Assembly: GCA_964434115.1 (NCBI GenBank)
Contig: CAYSSX010000001.1
Location: 329,459-393,458, forward strand
Reading direction: 5' to 3'
Source of the DNA: an uncultured bacterium
GTDB lineage: Bacteria; Omnitrophota; Omnitrophia; Omnitrophales; Aquincolibacteriaceae
DNA length: 64,000 nucleotides
In this document: one piece after another, positions 1 to 64,000 of the stretch
How positions within the stretch are numbered: position 1 is the first letter of the stretch
How the letters are laid out: each line of letters opens with the position of its first letter
The notes under the pieces: generated by a model
What the model was told of the DNA's origin: nothing
What the model saw: the letters and a program-made list of their open reading frames with translations, nothing else
Database searches by the model: none
Translations under genes and position numbers: made by a program

Positions 1-1
1 T

Positions 2-445
<444 letters not shown>

Positions 446-486
446 GCGATTCACGTAAAGCGAACAGCCTGATCTCAGAGGAAATT

Positions 487-1725
487 TTATCTGCGGAAAC
501 GGCGCCCGCCGAAAGTACGCTTGCCAAAACCACCACCGCCGCTGCGGCCGCCATGCCCCGGCTTACGGCTTCCGCCGCCGCCCGCAAGAAAAGACTCCAC
601 GGGAATTTCAGGATGCTGGGAAATGGGGAGCGCTGAACGCATGACCTGCTCAATACGGCGGACTTCAAGGCCCTGATCGGGCGTTGCGAAAGAGATCGCG
701 TGGCCTTCGTGGCCCGCGCGGCCGGTACGGCCGATGCGGTGAATGTAATTCTCCGCTTCATCCGGCAAATCATAATTAATGACCAGTTCAATCCCCTTCA
801 CGTCAATGCCGCGGGCGGCAATATCGGTCGCCACAAGCACGCGGTACTTTCCGGATTTAAAACCTTCCAGCGCTTCGCGGCGCTGACCCAGCGTACGGTC
901 GGAATGAATTTCCGCCGCGCTGTGGTTCATCTCGCGGATCGCCCGGGAAATGTAACGGGCGCTCACCTTGGTACGCGCAAACACCAGCACGGAACCGTGA
1001 TACTGCGCCAGCACCTTACCCAGCATTTTGCTCTTCAATTCTTTTTTCACAATGAAAAGCTCCTGCGTCACCCGCTCCGCGATCGTGCCGGCCGGGGCGA
1101 TTTCAACGCTCAAGGGAAGCTTCATATGGGATTTCGCCATCCGCACGATTTCACTCGGCATGGTGGCTGAGAAAAGAAGGGTCTGACGGTCCGAAGGGAC
1201 CATCTTCAAAATTCTTTCAATTTGAGGCGCAAAACCCATGTCCAGCATGCGGTCCGCTTCGTCCAGCACCAGCACTTGAACGTCCCGGAGGCTGACGGTC
1301 CTCTGTTCCATATGGTCCAGCAGGCGGCCCGGGGTTGCAATAATGATGCGGGGTTTCTTTCTCAGGACCGTAATCTGGTTATGCATCGACGCGCCGCCGA
1401 TCAAAACCGCGGAACGCATCTGAAAAGGCTGGCCGATTTTCTGGAACGTTTCATAAACCTGAAGCGCGAGCTCGCGGGTCGGCACGAGGACAAGCCCCAT
1501 TCCCGTCGTGTGCGCGGCAAGGCGCTGAAGCATCGGGACGCAAAACGCGAGGGTTTTGCCGGTTCCCGTCTGCGCGATTCCAATGATGTCTTTGCCTTCC
1601 ACGCAAATCGGAATGGCTTTGACCTGAATCGCCGTGGGGATGGAAAACTTATTTTGTTCGAGAATCTGAAGAAGCCTGGGCGCAATGCCTAGACTGAAAA
1701 AATTCGGGTGTGTTGTTGACGACAT
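487..1725 (-). CDS. DEAD-box ATP-dependent RNA helicase (RhlE/DeaD-like) with an Arg/Gly-rich C-terminal tail
   Basis: Q-motif region is present. Walker A is AQTGTGKT, the DEAD box is VLDEADRMLDMGF, then SAT and HRIGRTGRAG motifs. The C-terminus is a GGGSRKPGHGGRSGGGGFGKR tail. Confidence 0.9.
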   Translation of the reverse strand: MSSTTHPNFFSLGIAPRLLQILEQNKFSIPTAIQVKAIPICVEGKDIIGIAQTGTGKTLAFCVPMLQRLAAHTTGMGLVLVPTRELALQVYETFQKIGQPFQMRSAVLIGGASMHNQITVLRKKPRIIIATPGRLLDHMEQRTVSLRDVQVLVLDEADRMLDMGFAPQIERILKMVPSDRQTLLFSATMPSEIVRMAKSHMKLPLSVEIAPAGTIAERVTQELFIVKKELKSKMLGKVLAQYHGSVLVFARTKVSARYISRAIREMNHSAAEIHSDRTLGQRREALEGFKSGKYRVLVATDIAARGIDVKGIELVINYDLPDEAENYIHRIGRTGRAGHEGHAISFATPDQGLEVRRIEQVMRSALPISQHPEIPVESFLAGGGGSRKPGHGGRSGGGGFGKRTFGGRRFRR

Positions 1726-1828
1726 GCATTTCCTCTTAGGGCTACGAGCGCCCGAGAGAAATCTGCCGGGCGCAGCTTACGTTTAGTTTGTCTGTGATTG
1801 TTTAAATACGGCACAACGGTGCGTTTTC

Positions 1829-2215
1829 TTAATCCTGCAAAAGGGGGGCCGCCAAACGCCGGGATTTTCCCGACTGAACGAGAGCTTCTTTCTTTTTGCG
1901 CGGGTACGCTTTGACTTCACATTCCCGGACCAGGGCCCGGGTCTTTCCGTCACACGCTTCAGAGTATAGCATTTTAACCGGCCGCCGGACACGTGTATAT
2001 CGGGAGGCCTTTCCAGCGGAGTGCATTTTAAGGCGTCTGTCGAGGTCGTTGGTGACCCCCGTATAGTACGACCCGTCGGCGCATTCCAGCATGTAAACGA
2101 ACCAGGATTCGGGCTTCCCTTCTTCCGGGAGCGCCGTCTCCTTTTCCAGAACCGCTATGATTTTCTTGGGCTTTTTGTCCGCGGGCATCTCAGGAATCCG
2201 AAACCAGTTCTTCAA
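1829..2215 (-). CDS. GIY-YIG nuclease superfamily protein (UPF0213-like) with a ~45-aa N-terminal extension
   Basis: The core WFVYMLECADGSYYTGVTNDLDRRLKMH matches the GIY-YIG motif. A basic C-terminus follows. Confidence 0.65.
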   Translation of the reverse strand: MKNWFRIPEMPADKKPKKIIAVLEKETALPEEGKPESWFVYMLECADGSYYTGVTNDLDRRLKMHSAGKASRYTRVRRPVKMLYSEACDGKTRALVRECEVKAYPRKKKEALVQSGKSRRLAAPLLQD

Positions 2216-3182
2216 AAAGTTCCTCAGGCGTGAATTGCCTCAGGTCAAGAATCGTTTGGAAAACCGGGAGGTATTCTTTGAGCTGACGCCCGGTTTCGGA
2301 AACGCCGGCAAGGTTCAGCGGGCGCTGGGTTTGATACCCGGAGATAAAAATTTCCCGGGCTTCCCGCTTGGCTTCTTCCGGGAGCCGGAGCGCGAGGAAG
2401 CAAAGGAAAAACCCCACGTCCCAAATCCGTTTGTCTTCACGCGTGCAGAATTCAAGGTCCGTGAAATAAACGGTTTTCTCATTTTCTTTCCAGATGCAGT
2501 TTACGGGCTGGGTATCAATCAGGGAAAAACCCGCGCGGTGAACCCGGGCCAATCCCGACCCGCATTGGCGGATGACTTCCGCGTCATGCCCGGCCAGGTT
2601 TCCGCGCTCGGCAATGCCCTTTAAAACATCATCCACGCTTTCGCCTGTGAGGAATTCAATGACCATGACTTTCTCCACAGGGTCAAAGGCCACAAGTTTG
2701 GGCACCGGAATGTCTTCTTCGGCAAGCTGCACGCGGCTGACCATATCGACGGTAAAACGTTCATGGGTCTCGCCGCCGTAAATCCTCGGGAAAGGACTGA
2801 CAATCGAAAGGTGGTGCGCCCAGAAACTTCCCGCGGCCACAAACACCTTCACAAAAAACTGAACCGTCTCCCCTTTTTTGTTTTTGAGCCGCCAGACCTG
2901 ATTGGCGTTGCTCAAGCCGCCGGATTTAGATTCCACCTCAAGGGATTCGATGTCCAGCCCTTCAAAAGCCAGACTGTGGCGCCGGAGAAATTCCCGGCAG
3001 GTCTTGACCTTGCGCCATTTGAGCATCTTGGCCCAGGTCAGCATCAAGGAAAAAATCAGCCAGGGCAGGAACACCGTAATCGCGAGGATCAGCTTGGCAA
3101 TCAGCCACGGCGAAGTTCTCCGCATGTTTTTCCAAAACCGCGCTTTGAGGCCTTTAAGGCGTGTGCGGATTTTAATGGGCAT
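2190..3182 (-). CDS. Membrane-anchored lipopolysaccharide-kinase (Kdo/WaaP)-like protein kinase family protein
   Basis: N-terminal TM helix, then a kinase-like catalytic region (LARVHRAGFSLIDTQPVNCIW, DLEFC). Family assignment is by eye only. Confidence 0.45.
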   Translation of the reverse strand: MPIKIRTRLKGLKARFWKNMRRTSPWLIAKLILAITVFLPWLIFSLMLTWAKMLKWRKVKTCREFLRRHSLAFEGLDIESLEVESKSGGLSNANQVWRLKNKKGETVQFFVKVFVAAGSFWAHHLSIVSPFPRIYGGETHERFTVDMVSRVQLAEEDIPVPKLVAFDPVEKVMVIEFLTGESVDDVLKGIAERGNLAGHDAEVIRQCGSGLARVHRAGFSLIDTQPVNCIWKENEKTVYFTDLEFCTREDKRIWDVGFFLCFLALRLPEEAKREAREIFISGYQTQRPLNLAGVSETGRQLKEYLPVFQTILDLRQFTPEELFEELVSDS

Positions 3183-3190
3183 CGACTTTT

Positions 3191-4516
3191 CTACACTTTC
3201 ACAGCGGCCGGCTGTTCAGTTTTCCCTTTGAGAAGAAAATAAACCGGGATGCCCAGTAAAAGAAGGCAGCTTCCCACGGCGGCTTCGCGGGGAGCAAAAC
3301 AAATGTCCGTAATCAGAAGCGCAAAAGAAATGAGCGTAAAGAGCGCGGGAACAAAGGGGTAGCCGGTCAACGCAAACGCCGCCGGATCACGGACTTTTCG
3401 GCGGAGCACAAACACGCTCGCACCCGCCAGGGTGAAGAAAAGCCATTTCGAAAATCCGGTGAAAAACAAAAGCCGGTCAAAACTTCCCCACAGCACCAGG
3501 CCGCAGGCCCAAAGCGCGTTGAACACAAACGCCAGCACCGGGGTGTCCAGGGTGACGTGAACTTTTCCGAGCCAGGAAATACGGCGGGCATCCTGGGCCA
3601 CGGCAAAGGGAATGCGCGCGCCGGTCAGGATATAAGAATTCAGGGCGCCGCTTGCGGAAATCAAAACCGCGATTGTCAGAATCACGCTTCCGGCGGAACC
3701 GTAAAAATTGCCGAAAATCGTGGAGGCAATTGAAGGGGTTGTTTTCATCTGCTCCGGGGTGAGGGCCGCGAGGTAAGCCGAGTTGATGCCCACATAAAGC
3801 GCGGTGATGATCAGAATGCTTGTAATCAGGGAAAGCGGGAGCGCCTTTTTCGTGTCTTTGAATTCCCCGGACATAAAGGTGCTTTCATTCCAGCCGCCGT
3901 ACCCCCAAAGCACGGGAATCAGGGCCGGGGCCAGCTGCAGCCAGCCTCCCCCCGTGGAAGGAAAACCGTGGACAGTACCCGCCGCGGGCCAGGACCGGAG
4001 GTTAAAGAAAATAACCGCGGTCATGGTCAAAAGCGTCAGCCCCTTCAAGACACTGAGAACACTCTGCACCCGGGTGCTGAAGCGGAGGCCTGAGATATTG
4101 AGAACCGTAAAAAAAAGAATGGCCGCAAGCGCGATCCATTTTTCGCTGCCCGGCGCCAGAGGAAGAAGGTTGCGGAGGTACGCGGCAAAGACATACGCCA
4201 CCCCGGCCAGGGACCCGGCGCGGAAAACGGAGATTTCCATCCAGCCAAAAAGAAAGCCCACCATCTTTCCGTAGGCTTCCCGGAGGTAAACGTAGGTGCC
4301 ACCCGTGTGCGGAAAACAGGAGGAGAGTTCGGCATAACAAAGCACGCCGAGCAGAGAAACCGCGCCTCCGATCACCCAGGCGAGAAGAATCATTTCGGGG
4401 GTGCTGAGGTACTTTGCAATTTCCGCGGGAACACGGAAGATACCGACCCCGATCACGATCGCGATGTTGATGGCAATCGAATCCCAAAAGCCAAGCTGTC
4501 TTTTCAAATTCGTCAT
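3191..4516 (-). CDS. APC-family amino-acid permease
   Basis: About 12 predicted TM helices. Several Gly-rich permease motifs are present, for example GVGIFRVP and WGYGGWNESTF. Confidence 0.85.
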   Translation of the reverse strand: MTNLKRQLGFWDSIAINIAIVIGVGIFRVPAEIAKYLSTPEMILLAWVIGGAVSLLGVLCYAELSSCFPHTGGTYVYLREAYGKMVGFLFGWMEISVFRAGSLAGVAYVFAAYLRNLLPLAPGSEKWIALAAILFFTVLNISGLRFSTRVQSVLSVLKGLTLLTMTAVIFFNLRSWPAAGTVHGFPSTGGGWLQLAPALIPVLWGYGGWNESTFMSGEFKDTKKALPLSLITSILIITALYVGINSAYLAALTPEQMKTTPSIASTIFGNFYGSAGSVILTIAVLISASGALNSYILTGARIPFAVAQDARRISWLGKVHVTLDTPVLAFVFNALWACGLVLWGSFDRLLFFTGFSKWLFFTLAGASVFVLRRKVRDPAAFALTGYPFVPALFTLISFALLITDICFAPREAAVGSCLLLLGIPVYFLLKGKTEQPAAVKV

Positions 4517-4613
4517 ACGTTCTCCGGATGAAAGGCTTTATCGGAACAACCGGCGGGGAAACTTAGGGGCTCTCCCGCGATAAATTCAGAAATTAAAGGG
4601 CGCGCCGGCTGCT

Positions 4614-5840
4614 TCAAACGGCCGCGGGATCGGTTTTAATCGTACGGAAAAGCATCCAGCCTTTCACATCCATTTTTAAACGGGCGGCCTCTTGAATGAA
4701 GCCGGGGGCCGGCTGTCCGGCCACAAGAATTTCCGCGTGCGCAAAAGGTTTGAGGGCTTTCAGGGCCTCGGCAAGAGACAGGACTTTTTTCCCGGCCTCG
4801 CCGGCATCCAGAAAATCATACGGCGCCAGAAAAATAAAATTCGTTCCGTCCTCAAGAGCGATCCCCGCTTCCGTGCTGTAAATCCGGAGCAGGCCCTTTT
4901 TCGAAGAGGCGGTTTCGGCGGCCATTTCTGCCGCGTAAAGAATTTCGCGGGCTTCCCAGGGGTTCATACACTGCACGGCACGCCGGAAAATCTCCTGATA
5001 CCCGGCCGCGCCTTTAAGGCGTTCCAGATAAAAACGGATGTAGGTCACTTCACGCGGCGTGTAAAACGATTTGTTCAGGAAAATGCGGATATCCCGCGCG
5101 GAAAAGCCCATTTCCTCCAGCGCCTTCTGGTTGGCGCTGAAAAGGTCGCCCTTGCTTTTGGTGTTCACAAACTGGTCCGCGGCGCTGTTCACACCGCCCG
5201 CGGTCACGGCCGCGGAAACCAGGCCGGCAATCGGCAGAAGGAATTTGCCCACCGCCGCCACGCCCTTGCCACCCATCCGGGATTGGGCCATGTCCGCAAG
5301 AATCTTTTGAAGCTTGGGGTTCCGTGTATACACGTCGACGCCAAGTTCCACGGCAATTTCTCGCTGGGAACCGCCGAAAACCTTTTCAGAAAAACTGGTC
5401 TTCTCCCCTTCTTCTTTAGAGCGGAACACACCGCCCACGCGCCGGCCCAGCTTGCCCGCCGCGGCGCCGATGTTCTTTCCGGATTCAATCGGGTTGGTCA
5501 CGAGGTTTTTCACGCCCTCGCCCGTGGCCACAACAGAATCCACTGCGCCTTCCGTGAAACCGCTGCCGGCCAGTCCTTTACGGACCTGTTCAATGACTTC
5601 AATTTCATGCAGGGTTTTACGGAGCTCAGCCAGCGTCTCAACGTCATACGGGCCATGCGGGGACTCTACGTGAAAAAGCAGGAAGCCCGGACGAGAGGCG
5701 TCCTCAGCGGATTTCAGGGTTGAAACCGCGGATTTGACTTTAAAGGTGAAGGGAAACTGGAGATCAGCCAGCGACGCGGCCATCAAAGACGGCGCCAGCA
5801 AAAAAAGGCTTAGGGAGGAAAGAATCAGTTTTCTTTTCAA
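4614..5840 (-). CDS. Secreted hypothetical protein (start revised to TTG at 5840)
   Basis: The listed ORF runs to 6014 but would overlap the upstream HIT gene by 160 nt. The in-frame TTG at 5840 lies 13 nt after the HIT stop. It gives a classic signal peptide, KRKLILSSLSLFLLAPSLMAASLA. I recognise no domain. Confidence 0.45.
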   Translation of the reverse strand: MKRKLILSSLSLFLLAPSLMAASLADLQFPFTFKVKSAVSTLKSAEDASRPGFLLFHVESPHGPYDVETLAELRKTLHEIEVIEQVRKGLAGSGFTEGAVDSVVATGEGVKNLVTNPIESGKNIGAAAGKLGRRVGGVFRSKEEGEKTSFSEKVFGGSQREIAVELGVDVYTRNPKLQKILADMAQSRMGGKGVAAVGKFLLPIAGLVSAAVTAGGVNSAADQFVNTKSKGDLFSANQKALEEMGFSARDIRIFLNKSFYTPREVTYIRFYLERLKGAAGYQEIFRRAVQCMNPWEAREILYAAEMAAETASSKKGLLRIYSTEAGIALEDGTNFIFLAPYDFLDAGEAGKKVLSLAEALKALKPFAHAEILVAGQPAPGFIQEAARLKMDVKGWMLFRTIKTDPAAV

Positions 5841-5853
5841 GACAGGCCGGGGG

Positions 5854-6273
5854 TTAATGACGGCTCGGTTCCTGAACAGAAGCGGAAACAGCCGCACGGA
5901 TTTTCTCGGCAGCGGCCGCCAGCTCTTCATTCGAAGCGGACCGCGCTTTGGCAAAATTAAGGTCACCCACTTCAAAAATCGGCACCAGGTGAATGTGCAC
6001 GTGCGGCACTTCAAGCCCGGCCACCATCATGCCTACTTTCCGGCACGGCATGGCTTTGCGGATGGGAATGGCCGCTTTTTTGGCAAACTTCACAAGCTCC
6101 CCCAGCAGGTCATCTTCAAGATCAAAGATGTAATCCACTTCCTGTTTGGGGATGACCAGCGTGTGGCCGGGGTTGATGGGTCGGACATCCAGAAAGGCGA
6201 GGAATTTTTCGTTTTCCAGAATTTTATGACAGGGAACTTCACCCGAAACAATGCGTGTGAAAAGACTCGGCAT
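5854..6273 (-). CDS. HIT (histidine triad) family nucleotide hydrolase
   Basis: Histidine triad HVHIHLVP. N-terminal FTRIVSGEVP and PINPGHTLVIP motifs are present. Confidence 0.9.
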   Translation of the reverse strand: MPSLFTRIVSGEVPCHKILENEKFLAFLDVRPINPGHTLVIPKQEVDYIFDLEDDLLGELVKFAKKAAIPIRKAMPCRKVGMMVAGLEVPHVHIHLVPIFEVGDLNFAKARSASNEELAAAAEKIRAAVSASVQEPSRH

Positions 6274-6305
6274 ACCAAAACTCCTAAAAGGCGCGGGGTT
6301 GGTTT

Positions 6306-6785
6306 TTAATGGTGATGATGCCCGTGGCCGTCAGGACCGTGGGCATGGCCGTGGGCCAATTCCTCGGCTGTCGCTTCGCGGACGCCGGTGATTTCAATAT
6401 CAAAAACAAGGTCCAGTCCCGCCAGCGGATGATTGGCATCCAGCGTGACTTCTTCACCCTGCACTTCGGTGACGGTGTAAACCGGGGCGTCTTCTTCGGC
6501 GCCGCCTCTAAAACGGTCTCCCACCTGAATTTCCTGTCCCGCGGGAAGCTGAGATTTCGCGACGGTCACAATGAGTCCGTCCTGCTTCACTCCGTAAGCT
6601 TCCTGGGCGGCGACGGCAATTTTTTTCTTGGTTCCCGGAGTAAGACCGAGAACTTCTTTTTCAAGACCGGGAATGATCTGACGGGCGCCTTCCATAAAAG
6701 AAAAAGCATCGCCGCCGTTTGAGCTGTCAAGGGTACGGCCGTCGCCGTCAGTCAATATATAATGGAAGGAAATCACGCGAGCCAT
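6306..6785 (-). CDS. slyD: FKBP-type peptidyl-prolyl cis-trans isomerase SlyD with a His-rich metal-binding tail
   Basis: FKBP domain plus an IF insertion-like region. The C-terminus reads HGHAHGPDGHGHHHH. Confidence 0.85.
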   Translation of the reverse strand: MARVISFHYILTDGDGRTLDSSNGGDAFSFMEGARQIIPGLEKEVLGLTPGTKKKIAVAAQEAYGVKQDGLIVTVAKSQLPAGQEIQVGDRFRGGAEEDAPVYTVTEVQGEEVTLDANHPLAGLDLVFDIEITGVREATAEELAHGHAHGPDGHGHHHH

Positions 6786-6800
6786 GGAAAGCCTTTCTGT

Positions 6801-7244
6801 TTAAAAATAGCAGGAAAATTGTTTTGCGAATTTTTCAATCCATGCGCGAGCCGCATCTTCTTCACTGATATCCCTGCCTTGTTCCCGCGCAAGTTCATCA
6901 CGGTACTCCCGGATGCGGTTCATCTGTTCCGCCAGTTTGGCATGGAAAGCGCTGACCGAGTCACTGAAAGCCACTCCGGTGCGGTAGCGGTTCACGCTCG
7001 GCACGCGGTTGCAGTAAGCCACCCGCCCCTTCATCTTGAAGAGCTGGCCGCTCACGGGAATACTGAGGTGCAATTCCGCGCCTTTCGCGATGAAATGCTC
7101 GGCAAGAAAACAAATCCCGCCCTGAGAAACATCCACCGAGGCTGTGCGCGCCAAAGCCCGGGTCTGCACTTCCTGATACTGAATAGGGGTGCTGACGGGA
7201 TGGCGGTAAAAGCGTCTTTTATCAATTCCTGACGCGCTCGGCAT
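6801..7244 (-). CDS. PilZ domain protein (c-di-GMP binding likely)
   Basis: The RRFYRH and DVSQGGICF motifs are spaced as in PilZ domains. Confidence 0.7.
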   Translation of the reverse strand: MPSASGIDKRRFYRHPVSTPIQYQEVQTRALARTASVDVSQGGICFLAEHFIAKGAELHLSIPVSGQLFKMKGRVAYCNRVPSVNRYRTGVAFSDSVSAFHAKLAEQMNRIREYRDELAREQGRDISEEDAARAWIEKFAKQFSCYF

Positions 7245-7475
7245 AGGGTGGGAGTATACGCCATAAGAAAGCTCAATTCAATGGCGGTTTTCAGACGAAC
7301 CCCCTCCCCGCGCCGCTCGGAACCAAGCCTGAAACACCGGCTTTGATCCCGGTCAAAAGCCCCCCGTTTAAGCCTCTGACAGGCGAGGGAGAAGGCCGCT
7401 AAACATAAAGAAGTTTAAAGGTGATCGCGGAAGAACACGTGCCGGGGATGTAAAAAGCGGGTAAAGAATCCGGGG

Positions 7476-7913
7476 CTACCCGATTTGGGCAGCGACCCAT
7501 TTTAAAATGTCACCGGAGGTCACTATGCCCACCAGTTTATTTTCAGTGTCTACGAGCGGGATGCAGCCGTACTTGTTGCGGATCATGACCTCAAGGGCCT
7601 TTGAAACCGGGTCTTCCGGACTCAAGGTGTAAGGGCTGGCGGTCATTTGACGGGAAAGGACAAAATCATTGAGCATCGCGGGGTCGTAAATGTAGCCGTC
7701 TTCGGTATGGCGGGGAGAAACAATCCGGTAAAGATCTCGCTGCGTGATCAGTCCGACCACACGGTTTTGGGAGTCTACCACGGGCAGATGACGTATGCCT
7801 CGCGCGCGGAATTTGGATTCCACATTCTTGAAGTCTTCTTCAGCAGAGACCGTCAGAACCGGTGAAGCCATTAATTCCTTGAGTTTGACATCCCGCATCG
7901 CCCGCCCCTCCAT
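7476..7913 (-). CDS. CBS-domain pair protein
   Basis: Two CBS motifs: VVDSQNRVVGLITQRDL and LVDTENKLVGIVTSGDIL. Confidence 0.8.
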   Translation of the reverse strand: MEGRAMRDVKLKELMASPVLTVSAEEDFKNVESKFRARGIRHLPVVDSQNRVVGLITQRDLYRIVSPRHTEDGYIYDPAMLNDFVLSRQMTASPYTLSPEDPVSKALEVMIRNKYGCIPLVDTENKLVGIVTSGDILKWVAAQIG

Positions 7914-7957
7914 CGTCCGTGTTTTCAGTTTTGATTTTGCGGCAGATCAAAAAAAAG

Positions 7958-7990
7958 CCCCTGCCAGGGGTGACCCGGCAGGGGTTTTAA
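7958..7990 (-). terminator. Rho-independent terminator (bidirectional-capable) downstream of the lipoprotein gene 8002..8364
   Basis: A GC-rich hairpin, CCCCTGCC-N11-GGCAGGGG, is followed on the minus strand by T8. An A-run lies on the other flank. Confidence 0.7.
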
Positions 7991-8001
7991 AACTAAAAAC
8001 T

Positions 8002-8364
8002 TTACTGGATCGCGTCGCCGGCCACGTTGCTGGTCACAGGCGTGATAAAAAATGAAAACGGAGGGAACGCAAACCACCAGGCCCGGCTGCTGGACTGAAC
8101 AATGCGGGTCTTGGTCGCGCCTGTCGCTTTCACGGCAGCGGTGTAATCATTCACAGTCTGATCAAGGCTGGCATTACCGACGATCGGGTCGCGGCCGAAC
8201 AGAAAATGAAGCGCCATATTCGAGGTGCTGACATGCGCGACAGGAGTGCCGTCCGGTGTTCCGAGGCCATTCCAAGCCGTGCTGGTTTTTGTGCTGCTGC
8301 AGCCCGTTGCCGCAAAAGCTACGGCCAGGGCAAAAAAGGAAAGTGACAGTGCGGACTTCTTCAT
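8002..8364 (-). CDS. Hypothetical lipoprotein
   Basis: Signal peptide with a lipobox: MKKSALSLSFFALAVAFAATGCSS. Confidence 0.5.
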   Translation of the reverse strand: MKKSALSLSFFALAVAFAATGCSSTKTSTAWNGLGTPDGTPVAHVSTSNMALHFLFGRDPIVGNASLDQTVNDYTAAVKATGATKTRIVQSSSRAWWFAFPPFSFFITPVTSNVAGDAIQ

Positions 8365-8460
8365 AAAGCCTCCTTAGAGATTAGGGGGTTAAAACAACGG
8401 GAGCATTATAGGAGGAAAAGGTGTTTTTGGAATAAAAAAGATACGCTTGCTAGAAGATGC

Positions 8461-9174
8461 CTAGCTTTCAGACGGTTTTTTCGGCTCCAGAAAAAGACGG
8501 AACTGATACACAAAGTACCCTGCGGCAAACCCGACTCCAATCCCGAACAAAGTATCCGAAGGCCAGTGTTTGTTGTTCCAGACCCGCGACAAGGCTGTGA
8601 GAAACGGGAAAATTAAAATTCCGTAACGCCAGGCACGGCCCTTGAGGGCAAAGAAGAAATACGCCGAGGCACCCGCGACAATCGCGACATCACCGGAAGG
8701 AAAACTCTGGTACTGGCGCGTGTTCTCAAGAAGCCCCTGAACATCAAAAAAGTGGTACGGGCCGTTTCCCGTGTAGGGTCTCGCCCGCTGAAAAAGATGT
8801 TTAAAAATGTGCGCCAGCCCCCCGGCCAAGGCGGACGAGAGCAGGGCGCTGAAAATCACAAGCTGAAACCGGCTCTGGCGGATGAGGAGCGAGAGCACAT
8901 AAAAGACACCCAGGATCAGCCACAGACCGTTGAACTTTCCAAGGTAAGCGCCCAAATCAATAAAGACATCTTTGAAAAAACCCGGCTCCGGAACTGTCTG
9001 GACCGCTCGAAGCACCGCCTGATCGCCGAAATTAACACAGAGGACCACGGCAAACGAAAGGGCCAGAATAAGAAGGTAAGGCTGAGGGCGCAGGGTTTTT
9101 AAGTAAGCCTTGAAGCCTTTGAAATAACCGCGGCGGATCTCCACCACGGTCATCAGAAGAAGCAGGAAAAGCAT
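8461..9174 (-). CDS. PAP2 (phosphatidic acid phosphatase type 2) family membrane phosphatase
   Basis: PAP2 motifs KHLFQRARP, PSGD and SRVWNNKHWPSD. The ORF could extend to 9324, but the Met at 9174 begins the first TM helix. Confidence 0.7.
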   Translation of the reverse strand: MLFLLLLMTVVEIRRGYFKGFKAYLKTLRPQPYLLILALSFAVVLCVNFGDQAVLRAVQTVPEPGFFKDVFIDLGAYLGKFNGLWLILGVFYVLSLLIRQSRFQLVIFSALLSSALAGGLAHIFKHLFQRARPYTGNGPYHFFDVQGLLENTRQYQSFPSGDVAIVAGASAYFFFALKGRAWRYGILIFPFLTALSRVWNNKHWPSDTLFGIGVGFAAGYFVYQFRLFLEPKKPSES

Positions 9175-9360
9175 CTGCGCTTTCGGCTGGGTAATATAAC
9201 TTAAAAAAGAATTCACGTTTTTCTCGAAGGTTGAAATGTTAACGGGCGCTTTCACGCGCCCGGAACATTTTCCCGGCGCCGGGAAAATCTGGCACCAATT
9301 TAAACGAGAATACGGACAATGCAAATCTTTTTTGTCCGGAGAGAAAACAAGAGCGGGTTT

Positions 9361-10203
9361 TTACGCCGCGGATTCGACGGCTTTGCGGGAAAGGAATTCG
9401 GTGATAAACCGCTGCAAGTTACCGCGGTCAATGGACAGAACGCCGTCTCCGTCCATCTGCAAAAAGGACGGCCCTTCGTACTGGCCGCCCTTCAGAAGCG
9501 CGGCCCAGACTTTCTTCAAAATCTCGGCCCGGTCCTCCGGGTTCTTTTTCAGGCGCTCGGCCGTGCCCGCAAAATGCGAAGTCAGAAGCGCGCCCGAGAG
9601 CATCGCGATGAGCGCCGCGCTTTCAAAGCCGTCATCCGTCCCCGCCTCCCCCAGCAAGGTCACGGCAAAAGCACTGGCGTTACCCTGAAGCCGGGCCGCG
9701 TTCTCGGGGCTTGAAATCACCGGCATGCTTTCACCGTTGGAAAGCGAGAAACGCGCGCGGTAATTTGCCGGGTCATTCAAGGTTTCAAGCGGAATCCCCT
9801 CCGTATCCAGGAGGGACAAATCCATGCGCTTGGAAACGAGCAGGGTTTCAAAGCGCCCTTTCAAGGCCGGGTTTTCCTCGAGCACACGCCCCAAGGCAAT
9901 CTCTTCCCCCGGGACATCCAGAACCGCGCCCAGTTTTTCTGTTTGCAGAACACTTAACGCGTCCACAAACCAGCCCTGCGCAAAAGCCGCAAGGCGGCTG
10001 TCCATTTTAGGAGGCGCGGCCGTTTCCGAAACAGCGGCTTTCTTTTCCGCCGCCAAACGAACGCCTTCAAGTCTCAGCTCCGCGGCCAAATCCTCCAGAC
10101 CGACCTCTTGGACAACCGCGGCAACCCCGGAGGCCACCCTTTGCGACTGATTCGGATTAAAACCGTTTGAAACCAGGCCCTCGGCAAGCTGATGCGCAAG
10201 ATC
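9361..10203 (-). other. Conserved C-terminal module of giant protein 1 (~280 aa, ends ...AVESAA)
   Basis: Homologous to the C-terminus of giant 2: VVQEVGLEDLAAELRLEGVRLAAEKKAAVSE vs VVRTVLEDLALGRNLRREAAAVLAEKAQRQMPAVES, and GTAERLKKNP...FLSRKAVESAA vs TRITAERLKKLS...FSANRLIQSAA. Confidence 0.75.
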
Positions 10204-13200
10204 ACGGAGTTCGGAACGCGGTTCTTCACCCCGCTCCGCGGCAAGGGCCGTAAGACTGGCCAAGGCCGCTGCCGCAGCTTCCCGAAGGTGCTGTTCAGGG
10301 GCTTGCTCGGCCAGATGTGTGAGTTCGTCAAGGATCTCCTGTCTTGTATCCCCTAAAGCCCCAAGGGCAAGAATAGCATCCTCCACAACAAGGAGGTCGA
10401 CGGGATTCTCGTCATCCGTCAAAATTTTCAAAACTGAGGGCGCTGCGCGCACGGCTGCGGGGCCCATGATGGTTAAACCCATGATGGCAAAATTAAGATT
10501 GAGTCCATGCAGACTGGGAGTTTCCAAAACGTGAACGAGTGCGTCCATGCCGAGATCCAAACCGCCTGCCCCCTGAAAACCAATGAGGTGCACTAAATTT
10601 CCATACTCGCCTGGATAGGCTTCGGCCTGCTGAAGCAGTTCCACCATTCTCGGCACCGTGCTATGGGCGAAAAAACGAAACGGCAAAAGTCCTAAAACTC
10701 CCGCAAACCGTGCAGCGTTCGGCGCCATCAAGAGATTGATTTCATTCTGAATGATCTCAGCACGGTTTGGCGCCTGAATAAAGTTCAAATACTCTGCGGC
10801 GTTAAGGCGGTGCATTTCAAGAGGTCCATTTTCTTCAAGTTCCGGATATATGTCCGTGTGCGCTTCCACGAGGACCTCGGAACTGGTGATCGTATCCTCC
10901 TCCAATCCTGTAAAATCTTTCCCTGAAAGGGCACGCGCGCGTGTCACGCCAAGAGCCATCAGAGCAGAAACCAAACGACGGTCCCTTCTCTGACCGCCAT
11001 CCGCTCTCATCCATTGCCTCAGGCCGGACAAAAGCTGGGTACGAAGTCCGGCTTCTTTTGCGAATTCAAAAGAAAGGGCCGGACCCAGGTAAGCGATCCC
11101 AAGCGCGGCCAAAAGGGCATTGGGACGGTATTCGGAATCCAGAAGCGCGCGCGCGTACAGTCCAAGCCCGGTGTCTTCGAGTTCCTGAGGCAGACCCATC
11201 GCCGGATAAGTCGTCCGAATACGGTCGATGAGCGCCGTGATCCGGGCAAAAATTTCCGTATCCGGAAACGTCGAAATTCCCGCGCGCAGCCTTTGCAGGC
11301 TGGCCCGGATTTCTCCAGAGTCTGGCTGAGCGGCCAACGAGGCGCTGAGTGAATCAACCACCATTTCAAGAACCGCTTTTTGGTCTTCCGTAAAAGCAGC
11401 GCGCAGTTCAGAACGGGCCTCGCCTCTTTCGCGGGAAAGTCCAGTCAGGCTATCGAGGGCCCGATCCGCGGCCTGCCTGACACTTTCGCTCCGGGAGTCT
11501 TCGGAAAGGAGCGAAAGCGCTGCCAAAACATTCCTGTTTGTGTTGCCCAGGGCAGCCAAAGCGTCTACGGCGCTCGTCATCAAAGTCTCATCTAAAACAG
11601 CCGCTCCGCTCAGCAAAGGTAAAACCTGAGGCGCAGCTCTTGAAGCTGCGGGACCCGACATCGTCAAAGCTTTTAAAACGTTTCCCAGCAGGCTTGGATT
11701 GTCCCGAGAGTTTTGCAGAATTCGCAGGAGCTCATCCAGCCCCTGATCTATCCCGCCCGCGCCCTGATGCCCAATCAGTTCAATCAAGTGCTGATGAGCA
11801 GCCGGATAAGCTTCGGGATGCTGCAAAAAGAACACAGCAATTGGGACAACCGAGTAAGCAAGAAACCGGTAAGGCGTCAGCTGAAAATGAATTCCAAAAT
11901 TAGCCGGCTGCTCGGCAAGACGGTTCCGGAGGTTCTGCACGGCCACGGAGCGGTCTGGGCGCTGAAAAAAGCGGAGGTAATCAGAAGCTGTCATTGGCGC
12001 CACGCCAAACAGGTTTTCATCGGCGCCTGAGAAACGGCTGCCTGTAAATGCTTCCCTGACAGGGATACCCAGAGCAATCTTTGCCATGACGAAGCGGCGG
12101 TCGACTTCCTGCCCCGCTGTTGCCATCAAAGCATCAAGCCTCTGAAGGAGCTCGCCGCGAAGCCGCGAATCATTTGTAAATTCAAAAGAAAGGGCCGGAC
12201 CCAGGTAAGCGATCCCAAGCGCGGCCAAAAGGACATTGGGACGGTATTCGGAATCCAGAAGCGCGCGCGCGTACAGTCCAAGCCCTGTGTCTTCAAGCTC
12301 TTCAGGCAAAGCCATCGCGGGGTACGTACTGCGGATACGGTCAAGAGCCACCGCCATTCTTGCGAAAATTTCAGAGTCGGGAAAATTTCCAAGCCCATCG
12401 CGCAATCTTTCGAGGCTGGCACGGATTTCTTCAGACCCGGGCTGAGACGCCAGAGAAGCATTGAGCGAATCTGCAACCAGCCCGATGACCGCTTTTTGAT
12501 CCGCCGTAAAAGCAGCTCTGAGTTCAGAGCGGGACAGCTCACCAGAATCCCCCCCCCTCTCTTCCAAAAGCCCCTTTAAAGACGCCAGGGCATTCCTAGA
12601 AAAATAACGCACCGACTCCTGAGTGTCTTTCTCAGCCGCCTCTTTAAGCGCATCGAGTATAAACTCCGATGTGTTTCCGATAGCCCCCAAGGTTTCTGCT
12701 GCAAGGAAACGCACCCCTTCCTCTTCATCGTTCATTCGGCTTTGGAGCACCCGAACAACCTCCAGGGATGCTTTGCTTCCTGCGGGTCCCATGCCCAAAA
12801 TCATTGTCAGGGCCGCTTCTATCATCCCAAGGCTTGAATCCTGGTTCACCAGAATAGAAATGGCCTCATCCAGTCCCCTTTCGACGGAACCAGGACCTGC
12901 CAAGGACAAAAGTTGCAAGAGATGCAGGGGCGCGCCGCGATACAGCGGGGTCTGGGCATGGCTTAATTCGATAATGCCGGCAACTGCTTGCGGGGCCATA
13001 AAGCGGTAGCGGGCGATCTGAAGAATCGCCTCATAATGGTGATCGGCCATTCTAAGCCTTGCGAGTTGCTGCTGAATCCGGCCGCTGCGTTCAGGAGAAA
13101 GAATAAGATTGAACCATTCCTCTTTTTGCAGCTCCCTGAGGCGTGGTCCTGCGGGGTTGAGAAGCGTCTCATCTTCGATGAGCGGCCTTTGATCCGCATT

Positions 13201-16200
13201 AAAGGCGCCGAGAAGATGCTGCTCGGCCGAATCAGTCGCGTTTTCCAGAGAGCCCGAAAACTTTCCAAATGCATGCACACTTTTCAATGGAACACCGAGC
13301 GCCAGCATCGCAGCCATAACGGACCGGTCTTTTCCGTCAGAGTGGGACGCCAAGGATTGAAGCTCCGTCAGAAGCTTTTCCCGAAGCCCAGGAACGGCTG
13401 AAAATTCAAGATCAAGGGCCGGTCCGAGATAAGCAATCCCGTGAGCCCCCAAAAACTGAGTCGGCCGATGCTGCGACATCAAGGAGTCAAGAGCATACTG
13501 GCCGAGCCCCGCGGATTCCATTTCCTGGGGCAGAGGCACCTGCTGGAAATCACTGCGAATCCGGTAAATCAACGCGGTAAATCGTGCAAATATTTCCGCG
13601 TCGGGAAAATCCCTCATACCGGAAATAAGCTCATTGAAACCGGCAACAAGGGCATCAGAGCCCGGCTGATTAGCAATGCCTGACCGAGCCCATTCAGAAA
13701 CCATTGATAAAACCGATTTTTGCTCCAGACTGAAAGCGGCACGAAGTTCAGAACGGTTTTCACTTCCGGGTCCGGGCAAGGCGAGAGGCGGTTCTCCGGA
13801 ATCCGGCAACACCGTAGCTATCGCGCTCCTCCTGCCGCTCAAGGCCTCCCGCTGCTCCTCAAGCGACTGCCGCGTTTTTTCCGCCATGTAATTCTTGAGG
13901 TGTTTCAAGTATTCCGGGTGACGGGTTTTCACGGTTTCCATAAAACCAAAACGGGCATCCGCCTCAATTCCAAGCGCGGCCATAGACTGAACCACGGAGG
14001 CATGGGTCTCCGGGCGGAGCATGGGGATAAGTGCGATCAATTCCATGTCCTCTTCTGGAGACAGTCTCGCGGCCAAAAGCGCGTCGAGCGCCCATTCGAG
14101 ATTTCTTTCGCTCTGGTACAGCGGCCGGGATAAATCGTTTTCATAAAGATCCCCAAGCCAGTGATTGCTCGCCATAGCATGATCTGAAAAGGCCTTTTGA
14201 AACAGTCCCTTCTTTTGCATCGGCGTCAAATACCGGCTCTCCCCGATTGAAATAATGACCACGGGAATTCCCCGCCGGGCCTTGCCGTTAAAAAAATTCA
14301 TCCCCTGCGCTGACAAACTTTGATAAAGACCATAAGCATCGTCCGGACTGAGCGGGATACCTCCGAGCAGCGCCCCCATCTCCGTAATCAAATAGGCGGA
14401 GGTCTCACCCCTGGGTTTAGGAATCTGATGAGTCAGAAGATTCAGGAGGTCCCGGTTAAAGTCTTCGCCCAGCCCCCATCGCGCAAGCCCTCTAAAAACA
14501 TCTTCCATCTCCATCTCCAGGCGATAGGCCCCCTTATAATCTTCCCTTTTAATCCGCCCATAGGCCTGCGCCCATCCGCCGCCCCATTCAAGAAGCTTCT
14601 TTTTCCGGTCTGCAGCGGTAAGCCCCTCTAGCTCCTGAAGAAAATCTGACCGGGTTTCCGACGGCCCCAGTGTACGAACACTTTCCTCATCGATAATCGT
14701 CACGGGCTGTTTCATCTGGTCTGCATAAAGCTGGGCCGCGTGGGGACGCCCCATCCGGGTCATGAGTTCTGCCAAACGCTGAAGTTCACTATCGCCAAGA
14801 TTCAGGCGCGGAATCAAGCGTATATGCCCGGTCCCCGTGGTCCCTTCGAGCCCCCCCATTTCAAAAGCGCTGAGATTCCGGTAACCGGCCGTAATAATTT
14901 CTTCGTTCATTTCGGGTGGAAGCTTGGCCTGGACAAGCGAAAAGAAAAGGTCCTGCGGCGCGTACCCATAAAGGTCGCGGCTGAAAGATTCGGACAGAAG
15001 GTTCCGGTACACCGCAGAACTTTGCGTATAGAAAAGAAAGAGCCCCTTCTTCTGTTCCGGGCTCAGGTTCAGACGCCCGGTCATACGCACGAGCCGCGTG
15101 ACTTCAACGCTGCGCGTGAAGGCCTTTTTCACGGCGCCCAGAATGTCAGAATCCTGCGGCGCCTTGCCAAGAAGTCCAAGGGCCGCTCCATTCACCCGGC
15201 TGTCGGGATCCATAATTCCCAAACTCAAATAGCGGTCCGCGTCCGCGCCCTGAAGCCATTGAGCGCCATTCTCCAGGCCTTTAAAAACCGCCTGCTTGAC
15301 TTCCGGCGGCTGGGCGGCCGAAAGGTAGCCGTCGGCAAAAGCAATACCTGCGGCGTAATCCGAAGCCAAAAGCACTTGCAAGTGGACTTCAATTTGATCC
15401 AGAGAAGGAAGCACACTTTCTATCTCGGAAACTAAAGCCCCCTCCAATCCGCCGGCATGATAGGGCATCAGTTCAGAAGACGCGGCCGTCGAGACTGTCT
15501 GATAATCAGCCCCTCCCGCGGGGGCTTGCCCGGCTTGAGCCGCAGAAACGCCTGCCTTTTCATACTTGGAAAGACGCTCACGGGCCGTGTCATCGATAGG
15601 AATAAGGTCTCTGAAGAAGTTTTCAAACTCAAGGGCTTGACCTTCCGTGAGGCCTCCCGGGTTAAATAAAAGCGGCGGGATGAATTTCTCGAAAGCCTTT
15701 TGTTTGCCCCCCGCGAGAAACGAACCGGCCAAACTCCTCCAGTCATAAAACTGCAGCCCAAACACCTGTCCGCTGGGTCCCAGAAGGCCCGTGGCGCGAA
15801 AAGCACGCACCCTGCCTGAGTCATCCAAAAGTTCCGGAGAGTCATCGTCAAAATAGAACCTCTCCGCGGCCCCTTCTTTAATAATTTGGGCCTTAAAATC
15901 GATTTCGCTCTTATCCTGGAAACGAACCTTGATTTCGCCGGGCTTCCCTTTCACGTCTCCGATTTCACGGAAAAAGCGCAGGATACCGCGGCGGGTCACG
16001 ATCAAATGAAACCCCGCGGAACCGACCGACATCAAATCACCCCGGTATTCGTCCGAGCGAAAACCGTAGGCGCGGCGCTGATAACCGGAAGGGAAAATGT
16101 TATCATCGGGATGGTTATGCAGATTGGAAGAAATCGTGTTTTTTCCGGGAAACATGGCGCTCACACTGCTCTCATTCCCCTTCAAGATCACAATCTGTTC

Positions 16201-19200
16201 GCCCCTGTTAAATAGATTCACTTCAAACGGCAGCTCTGCAATGTTTCTCAGATCCACCAATGTCGGCTGCGGCACATACGCGTAGAACCCCTGATCGTCA
16301 TTTTCTGAAAACTTCTCCAAAACCTGGCGGATCGAAAGCTGATCACCCAAAAAACGCTCGGCTTTGAGAATTTCAGAAGCGCTGCCAACGTGATTTGTGG
16401 AAGCCCTGATCAAATGCTGAAAAACAAGGCGGCGGACGCTGGGGTTGTGGTGCTTCAAAAGCTGACGTACCAGGTCATTCCCTTCGGGCGTGTTATAACG
16501 CAGAATGTTGGGCACAATTTCTTCCCCCCCATTATTGACGAGAAAGGCAGAGGCAACCCCTTCTGCATCAAGACGCCCCAAACGCTGACGGACGTAAGGT
16601 TCGTATCCTTCCGGCAAGCGGCGCGAAAGAAGAAAATAAGCCAGATGCTGGCGGGCGCGCCGGTCGAGCTGGGCATACGTGCCAGGCTGCAGCATAACCT
16701 CCAGAACTGACAGGGAAAATTCCACACCCCGCTCTACATGCTGGTTGAACCAGTGAAGATCCACACTTCCGCTTTTCCTTCTCACATCACGCATGGCGGC
16801 ATTAAACTTGACCCTGTCGACACCTTTCTGAATAACGTTTCCGATCCTGGCCAGAAGGCCGCCCGGCTTCGAAGGCTGTGCCCCCCCCGGCACCATGGCT
16901 CCTTCGCCTGGCCCGGGGACGGCAGGTAATCCAGGCTCATCATCCTGCATAGCCCTTAATTCGGAACGCGGGAAGCCCCCCTTCAGCACGTAAATCTGGG
17001 AAGCCTCGTCGGGATTATGATTCGTGACGGTGACACGGCCGTTTGCATACTGCACTTCAAAGTGCTGCTTCCCGAGCTCCAGGTTAACACGGTTCGGCTT
17101 TATCGCTCTCGGCCTGTGGCCCTGGGCCTGGACGTACAAACGGCCTTCGCTCACGTGAAAACCAATCACCGGATCCGAACCGTAATCAATCCGGAAAGGT
17201 CCGTCGTAAAAAAACTGCAGCTTCCCGCCGTCCCCTTCCACAAAATTTCTAGGCTGCAGCACTAGGCTGTGCTCGGGCTGAACGCTTTCCAGAATTTCGG
17301 AAGCTTCTTGATCATCCGCAAGACTCTGCTCATCCTGGCTGAGAGGTTCCTTGGGGGCCTTTTTCCGGGGCGAAGGCACGAGCCGTTCTTCGACATGAAA
17401 ACCGTTGGTCGACCCCTGGTTTTGTAGAATGACAAAATCCTGCCCTCCCAGAACATCCGTCATCAGCATCAAGTGGCCGGGACGAACAAAGTCCTCGATC
17501 TGGTGCGGGAGCCATCCTTTGGGCGCTGCTGGAGCCTGGGCGGCTTCGGCTTTATCAAGATCAATCGTGATGCGGTCTGCGGCGCCGGGATCGTCCGCCG
17601 CGCTCCGGGAAATCCGCGTGATCTGTGTAATGGTTTCCGGGCGGTCCGGTGAAATCATGTTTGGCAGGTAGTAATTCCTGACCAGGCCGTTTTCGTCCTT
17701 CCAGGAAATCACAACGGCCGACCGGCCATCCCGGATTTCCCCTGATTCATCCAGCTGAGAGGCCGCATCAAGCTGTTCACTTTTGTTTAAAAACAAATCA
17801 AACAGGCCCGGCAGTGAAACATGGCTGGTTTTGCTCCGGTAAATAAAAAGAGGCTGCCCATCATGGATTTCAACATCGTCGAGTTTTCTCCATTTTCCCT
17901 CCCCTTTCTCGTTGGCCAGGAAAACCTCCAAAAGATATTTGGGAGACGCGGCACCCACCAGCGCCCCGCCGGACTGCGAACTTTCACGCTCCGCCTGCAG
18001 GGATTCAGGAAAACGGACCATCCGGAAAGTCAGATTTCCAAGCTGGAACCTTCCCATATCTTCAAATGGGTATGCCCGGGTCTTTTTGAAAAAGAATTCC
18101 GTAACGCCCTTGGAAACAGATCTCGCATAGGTCCTGGAACTAAACCCCGGCACTTTCCCAAAATCCGCGGGGGCGGCAATAAAACGGTAAGACTCAGCCT
18201 CTTCTTCACTGCGCAATTCAGAGCGCAGCGCATCCTGCCCGCGCTTCACGGCCTCACGCAGCGTCGTGATGGGACGAACCTGCAGCGGGATAATACGGTT
18301 GTCGGCGTCGATGGAAAACTCAACGTCCACCGGGTAGCCGAAATAAGCTGAAAAGCCGTCCACAACCGCGGCTACGGCCAGCTGCTGTTCCCGCGTCAAG
18401 GAACTCTGACTCCGAAGCGCTTCGTCGTTTGCAATCACCGCATACCCCCCGGACTCAAAATCCAGGACCACTTTTTCCTGCTTCTGTCCGATATGCTCCC
18501 TCTGAAATTGATACGACTGGCCTTTGGCCGAAGGTTTCGAAATAAGAAAATAATCCGGGTCTTTGACGGTCTGGTCCACAAGGCCTTTGGCAAGACCATG
18601 GGCCGCTTCAATGCGTACCACCGAAAGGTCCCGTGAAGCGGTGTCCGCGCTAAAGGCCGTGCCGGAAGTCTTGGGGTTGATCATTTCGTCGATCAGAATA
18701 CTTTCCGCACCGGAGGCCCAGACATCCCGAACAGCCGCAAAAAGACCGGCTGTCCCGGTCACGTTTAACTTCGTTTCCTTCATTCCCGCCATCGCTTCTT
18801 CTTCACTGTCTTCTTTCAAACCGGACGAACGCACCGCCACAGCCCCCAGAACCCGGAGACGGTTCGCAAGAGAAACGGAAATGGCCTGAGGGAGGTATAT
18901 TGAAAGAAATGAGACGGTGAAATTCCGAAGCAGGTTCACGAGTCCGTCGATCACAACCGGATCCTCGGCAGCGCGCAAAGCATTCAGCGCAGGTTCCAGG
19001 ATTTTCTTTTCCAGATCTTGCTTGATGCCCGCTGCCGTCCTGTCATCTGCTTCGATCAATTTCAAAACAGACTCAATCTGTTTGACGGTGAGATCCCGGT
19101 AGGCCAAAGCTAGAGTCCTTTTGAGATCTTCTTCCAGATCTCCCTGCGTCTTGAACCAGCGTTCATATTCTGCAGGCTGAATCGCGAAGCCCTGGGGCGC

Positions 19201-22200
19201 TTCAACCTGGAAACCGGCCGGGATTTTATTCTGGGATTTCAGGAATTCAATGGCATGCAGGGTTTCCGCGGAGTTGGAGCCTTTGCCGCCCGCAAGAGGG
19301 CGAGAAAAGCGGTCTTTCAAATCGCTTTTCCAGAGAATCCCGAGTCCCTGAAGAGCTTTGACTTCATTTTCCCGCTCACCGCGGAGCGTCAGAGTCCGGC
19401 TTTCGAGTTCCTGCAAATCCCCTGAAAGTCCCATGGCGTCCAAAACCTGATCCGGAGCGCCCACCGCGCCGGCACGCAGAATCAGGGAGCGGTAACTGAG
19501 CAGCATGGATAATTCATGGGCCGGAAACTGGGCAGCACGTGTGAGAAAATCCCGGATCCCGTAAAAAAGGGCCTGGAGATAAATACGAATCTGCCTGTGT
19601 GCCGTTTCGCGGACCGAAACCTTGCCCGCTTCAATTTCTTTGGCCGTAATGCGTCCCTGCCAGGTGCCATTGGCAAGCGCAATCATTCCCTGAAGACTGT
19701 CAGCGCGGGACATAAAACGTTCGACATCAAGGTAGAGTGCATCCAGTCCGGCTGGAGACTGCGCCAGAGGGCTTTTCAACCGGGCGAGAAGATCCGCCAG
19801 CCCCTTTTCAAAATTGTCGACTTCATTTCCCGCGCGCCCCCGCAGAAAATCTTTCACGATTCCCTGGAGATCCTTCCGGTCTCCAAGCGCCTCCATCAGG
19901 CGGCTCAGCGACTCCGGGCTGAGAAGATTGGAATCCAGCAGTTCGTCGAGGATGGCGCGAAAAAGACTTTCACTGTCGAGAGTTTTAAAGAGTTTCTCAA
20001 GCGGCGCAAGATCAATGACCGCCCCTTCCGCAGCCTGCTGTCCCTGGCGCGCGGCCTCATACCCGCTTTGATTTTTCCAATCAAGAAAGGCCTGGAAATC
20101 AGCCAGTGTTTTTCCTCCGGCTTCCCCAGCTTCGGCAATCACATACAGCGTGCCTTCACGGGCATCCAGATAGACAAGATCGCCTTCCCGGATCGTATGG
20201 GTTTTTTGATTGCCTGCCTTCAATTCATAATAGGAAAGGGTCCGGCCTTTGAAGTCGATCTGCGTTTCAGAAGCATAATCGCTGTAACCTTCGAAAGAGA
20301 AACCTTCGGGGGTAATTCTCGCTGTGTTAAAAATACTGCCTGGTTTCCGGTTCTCTCCCGCACGGACGGAACCGTGCGATTGAACACCCCCCGTGGTCAT
20401 AACGATCCCCAGGGAAGCAAAAAGATGAGGATCATCCGTATTGTCCGCGCTTTCCCCGATCCAAAGCGCTCCCCGGAAATCTTCCGGTGAACGTCCTTCC
20501 TTTTTAAAGCGGGCCACTGCCAGCGTCTTTCCCGGCTGCACAGACAGACCGCCGATCGAAAGCGGGCTTACGGCGTGACGGGCCGTGCTTTTCTCAAAAA
20601 GACCTTCCGGGTCAAACACACCTTTTACCTGCGCCACAGAGTTCACGGCTTCCTCGGATGAAACCGAAGCATCCAGCGAGGATTGACCGGGCGCGGTTTC
20701 CACACTGCGCGCTTTCAAAAGTTCCCGGCCCGCATGTGTCTGTCCAAACCCATGAAGTTTCAAAAGCTCCAAAAGCCCTTCGCTGCTGAGATGGTTGCCG
20801 TTCAGTTTGATCCCGCGCGCCCTGTCATACGTCTGTTCCGGAGAATAGAACCGGCCCAGGTACGCGGCACCTCCGTAATAAGCCTGGCTCTCCGGGTCTT
20901 TGATCAGATCAATGGTGAGGTCTTCATAGAGAAGCGGAATCACAATCCTTTCCACTTCATAGCGCCCCACCGACGCAAGCACACGGTGTTCGGCAAACGG
21001 ACGAATCATCAGCGCCAGCGCTGCCGTCTGCCGGGCATCCAGGGAAAGTCCGCCGTCGGCCCCCTCCGGAAAAAGGTTTTGAAGAAGCGCCTCTACCGGT
21101 GAGCGGAGCGCCGCTTCTTGAAAGGACACTGAAAAGCCCAGGGTCCCGCCCGGGGCATAAACGGCTTCACTGCGGTCCGCGGCCTGTTGAAGGCGGCGGC
21201 TGAGCCTGTCGAGAAAACGCTGTCCGGTTCCCTCCAAAGGCACATTAAATTCCTTCCCAACACCTTTCCAGTGGGCAAGGTCCGGACGCGGGGCCTGAAG
21301 CATGAAAGGCACGCCGCTGTCACGGACAAGGAAGCCGTCTTCCGAGAAACGCTCCGCGATTTTTTCAGCCGCCTGACCGGGATTTGTTTTCAGGGAATCT
21401 GTTTCATTGATCCTCAGGTCAAGATCCTTGGTCGAAGTCAGCGCCTGAATCGCAAATTCCAGTTTTTCGATCATCTCGGCCAGAGAGCTGGCATTGGAGT
21501 CTTTATCGAAAGAGGCATCCAGCGTGTAACCGACCTTGCGCACCTTAAACCCCGCAGCCGTGAAGGCCGCGGCGAGAGAATCAATGCGGATATTGCTCCC
21601 CGGCGCGTAATAACTTCCGCTGTCTGTGTAGTTGATAAACAGCCGCCCTGTCTCCTGAACCGGAGCCAGGGAAAGCTGGATGCGCGCGCTGTGCACCCCC
21701 AAAGGAAGGTTGATCAAGGCCCGGTTTTCGGTGGAAAGGATGACGGCATCCTTGACCGGAAAAAGAAGATTGTTGCGGTGGATCAACTGCCCCTTGGCCA
21801 AGGCTACGGCCGCAAGTTTCACCGGAAGCGGATGATTGCTGTCCGGGGCTGAGCGGGCATCCAGATAAGAAAATGGAACGTTCAGCAAAGGTCCCAAAGC
21901 GCCGCCCGTCCCTTTCTGATTGAGCAGAACCGCTCCCTGAGCCGCGCTGCCGTCCGAAGGAAAAAGAGTCGAGAGATTGCGCACGCCTTTTTGGTGAACA
22001 ATATTGACGAGTTCGTGAAAGCTGGTTCCCTTGATCGCATCATAGCGGGCGGTTTCCTTGGCAATGCCGCCCAGGACCTGCTGCTGATACTGACGGTACT
22101 CAGCGTAAGTCACGCCTTTGATCAGGGCCGGATGATCTTTTTCTGTTTGCTCGGCGGGCGTGAGGATAAGCGAGGCTGAAGAACGGGCATCGAGTTCCTG

Positions 22201-25200
22201 GATCATTTTGTTGATAAACGGGTCCAGAAGATCCGTGTCCTTGGCCCCGGGCTGAAGAATCGAAAGGGCGTATTCGGTTTCTTCACGGATGCTGAGGAAG
22301 AGCTTGGCAATAGCTCTTCCGCCCGCAAGGTCTGACGAAGATTTGGAAATCGCATCAATACTCAAACCGGGATTTTGTTTCTTGAAAAGAACCAGATAGG
22401 CTTTCACCATTCTTTCCATCGCGCTGAAAAGCAGGCGCATATCTTCCACCGTCTTGTCCTGTTTCATCAAAAGATTGATGACTTCCGCATTCAGGTCTTC
22501 AAAGGCTTCGAAGTCGCCCATGAGTTTCCGCGCCGCCGCATTCGACTGCCCCGCAGAACCGGTGCGGGAGAGCGAATAGGTGGTTTCATGAAACACCTGG
22601 TCACGCGGATCAAACTCATAATAGGAAACCGGTTTTTCCGCCGAAACCGAGGGGGTCACCCACGGGTATTGCGGCGCTGACTGAGGCCCCGGTGTGCCGG
22701 CGCCGGTCTGCTGATCAGGCTGCACCAGGTTGGTCCAGAAATCATGAGATGTCCCAGAGCTTTCAGGATCCATGTTCAAGATTCCTGAAAGAGCCGCTGG
22801 AGACACATTCGAATCTCCGGTCGCGCTCAACAAGCCATTATTTAAAGCCTCCCTGACAAGCAGCGCAAGCAGACGAAGCCGGACCGGGGCCGGGAAACCC
22901 GCAATTTTTCCCACAAGTTCTTTTCTCTGCTCCATACCCAGAATCCCGAAGACGCGCGCCAGGGATTCTGCGGCGGCCGCAGAGGGAGAAGCCCCCTCCA
23001 GGCGTTTGAAGAGAAGGTTGATCAACTGAGAGGCTTGTGCCGTATCGTCGGAAAGCACCGCGGGAAGGGCATGCCCAAGAACGCCTTCAACAGCTTCCGG
23101 ATGATTTTGCATGAGAGCCGCTAACTCAGCCCGCTGATTGTCCCGAAGTTCCTTATCAAGATAAGGGTAAATACGCGCCCGCAGAGACGCATCCTGATAA
23201 ATCTCTGCCTGCTCATAGAGATCGTCGATTACCGCGGCACGCTCCTCGGCCGTAAGCCCGGGCAGTGCAATCGCCATCCCTCGGACAGCGCCGGGATTTT
23301 TCAGTTCAAACTGCTCATCAAGGATTAAAAGGATTTCCTGGCGCATCGCGCCGTACCAGGGCGTGATTCCGGCATCAGGCGCAAGCCACCGGGCGAGCAT
23401 GTAACCAAGGCCTTCGTAATAACCTGCCTCCCCGCCTCCAAAACTTTTTAGGTAATTAAAAACCGCGTCATTCTCTGCGGGAATCATCGCCCCTGTGGCC
23501 AGGATCATTGCAAAAAAAGGCAGATCTTTCTCAGTCGAAAAACCGTAGCCCTCAGTGCCCTTGGTGACGGCGGAAACAATCTTGCCGCTCCATTCCAATT
23601 GGGCAGGTTCCGGCAGCAAATCAAACGCCCACGATTTTGCAAAATGGAGCGCTTCAGACACTGCGGCATCCCCGCTCCCCTGCGCCTCCAAAGCCGAAAG
23701 CTCGGCAAGGAATTGTTTGTGAAGAGCCTGCATCTGGTCCACGCTTTCCAAATCAATACCCGCGTCGATTTGAGCTGCGGGGCTCTGTACCGGATTAAGA
23801 CTATCAAAAAGGCTAAGATGACCGGCGGCCGCCAGGACAGCCGGAATGTCGCTTGAGATTTGGCCGGCGACCGCTTGAAGAATTTTCTGCTGCACGTCAG
23901 CGGGCAGAAACGAATACCTGTTTGCCAGAATAGCCAGAGCTTCCGGCTGAACGGAAGAGACCGTCAGCAGGACTTCCGCAGCCCGAAGAAATTGCTCTTT
24001 ATGAATGCCAAAGGCGCCCCCATAGGAATCAAAAATGAGTCCCAATGCCTTGAGCGCATTCTCATCCGCCGTGTTGTCCTGCATCTTTTTGAGGGCACTT
24101 TCAAAAACAGATTCGCGGTCGTCTTTCCGAGGAATTTGATTGCCCAGAAGCAGGTACGCAAGTCCTATCATCATTTGTTTCTCAGGCGCTTTATTGAGAA
24201 TTTTTTTGACCATTTTAGGATCCAGAACTTCCGGAGCGTTTGAACTTAAGAAAGCGGCAGCTTCGAAGACCTCGGCACTGGGGAATTTACTTTCAAGCTC
24301 TAAAAGAAGTGCGTTCTTGAACTCCACCGCTTTGCTTTTCATCGCCGGGGAAAGCTTGGAGAGAAATGCAGCCGCATGGGCCCCTTCAATCGGATATTCC
24401 AATTCCCCGGCTGTAACGAACTCAGAAAGATAATTATCGGCAAGCTTCTTCGAATGCGGATCCAGGTAGTCATACAGAGAGATCAAGGACGAGACAGCAG
24501 CCTGGCGGTCCAATGCATTGGAATGAAGTTTATTCAATTTATGCTTGAGGGTCGTGAAAACAGCGGCTATACGTTTTTGAGGGATTTTGTTTGCCAGCTT
24601 TCCCAAAGCAGCGGTGGCGGCAGCTGTATAGTGTTTATTGTTTTGGCTTGCCAGAGTCAGCAGCTTTGGGACAAGTTGATCCTGCACAATATCCGACGTA
24701 AGCTGAACTAAAAGATCCTGGGAGGGCAGCTTCGCACTCTGAATTGAGAGCGCCGTCAAAGCAGCATTCTGAATGAGCGGCATTTCCTGGTTCTCTTCCG
24801 CTGGCAGGCTGTCACTCCAGGCCTCCCTCGCAATCAAGCCTAATGCGTAAAATGCAAATAAAGCGGCCTGCTCTTCCGGTTTCGAAATTTTTTCAAGAAT
24901 GATTTTAAAAAATTCTGATTTTTCATCAGGGGTCAGGTGATCATAAATTGCTGCGGTATAGGGAAAGGCTGTCAGCTCCTTGCCTTCTTTCACCAACTGC
25001 AGCAGGTCTTTGCGGATACTTTCATTCAAGGCTTCATTATCAGAACTTGCCATGCCCTGTGCCAAAGCGGCCAGAAGCGCCGGGTTCGCAACCAAAGCCC
25101 CGGTTTTGATTTGTGCGGCCAGAGCCTTGTAAGCCGCGGCCCCTTGCGGGGAATCCGCAGAGTCGCCGCTTTCGGTGTGCAAATACAAAACGGCTTCGAG

Positions 25201-28200
25201 CCTGACTTTGGATTCCGGAAAAAAGGCGCCTGCCTTTTTTACCAGCTTTTCAAGACGTTCGTGCAAAGCCTGATCGAAGGTGTATTGAACGTGAGCCAGC
25301 GCCCATAACGCGCTTTTAACCCGCCCCGCATCGGTGTTCTGGCCCTGGGTCAGATTCAAGGCTTCCGCTTCTTTAAAGAGGATCTCCAAGGCTTGCTGAT
25401 AATCGTCAGCTTCCGGATCCATGGTTTCAGCCAGGATGCCTAAAGCAACCAGACCGTCGGGGTTCCCTTTCCGGGCAGCTTTCAAAATGACGGCTGGAAA
25501 GTTTTTAACTATGGCCCGGTGCTCCGGAGTGATAGCTTCCCCATAAGCCATGGCCATACTGATCAAATAGGGATTGAATTCCGGCTTGGACGCGGAAAAG
25601 ACTTTCAGGATTGCAGAGAAATCAATAGGCCATCCTGACCCGGGCGGTTCCCCTTTGGCTTTGAGATCTTTGAGAAACTGCGTCTGCTTGTCAGGGGGCA
25701 GGGCAGGAAAGGACGCGGCCATACTCCGGTTCCGGAAATCTACCATTCCTGCCGGAAGATCAGGTTCCGGCTGGGATGCCGCTGTTTGAAAGGCTTTAAG
25801 AATGTCCTCCTTAGAAGGCCCCTCTTCCGCACCTTGACCCGCACTGGAAGCTAAGGTTTGAGTGAACGGCTTTGCGGGAAGAAACTGATAGGGGGGTAAA
25901 GATTTTTCAGACTTTAATTCACTAAGTTCCGCCGTGACATCCCCCGCGATGATGGCCGCAGCTAAAAGCCCTGCCGAAGATCCGTTCTCAGCGAGAGATC
26001 CAATGGCCGCCACAATGGATCCAATAGCGGAGGACCCCTCGGGCACGAGCCCATAAATTTCAGCCAGGCCTTTGACGGCTTCGGGGTTTCCATCCGAGTA
26101 ACCGTTCAGCAGAGCTTGAACAATTTCCTCCATTCGCTGCTCATCGCCGGCATCAAGGCCAAGCTGCCTGCCGATGACTGCCAGCGCTTGGCCGGAATAC
26201 GGTATCCCCAGAATAAAATAATTAAGGATTCGTGCGTATGCCGCATCCCGCTGGCCGCTTTCCAAAGAACTATAGAGTTCCGCGAGTCCCAAAAGGGCTT
26301 CCGATTCATTCGATTGCATCAATTTTGTGTAAGCCGAAGAAAGGTCATCGGGATCACCGGCAATTTGAGCCAAAGCGCCGAGTGCGGCGAGCGAACCCGG
26401 ATATTCCGATTGACTGACTTCATAAACAATTTTTTTAATCGACTCCACTTTCGCACTGCCATTCTCGGCTTTAGCATAAACCTTGGCCATGTGAATCAGT
26501 CCGAAGAACGCTCCCTCTTTAAAATTATCTGCCCAGAGTTTGACGATGTCGTAAACGCTGTCTCTTTGAGCCGGCGAGAGGAACTCAAACAGAATTCCAT
26601 AGGCGTGAACGGCCGCGTTTCCTTCAACCGTGGTTTGACTCAGTTTCGATTTCAGGAGATTGAGAATATCCTGCTGCGCCAGCTCACTCGAAGACGGGTA
26701 AATATGCCCCAAAGCCTCGATTGCGAGCACATCCCCGGCCTGGGCCTTTTCCATAATCTGATTGCGATACTTGTCCCGGAAACCCATAAGAAACTCCTGT
26801 TTGACAAGCTTGTAAAAAACAGGCTTCTTTCCTTGCTCTGGGCCCCATGGAGGTAAAGGCGTCAAAACGTCTTCAGGCGCCTGCGTTCTCAGGGCAAAAG
26901 CCATACTGATCGCAATGCGTGCAGCCCGCTTTGCGGGGAGAACCTCCCCCGCGAGTTTTTCACTCAAGAGCGATGACACCTCGGAGCGTTTGGACACCGG
27001 CAGGGCGGCAAACATTTCCGCGAGGCCGAGCAGTGCCTGTTCCTGACGGGCGCTGAAACTTTCTGACCGGGCCTCAGCCATAACCTTGAGATAGATTCTC
27101 TCGGCCGCTTCAGGGGCATTCGGGGTCAGCCTGGAATAAATCCGGGCGATGCTCCTTATTAAAAAAGGTGCGGCTGCCGAGTTCGAGTCAATGAACCCCC
27201 AAGCATCCGAAAGGTCGGTGTTCTCGCTCGATAATGCAGCCAGGCTGTAGGCAAGCCCCGGAAGGTCTTCGGCTGTACTCATAGCTTGGGTGATTTCCGT
27301 CAGGAGAAAAGCAGGCAAAGCCGAAGGCGGATACTCGTAAAAAACTCCGAGGTAGCGGGCAGCTTCAAGCTGGCCAGTCTTAGAAAGCTCAATCAATCCC
27401 TCGATGAGCTGCTTTTTCTCTTCAGGGTTCAACGCCTCAGAGTCAGCTTCGAAAATATCGGCGAGCGCGTAAAACGCCTCATGCTTCCCCATCTTGGCCT
27501 GCTGAAAAAGATATCCGATGACATCACTGGCATAAATCCCGAGCGAAGAGTAAGCAATCCCCAGCGTGCGGATATTTCCGCTGCTCAGAAGAAGCGCCTG
27601 TGTGGTCGCCGGATTCTCACCCGACGGAAGACCGCCGCGCAGCACCCAGCCAAGGGCCTGCAGTTCGAGATCGTTTTCCTGTAAAGCGCCGGGCTGAACC
27701 TGCGTGTAAGACGACTTCAAATCTTCGATGAACCCACTCCGGAGTTTCTTGAGCTCCGTATAGCCGGGCGGCAGTCCTTCGAAGACCGGATCGTCTTCCG
27801 CGCGGAGTTCAGAACGGGCGGAAGCCGTATCCAAAACAGGCGCATCCGTCCCCGCCATTCTTGTTTGGGCGAGGTCGCTGGCCTGAATCGCGAGTCCTTC
27901 AGGGGTCTGAGTGATCCGGATCATGGGCCCGCCCCAGCGCGAGCCCGGTTCAAGAGCACCTTGCACAGCATCCACGGGACGCGCCGCGGGCCTGAGAAGC
28001 TGCGCAATGTTCTGTTCATTCAAAGTGCCGTTCTGCTCCAGACGCTTTAACTGTTCGATGAACTGTTCGATTTTTTCCAGCGCCGCGCTTGGCCCGCTGT
28101 CCTTGGATTTTGAAATTTCATCGAGAAAGCGCGTGTAAGCGCCGGCTTCGTCAAGCCTCCCCTGCGAGGCCAAGTCACGGAGGATTTGATCACGCCAGCG

Positions 28201-29811
28201 TTTCAAAAGAAGCGCGCGCGCGTCTGCAGGCGAACCCGCGCGGTTCTGAACCGCGGTGAGAAGCTGGTCACGGATCCCGCGATGAAAGGCGTCGTAGAGG
28301 TTGACCTCCCCCTTCTCCAAACGGAAATAAGCGCGCCAGGAAACATCGCCTTTCATCTGGCGCTCATAAGAAGTCTCTTGGGGGACGGCGCTGATTTCCG
28401 GCGCCAGCACCACAAAGGAAATGCCCCGCTCGCGGAACAGCCGCGTAAGTCCCGCGGTATGAAAACCTCCGGCCACAACCGCGGCGGAGGCAGGTTTCCC
28501 GCGCTCCAGAAGACGGGTAAGGTTCCGCATCATAAGGCTGTCGCGGGCCTCGGCGTTTTTGTAAAAGGTTTCCTGCGCGCGGAAGGCCCCGCTTTCAAAA
28601 CCCGCTTCAAACTCCTTCACGCGTCCGCGCATTTTTTCCCAATCCTCAAAACCCAGCTCCAGGGTCATCCATTTGCGCGTCATTTCAAGCCGCTCGGTTT
28701 CACGGTCAAGCGCCCGCTGGGCATCGCTTTGAAAAAGGGATTCTTTCACAGCGCCGGCATAGGCCTGGAACTCACGGAAAAAGAGGCTTCCTTCAAGCTG
28801 CTTCATTCTTTTCTCCGCCCAAAGCCCGCTCAAAAAGCCTGCGGGAAAAGCCGGTTCAAGCACGGTCCCTTGGGTCTGTTCATGCAGAAAAAGGGCAAAG
28901 GATTGGGGGCTTGCCTCGGAAGTTTGAAAACGCTGAAACTGTTCGTGAAATTTTTTGAGCTGTTCCTGGTGACCGGGAGCGGCGGGGTTCTCTTCCAGAA
29001 GTCTTTGAACTTTCCCGGCAAAGTCACGCAGAGCCAGACTTGAAGCTGTTTCACGGCCTTCCGCGGCAGCCTGTTCCAGCACCAGCGCGACCTGGGTTCC
29101 GGCATCCGGTTTCCGGAACGTCTCCAGCGTCTTAAGCACCTCCAAAAGCGGCGCCTTGTTTTCCTTAAACGCGAGAAGCAGGCGGTCAATGCGCAAAAGT
29201 TCCGGCGAATACAGCTTTTCTTTTTTTTGCTCCAAAGATGTTTCCAGTTTCAAGAGCACGGGTTCAAGCGCGGCTTTGCTTTTTTGCGCCGCGAGAAAGT
29301 AAGCCAGTCCCTCGTCATAAGCGGCCCGGTCTTCAAGTCCTTCGTAATCCGCAGGAATCCCGTTTAAAACCGCGGCCGCGGTCGGGCCGGCCAGTTCCCC
29401 TTTCCCCGAGAGCGAAGCCAGCACGCTCACAAGGCTTTCCTTGTCCGGATAACTGCGGAGGAGCTGCGGATCCAGGTGAGAAACAACGCCTTCAAGCGCC
29501 GTAAGCGAAGTTCCGTAAGTATTTTGAAAATGTTCGAGCAGGCGGCGGATGTTTTCCTGAGCTTCCGGAATAGCGTGCGCGTCCTGAATCAAAAAAACCA
29601 CGGGGCCTTTTTCCGCCTGAAAGACTTGATCCACGCGTCCCGCGCCCGAGGGAACTTTCAATTCTTTAAGATCCAGCGGCAAGGGCAGGAATTTCGGGGG
29701 CTGTTTATCCCGGGAGCTTTGCGCCTGAGCAGAGGGAACCTGCCCAAACGGAACCAGACAGAAAATCAGCGCAAGCGACACCACGCGCCTCATCCCGGAA
29801 TTTGAGATCAT
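9361..29811 (-). CDS. Giant modular secreted protein 1 (6816 aa): Sec signal peptide, conserved N-module, HEAT-like array, PEP-utilising-enzyme-like domains, triplicated module, conserved C-module
   Basis: A 20,451-nt ORF without a stop in a ~60% GC background. Sec signal MRRVVSLALIFCLVPFGQVPSAQA. Seven R-S-E-L-R boundary motifs. Its N- and C-terminal modules are shared with the 47491..59496 ORF. Confidence 0.85.
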   Translation of the reverse strand: MISNSGMRRVVSLALIFCLVPFGQVPSAQAQSSRDKQPPKFLPLPLDLKELKVPSGAGRVDQVFQAEKGPVVFLIQDAHAIPEAQENIRRLLEHFQNTYGTSLTALEGVVSHLDPQLLRSYPDKESLVSVLASLSGKGELAGPTAAAVLNGIPADYEGLEDRAAYDEGLAYFLAAQKSKAALEPVLLKLETSLEQKKEKLYSPELLRIDRLLLAFKENKAPLLEVLKTLETFRKPDAGTQVALVLEQAAAEGRETASSLALRDFAGKVQRLLEENPAAPGHQEQLKKFHEQFQRFQTSEASPQSFALFLHEQTQGTVLEPAFPAGFLSGLWAEKRMKQLEGSLFFREFQAYAGAVKESLFQSDAQRALDRETERLEMTRKWMTLELGFEDWEKMRGRVKEFEAGFESGAFRAQETFYKNAEARDSLMMRNLTRLLERGKPASAAVVAGGFHTAGLTRLFRERGISFVVLAPEISAVPQETSYERQMKGDVSWRAYFRLEKGEVNLYDAFHRGIRDQLLTAVQNRAGSPADARALLLKRWRDQILRDLASQGRLDEAGAYTRFLDEISKSKDSGPSAALEKIEQFIEQLKRLEQNGTLNEQNIAQLLRPAARPVDAVQGALEPGSRWGGPMIRITQTPEGLAIQASDLAQTRMAGTDAPVLDTASARSELRAEDDPVFEGLPPGYTELKKLRSGFIEDLKSSYTQVQPGALQENDLELQALGWVLRGGLPSGENPATTQALLLSSGNIRTLGIAYSSLGIYASDVIGYLFQQAKMGKHEAFYALADIFEADSEALNPEEKKQLIEGLIELSKTGQLEAARYLGVFYEYPPSALPAFLLTEITQAMSTAEDLPGLAYSLAALSSENTDLSDAWGFIDSNSAAAPFLIRSIARIYSRLTPNAPEAAERIYLKVMAEARSESFSARQEQALLGLAEMFAALPVSKRSEVSSLLSEKLAGEVLPAKRAARIAISMAFALRTQAPEDVLTPLPPWGPEQGKKPVFYKLVKQEFLMGFRDKYRNQIMEKAQAGDVLAIEALGHIYPSSSELAQQDILNLLKSKLSQTTVEGNAAVHAYGILFEFLSPAQRDSVYDIVKLWADNFKEGAFFGLIHMAKVYAKAENGSAKVESIKKIVYEVSQSEYPGSLAALGALAQIAGDPDDLSSAYTKLMQSNESEALLGLAELYSSLESGQRDAAYARILNYFILGIPYSGQALAVIGRQLGLDAGDEQRMEEIVQALLNGYSDGNPEAVKGLAEIYGLVPEGSSAIGSIVAAIGSLAENGSSAGLLAAAIIAGDVTAELSELKSEKSLPPYQFLPAKPFTQTLASSAGQGAEEGPSKEDILKAFQTAASQPEPDLPAGMVDFRNRSMAASFPALPPDKQTQFLKDLKAKGEPPGSGWPIDFSAILKVFSASKPEFNPYLISMAMAYGEAITPEHRAIVKNFPAVILKAARKGNPDGLVALGILAETMDPEADDYQQALEILFKEAEALNLTQGQNTDAGRVKSALWALAHVQYTFDQALHERLEKLVKKAGAFFPESKVRLEAVLYLHTESGDSADSPQGAAAYKALAAQIKTGALVANPALLAALAQGMASSDNEALNESIRKDLLQLVKEGKELTAFPYTAAIYDHLTPDEKSEFFKIILEKISKPEEQAALFAFYALGLIAREAWSDSLPAEENQEMPLIQNAALTALSIQSAKLPSQDLLVQLTSDIVQDQLVPKLLTLASQNNKHYTAAATAALGKLANKIPQKRIAAVFTTLKHKLNKLHSNALDRQAAVSSLISLYDYLDPHSKKLADNYLSEFVTAGELEYPIEGAHAAAFLSKLSPAMKSKAVEFKNALLLELESKFPSAEVFEAAAFLSSNAPEVLDPKMVKKILNKAPEKQMMIGLAYLLLGNQIPRKDDRESVFESALKKMQDNTADENALKALGLIFDSYGGAFGIHKEQFLRAAEVLLTVSSVQPEALAILANRYSFLPADVQQKILQAVAGQISSDIPAVLAAAGHLSLFDSLNPVQSPAAQIDAGIDLESVDQMQALHKQFLAELSALEAQGSGDAAVSEALHFAKSWAFDLLPEPAQLEWSGKIVSAVTKGTEGYGFSTEKDLPFFAMILATGAMIPAENDAVFNYLKSFGGGEAGYYEGLGYMLARWLAPDAGITPWYGAMRQEILLILDEQFELKNPGAVRGMAIALPGLTAEERAAVIDDLYEQAEIYQDASLRARIYPYLDKELRDNQRAELAALMQNHPEAVEGVLGHALPAVLSDDTAQASQLINLLFKRLEGASPSAAAAESLARVFGILGMEQRKELVGKIAGFPAPVRLRLLALLVREALNNGLLSATGDSNVSPAALSGILNMDPESSGTSHDFWTNLVQPDQQTGAGTPGPQSAPQYPWVTPSVSAEKPVSYYEFDPRDQVFHETTYSLSRTGSAGQSNAAARKLMGDFEAFEDLNAEVINLLMKQDKTVEDMRLLFSAMERMVKAYLVLFKKQNPGLSIDAISKSSSDLAGGRAIAKLFLSIREETEYALSILQPGAKDTDLLDPFINKMIQELDARSSASLILTPAEQTEKDHPALIKGVTYAEYRQYQQQVLGGIAKETARYDAIKGTSFHELVNIVHQKGVRNLSTLFPSDGSAAQGAVLLNQKGTGGALGPLLNVPFSYLDARSAPDSNHPLPVKLAAVALAKGQLIHRNNLLFPVKDAVILSTENRALINLPLGVHSARIQLSLAPVQETGRLFINYTDSGSYYAPGSNIRIDSLAAAFTAAGFKVRKVGYTLDASFDKDSNASSLAEMIEKLEFAIQALTSTKDLDLRINETDSLKTNPGQAAEKIAERFSEDGFLVRDSGVPFMLQAPRPDLAHWKGVGKEFNVPLEGTGQRFLDRLSRRLQQAADRSEAVYAPGGTLGFSVSFQEAALRSPVEALLQNLFPEGADGGLSLDARQTAALALMIRPFAEHRVLASVGRYEVERIVIPLLYEDLTIDLIKDPESQAYYGGAAYLGRFYSPEQTYDRARGIKLNGNHLSSEGLLELLKLHGFGQTHAGRELLKARSVETAPGQSSLDASVSSEEAVNSVAQVKGVFDPEGLFEKSTARHAVSPLSIGGLSVQPGKTLAVARFKKEGRSPEDFRGALWIGESADNTDDPHLFASLGIVMTTGGVQSHGSVRAGENRKPGSIFNTARITPEGFSFEGYSDYASETQIDFKGRTLSYYELKAGNQKTHTIREGDLVYLDAREGTLYVIAEAGEAGGKTLADFQAFLDWKNQSGYEAARQGQQAAEGAVIDLAPLEKLFKTLDSESLFRAILDELLDSNLLSPESLSRLMEALGDRKDLQGIVKDFLRGRAGNEVDNFEKGLADLLARLKSPLAQSPAGLDALYLDVERFMSRADSLQGMIALANGTWQGRITAKEIEAGKVSVRETAHRQIRIYLQALFYGIRDFLTRAAQFPAHELSMLLSYRSLILRAGAVGAPDQVLDAMGLSGDLQELESRTLTLRGERENEVKALQGLGILWKSDLKDRFSRPLAGGKGSNSAETLHAIEFLKSQNKIPAGFQVEAPQGFAIQPAEYERWFKTQGDLEEDLKRTLALAYRDLTVKQIESVLKLIEADDRTAAGIKQDLEKKILEPALNALRAAEDPVVIDGLVNLLRNFTVSFLSIYLPQAISVSLANRLRVLGAVAVRSSGLKEDSEEEAMAGMKETKLNVTGTAGLFAAVRDVWASGAESILIDEMINPKTSGTAFSADTASRDLSVVRIEAAHGLAKGLVDQTVKDPDYFLISKPSAKGQSYQFQREHIGQKQEKVVLDFESGGYAVIANDEALRSQSSLTREQQLAVAAVVDGFSAYFGYPVDVEFSIDADNRIIPLQVRPITTLREAVKRGQDALRSELRSEEEAESYRFIAAPADFGKVPGFSSRTYARSVSKGVTEFFFKKTRAYPFEDMGRFQLGNLTFRMVRFPESLQAERESSQSGGALVGAASPKYLLEVFLANEKGEGKWRKLDDVEIHDGQPLFIYRSKTSHVSLPGLFDLFLNKSEQLDAASQLDESGEIRDGRSAVVISWKDENGLVRNYYLPNMISPDRPETITQITRISRSAADDPGAADRITIDLDKAEAAQAPAAPKGWLPHQIEDFVRPGHLMLMTDVLGGQDFVILQNQGSTNGFHVEERLVPSPRKKAPKEPLSQDEQSLADDQEASEILESVQPEHSLVLQPRNFVEGDGGKLQFFYDGPFRIDYGSDPVIGFHVSEGRLYVQAQGHRPRAIKPNRVNLELGKQHFEVQYANGRVTVTNHNPDEASQIYVLKGGFPRSELRAMQDDEPGLPAVPGPGEGAMVPGGAQPSKPGGLLARIGNVIQKGVDRVKFNAAMRDVRRKSGSVDLHWFNQHVERGVEFSLSVLEVMLQPGTYAQLDRRARQHLAYFLLSRRLPEGYEPYVRQRLGRLDAEGVASAFLVNNGGEEIVPNILRYNTPEGNDLVRQLLKHHNPSVRRLVFQHLIRASTNHVGSASEILKAERFLGDQLSIRQVLEKFSENDDQGFYAYVPQPTLVDLRNIAELPFEVNLFNRGEQIVILKGNESSVSAMFPGKNTISSNLHNHPDDNIFPSGYQRRAYGFRSDEYRGDLMSVGSAGFHLIVTRRGILRFFREIGDVKGKPGEIKVRFQDKSEIDFKAQIIKEGAAERFYFDDDSPELLDDSGRVRAFRATGLLGPSGQVFGLQFYDWRSLAGSFLAGGKQKAFEKFIPPLLFNPGGLTEGQALEFENFFRDLIPIDDTARERLSKYEKAGVSAAQAGQAPAGGADYQTVSTAASSELMPYHAGGLEGALVSEIESVLPSLDQIEVHLQVLLASDYAAGIAFADGYLSAAQPPEVKQAVFKGLENGAQWLQGADADRYLSLGIMDPDSRVNGAALGLLGKAPQDSDILGAVKKAFTRSVEVTRLVRMTGRLNLSPEQKKGLFLFYTQSSAVYRNLLSESFSRDLYGYAPQDLFFSLVQAKLPPEMNEEIITAGYRNLSAFEMGGLEGTTGTGHIRLIPRLNLGDSELQRLAELMTRMGRPHAAQLYADQMKQPVTIIDEESVRTLGPSETRSDFLQELEGLTAADRKKKLLEWGGGWAQAYGRIKREDYKGAYRLEMEMEDVFRGLARWGLGEDFNRDLLNLLTHQIPKPRGETSAYLITEMGALLGGIPLSPDDAYGLYQSLSAQGMNFFNGKARRGIPVVIISIGESRYLTPMQKKGLFQKAFSDHAMASNHWLGDLYENDLSRPLYQSERNLEWALDALLAARLSPEEDMELIALIPMLRPETHASVVQSMAALGIEADARFGFMETVKTRHPEYLKHLKNYMAEKTRQSLEEQREALSGRRSAIATVLPDSGEPPLALPGPGSENRSELRAAFSLEQKSVLSMVSEWARSGIANQPGSDALVAGFNELISGMRDFPDAEIFARFTALIYRIRSDFQQVPLPQEMESAGLGQYALDSLMSQHRPTQFLGAHGIAYLGPALDLEFSAVPGLREKLLTELQSLASHSDGKDRSVMAAMLALGVPLKSVHAFGKFSGSLENATDSAEQHLLGAFNADQRPLIEDETLLNPAGPRLRELQKEEWFNLILSPERSGRIQQQLARLRMADHHYEAILQIARYRFMAPQAVAGIIELSHAQTPLYRGAPLHLLQLLSLAGPGSVERGLDEAISILVNQDSSLGMIEAALTMILGMGPAGSKASLEVVRVLQSRMNDEEEGVRFLAAETLGAIGNTSEFILDALKEAAEKDTQESVRYFSRNALASLKGLLEERGGDSGELSRSELRAAFTADQKAVIGLVADSLNASLASQPGSEEIRASLERLRDGLGNFPDSEIFARMAVALDRIRSTYPAMALPEELEDTGLGLYARALLDSEYRPNVLLAALGIAYLGPALSFEFTNDSRLRGELLQRLDALMATAGQEVDRRFVMAKIALGIPVREAFTGSRFSGADENLFGVAPMTASDYLRFFQRPDRSVAVQNLRNRLAEQPANFGIHFQLTPYRFLAYSVVPIAVFFLQHPEAYPAAHQHLIELIGHQGAGGIDQGLDELLRILQNSRDNPSLLGNVLKALTMSGPAASRAAPQVLPLLSGAAVLDETLMTSAVDALAALGNTNRNVLAALSLLSEDSRSESVRQAADRALDSLTGLSRERGEARSELRAAFTEDQKAVLEMVVDSLSASLAAQPDSGEIRASLQRLRAGISTFPDTEIFARITALIDRIRTTYPAMGLPQELEDTGLGLYARALLDSEYRPNALLAALGIAYLGPALSFEFAKEAGLRTQLLSGLRQWMRADGGQRRDRRLVSALMALGVTRARALSGKDFTGLEEDTITSSEVLVEAHTDIYPELEENGPLEMHRLNAAEYLNFIQAPNRAEIIQNEINLLMAPNAARFAGVLGLLPFRFFAHSTVPRMVELLQQAEAYPGEYGNLVHLIGFQGAGGLDLGMDALVHVLETPSLHGLNLNFAIMGLTIMGPAAVRAAPSVLKILTDDENPVDLLVVEDAILALGALGDTRQEILDELTHLAEQAPEQHLREAAAAALASLTALAAERGEEPRSELRDLAHQLAEGLVSNGFNPNQSQRVASGVAAVVQEVGLEDLAAELRLEGVRLAAEKKAAVSETAAPPKMDSRLAAFAQGWFVDALSVLQTEKLGAVLDVPGEEIALGRVLEENPALKGRFETLLVSKRMDLSLLDTEGIPLETLNDPANYRARFSLSNGESMPVISSPENAARLQGNASAFAVTLLGEAGTDDGFESAALIAMLSGALLTSHFAGTAERLKKNPEDRAEILKKVWAALLKGGQYEGPSFLQMDGDGVLSIDRGNLQRFITEFLSRKAVESAA
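10204..13755 (-). repeat. Intragenic tandem triplication of a ~370–410-aa module in giant protein 1
   Basis: The three units lie at about 12532..13740, 11416..12516 and 10219..11400. Each begins RSELRAAF.(E/D)QK.V and contains the block EIFAR...ALI.RIR...P...LP.E.E..GLG.YA...L.S..RP. Copies 2 and 3 retain ~150-nt near-identical DNA patches (11057..11205 vs 12168..12321). Confidence 0.85.
18260..19520 (-). other. PEP-synthase/PPDK-type nucleotide-binding (ATP-grasp) domain-like segment in giant protein 1
   Basis: GGKGSNSAETLH (19271..19294) resembles the GGKxANLxEM motif. AVRSSGLKEDSEEEAMAGMKETKLNVTGTAGLFAAVRDVWAS resembles VAVRSSAtaEDlpdaSFAGqqeTyLnv...avkrcwASL. TSGTAFSADTASRDLSVVRIEAAHGLAKGLV resembles SGVmFTidP.tG.rdvvvIeaswGLGe.vV. 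Confidence 0.6.
20300..20560 (-). other. PEP-utilising-enzyme mobile (phosphohistidine) domain-like segment in giant protein 1
   Basis: ARFKKEGRSPEDFRGALWIGESADNTDDPHLFASLGIVMTTGGVQSHGSVRAGENRKPGSI matches the ILV..TdP....Givte.GG.tSHaAivARe.giP pattern of PF00391-type domains. The conserved His is in the expected position. Confidence 0.6.
20600..27800 (-). repeat. Long HEAT/ARM-like alpha-solenoid array inside giant protein 1 (~2400 aa)
   Basis: Recurrent 30–40-aa units of the PBS-lyase/HEAT type, for example ALGALAQIAGDPDDLSSAYTKL, LLGLAELYSSLESGQRD and AVKGLAEIYGLVPEG. Boundaries are approximate. Confidence 0.5.
27817..29811 (-). other. Conserved N-terminal module of giant protein 1 (~665 aa including the signal peptide at 29719..29811)
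   Basis: Aligns by eye with the N-terminus of giant 2: FLIQDAHAIPEAQ vs LLKDAHAVPEAQ, VVAGGFHTAGLTRLFRERGISFVVLAPEISAVP vs LAAGGFHAEALSERLAREKISFAVVVPAVPALP, and WRDQILRDLASQGRLDEAGAYTRFLD vs WRDQVIRRLAAENRLAEAGQYTRFLD. The module ends at the first RSELR (27802..27816). Confidence 0.8.
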
Positions 29812-29895
29812 GCTCGGTTGGCCCTTATATTTATAGTGGTTGTTTTTGAAAGCCTTTAAGAAGCATACCTGCTGTACGGGCGGGTTACAAATAAG

Positions 29896-30507
29896 CTAAC
29901 TTGTTTCTGGAGGCGGCGTTAGAAGCGATGTTTTAACGGTCGCCTGAAGGGGGGCTGGAAAAGGCAGCTTTAAGGCCTCAGAACGGGCCTGGGCAGACAT
30001 CTTGTTCCAGGTCTTGCGCACGATTTCAATGATTTTGGATTCCTCGTGCCGGGATGCGAAATCCTGGAAATAAAACTCCAGAAAGACAAGGCAGGCGGCG
30101 TCTTCCAGAAGCTGGGCTTCCGGGTCTTCTTTGAGGCGCTCTTTGCGGATGAGCGCGGCCGCGCGGTTTTGAAAATCTTTCGCATAACCGGCCTCGTCAA
30201 GAATCCGGGAGCATTCGGAGGCGTGAAATTCTTTGAGCACGGTCCGCCATTTTAAATAACCGGCCCGGTCCATGGGGTAAGTTTCGCGCGGCGTGGTCCA
30301 GCGTTTCAAATGCTGGGCACGCACCGCCAGTTGAAGGACTTCCGAGGCTTGCGGTGCGAGCTTCAAAAGCCAGACCGACATGCGGCGGGAGTAAAGCAGT
30401 TCCTTGGGGTATTCACTTCCGTCCGCAGCCTTTTCACGCTGCGGATCCTGGGCATTCGCTTCATCGATCAGACAAAGTGCATTTTGAAAAGCGTTGTTTG
30501 CGCTCAC
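29896..30507 (-). CDS. Conserved hypothetical protein (possibly DUF4202-type)
   Basis: 203-aa soluble protein; no catalytic motif recognised. The family call rests on a loose resemblance (LAVRAQHLKRW). Confidence 0.4.
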   Translation of the reverse strand: MSANNAFQNALCLIDEANAQDPQREKAADGSEYPKELLYSRRMSVWLLKLAPQASEVLQLAVRAQHLKRWTTPRETYPMDRAGYLKWRTVLKEFHASECSRILDEAGYAKDFQNRAAALIRKERLKEDPEAQLLEDAACLVFLEFYFQDFASRHEESKIIEIVRKTWNKMSAQARSEALKLPFPAPLQATVKTSLLTPPPETS

Positions 30508-30516
30508 GGATTTTTT

Positions 30517-31095
30517 TTACGCCGGTTCAAAACGAAGGGTTCGAACCATCTTCATGAACCCGGGCTGATTTTCGGCAAACGTGGCCTCATCATCCGAAAA
30601 GGTCAGGGAAAAAAGCTGCCCGTTCTTGACCATCACGTAATTGAGATACATCAAATCACGCTTGCCTTCGAGCTGCTTTTTAAAGGGCGACTTCTTGACC
30701 TTGTACAAACAGTACTTTGCCGGAACATTGTCAACCGAAGTGCGGGCGTCCATCCGGATATCAATCACCTCAAACTGCGGGTAAAAAAGATCTTCCCAGC
30801 TCAAGGTCCCGATATCCTGCCCCTTCTTGGCTTCCTGAACCGCGACATCCAGTCGCGCGGCGGCGCCGGTCAGGGCATAGGACGCGGCCACTCCCTGGTA
30901 GCGGGAAGGCGCGGAAACCCAGCCGTCAGAAAGCTCCAAAGTAAAGGGCGGCTTTTCCCCGGGCGCGGCCTCCGCGGCAAAAGACGGAAGACCGGGGAGA
31001 CAGATACTGAAAACAGACGCGAGCACACAGGCCAGAAGCAAAGGTCTTTTGCATTTTTCTTTCTTCATACAGCCTCCTTCATCTTTCAAATTCAC
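30517..31095 (-). CDS. Secreted hypothetical protein
   Basis: Signal peptide MKKEKCKRPLLLACVLASVFSICLPGLPSFAAEA. The likely start is the internal Met at 31068. Confidence 0.5.
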   Translation of the reverse strand: MNLKDEGGCMKKEKCKRPLLLACVLASVFSICLPGLPSFAAEAAPGEKPPFTLELSDGWVSAPSRYQGVAASYALTGAAARLDVAVQEAKKGQDIGTLSWEDLFYPQFEVIDIRMDARTSVDNVPAKYCLYKVKKSPFKKQLEGKRDLMYLNYVMVKNGQLFSLTFSDDEATFAENQPGFMKMVRTLRFEPA

Positions 31096-31118
31096 GTTGT
31101 CCGGTCTTCACCCGGCGG

Positions 31119-31511
31119 TCAGGCAAACAAACGGCGCGTACCGGGTTTCCAGAAATAAAAAAGCCAAGCGCTTGGAACCACTAGGAAGAGAGACACCTGC
31201 GGGCGCAGAACCGCCGCAAATCGGTCCGCGATCGTCGGCTCCTGAAACAGCCAGAAATTCCAGGAAAAGTGAGCCGCGTAAAAACCAAACCCGAGCGCAA
31301 TGGCCCCCAAAAGCAAACTCAAGATCCAGCCCCAGCGCTTCAGAGTCCAAACCCCTTTCAGGGCCGCGAGGGTCAGCAGAAAAAAAACTAAAAACGAAGC
31401 CGTCCACGCGCTGAAACCTTCATCCCCGCTCCGAAAAGCCCAAACACAGGCCAGAAGCGAAAGCAGAACACCCGAAACCGAGACCGCCTTGATTTGTTTT
31501 TGTTTATCCAT
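31119..31511 (-). CDS. Small integral membrane protein (4 TM), hypothetical
   Basis: Four hydrophobic helices. Its stop overlaps the start of the upstream glycosyltransferase gene (31504..31511). Confidence 0.5.
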   Translation of the reverse strand: MDKQKQIKAVSVSGVLLSLLACVWAFRSGDEGFSAWTASFLVFFLLTLAALKGVWTLKRWGWILSLLLGAIALGFGFYAAHFSWNFWLFQEPTIADRFAAVLRPQVSLFLVVPSAWLFYFWKPGTRRLFA

Positions 31512-33216
31512 GGGTTTTTTCCGGAAGGGTTTGGGACGGCAGTTTAAAATCGTTGGTAATGAGAAGTTTCTGGCCTGAACGCTGAAGCGTCCGGTATTCC
31601 TTCACGCCGTAATTGTGAAGCTCCTCAAGCTTTTCATCATCCACAACCACAAAAAACCTTTGTTCCCCCGCGTTAAAACGCTTGCTCATTTCCTCGGAAG
31701 ATAAAAACCATTCTTTCATTTTTTCAAGATTCTCTTCCTGCTGGCTTTCCTCGGTCAAAGTCCCCCGGTCGCTGCCCACCACAATCACCCGGCGCCGGAG
31801 ATGGAAAATAAGGTCTGAATAATGGTCCGGAGAGGCGAAAACCGCTACCTTGTCTTCCGGCTTTAAGAGCGGCGCCAGGCTTTGAGCCAGCGGGTAAGTG
31901 CTTTGAAAAGGCGTGATCACTTTCATTCCAAGAATCGCAAAAAACAGCGTGGCATAAACAACTCCCGCCAAGGACGTGACCGCGGCCTGAATACGTCCCT
32001 TTGCGTAAAAAAAGTACGCGAGAAGCGCTCCGGCCATAATGAAAGCGGTGCCGGTCAGCACCACGGGCCGGAGGGAAGCAATTTCCGGATCATGAATAAA
32101 AAAGTGAATCACCGGATTCATGATAAAAAAGAGAAGCGTGCACAAAACCGCCGCGGCTTTCCACGCCCCGTCGGTGAGGCGGGCGGTCCAAGACCGCGCC
32201 TCGAGTTTTCCGGATTTTAAGGCGTCAAACAGAAGCGCGAAGAGAATGGCCGCGGGCATGCTCAGCGGAAGCAGATAATACGGAAGTTTTGATTTGGGCA
32301 GGCTGAAAAAAACAAAAATCACGGCCGCCCAGACCAGGAGGAGTTTTGTTTTTTTCTTCTGCTCCGATTCCGGTTCACGCAAGGCCCGGGTCAGCGCCGC
32401 GGGCAGAAAAAGAGACCAAGGGAACACGGTCGCGAATAAAATCGGAACGTAAAACCAGAATGGTTTCCGGCGGCCGAAGGTCTTGGTCGCAAAACGCGCG
32501 AAATGGTTCTTCACGATAAAGACATCAAAGAATTCCGGCTGGCGCACAGAGACCGCCCAGAACCAGGGCACAATCAAAACGGCAAGAATCAAAATCCCCC
32601 AGCCGATTTTCATATGCTTTATCTCAGCCAGGTCGCGCACCCACAGAAGAAAGAAAAAGAAAATCACGCCCGGGAGCACGAAACCAATCAGGCCCTTGGT
32701 CAAAAAAGCGAGTCCCATAAAAAAATAAGCAAAAAGATAGAGCCAGCGGCGCTTCTCAAAATAGGCGGTCATGAGGCAGAACATCGAGGCGCTCATCACC
32801 AACGTCAAAAGCATGTCAATGACCGCGAAACGCCCGACCAGCACATACCCCACGGACGTTAAAAGAAGAAGCCCCGCGAGGTCGGCGGTGGAGCGGCCAA
32901 AATGACGCCGCGTGAAAAACCAGCATATCAAAAGACCGAGAAAACCGGAAAAGGCGGGCACAAAGCGCGCGCTGAAGTGGTTCACGCCGAACACCGCGTA
33001 GGCGCCGGCGGTCAGAAGAGGCGCCAGGATGGGTTTTTCCAGATAATCCACGTAGTTGAACTGCGGGACAATGTAATCCCCTTCCTCATACGCTTCGCGG
33101 GCGATTTCCCCGTAGCGGCCTTCGTCAGAAGACCAAAGCGGAATGCGGTTGAGAAAAATAAAAAAGATAAAGACGGCTGCCGCGAGAAAGGCCGCGGGCT
33201 TAAGAAAATTTTTCAT
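31504..33216 (-). CDS. GT-C glycosyltransferase of the ArnT/PMT (dolichyl-phosphate-mannose protein mannosyltransferase-like) family
   Basis: N-terminal SDEGRYGEIAREA (DExRYAE-type motif), about 11–12 TM helices and a C-terminal soluble domain. Confidence 0.85.
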   Translation of the reverse strand: MKNFLKPAAFLAAAVFIFFIFLNRIPLWSSDEGRYGEIAREAYEEGDYIVPQFNYVDYLEKPILAPLLTAGAYAVFGVNHFSARFVPAFSGFLGLLICWFFTRRHFGRSTADLAGLLLLTSVGYVLVGRFAVIDMLLTLVMSASMFCLMTAYFEKRRWLYLFAYFFMGLAFLTKGLIGFVLPGVIFFFFLLWVRDLAEIKHMKIGWGILILAVLIVPWFWAVSVRQPEFFDVFIVKNHFARFATKTFGRRKPFWFYVPILFATVFPWSLFLPAALTRALREPESEQKKKTKLLLVWAAVIFVFFSLPKSKLPYYLLPLSMPAAILFALLFDALKSGKLEARSWTARLTDGAWKAAAVLCTLLFFIMNPVIHFFIHDPEIASLRPVVLTGTAFIMAGALLAYFFYAKGRIQAAVTSLAGVVYATLFFAILGMKVITPFQSTYPLAQSLAPLLKPEDKVAVFASPDHYSDLIFHLRRRVIVVGSDRGTLTEESQQEENLEKMKEWFLSSEEMSKRFNAGEQRFFVVVDDEKLEELHNYGVKEYRTLQRSGQKLLITNDFKLPSQTLPEKTHG

Positions 33217-33265
33217 CGGAACAGTTTGGGGTTGTGGGTTTAGAAAGTTTCGTTATTATAAAGAC

Positions 33266-33296
33266 TTGACGGCGCATCGCGAAGCTTTTTTACAAT
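33266..33296 (+). promoter_or_regulatory. Candidate sigma70-type promoter for the CPBP protease gene
   Basis: TTGACG (33266..33271), a 19-nt spacer, then TACAAT (33291..33296), 32 nt upstream of the ATG at 33328. The spacer is longer than optimal. Confidence 0.3.
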
Positions 33297-33327
33297 CTCT
33301 CGTCTCAAGCAACAGAAGCGGGGCTTC

Positions 33328-33981
33328 TTGAATCACCTTCTTCAAAAACCGGTTTTCCGTTATCTCGCGCCTTTTGTGGTCTTTATGCTGCTCACCGAAT
33401 TGCAGCGCTTCGCGGACGCGCGCTCGATTTTTTTTCTTTACGCCCTTAAAACGTTTTTAACCGCCGCGCTCCTTTTTTGGGGGTTCCGCGGCCGTCCGGA
33501 AGAAATTCCCGGCTCCTGGGATTTCCGCGCCGCGGCGCTCGGTATTCTTGTTTTAATCCTCTGGCTGATTCCCGCGCTTTTTTGGGCACCCGCGGAAACG
33601 CCCTCCTTCAATCCGGAGGTTTTTGCAACCCCGGCCGCAAAGGCCGCGGCTATTCTGATCCGCATCGCGGGCGCCGTGCTTGTGGTTCCCCTGATGGAAG
33701 AACTCGTGTGGCGTTCTTTTCTCATGCGCTATTTGATCCAGAATGATTTTCTCAAAATCCCCCTCGGTACTTTTAAACCTTTTGCCTTCTGGATGACCGT
33801 GGGCGCTTTCACGCTCGTTCACCGTTCCTGGGAATGGCCGGCCGCGGTCTTGACCGGTGTCCTTTACGGCGGCTATCTGGTCAAAACCCGGAACCTCAAG
33901 GGCTGTGTCCTTGCCCACGCTGTCACCAATCTGGGGCTCGGTCTTTATACCGTCGTCACCCGGCAGTGGTTTTTCTGGTGA
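33328..33981 (+). CDS. CPBP (CAAX protease/Abi) family intramembrane metalloprotease
   Basis: Conserved EELVWRSF (EExxxR), FTLVHRSW and LAHAVTNL motifs within a multi-TM protein. Confidence 0.8.
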   Translation: MNHLLQKPVFRYLAPFVVFMLLTELQRFADARSIFFLYALKTFLTAALLFWGFRGRPEEIPGSWDFRAAALGILVLILWLIPALFWAPAETPSFNPEVFATPAAKAAAILIRIAGAVLVVPLMEELVWRSFLMRYLIQNDFLKIPLGTFKPFAFWMTVGAFTLVHRSWEWPAAVLTGVLYGGYLVKTRNLKGCVLAHAVTNLGLGLYTVVTRQWFFW

Positions 33982-33985
33982 ACCC

Positions 33986-35332
33986 TTGACCTTCCGCGCA
34001 AGACGCCTCGCCGGAATCGTCCTTATCACTTCCCTTTTTTCCGGCTGCGCGGCGCACCGGCTTCCGGCGCCCGCGCTCAGAGACAAATCCTTTGTTCCCA
34101 CCACCCCCGTGATCCTGATCCCGGGAACCACGCGCACCAAACTTGTGGACAGCCGCACCGGCGCCACGGTCTGGGGCAATCTTTTCAATTACCTGGGGCC
34201 GCACACGGAAGACATTCTGTCGCTTCCCATCGACTCCACGGACCTGGAAAAAAATGTGAGCCCGGTCGTGCCCGGGGAACTGCTGGATGAAATCGCTATT
34301 ATTCCCAAACTCCTGGAGCTCCAGCTTTACACCAAATTCCTGCGCGTGATGAAACAAAACCAGTACCGCAAGGGCGATATTGACCACCCTCAGCCTGGTG
34401 AAAACTTTTTCATTTTTTTGTATGACTGGCGGCTTCCCCATGACGCGAATGCGCGCATCCTGGCTGAAAAAATAGAAAAACTCAAAGAAACGCTGGGGCC
34501 CGCGGGGCAGAAGTTTGACATTGTCGCGCATTCTTCGGCGGTTTTTATCGCCCGCTACTACCTGCTCTACGGAGGCAGGGATGTCCGGGGCCAAGCGGAC
34601 CCCGTCCCTGATAACGCGGGCGCGCCCGCGATCCGGAAACTGATTCTTGTCAACCCCGCGCATGAGGGGCTTCTTTACGCGTTCCGGATTCTCCACGAGG
34701 GCTTTAAGCCGGTTCATTTCCGCGGGGCGCGGAAGTTCACGCCCTATGAAATTTTCACGCACCCCGCTTTCTTTGCGCTCATGCCGCGCTACGACAAAAA
34801 CCCGTTTGTGGATTCCCTGGGCGAGCCCGTCAGCATAAGCCTTTATGACGCGGACAACTGGGTGAAATACGGCTGGTCGGTTTTCAGCAAAAGCGAACAG
34901 GCGCGGCTGGAGGCACAAATGAAACAGCGCTTCCCCATGACTTGGGAGCCTGAAATGAAAAAAGAAAACGACAAACGCTTCGCGTATTTAAAGGCCGTGC
35001 TCGCGCACGCGCTGTGGCTGCAAAAAGCGGTGAGTGAAAAACGCCATCCCCTCCCGGCCGGAATCGACGCGCATGTTTTTGTCACGGAATGGGGCCCGAC
35101 GCCTGAACGGGTGTGCCTTGAGAGCCCTGAAGGGGCTCTCACCTTTGAGGATGGGAATTGTCAGGCGGAGCTGACGGCGGACGGCGATAATTTGGTCACA
35201 AGCTCAAGCCTGCGCGGGCAGTACGGAGAGAATCCGCCGAAGTACATTTTTCTTAAGGAAAAACACAGCAAGATCGCCAACAACAAGCAGGTTCACGCGC
35301 ATATTCTGCACATCTTGCGCGATGAGGAATAA
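33986..35332 (+). CDS. Lipoprotein alpha/beta-hydrolase (LCAT/PGAP1-like lipase/acyltransferase family), TTG start
   Basis: The ORF is open from 33857 but overlaps the CPBP gene. The TTG at 33986 gives a lipoprotein signal TFRARRLAGIVLITSLFSGC. The nucleophile-elbow-like motif is FDIVAHSSAV. Confidence 0.5.
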   Translation: MTFRARRLAGIVLITSLFSGCAAHRLPAPALRDKSFVPTTPVILIPGTTRTKLVDSRTGATVWGNLFNYLGPHTEDILSLPIDSTDLEKNVSPVVPGELLDEIAIIPKLLELQLYTKFLRVMKQNQYRKGDIDHPQPGENFFIFLYDWRLPHDANARILAEKIEKLKETLGPAGQKFDIVAHSSAVFIARYYLLYGGRDVRGQADPVPDNAGAPAIRKLILVNPAHEGLLYAFRILHEGFKPVHFRGARKFTPYEIFTHPAFFALMPRYDKNPFVDSLGEPVSISLYDADNWVKYGWSVFSKSEQARLEAQMKQRFPMTWEPEMKKENDKRFAYLKAVLAHALWLQKAVSEKRHPLPAGIDAHVFVTEWGPTPERVCLESPEGALTFEDGNCQAELTADGDNLVTSSSLRGQYGENPPKYIFLKEKHSKIANNKQVHAHILHILRDEE

Positions 35333-35355
35333 GCCGCGGTTTGAGGCAGGCTGTT

Positions 35356-37140
35356 TTACTTGCCCGGATTTTCCAAGCGTCCCTGTAATTCCAGCCAGCG
35401 CTCTTCTTCTTTGGCCAGCTCGCCGGTCACCTGATCCAGACGGATTTTGCGGTCCTTGGAATACGCCGTGGGTTTGGCGATAAATTCCTGAGTAATGGCC
35501 TCTTTCTCCGTTTTCAGGGTCTGGATTTTTTCTTCGCAGGTTTTGATTTCCGCTTTGAGTTTGGTCTTTTCGCGTTCCAGGTCCGCGCTTGTATCCTTGC
35601 GGTGGGAATGGGTCTTGGTTTCCTTGATGGCCGGACCATCGCTGAAAAGCTCGTCCCGAGTCTGGTTCTCAAGGTGATAGACGTAATCTTCGTAAGTGCC
35701 CGGGTAGCGCATCACTTTCCCGTCTTTTACATCCAGGATCGTGGTCGCGATCAGATTCACAAAGGTGCGGTCGTGGCAGATGAAAAACACCGTCCCTTCG
35801 AATTCGCGCAAGGCCGCGCCCAAAGCTTCCACGGTTTCAAAATCCAAATGGTTGGTCGGTTCGTCCAGCATCAGCACGTGGCATTTGGCAAGAAGAAGGC
35901 CGGCCAGCACAAGACGGGCGCGCTCGCCTCCGGACAGCACCTTCACTTTTTTCTTCACGTCATCGCCCTTGAAAAGAAAACTGCCGGCAATGTTCAGCAC
36001 GTCCTGGGCTGAGACCTGACGATCCGCGGCCCGCGTCAAATACGTCACCACATCGTCTTCAGGGTGCAGGGTTTGGAACACGTGCTGGGCGTAATAGCCG
36101 ATTTTAAGGCCCGTGCCCCAGCGGAAAGTGCCGGCCTTGGGTTTCAAATCGCCGGCAAGCGTTCTCATAAAAGTCGTTTTCCCCTGGCCGTTATCTCCAA
36201 GAATGGCCACGCGGGAACCGCGCTCCACTTCCATATTAATACCCGCGGCCACGACTTTTTCCGGATACCCGATACTGAGCTCGTCCACAAAAAGGGCAAT
36301 GCCGCCCTTGCGTTCAATGGGCGGGATCTTGATCGTCACCGTGCTCATGGGATGCCCGATTTCAATGGTCTTCAATTTATCAATCTGCTTCATCTTGGAT
36401 TTCGCGCGGGTCGCGGTGGAGGCGCGGGCCTTGAACCGGTCCACGAATTCCTGGAGCTGCTGGCGTTTTTTTTCAACCGCCTGGTTAAAGGCCATCTTCT
36501 GCTGGATCTGCTCTTCCTTGAACGCGAAATACTCTTCCACGTCGCCCGGATAAAGCATGACTTCCCCGTTTTCCACTTCCAGCGTGTGGTCGCAGGTGCG
36601 TTTGAGGAATTCCCGGTCGTGAGACACAATCAGAAAGCCGCCGTTAAAATCCTGTAAAAAATTTTCGAGAATAATCAGCGTGCTTAAGTCCAGATAGTTG
36701 GTCGGTTCATCAAGCACCAGAAAGTTGGGGTCCTTCAGAAGCATGGCCGCGAGTTTCACGCGCGTGCGGTAACCGCCCGGCAGCATCCGGATCGGCTCTT
36801 CCAGTTTGTCGTACTTAATCTGAAAGCGCCCCGCGATTTCCGAACACTCCCAGTCTTCCTTGCCCGTGTACCGGGTCAAAAAACCCACCACGGTTTCATC
36901 TTCTTTATAAGGGTCATGCTGTTCCAGGTAACTCAAACGCAGATCGGAATTCCGGCTGATCGTGCCGCTGTCCGCTTCTTCATGCCCCGTGATAATCCGG
37001 CAGAGCGTGGACTTGCCAGTTCCGTTCCTGCCGATCACGCCGATCTTCTGGTATTTGGAAAAGGAAGCGGTCGCGTCTTCAAGCAGCACGCGGGCGCCGT
37101 AACTTTTGGTGATTCCCTTGATTTGAAGCATCACACTCAT
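35356..37140 (-). CDS. ABC-F family ATPase (two ABC domains, coiled-coil C-terminus; EttA/Uup-like)
   Basis: Two Walker A motifs (GRNGTGKST, GDNGQGKTT), two LSGG signatures and two Walker B motifs. The C-terminus is a charged coiled coil. Confidence 0.9.
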   Translation of the reverse strand: MSVMLQIKGITKSYGARVLLEDATASFSKYQKIGVIGRNGTGKSTLCRIITGHEEADSGTISRNSDLRLSYLEQHDPYKEDETVVGFLTRYTGKEDWECSEIAGRFQIKYDKLEEPIRMLPGGYRTRVKLAAMLLKDPNFLVLDEPTNYLDLSTLIILENFLQDFNGGFLIVSHDREFLKRTCDHTLEVENGEVMLYPGDVEEYFAFKEEQIQQKMAFNQAVEKKRQQLQEFVDRFKARASTATRAKSKMKQIDKLKTIEIGHPMSTVTIKIPPIERKGGIALFVDELSIGYPEKVVAAGINMEVERGSRVAILGDNGQGKTTFMRTLAGDLKPKAGTFRWGTGLKIGYYAQHVFQTLHPEDDVVTYLTRAADRQVSAQDVLNIAGSFLFKGDDVKKKVKVLSGGERARLVLAGLLLAKCHVLMLDEPTNHLDFETVEALGAALREFEGTVFFICHDRTFVNLIATTILDVKDGKVMRYPGTYEDYVYHLENQTRDELFSDGPAIKETKTHSHRKDTSADLEREKTKLKAEIKTCEEKIQTLKTEKEAITQEFIAKPTAYSKDRKIRLDQVTGELAKEEERWLELQGRLENPGK

Positions 37141-37172
37141 GGAACAAATCCTTCCTTATAAATAGAAAAAGT

Positions 37173-38126
37173 TCAAGCTTTGACGATTTTTTTTAGTTCG
37201 TGCGGAAGCGGGCTTTCAAAAACAAGCGCCGCGCCCGTCTTCGGGTGCCGGATCTCCAGCCTGCAGGCGTGCAGCGCAAGACGCCCGGCAGGATTTGTCC
37301 GGCATCCGTAATCCTTGTCCCCCGCGATCGGACAGCCGAGATCCGCCATATGAACGCGGATCTGGTGCTTGCGTCCGGTTTCCAGGCGCACTTCGACCAG
37401 CGAATGACTGCCGTCCGAAACCAGCACCCGGTAATGCGTGACCGCCCATTTGGAATCCGGCGTCTTGGGGCCGCTGATCATGCGCAGGATTTTATTTTCG
37501 GTTAAATAACTTTCGACCGTTCCCTGTTTTTCTTCAGGGCAGCCGTCCACCACCGCGCCGTAGGTTTTAGAGAATTCTTCCCAATGCTCTTGCAGCCAGT
37601 CCTTGGTCTCGCCGTCTTTGGCAAAGACCAGAAGTCCGGAGGCGCCGCGGTCAAGACGGTGCACCACAAAAATCTGTTTTTTCCGGACCGGTTCTTCGTC
37701 CTCGTCTGAGAAGCGTGTCTTCGACCGCGCGGTTTCACGGCGGTTCAGATAATCATTGACGGCAAACATGGCCGTGCGGTCGCGGATTTTATCCGTCGCA
37801 ATCGTCAGAAGTCCGGCGGGTTTATCGACGACGATAATGCTTTCATCTTCGTGGATCACGCGCACGTCCAGATCCGGGCCGGCCACGCCGTCTTCAGGAC
37901 GCTTGGTTCCCAATTTAAGGGTGTCGCCCGCTTTCAGGGCAAAATCAAACTGCGTCACCGGGCGCTCATTTACAAAAACGCCGCCGTATTTCAGGCTTTG
38001 CTTAAGGCGCGTGCGCTTGATTTCCGGAAACAAACGGATCAAGGTTTCCAAAAGCGGTCCTGGGTTATCGACAATCAATGTTCTCATAGGAATCTCGCAT
38101 TCTATGGAGAAGGCGCTTGGCCACAA
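37173..38126 (-). CDS. RluA-family pseudouridine synthase
   Basis: Catalytic motif HRLDRGASGLLVFAKD with an S4-like N-terminus. The true start may be the Met at 38087 (MRTLIVD). Confidence 0.85.
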   Translation of the reverse strand: MWPSAFSIECEIPMRTLIVDNPGPLLETLIRLFPEIKRTRLKQSLKYGGVFVNERPVTQFDFALKAGDTLKLGTKRPEDGVAGPDLDVRVIHEDESIIVVDKPAGLLTIATDKIRDRTAMFAVNDYLNRRETARSKTRFSDEDEEPVRKKQIFVVHRLDRGASGLLVFAKDGETKDWLQEHWEEFSKTYGAVVDGCPEEKQGTVESYLTENKILRMISGPKTPDSKWAVTHYRVLVSDGSHSLVEVRLETGRKHQIRVHMADLGCPIAGDKDYGCRTNPAGRLALHACRLEIRHPKTGAALVFESPLPHELKKIVKA

Positions 38127-38355
38127 GAAGAAAAGACAAAGATTTTAGCTTGTGCGGCTCCGGACCTTTTCCGGGCAAAAATGAGCAGCGTATTCAGATT
38201 TGGCCAAATATAGCAATTTCTAACATTACTCATCAAGCTCTTGCAGTCATTCTCTTTACACCTTACTCTTGGTTTATCAGCGGGATTTGTGAAGAGAGCT
38301 GAAAAAGTTTTGCGGTTTTTGAACTAAGGGCGCTTAGGCGTCCGGCAGGCTCAGA

Positions 38356-38392
38356 AAAAAAACGGCGGAGGCCGCTAGCTCCCGCCGTTTTT
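38356..38392 (-). terminator. Rho-independent terminator downstream of the small gene 38416..38628 (bidirectional-capable)
   Basis: Hairpin ACGGCGGAG-N9-CTCCCGCCGT, with an A8 run on one side and a T7–T8 run on the other. Confidence 0.65.
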
Positions 38393-38415
38393 TTATTTTT
38401 CAGGGACTTTCCTAT

Positions 38416-38628
38416 TTATTGAGGTTTGCGTCTGGGGTCCTCAAGAATATTACGGATTTCGTAAGGGTCTGCCCCAAACTCGCGGGCAATCATAATGATA
38501 TCGGGACAATCTTCGTAGCGTTCCTCCAGCAGGGCTTGTTTCAGGTAAAGAATCGCAGTCAGTTTTACAGGGTGACGTCCAATACGGACTGCTGTCAAAT
38601 CAGGGGCGATTAAAACAGGTGTTCCCAT
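38416..38628 (-). CDS. Small hypothetical protein (70 aa)
   Basis: Clean ORF bracketed by a terminator. No domain recognised. Confidence 0.4.
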   Translation of the reverse strand: MGTPVLIAPDLTAVRIGRHPVKLTAILYLKQALLEERYEDCPDIIMIAREFGADPYEIRNILEDPRRKPQ

Positions 38629-38698
38629 AAGCCCTCCTTTTTGTGACTCCCCTTTATTGTCGGCCAGGGAGGTGTAAAGGCTTTAGGATATTTCTTTT

Positions 38699-39094
38699 TC
38701 AGGGGACTCCCGCGGGACTGTTCTGTGTTTCCCGGGAATAAGGCTTTGAAAATTTTCCGGTCTGCACAATGGCCATCTCGGATTCCAGCCCCGTCAACTC
38801 ATGGCGCGAGCCGTCCGGCTGAATCACGGCCACCCGGATCCTCGAACGCGCGAGCGGCGGGTCGGCAACACTGGCGCCGATTCTTATCTTCACGGTGTTT
38901 TCAGGAAAATCGAGCGAGGCATTGGCCGCAACCACCTGGGTTTCGTAATCCCCTGATTCCCGGATCAGCCACACTTTCACCGCCACATCACTTTCATTTT
39001 TGATACCCCCGGAACTGCCGAACAGGTCCGCGTGAACTTCACGACTGAGCACCAGGCATAAAACCATAAGAAAGAACGCGGGGATTTTTTTCAT
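38699..39094 (-). CDS. Secreted hypothetical protein, translationally coupled to bolA-like gene
   Basis: Signal peptide MKKIPAFFLMVLCLVLSREVHA. Its ATG (39094..39092) overlaps the BolA stop (39093..39091) in an ATGA arrangement. Confidence 0.5.
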   Translation of the reverse strand: MKKIPAFFLMVLCLVLSREVHADLFGSSGGIKNESDVAVKVWLIRESGDYETQVVAANASLDFPENTVKIRIGASVADPPLARSRIRVAVIQPDGSRHELTGLESEMAIVQTGKFSKPYSRETQNSPAGVP

Positions 39095-39402
39095 CCCGCT
39101 TTCCTCTGCCACTCCTCGGGAGTAAAAAGTTTCAGGCTCAGCGCGTGGATCGACTGTTTCATTTCCTCCTGAAGCGCGGTGTAAACAGCGCGGTGGCGCT
39201 CCACCGGCCCCAGCCCCCGAAAAACCGGGCTAACCACACAGGCTTCGTAATGCCCGCCTCCGGTTTCACGCACGCCCGCATGACCGCGGTGGCGCGCGCT
39301 TTCGTCACATACTTCCACATGCTCGGCCGCGAGACGGGTTTTCAAAAGGGTTTCAAGTTCCGCTGCGTTCATTTTCATCTCCGTTTTTTCCCGCAGGCCC
39401 AA
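39091..39402 (-). CDS. BolA family protein
   Basis: Conserved VCDESARHRGH...GGHYEACVVSPVFRGLGPVERHRAVY core. The start may be an internal Met near 39378 or 39372. Confidence 0.8.
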   Translation of the reverse strand: MGLREKTEMKMNAAELETLLKTRLAAEHVEVCDESARHRGHAGVRETGGGHYEACVVSPVFRGLGPVERHRAVYTALQEEMKQSIHALSLKLFTPEEWQRKAG

Positions 39403-39574
39403 AGACCTTTTGGTACCCGTGAATCAAAAGAAACATTCCGCCCATAAAAAAAGACACGAAGCCCAGCATCCCCAGCGTGGGATCCTGCTGCGACCCCGCC
39501 CAAAAAGCCAGCGCGAGAAGAACAAGGCCCGGAATTCCGTAACTCAAAAAAATACGGCCGGCTCCGGGGTTCAT
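39353..39574 (-). CDS. Possible small 2-TM membrane protein
   Basis: Two hydrophobic helices, but it overlaps the start of the BolA ORF. The call is uncertain. Confidence 0.25.
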   Translation of the reverse strand: MNPGAGRIFLSYGIPGLVLLALAFWAGSQQDPTLGMLGFVSFFMGGMFLLIHGYQKVFGPAGKNGDENERSGT

Positions 39575-40422
39575 AACGCCCCCTCCCCGGCTTCCAGCAA
39601 AGCCTTGTAGCCTTCACGAAAAGACGGGTACTGGAAAACAAAACCCAGCTTCTGGAGCTTGAGACTGCTCACCCGTTTTCCCAAGGGCTCCCCCGGGCTC
39701 CACTCAGGAAGCGGTTCACTCCGCGGCACGCGTTCAAGCAGCCACTCCGCCATTTCCCGGTTCACCGGCGGCTCCGGATCAGCGCCCGCGTAAACCTCGC
39801 CCGCCTGACCTTGTTCGAAAAGAAATTGAATCGCGCGCACGCAATCCTCCCGGTGAATTAAATTTAAATACCGGAGCGGGGCCGCGGCTTCGGGCCAGCG
39901 GCCTTCCCGGAAAGCTTTAAGACGGTTACGCTCCGGTCCGTAAATCCCCGCGAAACGAACCACAACCGAGGGAATTCCGGAGGCAAGCACGGTTTTCTCG
40001 GATTCAAGAAGCACCGAGGGTTTGACCTCTCCTGGAAACGGGACCACGGTTTCGTCCACCCAGCCTGTCCGGGTTTCTCCCCAGACCGAAGTGCTGGAAA
40101 CCCAGAGGATTTTTCCGGCGCCGCGAAGGCGTTTTAAAACTTCCTTCAAACCTTCCAGATAAACCCTGCGGTAGTCGTCTTCGGTATGCCCGTCGGGCGC
40201 GGCAGAAAAAAGGACCCGTGCGCTTTCAGGAAAAGAAGCGGGTAAGGATTCAGGCTGGGTGAGATCGCCTCGGAGAGGGATTATTCTTGAAGCTTCAAGC
40301 GCGGCGGCTTTTTCAGGGGTTCGAACCAACGCATAGACCTTCGTACCGGATGCGGCCGCCCGCCTTGCGGTTTCAGCGCCTATATACCCCGGCCCAATAA
40401 TCAGCAAACTTTGCTTGGTCAC
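39571..40422 (-). CDS. NAD(P)-binding epimerase/dehydratase-family (atypical SDR) protein
   Basis: N-terminal Rossmann motif LLIIGPGYIGAETARR with a YxxxK-like region. Confidence 0.75.
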   Translation of the reverse strand: MTKQSLLIIGPGYIGAETARRAAASGTKVYALVRTPEKAAALEASRIIPLRGDLTQPESLPASFPESARVLFSAAPDGHTEDDYRRVYLEGLKEVLKRLRGAGKILWVSSTSVWGETRTGWVDETVVPFPGEVKPSVLLESEKTVLASGIPSVVVRFAGIYGPERNRLKAFREGRWPEAAAPLRYLNLIHREDCVRAIQFLFEQGQAGEVYAGADPEPPVNREMAEWLLERVPRSEPLPEWSPGEPLGKRVSSLKLQKLGFVFQYPSFREGYKALLEAGEGAL

Positions 40423-40464
40423 AGTACCCCAAAGAACTCTATTGAAGATTCGGGGCGGAATGAA

Positions 40465-40929
40465 TCAGGCTTGTTTGTCTGCGGTTTTAACAAGCCCTGG
40501 CGGCGGTGCAAAAATTTCGGTCCGGTTTTGACGAAGGCCCTGAATACTCTGAACATCACGAAGCATTTGAACATCGGCTTGGCTCGGGATTGCACGAATT
40601 GAATTAACGGATTGCAAAAACTTAACCTGAGAGGCTTGTGCCGTTATATTTGTCGTATCCGCGGCAAGCTTTGCGCTTTGGACTGTTGAGATCGTCGTCT
40701 CAAGAGAGCGGATAAATTTCTTAAGCGCCTCTTCCTCATCTTTGGTCATGGGTTCAAGGCGGGTCACTTTACCAGCCTCGGGGTTCTCCGTTTTCTCGGA
40801 GAAATCCATCCAGGATTTGGCCTGCGCTGCCGCCGTCTGCGCAGCCTCGCCTTTTTTAGCAGCCGCAGCGGTCCCTGTTACGAGGAAGGAAAGCATTGTC
40901 AACATAAGCCATTTCGAAGAACCCTTCAT
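40465..40929 (-). CDS. Secreted hypothetical protein
   Basis: Signal peptide MKGSSKWLMLTMLSFLVTGTAAAAKKG. The rest is helical and charged. Confidence 0.5.
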   Translation of the reverse strand: MKGSSKWLMLTMLSFLVTGTAAAAKKGEAAQTAAAQAKSWMDFSEKTENPEAGKVTRLEPMTKDEEEALKKFIRSLETTISTVQSAKLAADTTNITAQASQVKFLQSVNSIRAIPSQADVQMLRDVQSIQGLRQNRTEIFAPPPGLVKTADKQA

Positions 40930-41079
40930 AAATAAGCCCCCATTTTGTTTTCATGACGCAGGTCTTTGACGAAGCGTCTGTGTCTTCAAGGATAGAACAT
41001 TATCGGCACGTCCTGCCGCGAACTTTCGCAGGAATTATCTAAACTCTTGGCGCAGCCCGGACGAAAATAAAAAGCCATT

Positions 41080-41922
41080 ATGACACCTCCAACCCAGCGT
41101 AACAACATCCTTATTGTCGATGACGAACCTGAAATCCGGGAAGTCATGGGCATGATGCTGTCTGAACACGGCTACCGAATCCGCACCGCGGCTGACGGCA
41201 TTGAGGCCCTGGAGCTGATCAAGGAAAAGGCACCGGATCTTATTCTCCTCGACATGAACATGCCCCGCATGGGCGGTATTGTCTTCTACCACAATATTGC
41301 CAGCAGCTATGACGGCAGTCCCAAATACCCGGTTTTGGTCATTACCGGACGGGCGGCACTGGAGCAGGTTTTCAAAGACTTCAAAATTGACGGGTTTATC
41401 GGAAAACCTTTTAACTTCGAAGACCTTCTAGCACTGATTGAAAAGACCATGGTCAAGCACTACGGCGGCGGGATCAAGTCCGATCCCCCTCCGGAAGATC
41501 TTCCGAAATCCAAAAAGAAAAATCCGCGCATTCTCGCGATTGACGATGACTCGGACCGCTTTCACGCGATTGTCATCAGTTTTATGAATGCGGGTTACGA
41601 AGTCCTGAACGCCAAAAACAACCGCATTGCCCTGCATTCCGCGACCTTTGAAGAGCCGGACGCTATTTTCATGAAGCTGAAAAACCCGGCGCCGGATTCC
41701 CCTGAATCCCAGCTTGCGGCCGCGATCCGCCAGATTGAAAAAGCCGCCGCGATCCCGCTGGTCTTTTACCCTGCTGGCACTTCTCCCTTTTTTCCTTCGG
41801 TCATTGAGTACCTGACCAAAACGATTTCCAACAGCCGGGTAATGCCTGCGGGCGATCCGGATCTTCTGCTCCGGGAATTCGAAAAGATTCTTTCCGAAAG
41901 ACGTTCCGCGCCTCCGCTTTAA
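41080..41922 (+). CDS. Response-regulator receiver protein (one canonical REC domain plus a degenerate second REC-like domain)
   Basis: The first REC domain (ILIVDDEPEIREV...DLILLDMNMPRMGG) has the phospho-acceptor Asp. The second REC-like region (RILAIDDDSDRF) lacks it. No output domain. Confidence 0.75.
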   Translation: MTPPTQRNNILIVDDEPEIREVMGMMLSEHGYRIRTAADGIEALELIKEKAPDLILLDMNMPRMGGIVFYHNIASSYDGSPKYPVLVITGRAALEQVFKDFKIDGFIGKPFNFEDLLALIEKTMVKHYGGGIKSDPPPEDLPKSKKKNPRILAIDDDSDRFHAIVISFMNAGYEVLNAKNNRIALHSATFEEPDAIFMKLKNPAPDSPESQLAAAIRQIEKAAAIPLVFYPAGTSPFFPSVIEYLTKTISNSRVMPAGDPDLLLREFEKILSERRSAPPL

Positions 41923-41928
41923 ACCTCT

Positions 41929-42480
41929 TCAGAAATCTTTTAAAAAACGGACCGCGGCTTCCGGATCTTCCGCCGCGTGGTAAAAACTCCTGTATTCAGC
42001 GCGCGCGAAATTCTCAGTAATCATCTTCTCAAAAAAAACCAGCAGCGGATCAAAGTACCCCGCCGTATTAATCAAAACCACCGGCTTCGCGTGGTACTTC
42101 AGCTGTTTCAGGGCCAGCGATTCCGCAAGTTCATCCAAGGACCCCAGCCCCCCGGGAAGACAGACGATCGCGTCTGAACATTGCTGCATACGGGCCTTGC
42201 GTTCATGCAGGTCCCGGGACACGACAAGTTCGTGGCAATCCCCATACGCCATGCCTTTTGTGTTCATCTTTTCAGGAATCACGCCGGTGATCCGCGCCCC
42301 GGCCTGAAGCGCGGCTCTTGCCAGGATTCCCATCAAGCCCGAATCCGTGCCTCCGAAAACAAGCTCGCATCCTTCACGTCCCAGGGTTTCGCCCAGCTGT
42401 CGCGCCGCGGTTTGATAGACCGCCGCGACTTCAACGCTGGAGGAACAGAAAACGAGTACTTTTTTACCTTTAAGATTCAT
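41929..42480 (-). CDS. LOG family protein (cytokinin riboside 5'-monophosphate phosphoribohydrolase-like, TIGR00730)
   Basis: GGTDSGLMG and PGGLGSLDEL (PGGxGTxxE-like) motifs. Confidence 0.85.
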   Translation of the reverse strand: MNLKGKKVLVFCSSSVEVAAVYQTAARQLGETLGREGCELVFGGTDSGLMGILARAALQAGARITGVIPEKMNTKGMAYGDCHELVVSRDLHERKARMQQCSDAIVCLPGGLGSLDELAESLALKQLKYHAKPVVLINTAGYFDPLLVFFEKMITENFARAEYRSFYHAAEDPEAAVRFLKDF

Positions 42481-42516
42481 CGGAAGTCCCGGGGGTTTTG
42501 AACGCTGGGGATTTTA

Positions 42517-43323
42517 TCAAACAGGAATAGGCTGCGCGGCAAATTTCTGCATCTTTTTATACAGTTCGTAACCGGATCCAAACACAATGAGCTGGTTTTC
42601 CTTGAAGCTCTGAAGCGCTGAGTTCTCCATATCCTTGGGACAGACCACAAACAAAGGGATGCCTTTGGTCTCGTCCTTGCCCTGCATACCGGTGTACAGC
42701 TTAGGCACATTCATAATGCCTTTCAGAGTGTGGTAATGACACATCACGAAATCCGGTAAAAGCTTTCTCACTTCATCAAGCCCCTGGGCATCGCCCTGGG
42801 CCGTGAAAACGTTGTAGCCTTCCGCGCGAAGGGCGTCGGTCACCTTGCCCGTGACCTCTTCGTCATAGCCGGCGACCACCACTTTCTTTCCTTTTCCCCG
42901 GCTTGAAGCGGCCTGAGCGTCCGCGGCTTCCTTTTTCTTGTCCACAGGCAGGTCCGGATCAAAGTTCAGGGCGTGTGCCACCTTCGCCACAAGCTCCTGC
43001 GGCTCAAACGGCTTGGAGATAAAAAACGCCAGCTCCCAGCTGGTGAAAAAATCTTTCATGCTTTTACGGGAAGACATCACGATAATCGGAATCGAGCGGT
43101 GCGCGGGGTCCTGCTTGCGGATTTTCTGAACAAAATCATACCCGGTCATTTCCGGCATCAGCACATCCAGAATAATCAGGTCAGGCACTTCCTGGGAGAC
43201 TTTCTCAAAGCCTTCCGTCCCATTCGTGGCCGTAATCACTTCATAGCCCTTGGCTTTCAGCACCGAATAAATCTGGGTGATGAATCCCCTGTCGTCATCA
43301 ATCACAAGAATTTTTTTGGTCAT
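42517..43323 (-). CDS. Response regulator (REC domain plus an unassigned C-terminal domain)
   Basis: KILVIDDD...DLIILDVLMPEMTGYDF receiver domain. The gene sits immediately downstream of the hybrid histidine kinase (43333..46221), which suggests one operon. Confidence 0.8.
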   Translation of the reverse strand: MTKKILVIDDDRGFITQIYSVLKAKGYEVITATNGTEGFEKVSQEVPDLIILDVLMPEMTGYDFVQKIRKQDPAHRSIPIIVMSSRKSMKDFFTSWELAFFISKPFEPQELVAKVAHALNFDPDLPVDKKKEAADAQAASSRGKGKKVVVAGYDEEVTGKVTDALRAEGYNVFTAQGDAQGLDEVRKLLPDFVMCHYHTLKGIMNVPKLYTGMQGKDETKGIPLFVVCPKDMENSALQSFKENQLIVFGSGYELYKKMQKFAAQPIPV

Positions 43324-43332
43324 CGTCTCCGC

Positions 43333-46221
43333 CTAGGCTGCCTTTAAAGAATCCTTGAGCCGTTCCAGCTGCGCTTTGACTTCTTCTAAAAGCACGGGGG
43401 CTTCGTCAAGGCGCTTTTCCTCGGCCGCGGTTTCAAGCCGGAGCGCGGCTTCGCTTAAAATCCGGGCCCCGATATTGGCCGCGGAACCCTTCAGCGCGTG
43501 AGCTTCACATTCCACGACCTCGACTTTTCCGGAAGCCAGCCCTCCGCGGATTTTTTCAATCTGCTGCGGCGCGTCCTCCAGAAAAATCCGGATCACGTCC
43601 TGGTACAGCCCCATGTCGCCCCCCATATGGGAAAGGCCCGCGTCGCGGTCCAGAACATCCGTGTCGCTGGAAGATGTATCGGTGCTTTTCTCATTAACTT
43701 TTGCGGGGTTTTCGATTCCCAGGCCGCAGGCCGCCTCGATCACTTGAAAGAGTTTGGGCGGCTGCACGGGTTTTGAAACATAATCATCCATGCCGGCATC
43801 CAGGCATTTTTCCCGGTCGCCTTTCATCGCGTTCGCAGTCATAGCCACAATCGGCACCCGCTTGCCGGTCTTTTTCTGATGCGCTCGGATGCGCCGAGTG
43901 GTTTCGTAACCATCCATCTCCGGAAGCTGAATATCCATCAGGATCAGGTCAAACTCCTGTTCCTCAACCAGCTTCAGGGCCTTAAATCCGTCCTCCGCAA
44001 TGACGGAGCGGTACCCTTGCCGGTCCAGAAGCCTCTGCGCGACCAGCTGGTTGACGGCATTGTCTTCCACCACCAGGATTTTCAAACTCGGGCGCACGGG
44101 TTTGGGTTTTAATTTCTGTCCGCCCTCGGCGCCTTTGCCCGGATCCGCGAGCACGTTCAAGACCGTGTCCAAAAGCCGGGACTGCGCGATCGGCTTTTTC
44201 AAACAGGCATCGACTCCCAATTGCTGGGCGCGGGCGCTCTCTTCGGGGCGCACGGCCGAAACCATCATAATGATTTTCATATTCTTACAGGCCGGTCTTG
44301 TCCGCAGTTCCTCCACCAGCATAAAACCGTCCATCTCCGCCATTCCGGAATCAATAATGCAGAAATCAAAAGACGATTTTCGCCCGGCTTTTTCATCCAC
44401 CTTCGCAAGCGCCTGCACCCCGTTGGCCACGGCTTCGGGCTTCATGCCCCAGCCTTCGCACATTTCGCGCAGGATGTGCCGGTGAGTCCCGTTGTCTTCC
44501 ACCACCAGCACCGCGAGATTTCGGATGTTGACGTCGCGGACCATCGTCAAACGGCGGCCGCCGGCTTTGCCGGGCTTGAATTTCGCCCGGAAGTGAAAGG
44601 CGCTGCCCGGGCCTCCGCCTTCGGTCTTCATGGCTTCACACGGGCTCTCCACCCAGACTTCCCCGCCCATCATCCGGATCAGTTTCGCGGAAATGGCCAG
44701 CCCAAGCCCCGTGCCTCCGTAACGCCGCGACATGGAATTGTCCGCCTGCTGAAACGATTCAAAAATAAGTTTCTGTTTATCCTCCGGAACACCGATACCG
44801 GTGTCCATCACGGAAAAATGAAGGGTCATCTCCTGATCGTTGGCCTGATCCAGCCCGACCTTGAGCACCACTTCCCCGCGTTCCGTAAATTTCAGGGCGT
44901 TGCCGACAAGGTTGATCACAATCTGCCGGAGCCTGCCCGGATCGCCTTCCACGGAATCGGGCACATGCGGCGGAATATGGCAGGCCAGTTCAAGCCCCTT
45001 GGCCTGAGCGCGGACCGCCAGAGTGGTCAGCGTGTCCCCAAGCGTGTCGCGCAGGCTGAACGGAACCGAGTCCAGCGTCATTTTTCCGGCTTCGATTTTC
45101 GAAAAATCCAAAATGTCGTTGATGATCCGGAGAAGGGAGTCCGAAGAAGTCTTGGCCACCTGCACGTATTCACGCTGTTCGGGCGTGAGTTCCATATCCA
45201 GCAGAAGATCGATCATGCCCTGAATCCCGTTCATCGGCGTACGGATTTCGTGGCTCATGCTGGCCAGGAACTCGCTCTTGGCGCGCGCCGAAGCCTGCGC
45301 CGCTTCCTTGGCCTTGTGCTCGATCTCCGCCTGCTTGCGCGCCGAGATGTCTCGGACCACGCCGATCGACCCGGTCTGTTTCCCCTGCGCATCCTTTAAG
45401 ACACTGATCGAAATCTCCACGTCCAAAGCTCCGCCGTCACCGCGGATCATCTGGGTTTCAAAATGGTGGTGCTGCTGGGTCTTGTGCTCGCTGAAGGAGC
45501 GGATTTTTTTCCACTCTTCAAGGGGGTAGAGTGCGCGGAGCGGAAAATCCTTGAGCTGGTCTTCTTCCAGCCCCAAAAGGTCCTGAAGCTGTTTGTTCCA
45601 CGAAACCAGCCGGTCGTCGGCGTCCGCCACCATAATCGGAACCGCGGAATTCTGAAACACCCGGCGGAATTTTTCCTCGGAATCCCGAAGCTGAGCCTCG
45701 GTGCGCTTGCGCTCGGAAATATCGCGGATAATCCCAATCGCGCCGGTGACCTTGCCTTCCTTGTTTTTGAGAACACTGATCGAGACGTCAATGTCGAGAA
45801 GGTCGCCGTTCTTTTTAATCATCACGGTTTCAAGGTGGTGGCGCATGCCTGAGGAACGGATGTCATAAGAACGGATCCGTTTCCATTCCTCGGGCGGGTA
45901 GAGTTCCCGGATCGGCTTGAGGGTGAGGTCTTTGGCGGTCATGCCCAGCATATTTTCCGTGAATTTATTCCAGGAGATCAAACGCTCTTTGTCGTCTACC
46001 ACCGTAATCGCGGCCGCGGAATTTTCAAACACGGTCCGGAACTTTTCTTCAGAAACACGCAGGGAGGCTTCAATCTGTTCGTGACGGGCTTCGAGTTTTT
46101 CGAGGGTTTTAATTTTTTTCTGAAGCTCGGCGATCTGCTTAAGAAGATCTTTGCTGCTTTTTTCCTGCTGCCCCATAGGACTCTTCCGGTTAATGGGTTG
46201 GGGTTTTTTACGGTTAACCAA
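43333..46221 (-). CDS. Hybrid sensor histidine kinase: 2×PAS, HisKA, HATPase_c, 2×REC, C-terminal HPt
   Basis: H-box [15 protein letters not shown]1 and G2 boxes: [17 protein letters not shown] and [13 protein letters not shown]. Two receiver domains with the Asp in IIDSGM and [13 protein letters not shown]. HPt motif [11 protein letters not shown]. Confidence 0.9.
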
Positions 46222-46321
46222 AGTGTAGCAGAGGAAAAAGCAAAGGCCATAGGGAGGGCGTAAATTTCCCGATTATGGCGGCCGGAAAAAGGGAGTTATT
46301 TAAGAGGTGAAAAAAAGGCCT

Positions 46322-47374
46322 TTAGACAGGTGCCGCAAGGGCCCGGGACACGAGAAGGCTGTTGAGATGGTGCCCTTCTGAAAAGAGGTCCGCGAGGTAG
46401 CGGTCATACTTGTCGGACTTGGTGGTGCGGATCAAGACCCCTTCCGGGGCTTGCAGCCGGGCTTCCAGAAACTTCTTGGCCCGCCGCCCCGCCTCACTGC
46501 CCTGCTCAGGGGCATTGATGCCGCGCAGGCGCAGTTTCTGGCGAGTGAAAACTCCGAACCCAAGATCCACCTGCATCCAAACCGTGTCCCCATCCACCAC
46601 CCGTTCACAGAAGGCCCGGTAAAAATACAGGTCCGCCTCGCGGGCACCGTTGACACGGCTCATGGAGTAGTCGGCAGTGCCTGTGCCGCCTGTTTTTTTC
46701 TGGGAATAAACAATCTCTTCTGAAAAAAAACGTTTTGAGCTGGACGGCAATTCAAGGTACGTGGAAAAACCAAGGTCAATCAAAAGGCCGTCAGGGTTCG
46801 CGCCCGGCGCCTGGCTCCGGAAAAGCCGGTAGCGGTAGGGTTCCCCGGGTTTGAGTTTCGTCAGCTTCCCCTGGGGTTCGTCCGGACGGCCGGAAGAGAG
46901 CTTCCTGTCACCCGCGGCGGCCTCTTCCAGACGCCGGCTGCTCCAGCCCCATTCTTCGGCCTGGGTTTCAAGTTCTTTGCGAGCGCCTTCATCCTTGACC
47001 GGCAGCAAGGCCCGGTAATGACTCCAGGTCAATTTTCCCGGCGCCGGGAAATTCTCGTACGCGCGGGCAAATTGCAGCGCGTAATAAAGCAGGGTCTGGT
47101 TGGTGTTCAGGTCCTCGGACAAGCGGCTCAAAACTTTTTTTCCGTAATCGCCCCGCTCCTGACTTTGCAGGACATGCGCGTCAATCAAGCGGCCCACTTC
47201 CCAATACGTCCGGGTCTTTTCCTGCTCCACGGCTTCCTGCGCGCGGCGGCGCCCGGATTCAAGGGCCTCGCCCACCTCTTTTTTCAAATTGGCGTAGGTA
47301 CGGACATCCAGATTTTTTGAACTTGGGCTCAGAGCTTTATTTTTACGGGAAACTGCGGGCAATGCGGGCATCAA
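46322..47374 (-). CDS. DUF1016 (YhcG) N-terminal domain fused to a thermonuclease (staphylococcal-nuclease-like) domain
   Basis: The N-terminal half carries YWEVGRLIDAHVLQ...YGKKVLSRLSEDL, typical of the DUF1016_N domain. The C-terminal half carries the SNase motifs VVDGDTVWM, LRLRGINAPE and KSDKYDRYLADL. Confidence 0.55.
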   Translation of the reverse strand: MMPALPAVSRKNKALSPSSKNLDVRTYANLKKEVGEALESGRRRAQEAVEQEKTRTYWEVGRLIDAHVLQSQERGDYGKKVLSRLSEDLNTNQTLLYYALQFARAYENFPAPGKLTWSHYRALLPVKDEGARKELETQAEEWGWSSRRLEEAAAGDRKLSSGRPDEPQGKLTKLKPGEPYRYRLFRSQAPGANPDGLLIDLGFSTYLELPSSSKRFFSEEIVYSQKKTGGTGTADYSMSRVNGAREADLYFYRAFCERVVDGDTVWMQVDLGFGVFTRQKLRLRGINAPEQGSEAGRRAKKFLEARLQAPEGVLIRTTKSDKYDRYLADLFSEGHHLNSLLVSRALAAPV

Positions 47375-47490
47375 TAATCCTTCGTGTTTTGAAATGAAAG
47401 AAAGCGGATGAAATTGACGCCTATCTTACGGATTGCGGGATTTTTGTAAAGCTTGGGGACAGGCCTCGCGCGGATTCAACACCGCACCCG

Positions 47491-48393
47491 TTAGGCCGCG
47501 CTCTGAATCAAGCGGTTGGCGGAGAACTTGAAGGCTATTTCGAGAACCAGACGCGTGATACGGAGACGGCTCCCCTGCATCTGGAGAATCCCCGGCAGAA
47601 ACTCGGACAGTTTTTTGAGACGTTCCGCCGTGATCCGCGTCTTCCCGTCTTCGGCCAGCATCCGGGAAAGCAGAATCACCACGGGCAGCTCCTCACCGGC
47701 TTCGACTTCCGAAAGGACCGCGCGTCCGGAGAAATCGGAAAGCAGTTCCGCGTCCGGGAGACCGTAGACCAGGGCGCTCCCGAACTCATGCAGGTAACCC
47801 GCCAGGGATGCCGACAAAACCGCCTCGTTCATCTCCACGGGCGTTGCCACGCCCAGACTTCCCGCTTCCTGGAAAAAATCTTTCACGGCCGGGTCCTCCA
47901 TTTCATGCTCGAGCACCATCACCTTGACTTTCGCGGTCAACTGGGAAGGAAACGCGTCCCGGAGGGCTCCGAGTGTTCTTAAATAATTCAGCAGCCCGGC
48001 GCGCGCCTTTTCACTGCGGGGCAGCCGGTAGCCAAAAGCAAAAACGAGTTTCTTGGAAGTGTCCGCGCTCAAAGCCTTACGCACATCCCTTTCAAAACCG
48101 GCGAGCAGTTCCTGATAAAAAGCCGTTTGGGCCGTATCGTAATCGGGGTGCACTTCCTGGACATCCTCGGCCGCGGCCCGCCGTGGTTCCGATCCCGCGC
48201 TGAGAAGACTCGCGTAATGGGGATCCTGTCCCTGCTCACGCAAAGCCGATTCTACGGCCGGCATTTGACGCTGCGCCTTTTCGGCCAGCACGGCGGCTGC
48301 CTCCCGCCGCAGATTTCTTCCAAGGGCCAGGTCTTCAAGAACCGTCCGAACAACGTCCTGAAGCGCCTCGGCGCCGGTGTCTCCGCCGGACAA
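47491..48393 (-). other. Conserved C-terminal module of giant protein 2 (~300 aa, ends ...RLIQSAA)
   Basis: Paralogous to 9361..10203 (see that feature). Confidence 0.75.
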
Positions 48394-51300
48394 GCGCAGT
48401 TCGGAGCGCGCCTTGGCCTGCTCGGATTGCTTTTTCAACGCTTCGTAAATCTCCCGGTGTTCATCCACCAGCAGTTTCAGACTCCCCGAAAGAAGGCCGT
48501 GATAATCCTGGGTCAGGGTTTCAAAAAACGGCATGCTGAAGAAAAATCCCCGGGAAATTTCATCCAGGTTAATCGCCAGAGAAGCCTTTTCCTCATCATC
48601 CAGAATGTAGGCGTAAATCGTGACCCACTCCCGGTTCACCAGCCCGCCCTGAAATGATTCCCGGGGAAAACCGTTGGGCGGCGAAAGCAGAAGCAGCTTT
48701 TCGGGTTTGATTTTCAAACGGATTTCCTCTTCGGTTTCGCGGATCGCGGCCTGAATCCTCGACTCTCCAAGGTTCACGTGTCCGCCGGCCGAGACTTGAA
48801 GTTTTCCCGGCGACATATCTTTATTCATGCTTCTTTCCTGTAAAAAAAGCTTTCCGTTTTTGTCAAACACATAGACCTGCGTGACCGCGTGCCACTCGCC
48901 TTCCTGATGCGCCTTCAGCTTGCTCTGTCCGACAGCCGTAAGAAACTCTCCCGTGGCCGGATCCACGTACTGAAGAATCTCATCCGCGTGCGTGTACAGC
49001 TGATGAAAACTGCGGTCCAAAGTTTCCGTTTCCGGATGATCCGGAAGAGCGCGGAGCTCAGCGCGGCTGGCCTGGGAAAGCGTGCCTCCTGCGGCAATAT
49101 TCGAAACGCTCAAACGCCGGGAATTTCCCCGCTTCGGAACCGGACCGCCGCCCTTGCCCTTGGGCCTTACCACAGCGTTCGGAGAAAGCGCGAGCTCTGT
49201 GATGGTGAAAACACCCTTGGGCGTTTTTCCGGCTTTTTCAATTTCGAAAACCAGTGCGATTTTTGCGGTCTTCACGCCTTTCAAGGGCAAGGAGGAAAGA
49301 TCCAGCACCAAGGCTTCCCCGGGCTTCGGGGCACTGACTTCTAGGGTTCCAAGAACTTTTCCTGCGGGAGAATCGTCACTCAATTCAATCTCGAACTTGT
49401 CCGGAAGCACCGACTCTTTGCTAAATGCGATGCGGAGGGATTTAAAGGCTTCCGCGTCAGCGGCCTTGAAGTTACCGGTAAATCCACTGAAGCGGTTCTT
49501 GTTATCAAGGCTGAAAGCGATCTGGATCGAGCCGTCCGTATTTTTCTTTTCCATGTTATCCGGGGCCTTTTCAAGGTTCGTAAACATCGCAATCCCGGTA
49601 AACGCGGCTAAAAGGTCCAGGTCTTTACGGTTCACGGCCGCGTAGCGCCGGTCAAAGGCCTGAAACTCGGCGGCAATGTCGGGGTAATCTTCCCACTCCG
49701 CCACCACGGCGCGGAGAAACGGCGCTCCAAGCGCTTCAAGAATGAGACCCTGATTCATATAAATGCGTTTTTCGTGATACGGCGCGCCGGTCTTGGGATT
49801 ATAGGAATCCCCAAGCCCCCACAATTCACGGTAACCGTTGCGCTTGGTCACCGCGCGCACAAAGGCCTCAGCATTGTCCACGGATTCCGGGACATCGCTA
49901 AGCAGCGCCAGAAAGGGTCCTGCCGCCACGAGCACCGAGGCATCTTTAAGACCGTAGACAGCATAGGAATCCGCTTTCTCTCCGCTGCCAGGCGCCGACA
50001 CAGCCGCAACGTGCGCTCCTTTTTTGGCCACGGCCCGCGCGGCCTGAAAGTAATTTTTAGAACTGACCGCAAGCACGGCAGGCGAAACCTTGGCCGGGTC
50101 TAAAAACTGCAGGCCTTCGTATTCGGTCCAGGCGGATAAATTGGCGTCTCCATTGCCGATCGGAACATCACCCGCCGTGCCGGCCGCTTCCACCCATTCG
50201 TGACGCAGTTTTTTGAGAACTTCCAGTCCCTGAGCGCGCCGCGTCTTGAAATCCTTTTCCGGGTCGCCAAGGACTTCCGGCATCAAGAAGAAATCCCTGG
50301 CCTCCGTATGACGGTTATCAATAAAGGATTCGTTCAGAGTCAGGCTTTTATCTGCCGGATTCACAAACACCTGGCTGCGGAGCCTGCCCTCTTTATCAAG
50401 AAAGCCGCGGTAGTCCGCCTTGGCAAGCAAGGCTTCGGCTTTTTTCACAATCGTTTCATCTTTAAGGCCGCGCACGTACCCGCCTTTGAAAACTTCGGCA
50501 AGCAATTTTAGCCTTACGTGCGTCAGCGCCATATCGTAGGCCGCATAAGCCACACCTGTCTGGCCTTCTTTGCCGGGGATTTTCATCAGCTCCGTCTTAA
50601 AAGGCTTCGCGGCACCTTCTTTTTCATAAACAAGCGTTTCAGGCAATAGCCCGGTGTTCACGCCGTTGATGCGCAGGCCGAACTGATCCACCATTTTTTC
50701 AAACATCTCAAGCGATTTTGTGATTCTTTCCGTGACCTTTTTGGGATCACTCAGGGCTCCCCGGTCGCCAATGGGAAAATTGGAATGGGACAAAGCCGCG
50801 AGCAGGTCTGCACTCCACATAAACCCGATGTCCGCGGAACGAAGCCATGTTCCCACGGGATTGCGCGGCGCTTCACCCTGGTTGTAGGGCATTCCCACCG
50901 GAGAACGCATGCTCAAAAGACTGATCTGCGTATCGCGGTAAACCGGGCGCAGCGTCATGCGCCGGAGAAACGGATTCACGGGAAGTTTGATCTGACGCGG
51001 CTGATCTGCCGGAGCCTTTTTCTGCTGAGCCGCGGCAGGTCCTGTCATTCCCGTCAAGGCCGAAAGCCCCGTGGCCGTGGCCGATACCCAGCGGATAAAA
51101 TCCCTGCGCGTGGGATCCTGGCCCTGGCTCCTTAACTCCGAACGGTGCGGAAACACTTTACCCAGGACCCAGTCCGGATTTCTCAGGATTCGGGACCGGG
51201 TTTCCTCCAGCCTGCGGCCGGCCGCCGAAAAATGGGCATGAAGATCATTGACCGTCTTCTGCTGCAAAAGTCCGCTTTCATTAAGCACGCCGTGCGACAT

Positions 51301-54300
51301 CAATCCTTGAAGAATCTCAAGCGAGCGCAGGACACTGGCCCTGTCGCGCCGTTCTGTCTGGATCCGCCAGTCCAGAAACTCAAGAATATCTCCCGGGTGA
51401 GCGGGGTTGGAATCATACGTTTCCTCTTCATCGAGACGTTCCAGAAGCCTTAAATACGCAAGCAGTGTCTCGATTTTCTCCTGCGGGACTTCGCTCTCTT
51501 CATACCAGGCGGCGATAAATTCACGAGGCAAAGACTGATAGGGCACCACAGCGTTCAGAAGCGTATTCCAGCGCCTTCCGGTTTTCTCGAGGGTTCTTGC
51601 GATGCGTTCCCGAACCTCTCTCATTTCCCGGACCGATGTAACCACCTGGGCACTGTACTGAAAAAGACCCATAACCAGAAGGACCAAAACTGCCGCGCTG
51701 TAGAATTCAAATCCCTGAACAATCATACTGACTGCCGTAAGCGAAAGGCCTGCGGACAGAGCAAGCCCCGTAAGTAAACCGGGCCGCATGACCTGCACTT
51801 TTAAAAACCGGTCGCGGTCCCTCAGCACGTGCTCCATGGCATCCTGCCACTGATCATCCAGCGTCACGTATGAAAAGTCCTCCCGCTCTGCACGAAGCTC
51901 CGAACGCACAGGCGCTTCTGACGGCAGATCAATCGTGAACACCGTGCCCTCGCCAGTTTTGGTTTCCACGGAGATCTTTCCGCCCAGGCTGTTTTCAATC
52001 GATTCTTTCGTGAGCGCCAAACCAAGACCTGAGCCCCGGCTGCCTTTGGTGGTGAACAACGGTTCAAAAATCCGGGGCAGGACATCCTCGGGGATTCCGG
52101 TGCCGTTATCCCGCACGGTTATGCGGAGCGCAAACTGACTTTCTTCAGAATCCAGGGATTCCATTTTGAGGGTAATGCGGCGGGGGCGTTCCGGCGGGTT
52201 ATCTTCCGTCGCGTGCGCCGCGTTAATCACAAGATTGCGCAGCGCGCGGTAGAGCTCAAGAGGATAGGTCCGGATAAAAACAAAGCTCCGCGTGGTTTCA
52301 CCTTCCACCACGGCCTCCCCCGTGCTCTCAAAACCGGACACAGCATCTCGCAGCAAGGTCAAAGGACGCAGCATTTTAAGCGCTTCAACCTCAAGCCCCA
52401 AGGGCTGCGCGGTGAATTGATAAACCCAAGCCGACTGGGTCACAAGCTGATCTGCCGCTTTCTCGGCCTTCGGGTGGGAAGATTTCCGGATGCGTTCGGC
52501 CTCGACTTGAATTTTATCCGCCGCGAAAAAATCCCGAAGATCCTGAAGGAGCTTGAGAACCACGGCCTCCTTTGCTGGACCCGGATTCATGCTGCGGGCC
52601 GATGAATACCGCGATTTGAGAGAGGCGTAAGGCTTATAGAAATCCGTTCCCATCACTTCTTCGACCTTGGAAGCGTTCAAAGGATCAATTGTCGAATCCA
52701 CCAGCTCCAGCAGAGACATAATGTTTCCAAGCTCATGAAGGATTTGCCCGCTCGGAAGTTCCCCTTCGATTCTCACCAAAGCTTCAAGCGGCGCGGCCTG
52801 CGCTGAATCCGGGTCGCGGATCTCCAGCTCTTCATCAATCCGGAAAGCCAGGTCCTTGGCAAAAGCCTTTTCAGCCTGCGCCGTCAAGGTTCCGTAATTT
52901 CCTAAAATGAACGCGGTCAAAATCATGGAAGCGACATCAAACCCCGCCCCTCTGGCCAAGGCATTCAAAGCAGTTTCGACGACTTTCGGGTCCGCGTTTT
53001 GATTAAAGATAAGGCTGATGAGCCGGTCCAGCGCCTCCTGGTTCGCGGCAAGCCCCCCAATGGCCCGGACCGCGGAACGCGCCACCTGAATCGTTCCCGG
53101 CTGCCGCAAAATTTCAGACAGCGACGCGAGATCGCCTTCCTTTTCAAAAACCTTGATCAGTCCCATCAGGATCAGCGCGGGCACTTCGTCCTTCCGGGCA
53201 ATCTCCCGCAGAACCGGCAGGGCTTCCGCGCGTTCCGCCGCGGGAAACTCCGCGAGTGTGCGGATCGCGGCGTAGCGGACTTTTTCGCTGGGGTGAATAA
53301 GCCCAAAAATAACCACTTCGAACAGCGTGTGATGAAGCTTGAGAGGGTTTTCACCGGACAAGACAAAACCGATCCGGTCCATCAGGCGGACAAGACTCCT
53401 TTCCACCCGGGGCCCGTCGCTCATCTGCCAATCATCCAGGTCTCTGACCATCGGGCCTTCTTTGATATTTTTCGGAACAAAGGTTTCATAAATCGTCAGG
53501 TGATCAAAAACTTCTTCGTCCTGACTCACCGCGTCATTCAGCGCGCTGACACGCCTCACGATTTCCGGATCCGTAATGTCGTCGCCTTCTTCCGCGGCCT
53601 TCCGGGCAAGCTCAATCAAATGCTGATTCCGGTCCTGCTCCGAGCGAAGTTCGGAGCGGGGCTTGGGCGTCTCGTCTCTCGGAAATACCTGCAGGCCGGA
53701 CGCCCGCGTGTCAGAAGAAAACTGCATTCTCTGCAGGTCCACGGTCATTCCCTGGATCTGACCATCCGGGTAGCGCACAAGACTGCGGACGCCGTTTTTT
53801 CCAAGGCGCCGGATAAGGGACCTGTGAAAGGCCTGGGCTTCGGGCGTTTTGTCGATGCCCCACTCCCCGCGGTTATTCACCGGACCGATCTGAAAAGTTT
53901 TAAACCCCTGATTTTTGAGCATCTGGAAAAGCCGCCGGGCCAAAACTATTCCCAGGCCGCTGCCGCGCAAAGCAGGATTCACGTACAAACCGTTCCCCTG
54001 CAGACTCAAGTTGTGCGTGTCGGCTTGAAAGGCCCAGGCCGCGGCAGGCTGCCCGCCCAGGTACGCGATAAACACATCATTTTCAATGTCCCAGCGAATC
54101 GACCCATCCGGATCCGCGTAACGGTCAAAAAATGCCCAGTCAGAAAAAAGATCGGATTTCTCCGCCCGCCCCAGCACAGGGTAAGGCGCTCTTAACCCGG
54201 CCAAAAAGAAAGGTTCATCCTGCGTAAAATCACTGCCCATCAGGCGGAACTCAACGCCGCTGCCGCGCACCGTTCTGCGCAGGGCCAGCCTTGCCTCTTC

Positions 54301-64000: not shown

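Follow-up and report, generated by a model that had tools for sequence, protein, structure and literature searches.

The 64,000-nucleotide stretch analyzed here (the window; contig CAYSSX010000001.1, from an uncultured Omnitrophota bacterium) carries two giant open reading frames, g1 and g2 (Table 1). The product of g1 is laid out as a signal peptide, an N-module, four cargo modules (the largest of 3,192 aa), three tandem HEAT/ARM modules and a C-module, while that of g2 runs from an N-module through seven cargo modules to a C-module; Pfam domains found across the two are PPDK_N, HEAT, GNAT, HATPase_c and NUDIX, with the g2 cargo comprising a GNAT domain, HEAT together with a histidine-kinase ATPase, a Nudix/IDI-like domain and further modules without assignment, and with TM-like segments in some of its cargo modules. 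A BLASTP self-comparison had depicted both proteins as devoid of internal repeats, which had to be rejected, as direct comparison finds the three tandem modules of g1 (aa 5353-5760, 5761-6132 and 6133-6531), missed in the self-comparison because of HSP culling. The family to which the giants belong encompasses ~9,900 protein clusters that come almost exclusively from Candidatus Omnitrophota (the 79 related loci likewise come nearly all from Candidatus Omnitrophota MAGs), and its members begin with a signal peptide followed by a conserved 600-aa N-module.

Table 1. Features of the two giant ORFs, in positions of the window
Feature	Position	Strand	Residues	Remarks
Giant ORF g1	9361..29811	-	6816 aa	
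g1 Sec-type signal peptide	29719..29811	-	aa 1-31	
g1 N-module	27991..29679	-	aa 45-607	
g1 D77-A-H79	29575..29583	-		equivalent to RRSP E3900-x-H3902
g1 E107	29491..29493	-		28 residues past H79
g1 R423	28543..28545	-		likewise invariant
g1 G448-G-F-H451	28459..28470	-		second His motif
Motif g1-1 (RSELR)	27802..27816	-	aa 666	disordered tail behind N-module; P0018 equivalent at aa 665
g1 PPDK_N / PEP-synthase ATP-grasp domain (cargo)	18235..19026	-	aa 3596-3859	
Motif g1-2	18211..18225	-	aa 3863	4-6 residues past end of the PPDK_N/PEP-synthase ATP-grasp match
Motif g1-3	16954..16968	-	aa 4282	kept in P0018 and in L064 (31% identity)
g1 three tandem homologous HEAT/ARM-type modules	10219..13755	-		
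Motif g1-4	13741..13755	-	aa 5353	left breakpoint of the insertion (versus the orthologue)
Motif g1-5	12517..12531	-	aa 5761	opens tandem HEAT/ARM module B
Motif g1-6	11401..11415	-	aa 6133	opens tandem HEAT/ARM module C
Motif g1-7	10204..10218	-	aa 6532	junction of last HEAT/ARM module and C-module; right breakpoint of the insertion
g1 C-module	9364..10218	-	aa 6532-6816	ends ...ESAA
Giant ORF g2	47491..59496	-	4001 aa	
g2 N-module	57460..59496	-	aa 1-679	
Motif g2-1 (RAELR)	57445..57459	-	aa 680	directly behind N-module
Motif g2-2	56833..56847	-	aa 884	
Motif g2-3 (RAELR)	54958..54972	-	aa 1509	
g2 GNAT acetyltransferase domain (cargo)	53878..54303	-	aa 1732-1873	
Motif g2-4	53644..53658	-	aa 1947	
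g2 HATPase_c histidine-kinase catalytic domain (cargo)	51916..52263	-	aa 2412-2527	
Motif g2-5	51892..51906	-	aa 2531	4 residues past the HATPase_c match
Motif g2-6	51130..51144	-	aa 2785	
Motif g2-7 (RAELR)	49051..49065	-	aa 3478	upstream of the Nudix/IDI-like module
g2 Nudix / IPP-isomerase-like domain (cargo)	48556..48885	-	aa 3538-3647	
Motif g2-8	48394..48408	-	aa 3697	projected C-terminus of the IDI-like domain = start of C-module
g2 C-module, second type	47494..48408	-	aa 3697-4001	ends ...QSAA

The pentapeptide R-[S/A]-E-L-R occurs 7 times in g1 and 8 times in g2 and nowhere else in the six reading frames of the whole window, against 0.046 and 0.043 copies (~0.09 for both giants) expected by chance from amino-acid composition, which bears out what an initial annotation of this DNA had claimed about the 15 copies, save that four of its g2 coordinates were one base off (the true starts being 57445, 56833, 51892 and 49051). 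The motif is all-or-none, in that any R[SA]E.R, R.ELR or R[SA].LR found in either giant belongs to one of these 15 copies. That annotation had also placed the constraint on the peptide and not on a DNA site, and rightly so: the synonymous codons do vary among the copies (CTC, TTG, TTA, CTT and CTG for Leu; CGC, CGT, AGG and AGA for the last Arg), and relatives vary the fourth residue (L, V, A, M, T, I or S) while keeping R, S/A, E and R fixed, so selection acts at the level of the peptide.

Written as R[SA]ExR, the motif was observed 370 times in 81 giants, where 15.3 copies would be expected and where control patterns reached 12-23 (scrambled order, chosen so that none can coincide with the motif) or 8-13 (R->K and E->D variants), and 844 times (28.4 expected) in 137 family proteins that form an independent set and of which 97% carry the motif at least once. 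The ORFs flanking the giants contained 41 copies, 37 of them in other giant ORFs and the 4 in ordinary genes being at chance level; the motif is thus confined to the giant-protein family, as suggested initially for the window (an apparent depletion in ordinary proteins, ~4 copies observed versus ~7 expected, was dismissed as being without statistical power). Approximately 3-10% of the members do not have the canonical motif and nevertheless keep all of the catalytic-type residues dealt with below. Ala replaces Ser at 25% of the sites (at all six in L015), information content is ~0 beyond the five residues, and the most frequent flanking tripeptide accounts for no more than 0.7% of 1,226 sites; as the flanks are this uninformative, the five residues are the whole signal. 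Acidic residues are overrepresented from +6 to +10, and Pro/Gly/Ser from -3 to -1. The copies are spaced at a median of ~310 aa (roughly one per 300 aa), the first directly behind the N-module and the last a median of 287 aa from the C-terminus, and redundant doublets 5-50 aa apart are common.

The copies lie in linkers, outside of folded domains, just as had been presumed. Over 1,189 sites, the hydrophobic fraction falls to 0.25-0.26 near the motif, compared to 0.326 +/- 0.002 at random sites, and this hydrophilic dip reaches ~30 aa upstream and only ~10 aa downstream, an asymmetry because of which the motif can be regarded as the start of the module that follows it. Stretch 608-680 of g1, including the site at aa 666, is predicted with a pLDDT of ~30, while the site at aa 6532 falls in a coil with a pLDDT dip (~54) between two domains; as modelled for aa 6133-6816 of g1, the motif makes up the first turn of helix 399-415, right behind a coil, so a structural role is possible. 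Matches of HATPase_c, PPDK_N and the IDI-like domain (Pfam, PDB) stop 0-6 residues ahead of a copy, the one behind HATPase_c (aa 2531 of g2) coinciding with the point where free-standing histidine kinases end, an arrangement repeated in P0072, and RSELR is the exact start of each of the three tandem HEAT/ARM modules of g1. The Nudix domain is indeed bracketed by two copies, at aa 3478 and 3697. The initial wording that “every” boundary is marked by the motif was an overstatement: aa 671-3862 of g1 form a single motif-free stretch of 3,192 aa, and the segment between copies at aa 1947-2530 of g2 contains both HEAT repeats and a histidine-kinase core.

Comparison with relatives demonstrates that the modules act as units of gain and loss and that the motif is kept, as anticipated, in orthologues and in distant homologous modules. 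The syntenic orthologue of g1 (P0018/L080) is 55% identical to it, and at the four shared sites the motif residues are identical in 20 of 20 positions, while the +/-15 flanks are 40% identical; the three HEAT/ARM modules are extra in g1, with the breakpoints exactly at motif copies. The copy at aa 3863 is kept not only in P0018, but also in P0056 and P0067, and aligned motif positions are retained in the ~30%-identical modules of P0056, P0067 and L064. Of the HSP starts, 50% are no more than 30 aa away from a motif, versus 14% for random positions. The fraction of HSPs crossing a motif (27.8%, versus 33.9% for random positions) was set aside as an uninformative measure because collinear homologues cover several modules. 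Pairwise BLAST alignments put motif exactly on motif in just 73 of 438 cases, most failures being in the gap-rich linkers behind the N-module, and the poor site conservation that this might imply is countered by the anchored comparison with true homologues, in which the sites are conserved.

The initial annotation envisaged one conserved C-module for both giants, which did not hold: the relatedness of the g1-type and g2-type modules is confined to the last ~50 aa and the ...SAA-COOH ending. At least 27 other giants have a C-module of the g1 type, whose profile begins at the motif, at their very C-terminal end, and in 25 of 167 complete members a motif-like R[SA]E.R stands 8-10 residues before the C-terminus. 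Searching for homologues of the C-terminal 684 aa of g1 gave no match, and in fold searches the C-module was obscured by the many HEAT/ARM matches to the adjoining module.

The N-module of g1 has a TIKI/erythromycin-esterase (EreA)/ChaN/TraB-like alpha/beta core, a parallel beta-sheet with flanking helices, and carries invariant residues of catalytic type: D, H, E, R and H at the positions of D77, H79, E107, R423 and H451 are found in 232 of 236 family members. The N-module of g2, 30% identical to that of g1, has D78-A-H80, E109 and GGFH at 472-475. The RRSP residues to which those of g1 compare are E3900/H3902/E3930/H4030, the His-to-Glu spacing being the same in g1, RRSP (H3902/E3930) and Bcr135 (H85/E113) (PMC6254334). 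The 2His/2Glu catalytic set with a GxxH second His thus recurs in the N-module, though with Asp for the first Glu. Further departures from the members named in this superfamily (Tiki1/2, RRSP, EreA-C, Bcr135/136, HopBA1) are a long helical insertion of ~280 residues between the two halves, the invariable joining to a tail of several thousand residues and the lack of any sequence-level match (no Pfam family within g1 aa 1-3417 at E <= 0.01; only chance-level matches, E >= 0.1, when PDB sequences were searched with an N-module profile). RRSP is a sequence-specific endopeptidase of the TIKI/EreA superfamily, and Tiki has been called a representative TIKI protease (PMC6254334); the superfamily includes non-proteases too. 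The N-module is possibly a protease, and it is the best candidate for one here; in the AlphaFold model, the first motif is not docked in it.

A co-conserved protease gene, which the initial annotation proposed to look for, was not found beside the giants, either in the flanks of the related loci or among the window's own neighbours. The conserved neighbours are housekeeping genes (SNF transporter, transaldolase/PGI, amidase, HflX-like GTPase, PFOR, MurJ, MiaA), and those in the window are of a similar type. R-[S/A]-E-x-R is a short linear peptide signal in flexible linkers between independently evolving modules, and its likeliest function is that of a site at which a bacterial polyprotein is processed endoproteolytically, possibly by its own N-module, a reading on the correctness of which we are evenly divided; that the motif is cleaved, at which exact peptide bond and by which enzyme is our inference. 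The family layout is a signal peptide, a TIKI-like N-module, n repeats of motif plus cargo module, and a last motif followed by a C-module of ~290 aa with ...[A/S]A-COOH as its end. On the processing reading, the giant would be synthesized as a single exported or membrane-inserted polyprotein, and cutting at each motif would yield the N-module, the enzyme or scaffold cargoes and the C-module, with the giant's own N-terminal TIKI/EreA-superfamily domain as the candidate protease. In members with internal TM segments, a crude hydropathy topology shows no bias of the motifs towards either side of the membrane, which is awkward for a protease acting in a single compartment. A bolder version of processing, namely, that these are true polyproteins in which a previously unrecognized N-terminal branch of TIKI/EreA serves as a sequence-specific endopeptidase and cleaves the chain that it belongs to at each R-[S/A]-E-x-R, with the C-module and its ...[A/S]A-COOH tail as a common terminal handling signal, seems rather doubtful to us. 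Should self-cutting prove true, enzymes and HEAT scaffolds would be freed, occasionally along with short conserved peptides from between doublet sites, making this a cellular counterpart of viral polyprotein maturation.

A five-residue signal with uninformative flanks, placed in linkers, at times doubled and present once per module, also fits an exposed linear peptide that is not cleaved at all and is bound by, e.g., the HEAT/ARM modules frequent among the cargo of these giants, a chaperone or an export/insertion factor, the partner ordering the beads of an intact giant or passing the modules successively to a machine. Importins and designed armadillo proteins, binding extended basic peptides, are among the nearest structural matches of the three HEAT/ARM modules of g1, HEAT repeats are reportedly the commonest domain of Omnitrophota giants, and the R[SA]E.R just ahead of the C-terminus (the above-mentioned 25 of 167) is easier to reconcile with a binding tail than with a cleavage site. 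Many motif-bearing members, however, show no Pfam match to HEAT/ARM (there is not a single one in P0110), no partner was found, and a density of one site per module, along with tandem sites at distances of 5-10 residues, is rather what processing sites look like; we consider docking unlikely. Quite improbable, in our opinion, is a purely structural connector, i.e., a helix-start/capping or insulating element that lets modules fold independently during translation with no trans-acting reader: the helix turn that the motif forms in the above model, the acidic (+6 to +10) and Pro/Gly/Ser (-3 to -1) preferences and the asymmetric dip that puts the motif at the start of the next module all speak for it, yet four invariant positions, two of them Arg, amid unconstrained flanks exceed the specificity of a helix cap, the putative N-cap Ser is Ala at a quarter of the sites, tandem copies 5-10 residues apart and copies with a pLDDT of ~30 are left unexplained, and the family-specific all-or-none pattern implies a reader.

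The same Ser-to-Ala replacement, complete in L015, weighs against a modification site at which Ser phosphorylation by a basophilic kinase, or arginine modification, would regulate the modules; although R-S-E resembles kinase consensus sites and family members contain an FHA domain as well as kinase-like cargo (ABC1, a histidine-kinase ATPase), it is R, E and R that never vary and not the modifiable Ser, which makes this very improbable. Hardly credible, finally, is a nucleic-acid signal (a recombination hotspot, internal translation signal or intergenic remnant) or an artefact of composition or ancestry: the breakpoints of module gain and loss do lie at the motif, and a repeated 15 nt could serve as microhomology, but the codons differ freely, the fourth residue varies under a constant peptide pattern, scrambled controls and other reading frames remain at background, and the flanks are unrelated, because of which the copies cannot be inherited duplicates. 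Synonymous codons and a 30-fold enrichment over composition in non-homologous modules essentially refute this reading.

MARTX toxins have their modules freed by cutting at short sites in unstructured inter-domain linkers, and the modules are shuffled among relatives; variable modules are seen in the giants with a conserved motif, the putative cleavage site, in the linkers between them. The likeness extends to a giant secreted protein whose N- and C-terminal regions are conserved while its array of enzyme cargo varies (cf. PMC6254334, PMC6315884), and to the TIKI fold, which is that of the MARTX cargo RRSP and of the family's N-module. In contrast to MARTX, neither RTX or glycine-rich repeats (Pfam, NCBIfam) nor Peptidase_C80 or another peptidase domain was detected in g1 and g2, the family uses a Sec-type signal peptide instead of type I secretion, the site is a strict R[SA]ExR and not Leu followed by a small residue, and the cargoes are enzymes of metabolic/signalling type and HEAT scaffolds, with the TIKI-like domain being constant and N-terminal, not cargo.

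Viral polyproteins (those cut by picornavirus 3C, potyvirus NIa or coronavirus Mpro) likewise are long single products with a short consensus at the junctions, and their same-chain proteases co-evolve with the sites, a hint of which is seen in the giants, where motif variants are more uniform inside a protein than among the paralogues of one genome (p = 0.0015, a result driven by one genome). The giants' genes, though, are cellular, chromosomal and syntenic, their cleavage is putative, and the TIKI/EreA fold of the candidate protease is unrelated to the chymotrypsin-like and papain-like viral proteases. The P97/P102 adhesins of Mycoplasma hyopneumoniae, large proteins of the bacterial surface, are processed at S/T-X-F|X-D/E, again a short recurrent motif in disordered regions, albeit with another motif, in another phylum, at far fewer sites per protein and with no modular enzyme cargo.

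The longest proteins known are those of Omnitrophota. Described examples include the “Archaeovorins” and a “multi-enzyme metabolic cluster” (West-Roberts 2023, 10.1101/2023.11.21.568195; 2026, 10.64898/2026.06.07.730766), and these papers mention no punctuation motif, common N-module or C-terminal signature and state the cleavage points to be unknown; the main one states this of both whether and where the giants are cleaved, and that structural analysis was blocked for want of cut points. Searches of the accessible literature for RSELR and RSExR returned unrelated text only, in agreement with the initial impression that the motif had not been described for bacterial giants. The five-residue motif offers the first concrete candidate cut sites for these giants, explicit and testable (~1,200 sites in the ~230 proteins examined), and a principled way of splitting giants into modules for structure prediction and annotation; the family becomes definable by its common N-module, C-module and C-terminal signature, and a specific enzyme domain and its residues are nominated for mutagenesis. 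Were the motif indeed cleaved, this would mean that cellular organisms, too, make polyproteins on a wide scale, and it would add a new pair of sequence-specific protease and site. A proteome dataset for Ca. Velamenicoccus archaeovorus (PRIDE PXD025008) is named in PMC12583861. The described giants and those of the window's family share the phylum, the cargo (HEAT, HATPase_c, GNAT, NUDIX, PPDK) and a bias towards signal peptides and TM segments, whereas their sizes differ (at least 10-30 kaa versus 4.0 and 6.8 kaa in the window), so g1 and g2 fall below the 10,000-aa threshold of the later catalogue (10.64898/2026.06.07.730766), while combining, as its class 1 giants do, many enzyme Pfams per polypeptide with a signal peptide and/or TM segments.

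The two giant ORFs of the window, g1 and g2, encode seven and eight copies of the pentapeptide R[SA]ELR, respectively, where amino-acid composition predicts 0.046 and 0.043, and a six-frame scan of the window found none outside them, which confirms the 15 copies claimed in the initial annotation; the free variation of synonymous codons among the copies was borne out too, and their coordinates held overall, except for four g2 positions shifted by one base. The pattern is all-or-none, as every match of R[SA]E.R, R.ELR and R[SA].LR in g1 and g2 is one of these same 15 copies.

Coordinates of the features discussed (g1, g2, giant ORFs; P numbers, family proteins; L080, the locus of P0018)
Feature	Residues (aa)	Position in window	Strand	Remark
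Giant ORF g1		9361..29811	minus	6816 aa
Giant ORF g2		47491..59496	minus	4001 aa
N-module, g1	45-607	27991..29679	minus	
N-module, g2		57460..59496	minus	
Motif-free stretch, g1	671-3862	18226..27801		3,192 aa
Three extra tandem HEAT/ARM modules, g1 vs P0018	5353-6531	10219..13755	minus	
C-terminal ~50 residues, g1	6767-6816	9364..9513	minus	
C-terminal ~50 residues, g2	3952-4001	47494..47643	minus	
Conserved gene order		29896..33216		vs L080 769..4743 (assembly GCA_020049755.1)
Doublet-enclosed peptide, P0021	760-796			
Doublet-enclosed peptide, P0030	2781-2801			
Doublet-enclosed peptide, P0036	1698-1718			
Doublet-enclosed peptide, P0051	3703-3723			
Doublet-enclosed peptide, P0056	1685-1725			
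Doublet-enclosed peptide, P0040	2709-2731			
Two response regulators and PAS hybrid histidine kinase with Hpt domain		41080..46221		between the giants
DUF1016_N/staphylococcal-nuclease fusion gene		46322..47374		directly downstream of g2
Myo-inositol-1-phosphate synthase gene		60181..61293		upstream of g2

Similarity between g1 and g2 is limited to their first ~600 residues (30% identity). A profile of the conserved N-terminal domain (N-module), built from alignment A1 and searched against a library of 1.84 billion proteins, retrieved 9,899 cluster representatives at E <= 1e-3 (6,907 of them at E <= 1e-30), and among the 150 best matches listed the domain occupies the N-terminus, or a position close to it, in proteins of up to about 8,000 aa. 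Species-representative genomes yielded 320 relatives, of which 79 loci were kept, nearly all from Candidatus Omnitrophota MAGs and often with several paralogues per genome. In its family-wide form, R[SA]E.R, the motif occurs 370 times in the ORFs of the 79 loci together with g1 and g2 (15.3 expected from composition) and 844 times in an independent set of 137 family proteins, each 1,000 aa or longer (28.4 expected), 97% of which have at least one copy. Scrambled-order patterns unable to coincide with the motif gave 12-23 matches and R-to-K or E-to-D variants 8-13; R.E[SA]R gave 93, many being true copies with A or S as the fourth residue, and R[^SA]E.R gave 84, near its own higher expectation. 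The ORFs flanking the giants hold 41 copies, 37 of these inside other giant ORFs, so that ordinary genes, with some 150,000 aa in all, hold about 4, i.e., chance level, in line with the proposed specificity for the giant family. The fourth residue follows the order L > V > A > M > T > I > S, and some members use a single variant throughout. The canonical motif is absent from L011, L014, L047, L051, L053 and L075 (loci from the genome scan) and from P0034, P0043 and P0126; L011 has eight copies of a relaxed [KRQH][STA]ELR, L014, L047, L051 and L075 have no recognisable punctuation, and none is obvious in L053, P0034, P0043 and P0126.

In a sequence logo of 368 sites, virtually all the information sits in the five residues, the flanks showing only mild excesses of Pro/Ser/Ala/Gly at -3 to -1, Ser/Ala/Thr at +5 and acidic residues at +6 to +10 (relative to the motif), and no flanking tripeptide exceeds 0.7% among 1,226 sites. 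Copies begin at about aa 650-760, immediately after the N-module, the last is a median of 287 aa before the C-terminus, and successive copies are a median of about 310 aa apart. That the copies fall in linkers, as first suggested, is upheld by the hydrophobic fraction, which drops on average from 0.325 to 0.25-0.26 within 10 residues of the motif (1,189 sites; 0.326 +/- 0.002 at random sites), by a pLDDT of ~30 over g1 residues 608-680, including the first copy, in the AlphaFold model of the N-module, and by domains ending just before copies: HATPase_c in g2 ends at 2527 (motif start 2531), where free-standing histidine kinases end; HATPase_c in P0072 ends at 3223 (motif start 3222); the PEP-synthase ATP-grasp match in g1 ends at 3856-3859 (motif start 3863); and the IPP-isomerase-like Nudix domain of g2 has a projected C-terminus at about aa 3694 (motif start 3697). 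The g1 copy at aa 6532, in a model covering aa 6133-6816, falls on coil where pLDDT dips, with a HEAT/ARM module on one side and the last module (C-module) on the other, and forms the first turn of a helix. The claim that the motif marks "every module boundary" was, however, overstated. A secondary class of sites consists of doublets 5-50 aa apart, a few of which (about 8 of 1,226 sites) enclose short conserved peptides resembling spacer or released peptides; P..N.LG.Q..FGTG and LA...PSTAQ.VRPSAS are shared by different proteins.

P0018 (5604 aa) is a syntenic, collinear orthologue of g1 (55% identity), both loci sharing the order PMT-family glycosyltransferase, small ORFs, DUF4202 and giant, and the four motif copies common to the two proteins are identical at 20/20 residues, whereas their +/-15 flanks are just 40% identical and partly unalignable, so the anticipated conservation in orthologues is found. 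The three-module insertion of g1 coincides exactly with motif copies at both ends, the same upstream linker in P0018 passing through one RSELR directly into the C-module; the extra modules are mutual tandem homologues (36-50% identity), each starting at the motif R, and represent a recent whole-module gain or loss. In P0056, P0067 and L064, the motif is kept at the aligned position in modules about 30% identical, and 50% of HSPs between family members start at most 30 residues after a motif, versus 14% for randomised positions. Duplication, insertion and loss thus act on units bounded by the motif, and purifying selection on the motif as a peptide is strong, the five residues being kept while codons and flanks vary; a constraint on the peptide had been proposed from the start. 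Within the motif-free stretch of g1, the only Pfam or NCBIfam match is the terminal ATP-grasp domain; the final ~1,500 aa are a unit also present in P0056 and P0067.

A single conserved C-module in both giants had also been claimed, which was an overstatement: the g1 type (aa 6532-6816), whose profile begins at the motif, closes at least 27 other giants at their extreme C-terminus, g2 has a distinct type, and only the final ~50 residues are common to both (hhalign probability 86%). Almost every complete member among P0011-P0155 ends in ...[K/Q/S/E]-[A/S]-A-COOH (ESAA in g1, QSAA in g2), an ending that looks like a recognition or sorting signature, and 25 of 167 members have a motif-like R[SA]E.R 8-10 residues before the C-terminus. 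Fold searches with the C-module yielded no assignment.

The N-module, which Pfam and NCBIfam do not recognise despite its about 9,900 clusters, has no sequence-level match in Pfam or among PDB sequences, so its assignment as a TIKI/erythromycin-esterase/TraB-like domain rests on predicted fold and residue pattern. The fold matches of the g1 domain, all of the TIKI/EreA superfamily, are the Bcr135/136-like "succinoglycan biosynthesis" proteins 2qgm and 2rad (8.9), erythromycin esterase EreC (8.8), HopBA1 (8.7), a TraB-family protein (8.7), ChaN (7.9) and the MARTX effector RRSP (7.1). The catalytic set published for the superfamily is 2His/2Glu (RRSP E3900, H3902, E3930, H4030; Bcr135 H85, E113); among its members, RRSP acts as a sequence-specific endopeptidase, and Tiki is presented as representative of TIKI proteases (PMC6254334). 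In g1, D77-x-H79, E107 (28 residues on), R423 and GGFH451 all lie at strand ends, the five positions being D-H-E-R-H in 232/236 family members, including all those lacking the canonical motif; the domain also carries a ~280-aa helical insertion.

The strict five residues, uninformative flanks, disordered linkers, roughly one copy per module, redundancy and conservation amid drift all suggest a site that would be read by a protein, and its use for endoproteolytic processing of a polyprotein is the best-supported reading, to which we give about even chances; cleavage at the motif is a well-motivated hypothesis. The leading candidate protease would be the TIKI-like N-module of the same chain, the sole enzyme domain present in all members. 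Motif variants are more uniform inside one protein than among same-genome paralogues (summed permutation test, p = 0.0015, with one genome driving most of it), which fits a cis-encoded reader: L015 (JBAYGD010000007.1) has RAEAR at 6/6 sites (aa 1332-3822), including the C-terminal tail ...ARAEARAKVSA, in mutually non-homologous modules, other giants of the same MAG using other variants, a pattern suggesting protein-specific co-evolution of sites. Against this reading count the esterases and a haem-binding protein in the superfamily of the N-module, the catalytic residues kept by motif-less members and motifs equally dense on both membrane sides (by a crude hydropathy topology). Also counting against it, the co-conserved protease gene whose search had been proposed was not found among the genes neighbouring the giants at related loci. 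P0072, an all-RSELR member, has a Peptidase_M48 (HtpX/Ste24-like) domain (aa 981-1055) and an ABC1 kinase-like domain in its cargo, so proteases are cargo in some members, not universally.

An uncleaved docking motif would also be read by a protein and is a possible, if rather unlikely, explanation, with abundant HEAT/ARM modules as potential binders, their structural neighbours including importin- and armadillo-type peptide binders. A structural connector seems improbable, a modification site very improbable, and a nucleic-acid-level signal or artefact, set beside the freely varying codons, hardly credible. If processing does occur, we infer that products cut behind the final Arg would mostly begin with a small residue (Ser/Ala/Thr/Gly at +5); a cut before the fourth residue, which seems less likely, would give all products in this genome an N-terminal Leu.

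MARTX toxins and viral polyproteins are the closest functional analogues, although the giants belong to neither class: no RTX repeats or C80 protease were detected in g1 or g2, and the giants are, unlike viral polyproteins, chromosomal, syntenic cellular genes. Two preprints on Omnitrophota giants (10.1101/2023.11.21.568195 and 10.64898/2026.06.07.730766) describe proteins matching this family in cargo repertoire and topology and mention no recurring motif, common N-module or C-terminal signature; full-text literature searches for the motif returned nothing relevant, and the motif is apparently undescribed, as first supposed. Judged by hydropathy, g2 has five TM-like segments within its cargo (aa ~740, 1231, 1299, 2575 and 2601), and g1, at the same cut-off, an N-terminal signal peptide alone, a laxer one adding a weak segment near aa 5860; the predicted membrane topologies of the two giants would be very different.

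Follow-up and report, generated by a model that had tools for sequence, protein, structure and literature searches.

The 64,000-nt stretch of DNA analyzed here (the window) carries two giant genes, and the larger of these, giant gene 1, contains three tandem copies of a unit of roughly 400 aa. A preliminary description took the repeat for a recent triplication whose copy number still varies between strains. The questions that this locus raises are whether the triplication is indeed young and unstable, and what is being delimited by RSELR, the peptide found at the bounds of each copy. The features on which the analysis rests are collected in Table 1.

Table 1. Positions in the window of the giant genes, the repeat units and their parts
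Feature	Position	Strand	Remarks
Giant gene 1	9361..29811	minus	6,816 aa ORF
N-terminal domain of gene 1	27817..29811	minus	aa 1-665; signal peptide + TIKI/Ere/TraB/ChaN-like fold
First RSELR of gene 1	27816..27802	minus	directly after the N-domain
RSELR codons opening U1	13741..13755	minus	
Unit U1	13755..12532	minus	408 aa, aa 5353-5760
RSELR codons opening U2	12517..12531	minus	
Unit U2	12531..11416	minus	372 aa, aa 5761-6132
Concerted zone of U2	12172..12531	minus	first 120 codons
Gene-conversion tract, U2 copy	12179..12294	minus	partner of 11063..11178
RSELR codons opening U3	11401..11415	minus	
Unit U3	11415..10219	minus	399 aa, aa 6133-6531
Concerted zone of U3	11056..11415	minus	first 120 codons (N-terminal helical subdomain)
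Gene-conversion tract, U3 copy	11063..11178	minus	114/116 identical to U2 copy
Diverged part of U3	10219..11055	minus	variable loop + HEAT/ARM solenoid
RSELR codons closing U3	10204..10218	minus	open the C-terminal module
Giant gene 2	47491..59496	minus	4,001 aa; N-domain family same as gene 1

Three RSELR-bounded units in giant gene 1

After a signal peptide and a TIKI-like N-domain, giant gene 1 continues with a long helical region and PPDK_N; two unknown segments then precede the repeat units U1 to U3, and a C-terminal module ends the protein. The units U1, U2, and U3 are tandem and in frame, each begins with RSELRAAF, and the duplicated unit spans exactly one RSELR to the next. As had been described, the three consecutive units of ~370-410 aa share collinear blocks; the collinearity runs along the entire unit, with protein identities of 37% (U1-U2), 37% (U1-U3), and 53% (U2-U3) and unit-vs-unit BLASTP E-values of 1e-61 to 6e-111. 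Searched with a profile of the unit, giant gene 1 yields three copies, each with an E-value of about 1e-177 to 1e-191, and no degenerate further ones. U2 is without a loop of ~30 aa that is present in U1 and U3. Two details of the earlier account need adjustment, since the start motif reads RSELRAAF..(E/D)QK.V, with two free residues after RSELRAAF rather than one, and position 10204, given as the start of the repeat region, is the last base of the RSELR that closes U3. The duplicated alternative-frame ORFs (11019..11369 and 12126..12542, both on the minus strand and sharing one frame with respect to gene 1) are present as reported and are a side effect of the repeat. Tandem Repeats Finder, run on the whole window, returned nothing at the locus because its period is limited to 500 and the copies have diverged too far.

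A structure model of the unit, built from a three-sequence alignment and of moderate confidence (pLDDT 71.5), suggests an all-helical module of ~400 aa in three parts: an N-terminal helical subdomain specific to the lineage, then a disordered loop, and finally a solenoid of the HEAT/ARM type with the stacked helical hairpins of such alpha-solenoids. HEAT_2 of Pfam matches U1 with 31.8 bits (cut-off 27.7) and U3 with 21.5 bits, which is below the cut-off, and has no match in U2. Searching 1.84 billion representatives with the unit profile retrieved thousands of HEAT proteins, which align at profile positions of roughly 220-390. These generic matches to the C-terminal half were the only ones, with no relatives of the N-terminal ~200 residues among the representatives and no match to the first half of the unit in Pfam and NCBIfam.

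An old triplication with gene conversion between U2 and U3

The age of the repeat can be read from an ortholog of giant gene 1, L001, which comes from an independent metagenome-assembled genome (MAG) of another study and is 70.8% identical and collinear over 4,035 aa. The three units recur there together with their delimiters and measure 408, 373, and 399 aa. Orthologous units of the two genes are 71% (U1), 76% (U2), and 54% (U3) identical, and paralogs are 36 to 54% identical. Since the three units are shared with a 71%-identical ortholog, the triplication is older than that split. Within the window, whole units are 48 to 58% identical at the nucleotide level, with a third-codon-position identity of 0.35-0.40 overall; synonymous sites between units are saturated, and paralog dS is not computable in the C-terminal part. 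In 10219..11055 of U3, nucleotide identity to the matching part of U2 is about 45 to 50% and dS is again saturated. Moreover, when orthologs are compared, the C-terminal half evolves ~3.5x faster in U3 than in U2.

Both module-bearing genomes have three copies (n=2); a third ortholog ends before the module and does not enter this count. Separately, we observed that the U3 orthologs are as diverged as paralogs (54%), which could mean a past change in copy number. A syntenic relative, L084, carries different cargo at the position of gene 1. Scans with the module pattern found one relative in genomes, L001, and no relative in metagenomes, and a protein word-index search with U2 and U3 gave no match. 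In exact look-ups for other assemblies of the organism, the downstream PAP2 and CBS genes returned no record and the ABC-F gene matched nothing but short Logan contigs, distant from the module.

At their start, over 120 codons, U2 and U3 depart from this saturated background. Here the two copies are 79% identical at the nucleotide level and the orthology signal is lost: quartet sites in columns 1-120 are split into 4 for orthology, 13 for concerted evolution, and 7 crossed, whereas those in columns 121-412 overwhelmingly support orthology. The zone contains the 116-nt tract listed in Table 1, in which the copies are offset by 1116 nt, in frame, and share a longest exact run of 54 nt. Third-codon-position identity in the U2/U3 tract is 87 to 100%, and dS inside the tracts is 0.15 for the window and 0.13 for L001, as compared to 0.45-1.4 for all other pairs; outside the tract, dS between the window copies is about 1 or saturated. 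L001 has its own U2/U3 tract, located elsewhere than that of the window. In a GENECONV-style permutation on the window and L001 units, only the two U2/U3 pairs, one in each gene, were significant (p<5e-5), with concordant runs of 16 and 22 polymorphic sites. These results support that the near-identical patch is a gene-conversion tract, limited to the first ~120 codons, and thus bear out the earlier proposal of homogenization by conversion. The near-identical ~150 nt of the preliminary description likewise correspond to a real match (138/149 between 11057-11205 and 12173-12321), although the start of its second interval, 12168, is ~5 nt off register. U1 shares at most 11 nt of exact match with U2 or U3; it is the oldest branch and lies outside the conversion, and U2 and U3 are sisters.

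Our favored explanation, in which we have high confidence, is an ancient, two-step tandem triplication of an RSELR-bounded cassette that has been stable at three copies, with conversion between U2 and U3 ongoing. U1 would have split off in the first step and U2 and U3 would have separated in the second, and the last ~280 codons of each unit have since reached saturation at synonymous sites. At the start of U2 and U3, recurrent short-tract intragenic gene conversion, presumably a RecA-type non-reciprocal transfer between the two, would keep the first ~120 codons similar. Because conversion is limited to the zone in which U2 and U3 retain enough identity to pair, it would be self-sustaining there and exclude U1. 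The homogenized subdomain may then be the constant part of the unit and the solenoid the variable, binding part.

A recent triplication whose copy number is still shifting between strains by unequal crossing-over is very improbable, and a recent, copy-variable origin is largely refuted. The U2/U3 tract, at 98% identity and in frame, could support unequal exchange, and L001 carries after U3 an extra RSELR-bounded mini-segment of 20 aa that might be counted in favor of such exchange. However, the units are only 37 to 53% identical with saturated dS, the ortholog has the same three units at the same lengths, and motif pairs ~20 aa apart are frequent throughout the giant-protein family, so the mini-segment need not be the vestige of a unit. 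The recent date and the copy-number variation between strains that had been proposed are therefore not upheld. More serious, if still unlikely, is hidden paralogy, namely an ancestor with at least four units followed by different losses in each lineage, such that the two U3 copies are not true orthologs. The low identity of the U3 orthologs (C-terminal dN 0.56) would fit, given dN values of 0.22 and 0.16 for the U1 and U2 orthologs and 0.62-0.64 for the U2-U3 paralogs, as would the unit-like RSELRAA with which the mini-segment opens. Yet both U3 copies are 399 aa long, and faster evolution of the last copy fits the data equally well. Outgroup-polarized sites in U3 gave 3 shared vs 4-5 private changes, with similar values for U2, but these are too few sites.

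The identity of the tract itself could also have origins other than conversion, to which we give almost no credence. Selection on the nucleotide sequence (an RNA element, an internal signal, or a codon constraint) might be suspected, as no protein segment of the unit is more conserved than the one that holds the tract. Across orthologs, however, the same columns have a third-position identity of 0.47-0.53 and a dS of 1.0-1.4, the L001 tract is at another position, and an Rfam match is absent throughout the window. An assembly or consensus artefact, through cross-talk between repeats in a short-read MAG, is just as hard to credit. The window probably does come from a metagenome-assembled genome, but its exact repeats are at most 54 nt, under the usual final k-mer and read lengths, two mismatches are kept within the tract, and the independent L001 assembly has the same architecture with a tract of its own. 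The same 54-nt limit and the agreement of two independent assemblies make assembly collapse, another concern raised earlier, unlikely. Taken together, the triplication is an ordinary one, old intragenic duplication with local concerted evolution, and the locus is a hot spot neither of strain variation nor of misassembly.

The R[SA]ExR delimiter and the TIKI-like N-domain

The exact RSELR-to-RSELR bounds of the unit led to the observation that a related motif, R[SA]ExR, serves as a delimiter across a family of giant proteins. In family ORFs the motif occurs 1.70 times per 1000 aa vs 0.057 in ordinary frames, a roughly 30-fold enrichment, and it sits 3-6 residues past Pfam domain ends and in low-pLDDT linkers. 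It delimits modules in hundreds of Omnitrophota giant proteins, all of which start with a TIKI-like domain. In giant gene 2, five RSELR and three RAELR separate modules of the GNAT, HEAT+HATPase_c, membrane, and NUDIX types. Genes 1 and 2 resemble each other in the extreme tails of their C-terminal modules; BLASTP between these modules is not significant. The sole literature occurrence of RSELR, as a motif of the catalytic region of PL7 alginate lyase, is a coincidence, because the linkers that hold the motif here are disordered and join domains unrelated to one another. All five RSELR codons vary freely, on which ground a site acting at the DNA level, e.g. a recombination signal, was rejected too.

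The N-domain of gene 1 has the alpha/beta fold of TIKI and no Pfam, NCBIfam, or PDB-sequence (profile) match. Across 11 sequences, D77-x-H79, E107, and H451 (in GGFH) do not vary. Compared by sequence positions only, these residues may correspond to the 2His/2Glu signature (acid-x-His, Glu 28 residues on, distal His); the gap of 28 from H79 to E107 is that of RRSP (H3902/E3930) and Bcr135 (H85/E113), but an Asp takes the place of Glu as the first acid. The domain, which heads every member of the giant-protein family, is a putative TIKI/erythromycin-esterase-like hydrolase domain.

A motif enriched between modules, together with an N-terminal hydrolase-like domain in every member, makes R[SA]ExR a candidate polyprotein processing site. 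Our tentative hypothesis, for which we see a reasonable chance though short of even, is that the motif (RSELR here) is cut in cis or in trans by the TIKI-superfamily N-domain, which would be catalytically intact. A search for a protease gene near the giant genes found none. If the hypothesis is true, modules would be released as separate proteins at the delimiters, and the triplicated units would be freed 1:1:1 as paralogous HEAT adaptors of ~400 aa that share a constant, gene-converted N-terminal subdomain and carry divergent solenoids. The motif-to-motif unit of duplication would then be the functional unit also. The motif thus provides explicit candidate cleavage positions that are open to proteomics, and a rational basis for dividing giant proteins into modules when they are annotated or their structures predicted.

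Comparison with known systems

Among HEAT/ARM alpha-solenoid modules, such as alphaRep, the PBS-lyase HEAT-like CpcE/F, and importins, the unit differs by its N-terminal ~200 residues, which include the converted subdomain and have no detectable relative. Concerted evolution driven by gene conversion has been described in bacterial surface proteins, for their repeat domains, and in tandem paralogs generally. The present units resemble that kind in being in frame and in tandem, with homogenized synonymous sites, short tracts in which copies within a genome are closer than orthologs, and independent tracts in each lineage. They differ in that conversion leaves U1 untouched and reaches no further than the 5' third in U2 and U3, and the remainder is saturated and orthologous. 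Furthermore, surface-protein repeats are typically near-identical and copy-variable, whereas the copy number of the present module is stable.

The host lineage is reflected in the ABC-F protein of the window, for which named matches at 60-64% identity are nearly all from Omnitrophota/Omnitrophica, while the top named match (65%) is labelled Verrucomicrobiae. The Omnitrophota giants of two reports ("Archaeovorins", multi-enzyme; West-Roberts et al. 2023, bioRxiv 10.1101/2023.11.21.568195, and a 2026 preprint, 10.64898/2026.06.07.730766) share HEAT_2, PPDK_N, HATPase_c, NUDIX, and GNAT with genes 1 and 2, and their internal repeats, like those here, are for the most part old, diverged copies and not tandems at the nucleotide level. 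Term searches of these two papers returned neither a TIKI-like N-domain nor R[SA]ExR. Authors who study the giant genes describe it as unknown whether these are cleaved, and where; West-Roberts et al. say so for the cleavage points. A giant has been defined as an ORF of at least 20 kb or at least 7,000 aa, a definition cited from Seymour et al. Genes 1 and 2 are smaller than those giants (6,816 and 4,001 aa); gene 1 is 20.45 kb long but under the aa threshold, gene 2 is 12 kb, and Pfam found no C39, S8, or SecA domains in either, which places both outside the class marked by extreme length and these domains.

MARTX toxins are multi-effector polyproteins that are autoprocessed between effectors by a cysteine protease domain, which cuts after Leu. 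The giant proteins resemble them in combining a very large chain, unrelated modules, a short, conserved boundary peptide, and a hydrolase domain from a superfamily that contains peptidases; indeed, the MARTX effector RRSP is a TIKI-family endopeptidase (PMC6254334). They differ in that the candidate protease would be the N-terminal TIKI-like domain and the motif R[SA]ExR.

Three old tandem units in gene 1

A preliminary description had proposed that a module within gene 1, the 6,816-aa giant gene of the minus strand (9361..29811), underwent a recent tandem triplication with homogenised patches at 10204-13755. Three in-frame units (U1, U2 and U3) are indeed present when the protein is cut at its RSELR pentapeptides. 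They align collinearly with protein identities of 37% (U1-U2), 37% (U1-U3) and 53% (U2-U3) and recover one another by BLASTP with E values of 1e-61 to 6e-111. A unit profile run against gene 1 and gene 2, the second giant (4,001 aa), located the three units of gene 1 and no further copy in either protein. The corresponding spacings of 1116 nt and 1224 nt were retrieved by a direct-repeat search. The near-identical DNA of U2 and U3 was also borne out: 114 of 116 positions match at an offset of 1116, with a longest exact run of 54 nt, and the interval originally described (11057-11205), set against its true partner at 12173-12321, is identical at 138 of 149 positions. The duplicated alternative-frame ORFs exist as well (116 and 138 aa, +1 frame relative to gene 1). 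They carry no sign of protein coding and are by-products of the repeat, derived from the conserved 5' portions of these two units.

Coordinates of the units, delimiters and associated features (window positions unless a locus is named)
Feature	Position	Strand	Protein position
U1	13755..12532	-	aa 5353-5760, 408 aa
U2	12531..11416	-	aa 5761-6132, 372 aa
U3	11415..10219	-	aa 6133-6531, 399 aa
Fourth RSELR, end of U3	10218..10204	-	
Near-identical DNA, U3 and U2	11063-11178; 12179-12294		
Alternative-frame ORFs, U3 and U2	11019..11369; 12126..12542	-	
RSELR first bases, gene 1	27816, 18225, 16968, 13755, 12531, 11415, 10218	-	
RSELR first bases, gene 2	56847, 53658, 51906, 51144, 48408	-	
RAELR, gene 2	about 57459, 54972, 49065	-	
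N-terminal region, gene 1	27817..29811		aa 1-665
N-terminal region, gene 2	56848..59496		aa 1-883
C-terminal tail, gene 1	9364..9400		
C-terminal tail, gene 2	47494..47530		
C-terminal part of U3, window and L001	10219..11055; L001 10361..11197		
Extra segment RSELRAAAIAPAQQSIQSTD, directly after U3 in L001, absent from the window	L001 11198..11257		aa 3733-3752 of partial L001 ORF
Transmembrane-like stretches, gene 2	51145..51906; about 57000..57400		

The triplication itself is not recent. Third-codon-position identity between whole units is 0.35-0.40, near random expectation, and over the last ~280 codons paralog dS is saturated and incomputable, with dN of 0.62-0.92. A search of 185,579 species genomes revealed one related locus, L001 (contig CAYRBY010000050.1), in a MAG of an uncultured bacterium produced by another study. 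The giant ORF of L001 aligns collinearly with gene 1 (70.8% identity across 4,035 aa) and carries RSELR at matching boundaries, which delimit three units of 408, 373, and 399 aa. Orthologous units are 71% (U1), 76% (U2), and 54% (U3) identical, and all paralogous comparisons fall at 36-54%. Because the three units are common to both loci, the triplication is older than the split of the two lineages, which are separated by a dS of about 1. Since then, the number of units and their lengths have held steady in both module-carrying genomes (n=2). No evidence was found for the suggested strain variation in copy number; both genomes hold three units. Nor was any found for the anticipated assembly fragility: exact repeats are at most 54 nt, under normal read and final k-mer lengths, and the architecture agrees in two independent assemblies.

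Local gene conversion and the divergence of U3

Unequal crossing-over or gene conversion had been offered as the process behind the shared patches. Gene conversion is supported, locally; the associated variation in copy number is not. U2 and U3 of both genomes were aligned and analyzed in 15-codon windows. Across columns 121-412, informative sites support orthology (window U2 with L001 U2, window U3 with L001 U3) in each 15-codon window. In columns 1-120 the orthology signal is lost, with 4 sites supporting orthology, 13 concerted and 7 crossed, and the four sequences are nearly equidistant (dN 0.12-0.14, dS 0.75-1.27). Within this region, the window tract (columns 76-120) has nucleotide identity of 89-98%, third-position identity of 73-100% and dS of 0.15; a separate tract in L001, around columns 40-62, contains a perfect run of ~53 nt (dS 0.13). 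Constraint on the nucleotide sequence is excluded as the source of the tracts by orthologous comparisons over the same columns, which give dS of 0.45-1.4. A GENECONV-style permutation of polymorphic sites returned p<5e-5 for the U2-U3 pair of each genome; none of the four comparisons between genomes reached significance. The 3' edge of the window tract lies where U2-U3 identity drops to about 45%, the outcome expected from homology-dependent exchange. U1 stands outside the conversion because it is too diverged, sharing no exact run longer than 11 nt with either of the other units. Taken together, the duplication within the gene is old and its concerted evolution local, a kind of phenomenon already known.

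U3 departs from the other orthologous pairs. Over the C-terminal part, ortholog dN is 0.56 for U3, 0.16 for U2, and 0.22 for U1, which places the U3 orthologs at paralog-level divergence. One reading is that the last copy has an evolutionary rate about 3.5 times higher; the other is that the ancestor had four units and different copies were kept in the two lineages, making the U3 pair hidden paralogs. An outgroup-polarised comparison yielded few informative sites (3 shared and 4-5 private changes for U3, similar numbers for U2) and favours neither reading. An extra 20-aa segment between two motifs after U3 of L001, RSELRAAAIAPAQQSIQSTD, provides weak evidence for a lost unit, since spacers of ~20 aa are common across the family.

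A delimiter motif shared by the giant proteins

The pentapeptide that bounds the units belongs to a wider R[SA]ExR motif. A six-frame translation of the window yields 12 RSELR pentapeptides, each read in frame within a giant ORF (seven in gene 1, five in gene 2), and gene 2 has three additional RAELR. All 15 R[SA]ELR are thus in frame in gene 1 or gene 2, with zero elsewhere in the six-frame translation and no further R[SA]ExR in the two proteins. The motif codons vary freely, and selection therefore acts on the peptide. The motif marks boundaries between unrelated modules, 6 residues past PPDK_N in gene 1 and 3 residues past HATPase_c in gene 2, and falls within low-confidence linkers in both structure models.

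Motif density was counted in open frames of 79 loci. ORFs starting with the N-terminal domain of the family (N-domain) contain 348 motifs in 204,376 residues (1.70 per 1000 aa), other frames of at least 1000 aa, which are neighbouring giants, 55 in 37,637 (1.46), and ordinary frames of 150-999 aa 15 in 262,199 (0.057, the composition expectation). Giant ORFs of the family are thus enriched some 30-fold in the motif (1.70 vs 0.057; loci L002-L081). Spacing across the family has a median of 254 aa, with a further peak near 20 aa. Each locus favours its own middle residue (permutation p<2e-4), giving lineage-specific forms such as RSELR, RAEVR, RAEAR, and RAETR. At the C-terminus, complete ORFs of the family carry R[SA]ExRxxx[SA]A-COOH or a degenerate version of it; such tails were seen in gene 1 (SRKAVESAA, degenerate), gene 2 (NRLIQSAA, degenerate), L007, L009, L016, L020, L026, and others. 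No publication retrieved by literature searches mentions the motif.

Low-complexity spacers of ~20 aa between two motifs recur family-wide (e.g., L021 aa 749/769/789), nine of them exactly 20 aa. Some N-domain giants, in L059, L078/L080, L028, and L077, have no R[SA]ExR; L059 and L078 carry repeated GASLG or A.SLG pentapeptides instead, possibly as a delimiter of another kind.

Duplication of motif-bounded modules was also observed in L037 (aa 644-2039), L060 (aa 710-1314), and L036 (several segments), at 33-47% identity and with limits that coincide with delimiter motifs. Whole-cassette duplication is recurrent across the family. In the syntenic contig L084 (ERZ27292242 k141_4183459; 16287..21788 and 1..3402), gene order is conserved and the ABC-F protein is 80% identical. 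The gene-1 position is occupied by a 4,293-aa giant that resembles gene 1 in the N-domain only (41%), and the gene-2 position by a 1,817-aa protein (vs 4,001 aa). The turnover of modules is therefore much more rapid than that of the neighbouring genes.

Unit fold, N-terminal domain and a polyprotein hypothesis

Pfam matched the units with HEAT_2 only, near the C-terminus of U1 (31.8 bits, over the cut-off) and U3 (21.5 bits, under it), with no HEAT_2 match in U2. A three-unit profile gave 3,065 matches among 1.84 billion representative proteins; the best 150 all lie inside profile positions ~212-394, the HEAT part, and this search detected no relatives for the first ~200 residues. Each unit consists of a helical subdomain of ~120-160 aa, which is the converted part, a variable loop (~30 aa shorter in U2), and a HEAT/ARM solenoid. 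The unit might serve in binding or as a scaffold; its N-terminal part would then be the constant element and its solenoid the divergent one.

Most worth following is the arrangement of a duplicated cassette whose limits are a peptide motif found across the family and which follows a TIKI-like hydrolase domain. This arrangement suggests that the giant proteins might be polyproteins, a tentative hypothesis that we consider somewhat less likely than not. The best named matches of the ABC-F protein place the window in Omnitrophota, and West-Roberts et al. (bioRxiv 10.1101/2023.11.21.568195) state for giant proteins of this phylum that it is not known where they are cut. The surroundings of the giant genes contain no separate protease gene. 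On visual inspection, gene 2 has hydrophobic, transmembrane-like stretches between its delimiters, and modules of one chain may sit on both sides of the membrane; a difficulty of this layout is that the GNAT, NUDIX, HATPase, and PPDK_N modules require cytoplasmic cofactors.

Both giant proteins begin with a signal peptide and a common domain of about 600 aa, for which 331 relatives were found in JGI metagenome contigs and no match among Pfam and NCBIfam models. The gene 1 N-domain is modelled with a TIKI/erythromycin-esterase/TraB/ChaN fold. D77-x-H79, E107, R423, and H451 (in GGFH) are invariant in 11 aligned family members. Judged from these residues and the H79-E107 spacing, the N-domain looks like an active hydrolase of a superfamily that includes site-specific peptidases: that spacing of 28 is the same as in the catalytic His-Glu pairs of RRSP (H3902/E3930) and Bcr135 (H85/E113) (PMC6254334).

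Follow-up and report, generated by a model that had tools for sequence, protein, structure and literature searches.

How can a protein that begins with an export signal carry an enzyme that would need ATP, and is that enzyme intact? The question is raised by a 64,000-nucleotide stretch of DNA (the window) from an uncultured Omnitrophota bacterium, in which a sequence-only reading had noted a phosphohistidine domain followed by an ATP-grasp domain inside a giant protein (giant 1). That reading offered three explanations: an N-terminal anchor with the bulk cytoplasmic, action in another cell, or a vestigial module. Our analysis indicates that the flagged stretch probably belongs to an intact, dikinase-type phosphotransfer enzyme of ~1,485 aa (aa 2385-3863), of which it makes up the C-terminal half; the enzyme is under purifying selection and forms one cargo cassette of a multi-enzyme, Omnitrophota-type long protein.

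Build of giant 1 and its phosphotransfer module

The features of giant 1, from its N-terminus to the end of the module's cassette, are as follows.

9361..29811, minus strand: giant 1, 6,816 aa encoded by one ORF, with the phosphotransfer module inside (ORF list and translation)
29722..29811, minus strand: Sec-type signal peptide, aa 1-30, MISNSGMRRVVSLALIFCLVPFGQVPSAQA/QSS, read from the sequence
27817..29694, minus strand: family-defining N-terminal domain, aa ~40-665, motifs IQDAHAxPEAQ, ALEG and AGGFH
27802..27816, minus strand: junction motif RSELR, aa 666-670, upstream boundary of the module's cassette
22660..27801, minus strand: helical-repeat scaffold, aa 671-2384, sharing the cassette with the module
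20560..22659, minus strand: conserved upstream region of ~700 aa, aa 2385-3084, which putatively binds the substrate or forms a second active site
20122..20559, minus strand: PEP-utilizers-type phosphohistidine swivel domain, aa 3085-3230, into which a beta-hairpin of ~40 aa is inserted
20374..20376, minus strand: codon of His3146, predicted phospho-acceptor in TTGGVQSH, invariant in the alignments
19330..20121, minus strand: all-helical linker, aa 3231-3494, joining the phosphohistidine and ATP-grasp domains
18232..19329, minus strand: ATP-grasp nucleotide-binding domain (PPDK_N, PF01326), aa 3495-3860
18211..18225, minus strand: junction motif RSELR, aa 3863-3867, only a few residues beyond the ATP-grasp domain, downstream cassette boundary

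All sequence elements named in the earlier reading are present within this one ORF, and its range of 18260-20560 matches the two domains together. The histidine motif GIVMTTGGVQSHGSVRAGE (aa 3135-3153) had been set at 20391..20420, a range displaced by 11-38 nt that could not hold 19 residues; it occupies 20353-20409. Similarly, the GGK motif GGKGSNSAETLH (aa 3508-3519) lies at 19255-19290 rather than 19271..19294, and the spacing from His to GGK is 362 aa, where ~370 had been given. A third motif, AVRSSGLKEDSEEEAMAGMKETKLNVTG, covers aa 3659-3686. The module itself had been taken to span ~770 aa, about half of the extent found once the conserved upstream region is included.

The ATP-grasp domain is recovered strongly by PF01326 (E=1.8e-40, 139.7 bits), as had been expected, and also by NCBIfam models for PEP synthase, rifampin phosphotransferase (RPH), and PigC (1e-23 to 5e-29). 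Against PEP synthase in the PDB (8a8e) it scores 4e-14, or 1e-42 with a family profile, and Foldseek matches it to the ATP-binding domain of RPH (5hv6; E=3e-14, TM 0.67). The earlier claim that the module would need ATP is supported. The phosphohistidine domain of giant 1 itself gives a weak PF00391 match (E=0.001; 19.1 bits, under the gathering score of 23.1), but homologous modules score 34-51 bits, a family profile matches the PPDK central domain in the PDB (E=2e-4), and His3146 aligns with the catalytic His region of RPH. AF2 models of the module (pLDDT 88.5 and 88.7; pTM 0.88 and 0.87) have a fold that backs both domain identities. The linker has no Pfam or NCBIfam match; in the second model it forms long helices, with most 10-residue blocks at pLDDT 74-91.

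By comparison with the superfamily, the C-terminal ATP-grasp domain would bind ATP and phosphorylate His3146 on the swivelling carrier domain; the carrier, flanked by the upstream region and the helical linker, would then hand the phosphate to a substrate bound to the former. This role of the upstream region is argued from its position, because the region has no PDB match and no recognisable fold or ligand-binding signature.

Conservation and stand-alone relatives

His3146 is invariant in three alignments (A3, 8/8 sequences; A4, 21/21; A5, 26/26), and so are the ATP-grasp signature residues in the aligned relatives (8-26 sequences): GGK (3508-3510), RSS (3661-3663), ED (3667-3668), the Glu of the DVE motif (DxE), and QVRP (QxRP). 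The syntenic orthologue (P0011; 5,604 aa) lies in the same PMT...DUF4202-giant gene order. Compared with it, the four parts of the module are 61-82% identical (phosphohistidine domain 81.5%, upstream region 68.9%, ATP-grasp domain 65.3%), whereas the scaffold is 39% identical. Across the module pN is 0.12-0.25 against a pS of ~0.7; the phosphohistidine domain is the best-conserved segment of all giant 1, with a dN/dS of ~0.07 that is rough because dS is near saturation. A decaying module devoid of catalytic function might be suspected from the sub-threshold PF00391 score, from a motif that reads AGE where canonical enzymes have ARE, and from a predicted extracytoplasmic site lacking ATP. The invariant catalytic residues, the selection on the phosphohistidine domain, and the confident models contradict it, and we strongly disfavour this explanation as having almost no likelihood.

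At least 12 other large proteins carry the complete ~1,485-aa unit in colinear form (31-68% identity). The order noted earlier, phosphohistidine domain then ATP-grasp domain, is indeed the reverse of that in PEP synthase, PPDK, and RPH. It is fixed throughout the clade, in these at least 12 large or giant carriers and in many stand-alone proteins of ~1,650 aa annotated as "pyruvate, water dikinase", in which PF00391 and PF01326 are both above threshold. Judged from these sequences, reversed order is the normal architecture of the clade, not an oddity of one protein.

The stand-alone bacterial proteins (for example P0045 and P0053; NCBI assembly GCA_007126035.1) are homologous to giant 1 and colinear with it from aa ~2596 to the end; they share with it the domain order, the insertion in the phosphohistidine domain, a helical-repeat N-terminus, and invariant DK and D residues of the upstream region. 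They are only 22-25% identical to giant 1, are encoded by free-standing genes, and, unlike giant 1, have neither signal peptide nor junction motifs. A gene for a MaeB-type malic enzyme lies directly downstream, often overlapping, in 5/5 cases; the neighbourhoods associate these relatives with malic enzyme and fumarase rather than with genes for glycogen. By analogy, they point towards malate/pyruvate metabolism for the substrate. Giant 1 itself contains no malic-enzyme domain. In other carriers, repeat, WD40, or FHA regions analogous to the scaffold (aa 671-2384, itself with no significant Pfam family) stand before the module, and protein-interaction modules preceding the enzyme in the giants leave open a macromolecular substrate as well.

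Compartment and junction motifs

The predicted signal peptide follows the n/h/c layout of a Sec signal and includes an AxA site, as had been noted (AQA/QSS); in a scan of the whole protein, it is the only segment with a Kyte-Doolittle hydropathy above 1.8. Paralogues and relatives also have hydrophobic N-termini. Taken at face value, a signal peptide that looks cleavable, together with the absence of a stop-transfer segment, would locate the enzyme in an ATP-free space beyond the cytoplasm. An N-terminal anchor with a cytoplasmic bulk is not supported: MRR precedes the hydrophobic core, so this topology would run counter to the positive-inside rule, and there is no further transmembrane segment that could bring the chain back. 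A compartment that contains ATP is the most likely site of action: either another cell or, if cleavage occurs at the RSExR junctions or export of the giant is never complete, the cytoplasm of the producer.

Action in another cell would mean that the whole giant is exported through its Sec signal and that the dikinase functions only inside a host or prey cell, which has ATP. The AxA site, the lack of any other transmembrane segment, and a cargo of cytoplasmic type (HEAT, HATPase_c, NUDIX, and GNAT) fit this scheme; published work puts "SP-only" proteins at 9-13% of Omnitrophota long proteins, describes predatory or host-dependent members, and links giant proteins to predation. Against it, no delivery apparatus or translocation domain was found in or next to giant 1, and the stand-alone relatives are not effectors but ordinary-looking chromosomal genes just upstream of the malic-enzyme gene. 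Furthermore, internal transmembrane segments and internal Tat-/Sec-like signals occur in giant 2 (4,001 aa) and elsewhere in the family, a better fit to sorting within the producer. We regard export of an effector as unlikely.

A fourth resolution, absent from the earlier reading, is suggested by the giants themselves. Both in the window are built of cassettes set apart by the motif R-[S/A]-E-x-R, a possibly new arrangement, and the motif may mark cleavage sites. Tentatively, giant 1 could be a polyprotein cut at these motifs: the signal peptide would guide the N-terminal fragment alone, the cassette of scaffold and dikinase (aa 671-3862) would be freed and would work in the producer's cytoplasm, and other cassettes would use their own signals. 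The two giants contain 15 junction motifs, against 0 in the 7,623 aa of other window proteins; family-wide, RSELR occurs 69 times against 0.65 expected (~100-fold enriched) and RSEVR 67 times against 0.38, with synonymous variation of the motif codons. The positions of the motifs coincide with domain boundaries, and in five carriers one of them immediately follows the ATP-grasp domain (RSELR follows the module also in P0011, P0014, P0023, and P0024); motifs also flank an indel that, in comparison with the orthologue, comprises three whole cassettes. Tat-like (TRRDFIRW and SRRAFLK) and Sec-like signals come after motifs; a crude hydropathy scan found a hydrophobic segment within 60 aa after 6.1% of motifs and 2.5% of random positions, a modest difference. 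The literature on Omnitrophota giants calls the cleavage points unknown.

Other observations count against cleavage. The N-terminal domain (31% identical between giants 1 and 2, with 320 relatives confirmed by tblastn, nearly all from Omnitrophota MAGs, on which the assignment to Omnitrophota rests) matches neither a Pfam family above threshold nor any PDB sequence, and protease homology was not detected in these searches. About eight long family members lack the motif, the internal signals could be relics of gene fusion, and the motif might serve as a linker or as a site of docking or modification instead.

Comparison with known systems

RPH (PDB 5hv1 and 5fbs) and PEP synthase (2ols and 8a8e) have the ATP-grasp domain first and the phosphohistidine domain later. 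The module of giant 1 further differs from them in lacking the PEP/pyruvate TIM-barrel (PF02896) and the RPH-type central domain, in the ~265 helical residues between its two domains, in the ~40-aa insertion, in an N-terminal region of ~700 conserved residues that matches no known fold, and in being embedded in a 6,816-aa protein. Relative to PPDK (1vbg, 5jvn, and 2fm4) the order is mirrored, with substrate side, His, and ATP-grasp in succession; the PEP/pyruvate domain is missing and identity in the phosphohistidine domain is low (18-23%).

In the plant alpha-glucan, water dikinases (GWD1/PWD), a phosphohistidine domain lies N-terminal to a C-terminal PPDK_N domain, behind a long N-terminal substrate-recognition region; to our knowledge, these are the only characterised enzymes of the superfamily with that order. 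The catalytic His of the 1,464-aa potato enzyme is His992. Because the order matches, the module might phosphorylate a polysaccharide (glycogen, starch, or a cell-wall glycan), and sugar-metabolism domains are frequent in Omnitrophota long proteins, according to the literature. Against this, the His-to-ATP-grasp spacing is much longer in giant 1, CBM45, starch-binding, or other carbohydrate-binding or glycoside-related families were not detected in it, the upstream region has no PDB match, and the neighbourhoods of the stand-alone relatives are those of malic enzyme and fumarase; we regard a glucan substrate as quite improbable.

Another close system is that of the Omnitrophota long and giant multi-enzyme proteins. 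Published work on them (West-Roberts et al. 2023; Nielsen and Lui 2026) already places PPDK_N among the top-20 domains of these giants and reports the tension between signal peptide and cytoplasmic enzyme as a general property. Term searches and the sections read of the two preprints yielded no mention of the RSExR junction motif, the C-terminal xAA ending, or the IQDAHA N-terminal domain that the giants share; the window giants (6,816 and 4,001 aa) are too short for the 2026 catalogue, which starts at 10,000 aa. With the published proteins, giant 1 shares the taxon, the N-terminal signal peptide, a cytoplasmic-type mosaic (PPDK_N, HEAT_2, HATPase_c, NUDIX, and GNAT), and the question of topology and cleavage.

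Dikinase-Type Module of Giant 1

All the peptides quoted in a sequence-only reading of this region for a phosphohistidine (His) domain and an ATP-grasp domain of dikinase type were found inside a single open reading frame (ORF), giant 1. The overall range given in that reading stands, with single motif coordinates 4-38 nt off; the spacing between the catalytic His and the GGK motif, claimed as ~370 aa, was measured at 362 residues.

Giant ORFs of the window and parts of the module in giant 1
9361..29811, minus: giant 1, 6,816-aa ORF carrying the flagged module
47491..59496, minus: giant 2, 4,001-aa ORF
~700 aa, minus: conserved upstream region of the module
aa 3085-3230, minus: His domain
aa 3231-3494, minus: all-helical linker
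aa 3495-3860, minus: ATP-grasp domain
aa 3135-3153, nt 20353-20409, minus: GIVMTTGGVQSHGSVRAGE, located in translation
aa 3508-3519, nt 19255-19290, minus: GGKGSNSAETLH, located in translation
aa 3659-3686, minus: AVRSSGLKEDSEEEAMAGMKETKLNVTG, located in translation

An exhaustive HMMER search with giant 1 aa 2670-3869 as the query returned 3,406 proteins at E<1e-3 (29 at E<1e-30), and 12 large proteins (1,228-5,604 aa; 31-68% identity) align colinearly with the module. The block common to module carriers was lengthened by BLAST to aa ~2385-3869, indicating an enzyme of ~1,485 residues; the actual unit is twice as long as first described, the conserved upstream region being part of it. Family members were recovered by the exhaustive search; a word-indexed protein search was of little use, giving one match for the 821-aa module and, when queried with a family alignment, canonical PEP synthase (PEPS) and rifampin phosphotransferase (RPH) proteins only. 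The four module parts were compared by phmmer with ORFs from all six frames of 79 related Omnitrophota loci (each reaching only ~10 kb past the N-terminal domain), and nothing matched.

Profile searches recovered both dikinase domains. The identity of the ATP-grasp domain is unambiguous from its matches to PF01326 (PPDK_N; E=1.8e-40, with 139.7 bits where the cut-off is 27), to NCBIfam models of PEP synthase, RPH, and PigC (1e-23 to 5e-29), and to PDB entries for PEP synthase (8a8e, 4e-14) and RPH (6e-11); the NCBIfam RPH models cover the ATP-grasp part alone, far under their cut-off (81 bits versus 999). The His domain of giant 1 matches PF00391 at 19.1 bits (E=0.001), under the gathering score of 23.1, and ~100 residues are matched for 62 positions of the family, so the domain has an insertion of ~40 aa; in homologous modules, His domains with the same insertion reach 34-51 bits. 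A profile of eight module sequences matches the central domain of pyruvate, phosphate dikinase (PPDK) in the PDB (5jvn residues 365-465, E=2e-4) as well as the isolated PPDK carrier domain 2fm4. A structure model of aa 3080-3869 (pLDDT 88.7, pTM 0.87) resembles the RPH ATP-binding domain 5hv6 (Foldseek E=3e-14, TM 0.67) and also matches PEP synthase 2ols. Giant 1 contains a swivelling phosphohistidine carrier domain with a conserved catalytic His.

This residue, His3146 (motif TTGG-x-x-S-H), is invariant in alignments of 8, 21, and 26 relatives, and the invariant ATP-grasp residues are GGK 3508-3510, R-S-S 3661-3663, E-D 3667-3668, the glutamate of the Mg-binding DxE signature (here DVE), and Q-x-R-P. 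The syntenic orthologue of giant 1 (P0011; 5,604 aa, assembly GCA_020049755.1) shares the PMT...DUF4202-giant gene order seen at window 29896-33216. The best-conserved segment of the whole of giant 1 relative to this orthologue is the His domain (81.5% identity; pN 0.12, pS 0.69, dN/dS ~0.07, an approximate ratio because dS is nearly saturated), followed by the upstream module region (68.9%), the ATP-grasp domain (65.3%), the helical linker (61%), and the helical scaffold before the module (39%). Invariant catalytic residues and this degree of constraint on the His domain argue against the earlier suggestion that the module is vestigial, which is not tenable. Instead, domain matches and invariant signature residues support a module that is real, reversed, probably ATP-dependent, and intact. 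Canonical dikinase chemistry is most likely: the C-terminal ATP-grasp domain would be the source of phosphate for His3146, which would shuttle it to a substrate on the upstream region.

Reversed Domain Order and Module Carriers

The domain order in giant 1, in which His3146 precedes GGK 3508, is opposite to that of PEPS, PPDK, and RPH, as originally noted. It is not peculiar to giant 1, since stand-alone relatives carry the same order. These proteins of 1,600-1,700 aa, labelled "pyruvate, water dikinase" by their sources, make up about half of the best 150 HMMER matches; the His domain lies at residues ~930-1,090 and the ATP-grasp domain at ~1,320-1,640, both Pfam families exceeding threshold. 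Giant 1 is homologous to them from aa ~2596 onwards (22-25% identity), and BLAST and HMMER align the upstream region, His domain with insertion, helical linker, and ATP-grasp domain colinearly in both groups, which also have invariant residues in common. The giant-borne modules and the stand-alone ~1,650-aa proteins appear to form one uncharacterized clade of reverse-order dikinases, for which the reversed order is normal and not giant-specific.

The stand-alone gene is directly followed by a gene for a malic enzyme of MaeB type (malic + Malic_M + PTA_PTB) in each of five members examined (P0053, P0045, P0051, P0052, and P0048), which belong to five different 50%-identity clusters. The gap between the two genes is <=18 nt, often with overlap, and a fumarase gene is nearby in two of the five cases.

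Stand-alone dikinase genes with a malic enzyme gene next to them
Locus L080/L081, 8001-12944
Locus L083, 5724-10673
Locus L087, 2054-7096
Locus L088, 857-5947
P0052 contig

Because malic enzyme adjoins them, these distant relatives are tied to the malate/pyruvate node, and they may either make PEP, using a non-canonical substrate domain, or serve as a regulator. The clade is a concrete target for enzymology, as it may represent a route at the malate/pyruvate/PEP node that has gone unrecognized, or a regulator of that node; the malic-enzyme link is no proof that the giant-borne module does likewise.

In the carriers, protein-interaction modules always precede the giant-borne module: HEAT-like repeats in giant 1, P0011, and the relative P0014; "ALGxAY" repeats in P0012 and P0015; and WD40 repeats in P0016 (confirmed by Pfam) and, apparently, on reading the sequences, in P0020 and P0017 (the latter starting within its contig fragment). 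P0023 and P0024 have FHA-like sequence immediately before the module, and another protein, P0006, has a precomputed PF00498 match. By eye, an FHA-like "GSTNG" stretch can be seen in giant 1 in the segment after the module (window 16942-18210, minus strand, aa 3868-4290); a Pfam search of giant 1 with E up to 1 recovered no FHA domain.

Four proteins (P0016, P0019, P0020, and P0022) carry the module without the N-terminal "IQDAHA" domain of the giants and have a common C-terminal tail of ~60 aa, GGIDFNP...(I/V)IN(I/L)xP(M/I)T(N/D)LxxFLG; another N-terminal domain, LSPYEKNRI..FGxTEMGRDLLAQDYxLKQ, is common to P0019 and P0020. Since carriers without the IQDAHA domain have other shared parts, the module has moved between families of large proteins. 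One locus (L085, 618-15579) has three clustered reverse-order dikinase paralogues of 1,292, 1,541, and 1,623 aa adjoining an ADP-ribosylglycohydrolase gene; the first two are separated by an AAA_14/DUF4143 gene that runs on the opposite strand. The middle paralogue (P0044) has a low-molecular-weight phosphotyrosine phosphatase (LMW-PTP) domain inserted between its His and ATP-grasp domains.

Signal Peptide and Junction Motif

Giant 1 has the features of a family defined by a signal peptide and an N-terminal domain of ~600 aa with DAHA, LEG, and GGFH motifs. This IQDAHA domain is 31% identical between giants 1 and 2; its motifs are IQDAHAxPEAQ, ALEG, and AGGFH, with invariant D, H, E, R, and GGFH.

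IQDAHA domain, common to both giants
27817-29694, minus: giant 1, aa ~40-665
57500-59380, minus: giant 2, aa ~40-665

With one genome scanned per species, 320 relatives with the domain were confirmed, almost all in Candidatus Omnitrophota metagenome-assembled genomes and often as several paralogues per genome, which makes an Omnitrophota-type source for the window very probable. The domain has no Pfam match, and a family profile found no relative in the PDB; a weak Pfam match to erythromycin esterase (E=0.083), together with the motifs, hints at a putative hydrolase of the TIKI/TraB/ChaN/erythromycin-esterase type. A lipoprotein N-terminus (LIFC) was considered and rejected: Phe precedes the Cys, which is not conserved in relatives.

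The sole strongly hydrophobic segment of giant 1 is the N-terminal one, and the protein fits the signal-peptide-only class. The proposal that this segment is an N-out membrane anchor with the bulk of the protein in the cytoplasm is disfavoured because positive charges (MRR) precede it. The paradox of an ATP-requiring enzyme behind a signal peptide is real; it is not unusual, as had been claimed, but generic to published Omnitrophota long proteins. According to published surveys, Omnitrophota giant proteins have PPDK_N among their 20 commonest domains (West-Roberts et al. 2023), long proteins of the "multi-enzyme metabolic" kind form a major class (Nielsen and Lui 2026), and 94% of Omnitrophota long proteins have a signal peptide or transmembrane helices, 9-13% being signal-peptide-only; the paradox is thus a known general property.

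Both giants are split into cassettes by a pentapeptide, R-[S/A]-E-L-R, with seven copies in giant 1 and eight in giant 2; it is absent from the remaining 7,623 aa of protein that the window encodes. Both giants end in x-[A/S]-A, as do nearly all complete ORFs of the IQDAHA-domain family.

Junction motifs and C-terminal regions of the giants
27802-27816, minus: motif 1, giant 1, aa 666
18211-18225, minus: motif 2, giant 1, aa 3863
16954-16968, minus: motif 3, giant 1, aa 4282
13741-13755, minus: motif 4, giant 1, aa 5353
12517-12531, minus: motif 5, giant 1, aa 5761
11401-11415, minus: motif 6, giant 1, aa 6133
10204-10218, minus: motif 7, giant 1, aa 6532
aa 680, 884, 1509, 1947, 2531, 2785, 3478, 3697, minus: motifs of giant 2
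9364-10203, minus: giant 1 C-terminal region, aa 6537-6816, ends SAA, has "TAERLKK"
47494-48390, minus: giant 2 C-terminal region, ends SAA, has "TAERLKK"

Among 81 family proteins (230,869 aa), RSELR was observed 69 times (0.65 expected), RSEVR 67 times (0.38 expected), and RSEMR 40 times (0.12 expected), with unconserved flanks. The motif is ~100-fold enriched over 79 related Omnitrophota loci, and family proteins contain 1.5 copies per 1,000 aa versus 0.23 for neighbouring ORFs; some members have RPExR instead, or no motif. Its codons differ synonymously, which indicates that selection acts on the peptide and excludes a DNA-level repeat as its source.

Junction motifs coincide with domain boundaries, and one lies ~5-15 residues past the ATP-grasp domain in giant 1, P0011, P0014, P0023, and P0024. 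Three tandem paralogous HEAT cassettes of ~400 aa each (aa 5358-6532, window 10216-13740, minus strand), each starting RSELRAAF, are missing from P0011 as a single motif-bounded block, which looks like gain or loss at motif boundaries. Giant 2 has a Tat-like TRRDFIRW...AAAQQ after a junction motif. This twin-arginine-type signal, TRRDFIRWVSATATGLSALTGMTGPAAAQQ, is 7 residues past RSELR (window ~51007-51144, minus strand, aa 2785-2830). Signal-like sequences follow the motif elsewhere (SRRAFLK in locus L063; Sec-like peptides in L045, L060, and L071), and a hydrophobic segment lies <=60 aa after 6.1% of motifs versus 2.5% of random positions. The C-termini are ...ESAA in giant 1 and ...QSAA in giant 2; a final x-[A/S]-A (SAA, QAA, TAA, RAA, TSA) is present in nearly all complete family ORFs (~30), and also in the minimal 685-aa member P0009 (..FLSAA), and is a possible C-terminal tail of recognition or degradation type.

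Other features of giant 2 and the window
aa 740-760, 1231-1320, 2575-2620: giant 2 internal transmembrane segments
aa ~1730-1870: giant 2 GNAT
aa 2412-2527: giant 2 HATPase_c
aa 3538-3647: giant 2 NUDIX
33857-35332, plus: 491-aa ORF, no Pfam family
4614-6014, minus: 466-aa ORF, no Pfam family
2190-3182, minus: 330-aa ORF, no Pfam family

The cargo of giant 2 also includes HEAT repeats, and an HExxH-like "GHEMTH" (aa ~1327) has hydrophobic segments on its flanks. The real gene at 33857-35332 is uncertain because a 320-aa minus-strand ORF overlaps the 491-aa one.

We regard R-[S/A]-E-x-R as a candidate processing or junction site. Proteolytic processing there is a serious, if tentative, hypothesis; if the chain were cut at the motif, the dikinase cassette (aa 671-3862) could stay cytoplasmic, and cleavage would explain ATP-requiring enzymes inside signal-peptide-bearing precursors. 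The full scheme, rather doubtful as a whole, would make both giants and hundreds of IQDAHA relatives polyproteins cut at this motif into self-targeted cassettes (Sec, Tat, transmembrane, or none), the dikinase cassette being cytoplasmic and belonging to a reverse-order clade with a new substrate domain. The motif bears on whether Omnitrophota giants function as a single chain or as separate cleaved fragments, and it supplies a precise hypothesis testable by proteomics. The available portions of two Omnitrophota giant-protein preprints mention no junction or cleavage motif, and one calls the cleavage points of giant proteins unknown; the phrase "cleavage site" was not found in the Omnitrophota literature searched, and a literature search on "RSELR" returned only papers on the "varSelRF" software.

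The observation on the flagged region is confirmed, and the interpretation accompanying it is partly supported.

Comparison with Known Dikinases

PEPS and PPDK proper have a C-terminal TIM barrel (PF02896), which was detected nowhere in giant 1, and the order of the module is also reversed relative to theirs. RPH/YvkC-type enzymes comprise an ATP-grasp domain, a central substrate-binding domain, and a C-terminal His domain, whereas the module has its His domain first. The layout resembles that of alpha-glucan, water dikinases (GWD/PWD): the His domain is N-terminal to a C-terminal PPDK_N, after which the cassette ends, and in the plant enzyme the catalytic His (His992 in potato) is likewise upstream of a C-terminal PPDK_N. 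However, the starch-binding modules of GWD/PWD (CBM45/CBM20) are absent from giant 1 by Pfam scan, and scans at E up to 1 found no carbohydrate-binding family in the whole protein; the PDB holds no GWD structure. The module is a well-supported variant of a familiar superfamily, with a ~700-residue conserved region of no known fold and a mirrored domain order.

Follow-up and report, generated by a model that had tools for sequence, protein, structure and literature searches.

Giant 2, an Omnitrophota protein tiled by an R-[S/A]-E-L-R motif, as a possible motif-cleaved polyprotein

Introduction

It is an explicitly open question whether the giant proteins of Omnitrophota persist as single chains or are processed into smaller parts. 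That cleavage yields several products from them has been raised as a speculation (10.64898/2026.06.07.730766; West-Roberts et al. 2023, 10.1101/2023.11.21.568195), with C39 and S8 peptidase domains named as possible processing enzymes, and one of these two studies gives the cleavage points as unknown; the searched text of both holds no mention of an R-S-E-x-R motif or of a conserved N-terminal head. Our literature search on the motif or on an Omnitrophota polyprotein found nothing relevant.

The present locus, giant 2, raises this question within the window (the whole stretch of 64,000 nucleotides analyzed here). The original prediction described enzyme-type domains and hydrophobic blocks strung between punctuation motifs on one membrane-threaded polypeptide. 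Several of these domains and blocks proved correct. The single threaded chain did not: the Tat signal that follows a motif in module S6, the behavior of the motif, and duplications that begin at its residue +1 argue otherwise. As judged from sequence, giant 2 is, with a probability slightly above one half (about 0.55), a motif-cleaved polyprotein of a large Omnitrophota family that combines a conserved head with variable cargo.

Results

Gene and modules

Giant 2 is a genuine gene of 4001 codons without a stop, and its surroundings are those of an ordinary chromosomal locus, with genes for ferrochelatase, inositol-1-phosphate synthase, and two-component systems. It is partitioned into a head and eight modules, S1–S8 (Table 1), by eight R-[SA]-E-L-R motifs; the predicted coordinates of its features all agree with the sequence. 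A second giant of the window, giant 1, has a PPDK_N domain among its cargo, and its C-terminal tail shows no detectable similarity to that of giant 2. Scanning the window for Rfam families and tRNAs returned nothing.

Table 1. Features of giant 2 in window coordinates.
Feature	Residues	Nucleotides	Strand	Content
Giant 2 ORF	4001 aa	47491..59496	-	
Head module	1-679	57460..59496	-	Sec-like signal; TIKI/TraB/ChaN/EreA-like alpha/beta core
Asp78-Ala-His80	78-80	59257..59265	-	candidate catalytic (D/E)-x-H; D in 150/152 heads, H in 152/152
Glu108	108	59173..59175	-	28 residues past His80; 152/152 heads
Gly-Gly-Phe-His	472-475	58072..58083	-	second GxxH; 152/152 heads
Motif 1	680-684	57445..57459	-	RAELR
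S1	685-883	56848..57444	-	acidic linker, 2-TM hairpin, ~120-aa soluble tail; without family match
S1 2-TM hairpin	711-762	57211..57366	-	Kyte-Doolittle
Motif 2	884-888	56833..56847	-	RSELR
S2	889-1508	54973..56832	-	~330-aa soluble part, hydrophobic block, HEMTH, helical C-terminal part
S2 hydrophobic block	1227-1321	55534..55818	-	Kyte-Doolittle; 2 strong and 1-2 weak helices
HEMTH	1328-1332	55501..55515	-	in S2
Motif 3	1509-1513	54958..54972	-	RAELR
S3	1514-1946	53659..54957	-	N-terminal part (TPR_14 E 0.34, not significant); GNAT domain
GNAT domain of S3	1732-1873	53878..54303	-	Acetyltransf_1, Acetyltransf_6
Motif 4	1947-1951	53644..53658	-	RSELR
S4	1952-2530	51907..53643	-	HEAT repeats, candidate H-box, HATPase_c
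HEAT repeats of S4	2061-2182		-	HEAT_2, E 5e-12
Candidate H-box of S4	2253-2258	52723..52740	-	LHELGN
HATPase_c of S4	2412-2527	51916..52263	-	E 6e-23 to 7e-24
Motif 5	2531-2535	51892..51906	-	RSELR
S5	2536-2784	51145..51891	-	2-TM hairpin, helical soluble part; without family match
S5 2-TM hairpin	2573-2619	51640..51780	-	Kyte-Doolittle
Motif 6	2785-2789	51130..51144	-	RSELR
S6	2790-3477	49066..51129	-	Tat signal, ~650-aa domain
S6 twin-arginine signal	2790-2824	51025..51129	-	TRRDFIRW, h-region, AAA
Motif 7	3478-3482	49051..49065	-	RAELR
S7	3483-3696	48409..49050	-	Nudix hydrolase domain
Nudix domain of S7	3538-3647	48556..48885 (box 48715..48783)	-	NUDIX, E 9e-13
Motif 8	3697-3701	48394..48408	-	RSELR
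S8	3702-4001	47494..48393	-	recurrent C-terminal tail: helical bundle, Rossmann-like alpha/beta

Motif

In six frames of the window, R[SA]ELR is confined to giant 2 (eight copies) and giant 1 (seven copies); the form is always R-[S/A]-E-L-R here and R-[S/A]-E-x-R family-wide. The motif is counted 124 times against 1.5 expected in 44 related loci plus both giants, and 597 times against 7.5 in 150 family representatives, an approximately 80-fold over-representation. Among the other reading frames of at least 150 aa of the related loci (144,000 aa), it is absent except in three further giants that are cut off by the 5' end of the fetched locus. The first motif falls at median residue 669, directly past the head, and the median gap between motifs is 309 aa; of 1058 motifs, all but 6 are located outside the head. 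No Pfam domain crosses a motif.

The flanks of the motif are not conserved and form linkers rich in Ala, Ser, Pro, Gly, and Glu. Position +1 is enriched in Ser, Thr, and Ala and depleted in Pro (0.37x), while Pro is seen at 1.2–2.3x at neighboring linker positions; Pro depletion at +1 alone is the signature of a scissile bond. In giant 1, three tandem paralogous modules (35–49% identity) give alignments that begin at residue +1 after RSELR, and motif 5 of giant 2 aligns with the RSETR that trails the HATPase_c domain of relative P0079. Since the codons of the motif vary synonymously (Arg is written as CGT, CGC, CGG, AGG, or AGA), selection acts on the peptide, and a nucleic-acid signal or a hidden stop is ruled out.

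Enzyme-type modules

Two GNAT domains had been predicted. The second is upheld in S3, where Acetyltransf_1 scores a marginal 24.3 bits (cutoff 20.7) and Acetyltransf_6 scores 22.6 (cutoff 22), and the acetyl-CoA motif R/Q-x-x-G-x-G/A is present as RGSGLG (residues 1844–1849). The first, "GNAT-like", domain, whose region is the ~330-aa soluble part of S2, found no Pfam match at E<=10 and no GNAT-related NCBIfam match at E<=1 in S1 or S2; the sole NCBIfam match there, to succinic semialdehyde dehydrogenase in S2 (E 0.15), is spurious.

In S4, the HEAT_2 profile confirms the HEAT-like repeats, and HATPase_c (PF02518) matches at 81.9–84.9 bits against a gathering score of 26.4, with the N, G1, F, and G2 boxes all visible in alignments to the histidine kinases 9p6i and 3a0t, as expected from the predicted GHKL/HATPase_c domain. 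HATPase_c ends three residues ahead of motif 5, which matches standalone kinases, whose end is HATPase_c. The absence of an H-box, also predicted, is uncertain: no HisKA profile matches even at E<=10, but a candidate, LHELGN, aligns with LHDLKN in the homologous module of P0055, and is absent from P0079 and P0122. S4 resembles sensor histidine kinases in having a histidine-kinase-type ATP-binding domain with N/G1/F/G2 boxes at the C-terminal end, but differs from them in lacking a HisKA/DHp profile match, in having no more than a candidate H-box, about 167 residues upstream of the N box, and in showing HEAT repeats in place of any known sensor domain type.

S7 matches NUDIX at 48.8 bits (cutoff 21.1). 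Its box, GHVNLGESRIQAAIRETEEEIRL, retains G, E, RE, and EE of GX5EX7REUXEEXGU, with Thr instead of the first U residue and Arg instead of the final Gly, so that the box called canonical is near-canonical. Of the NCBIfam models, IDI type 1 and YfcD come nearest, each far under its cutoff, and no equivalog cutoff is reached. The domain assignments were the refutation point set beforehand, and the profiles uphold the second GNAT, HATPase_c, and Nudix.

Hydrophobic modules

Kyte-Doolittle hydropathy bears out the two 2-TM hairpins, in S1 and S5. For the block of about four TM helices claimed in S2, a hydrophobic block is indeed present, but only two of its helices are strong and one or two are weak. 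Together, the blocks could hold even numbers of TM helices, namely two hairpins and some four helices in S2, two of them strong; if so, they would suit a single threaded chain too, which counts against a polyprotein.

The HExxH site that follows the S2 block appears as HEMTH, against a chance expectation of 0.084 for HExxH in the giant 2 protein. A zincin context for it gained no support: there is no peptidase family match in Pfam or NCBIfam, and no S2 homologues were returned by either word-indexed search or metagenome scan. HEMTH was considered as the processing protease and rejected, being without profile support and lacking in giant 1.

Internal export signals

Inspection of S6 supports the predicted Tat-signal module: at residues 2796–2823 it shows TRRDFIRW, an uncharged stretch of 20 aa (h-region), and AAA-Q, internal in the uncut chain, with a weak match to TIGR02811 (E 0.007). 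The complete signal starts seven residues past motif 6. In relative P0023, a homologue of S6 (36% identity, E 1.5e-68) is also bounded by motifs and has its Tat signal two residues past the motif. Within the family, 6 of 17 complete Tat-type signals, that of S6 among them, lie at most 30 aa after a motif, against a background of 5.6% (P=2e-4), and in one case a lipoprotein signal with a LAGC lipobox directly follows a motif. Single-TM helices at module N-termini are not significantly enriched (15 vs. 11.9 expected); on this ground, the idea that motifs are generally followed by N-terminal signal-anchor helices was rejected. No relatives of S6 were obtained by word-indexed search, by sequence-profile search against the PDB (noise only), or by a metagenome scan with the S6 and P0023 alignment. 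Pfam gives no match on relatives P0023 and P0051; hence, most of the family cargo is unannotated.

Head

The head, about 620 aa long, lies beyond the range of the original prediction but defines the family. It is found in 8787 protein clusters, N-terminal in every case and almost exclusively from Omnitrophota MAGs. A Sec-type signal starts it in giant 1, giant 2 (Sec-like, residues 1–38), and at least 89 of 142 relatives. The core in giant 2 is alpha/beta with a parallel sheet, interrupted by a helical insertion of about 300 aa, and the head model resembles the TIKI/TraB/ChaN/EreA/RRSP hydrolase superfamily. The conserved residues of the head follow the 2His/2Glu pattern of this superfamily (GxxH ... 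E ... GxxH). In RRSP and Bcr135, this pattern has a His–Glu gap of 28 residues (H3902/E3930 and H85/E113, respectively; PMC6254334), equal to the H80–E108 gap of the head, and D78/H80 of the head correspond by pattern to Glu3900/His3902 of RRSP. The head differs from TIKI, TraB, PrgY, ChaN, erythromycin-esterase, HopBA1, and RRSP in Asp instead of the first Glu and in the split core.

Profile membership (Pfam TraB, Cofac_haem_bdg, Erythro_esteras) was not seen, as the head has no Pfam, NCBIfam, or PDB-profile match; the sequence-profile search against the PDB gives noise only, and Foldseek of the head model against the PDB gives no significant match. Word-indexed search, in a collection without giant 2 itself, returned a single partial protein labeled Elusimicrobia.

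Discussion

Proposed processing

The domains, the statistics of the motif, the boundaries of the modules, and the fold class and invariant residues of the head are shown by the sequence analysis; cleavage itself, a cut after the second Arg, and the head as protease are what we infer from it. Within the unstructured linkers that join the cargo modules and bear the motifs, the chain would be cut behind each motif's second Arg, which would release the head and eight products: small hairpin membrane proteins (S1 and S5), a polytopic membrane protein (S2), a GNAT acetyltransferase with an N-terminal extra region (S3), a protein of HEAT repeats and histidine-kinase-type ATPase (S4), a protein exported by Tat (S6), a Nudix hydrolase (S7), and the conserved C-terminal module (S8). 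With a signal of its own, each product would then reach its proper compartment.

The hydrolase-like head is the candidate enzyme for cleavage, and a TIKI-like head as processing protease is the weakest step of this proposal. The TIKI superfamily also contains esterases and haem binders, which counts against the head being a protease. Further, export of the head is probable because of its Sec-type signal peptide, while the Tat and lipoprotein signals of the cargo, together with its ATP- and acetyl-CoA-dependent domains, imply processing in the cytoplasm; if both hold, a periplasmic head could not be the processing enzyme.

Alternative explanations

Giant 2 might instead be an intact multidomain, membrane-anchored chain, with R-S-E-x-R as a docking or recognition linker rather than a cleavage site. 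The three hydrophobic blocks, compatible with even TM numbers, would then leave all soluble domains on one membrane face, and published accounts treat Omnitrophota giants as single membrane-associated products, noting cleavage as possible. We consider this unlikely, since the Tat signal within the chain, which the homologous module shares, and the internal lipobox would be functionless as long as the chain stays intact; a head exported by Sec would place the ATP- and acetyl-CoA-dependent domains of such a chain outside the cytoplasm; and avoidance of Pro only at +1, protein-sized spacing, and duplication units that begin at +1 are what a processing site should show, in contrast to a docking motif.

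The topology conflict would be settled if giant 2 were an exported, MARTX-like effector array, processed outside the cytoplasm by a head cutting in the periplasm or extracellularly, as protease and sites would then share one compartment. Its GNAT, Nudix, ATPase, and membrane-hairpin modules would work on or inside a host or prey cell, and the internal export signals might be read there too. The Sec-like signal of the head is consistent with this, as are the effectors RRSP and HopBA1 among TIKI relatives and the proposal that Omnitrophota are predators or parasites with giant proteins acting on target cells; GNAT and Nudix enzymes are also effector types in other pathogens. However, neither a secretion-system signal nor an RTX repeat or C80 peptidase was detected; Sec threading of 4000–6800 residues with even-numbered TM hairpins is problematic; the published family cargo is mostly ordinary metabolic enzymes, and giant 1 has PPDK_N; and a Tat signal working in a foreign cell is speculative. 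Such an array is distinctly improbable. The giant ORF could also be an artefact (separate genes joined by misassembly, a pseudogene, or a misread code), with the motifs at the gene junctions. The modules are indeed sized like ordinary genes, but 12 kb and 20 kb are open without stops under the standard bacterial code, the varied Arg codons leave no single codon as a hidden stop, the codon that follows the motif is not a start, and the same architecture recurs in thousands of independent assemblies; this explanation is highly implausible.

Meaning for Omnitrophota giants

If giant 2 is a cleaved polyprotein, its cargo would be eight independent proteins from one ORF, and the motif would be the first to pin down concretely where Omnitrophota giant proteins are cut. 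Confined to giants, at module boundaries, and after a conserved head, the motif predicts exact neo-termini, which makes the question of single chains or cut pieces testable; it also offers a rule by which giants can be divided into tractable units whose structure and function are to be predicted. In annotation, separate products are probably a better choice than one exotic multi-enzyme for the GNAT, kinase-type ATPase, Nudix, and Tat-exported modules. A "toolkit" of small-molecule- or nucleotide-modifying activities, as first suggested, may describe the modules with GNAT, Nudix, and ATPase domains. Only tentatively do we extend the sequence pattern to a virus-like polyprotein strategy of Omnitrophota on a large scale, in which thousands of chromosomal genes would encode an N-terminal, site-specific TIKI-fold endopeptidase and, behind it, unrelated proteins (enzymes, membrane proteins, and proteins exported by Tat or as lipoproteins) freed after R-S-E-x-R.

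Comparison with known systems

The combination of domains, at first thought not to be known, has been listed for Omnitrophota giants: a 2026 preprint (10.64898/2026.06.07.730766) gives a module in which HATPase_c (136 proteins), GNAT (93), methyltransferase, HAD, and HD domains co-occur, as well as NUDIX and HEAT in "multi-enzyme" giants, where TM segments are common. Giant 2 is of the same phylum, as judged from its relatives, and its ORF is likewise tiled with unrelated Pfam domains, although the published giants have at least 10,000 aa (2026) or are larger, and giant 2 has 4001.

MARTX toxins are also large polypeptides with a mosaic of unrelated modules, released at short inter-domain sites, and their effector RRSP belongs to the fold superfamily of the head; however, the TIKI-fold domain is cargo in MARTX, not the processing enzyme. 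RTX repeats, the C80 cysteine protease, and the type I secretion signal were not found in giant 2 by Pfam and NCBIfam. MARTX cleavage sites are Leu-based, and differ from R-[S/A]-E-L-R.

Viral polyproteins (flavivirus NS2B/NS3, picornavirus 3C) offer an analogy only: one ORF, a short conserved site with basic P1 and small P1', a protease that is part of the chain, and internal signals or TM segments that target products to different compartments. Giant 2, in contrast, is a cellular gene, and the protease fold is different.

Motif-delimited architecture of the giants

Giant 2 is, judging from its sequence, somewhat more probably than not (about 0.55) a polyprotein processed at a recurrent motif, R-[S/A]-E-x-R; cleavage after R-S-E-x-R would split the chain into products. 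In a six-frame scan of the window, all R-[S/A]-E-L-R matches fall within the two giants: eight in giant 2 and seven in giant 1. The Arg, Ser, Glu, and Leu codons of the motif vary synonymously, hence, the constraint acts on the peptide and not on DNA or RNA. The motifs partition giant 2 into the conserved N-terminal head (aa 1–679) and eight modules (S1–S8) of 199 to 688 aa; no Pfam domain in giant 2 crosses a motif, and its HATPase_c domain ends three residues upstream of one.

PPDK_N of giant 1 (E 2.5e-38, aa ~3704–3857, window 18241..18702, minus strand), ending a few residues before RSELR at aa 3863, is a further case of a domain end abutting a motif. It is the only Pfam match, at the C-terminal end, in the 3192 aa between two motifs of giant 1 (aa 671–3862, window 18226..27801, minus strand), which contain no internal motif or TM helix; the first ~3000 aa are without a match, and the stretch far exceeds the family median module.

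Coordinates of the giants and associated features in the window
Feature	Window	Strand	Details
Giant 1 ORF	9361..29811	(-)	6816 codons
Sec-type signal, giant 1	29716..29811	(-)	MRRVVSLALIFCLVPFGQVPSAQA-QS
Giant 1 tandem modules	10219..13740	(-)	aa 5358–6531; ~370–400 aa each, start AAF[ST]x[ED]QK[SA]V
Giant 2 ORF	47491..59496	(-)	4001 codons
Sec-type signal, giant 2	59383..59496	(-)	
myo-Inositol-1-phosphate synthase gene	60181..61293	(-)	immediately upstream of giant 2

The family of head-bearing giants

The two giants share only their N-terminal ~560 aa (30.6% identity, E 2e-62). The head profile matches 8787 representative proteins among 1.84 billion, 4597 of them at E ≤ 1e-30; among the best 150 of the 8787 matches, the head always lies at the N-terminus, and the shortest proteins, mostly truncated fragments, have about 600 aa and the longest about 8000 aa. 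Nearly all of the 44 recovered loci come from Omnitrophota MAGs, and none is close to the window (identity ≤31%). A homology search of a 5.8-billion-protein collection did not find the giant itself; the neighbouring ferrochelatase exactly matches a Logan contig from SRR16481187.

R[SA]E[LVMI]R is observed 124 times in the 44 loci and both giants (1.5 expected) and 597 times in the 150 representatives (7.5 expected), where RSEAR, RSETR, RSESR, and RSEQR also occur. Other long reading frames (≥150 aa; 144,000 aa in total) of the same loci lack the motif, except for three additional giants, incomplete at the 5′ end of the retrieved locus. The first motif has a median position of residue 669 (83% between residues 600 and 800), with 6 of 1058 motifs in the first 600 residues, and the median inter-motif segment, 309 aa, is as long as a typical bacterial protein. 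No conservation is seen in the motif flanks, where A, S, P, G, and E are abundant. Ser, Thr, and Ala are enriched at +1, the first residue after the motif, while Pro is depleted there (0.37x) and enriched at neighbouring linker positions (1.2–2.3x); depletion confined to +1 is what cleavage of the bond following the second Arg would be expected to produce.

Modules as probably independent proteins

The single membrane-threaded polypeptide of the original prediction is unsupported; the modules behave as independent proteins. The Tat-type signal in S6 (TRRDFIRW, an uncharged h-region, and AAA), already mentioned there and evident in giant 2, starts seven residues past a motif; the S6 homologue in the family representative P0023 (36% identity, E 1.5e-68) is also motif-bounded, and its Tat signal starts two residues past a motif. 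Among the 17 complete Tat-like signals of the family sample, a motif precedes six by no more than 30 residues (background 5.6%, P = 2e-4), and two more sit at protein N-termini. Directly behind one motif lies a lipoprotein signal, its lipobox being LAGC. The head-bearing ORFs of two loci carry clear Tat-type signals 55–56 residues past RSEVR (L034, aa ~2785, GRRNFLKMAG...; L037, aa ~3106, GRRGFLRAAG...), which suggests either a pro-piece or an additional site not yet recognised. Single TM helices show no general enrichment at module N-termini in a family-wide test.

Three paralogous modules (35–49% identity) stand in tandem in giant 1, and their alignments start at +1 after RSELR; HEAT repeats are seen in this region. 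S8, the last module of giant 2, has copies in seven other family members, ending 11–13 residues before the C-terminus, and an eighth in locus L003 that extends past the end of the retrieved locus; its start follows a motif by 28–59 residues in 8/8 copies. The S8 model (pLDDT 81.5) has only generic Rossmann-like structure matches. The tail modules of P0047, P0061, P0049, P0148, P0102, P0149, and P0124 all (7/7) end in x-M-A-stop (STMA, AQMA, KQMA, SQMA, ATMA, ARMA, AVMA), and giant 2 (window 47494..47540, minus strand) ends in QSAA.

Domain content of giant 2

The observation behind the original prediction is partly confirmed and its interpretation partly supported, the enzyme modules being real; all its quoted sequence strings were found in place. 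Profile searches recover the histidine-kinase-type HATPase_c (aa 2412–2527, E 6e-23; N, G1, F, and G2 boxes are seen in alignment with solved kinases), the NUDIX domain (aa 3538–3647, E 9e-13) with a near-canonical box, the HEAT repeats (E 5e-12), and, narrowly, the second GNAT (24.3 bits, Pfam cutoff 20.7) with its RGSGLG motif. Hydropathy supports both 2-TM hairpins (aa 711–762 and 2573–2619) and a hydrophobic block at aa 1227–1321, in which two helices are strong and one or two weak. Neither the first proposed GNAT-like domain nor a zincin context of HEMTH is recovered by Pfam (E ≤ 10, no match) or NCBIfam (E ≤ 1, nothing relevant; the sole match, in S2, is a spurious dehydrogenase). Homologue searches with S2, the HEMTH-bearing segment, detect none; the chance expectation of one HExxH in giant 2 is 0.084. 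For the H-box that the original prediction did not detect, LHELGN (aa 2253–2258) is a candidate: it aligns with LHDLKN of a homologous module in another giant, but the Pfam search gives no HisKA match in giant 2.

Giant ORFs of Omnitrophota are already known (10.1101/2023.11.21.568195). The claim of a novel combination does not hold, since HATPase_c and GNAT co-occur in such giants with methyltransferase, HAD, and HD, and "multi-enzyme" giants also contain NUDIX and HEAT (10.64898/2026.06.07.730766). In text searches, neither preprint mentions the motif or the conserved head, and full-text literature searches for the motif returned nothing relevant; the 2023 preprint speculates that C39 or S8 peptidase domains do the cutting, stating that the cleavage points are unknown. 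Thus, the cargo of giant 2 is that of a smaller member of already known giants; its organisation, with a leading head and motifs as boundaries, appears to be a variant not described before. The head-bearing P0023 (4675 aa) and P0051 (3451 aa) contain no Pfam family at E ≤ 1e-5; for this family, giant 2 has unusually many recognisable domains.

The head as candidate protease and the topology of processing

The head would be the obvious candidate protease for the motifs, an identity held with lower confidence than the processing itself. In its AlphaFold model (14 sequences, pLDDT 77), a helical insertion of ~300 residues interrupts an alpha/beta core; Foldseek and the Pfam, NCBIfam, and PDB sequence profiles give no match, and the assignment to the TIKI superfamily is structural only. 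The TIKI superfamily includes HopBA1, Bcr135, and ChaN; the catalytic 2His/2Glu of RRSP are Glu3900, His3902, Glu3930, and His4030, with His85/Glu113 as Bcr135 counterparts (PMC6254334). Among 152 heads, His80, Glu108, and Gly-Gly-Phe-His 472–475 are invariant, and Asp78 is present in 150; the His80–Glu108 spacing of 28 is that of RRSP and Bcr135. Since fold class, conserved residues, and spacing agree, the modelled head is probably a catalytically active hydrolase from a superfamily that includes site-specific endopeptidases.

Topology is the weak point. Both giants and at least 89 of 142 family representatives tested start with a Sec-type signal peptide (basic n-region, ~15-aa h-region, AxA), which suggests that the head is exported; however, the Tat and lipoprotein signals and the ATP- and acetyl-CoA-dependent domains of the cargo imply processing that starts from the cytoplasm. 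The head may do its work before export or while it is under way. It is also possible that a separate, trans-acting protease cuts the sites; or, by analogy with MARTX effector delivery, the whole array may possibly be exported and processed outside. No protease gene is evident adjoining either giant.

Genomic neighbourhood

The giants neighbour a DUF1016/SNase nuclease, two-component proteins, inositol-1-phosphate synthase, haem enzymes, a PAP2 phosphatase, and DUF4202. The MARTX toxin autoprocessing protease is activated by inositol phosphates. The 684-bp gap between the start of giant 2 and the synthase gene (59497..60180) contains no ORF of ≥150 aa, Rfam family, or tRNA. Downstream of giant 2 (41080..47374) lie a DUF1016_N + SNase nuclease gene, a PAS-HisKA-HATPase-2xREC-Hpt hybrid kinase, two response regulators, and a LOG/lysine-decarboxylase-like gene.
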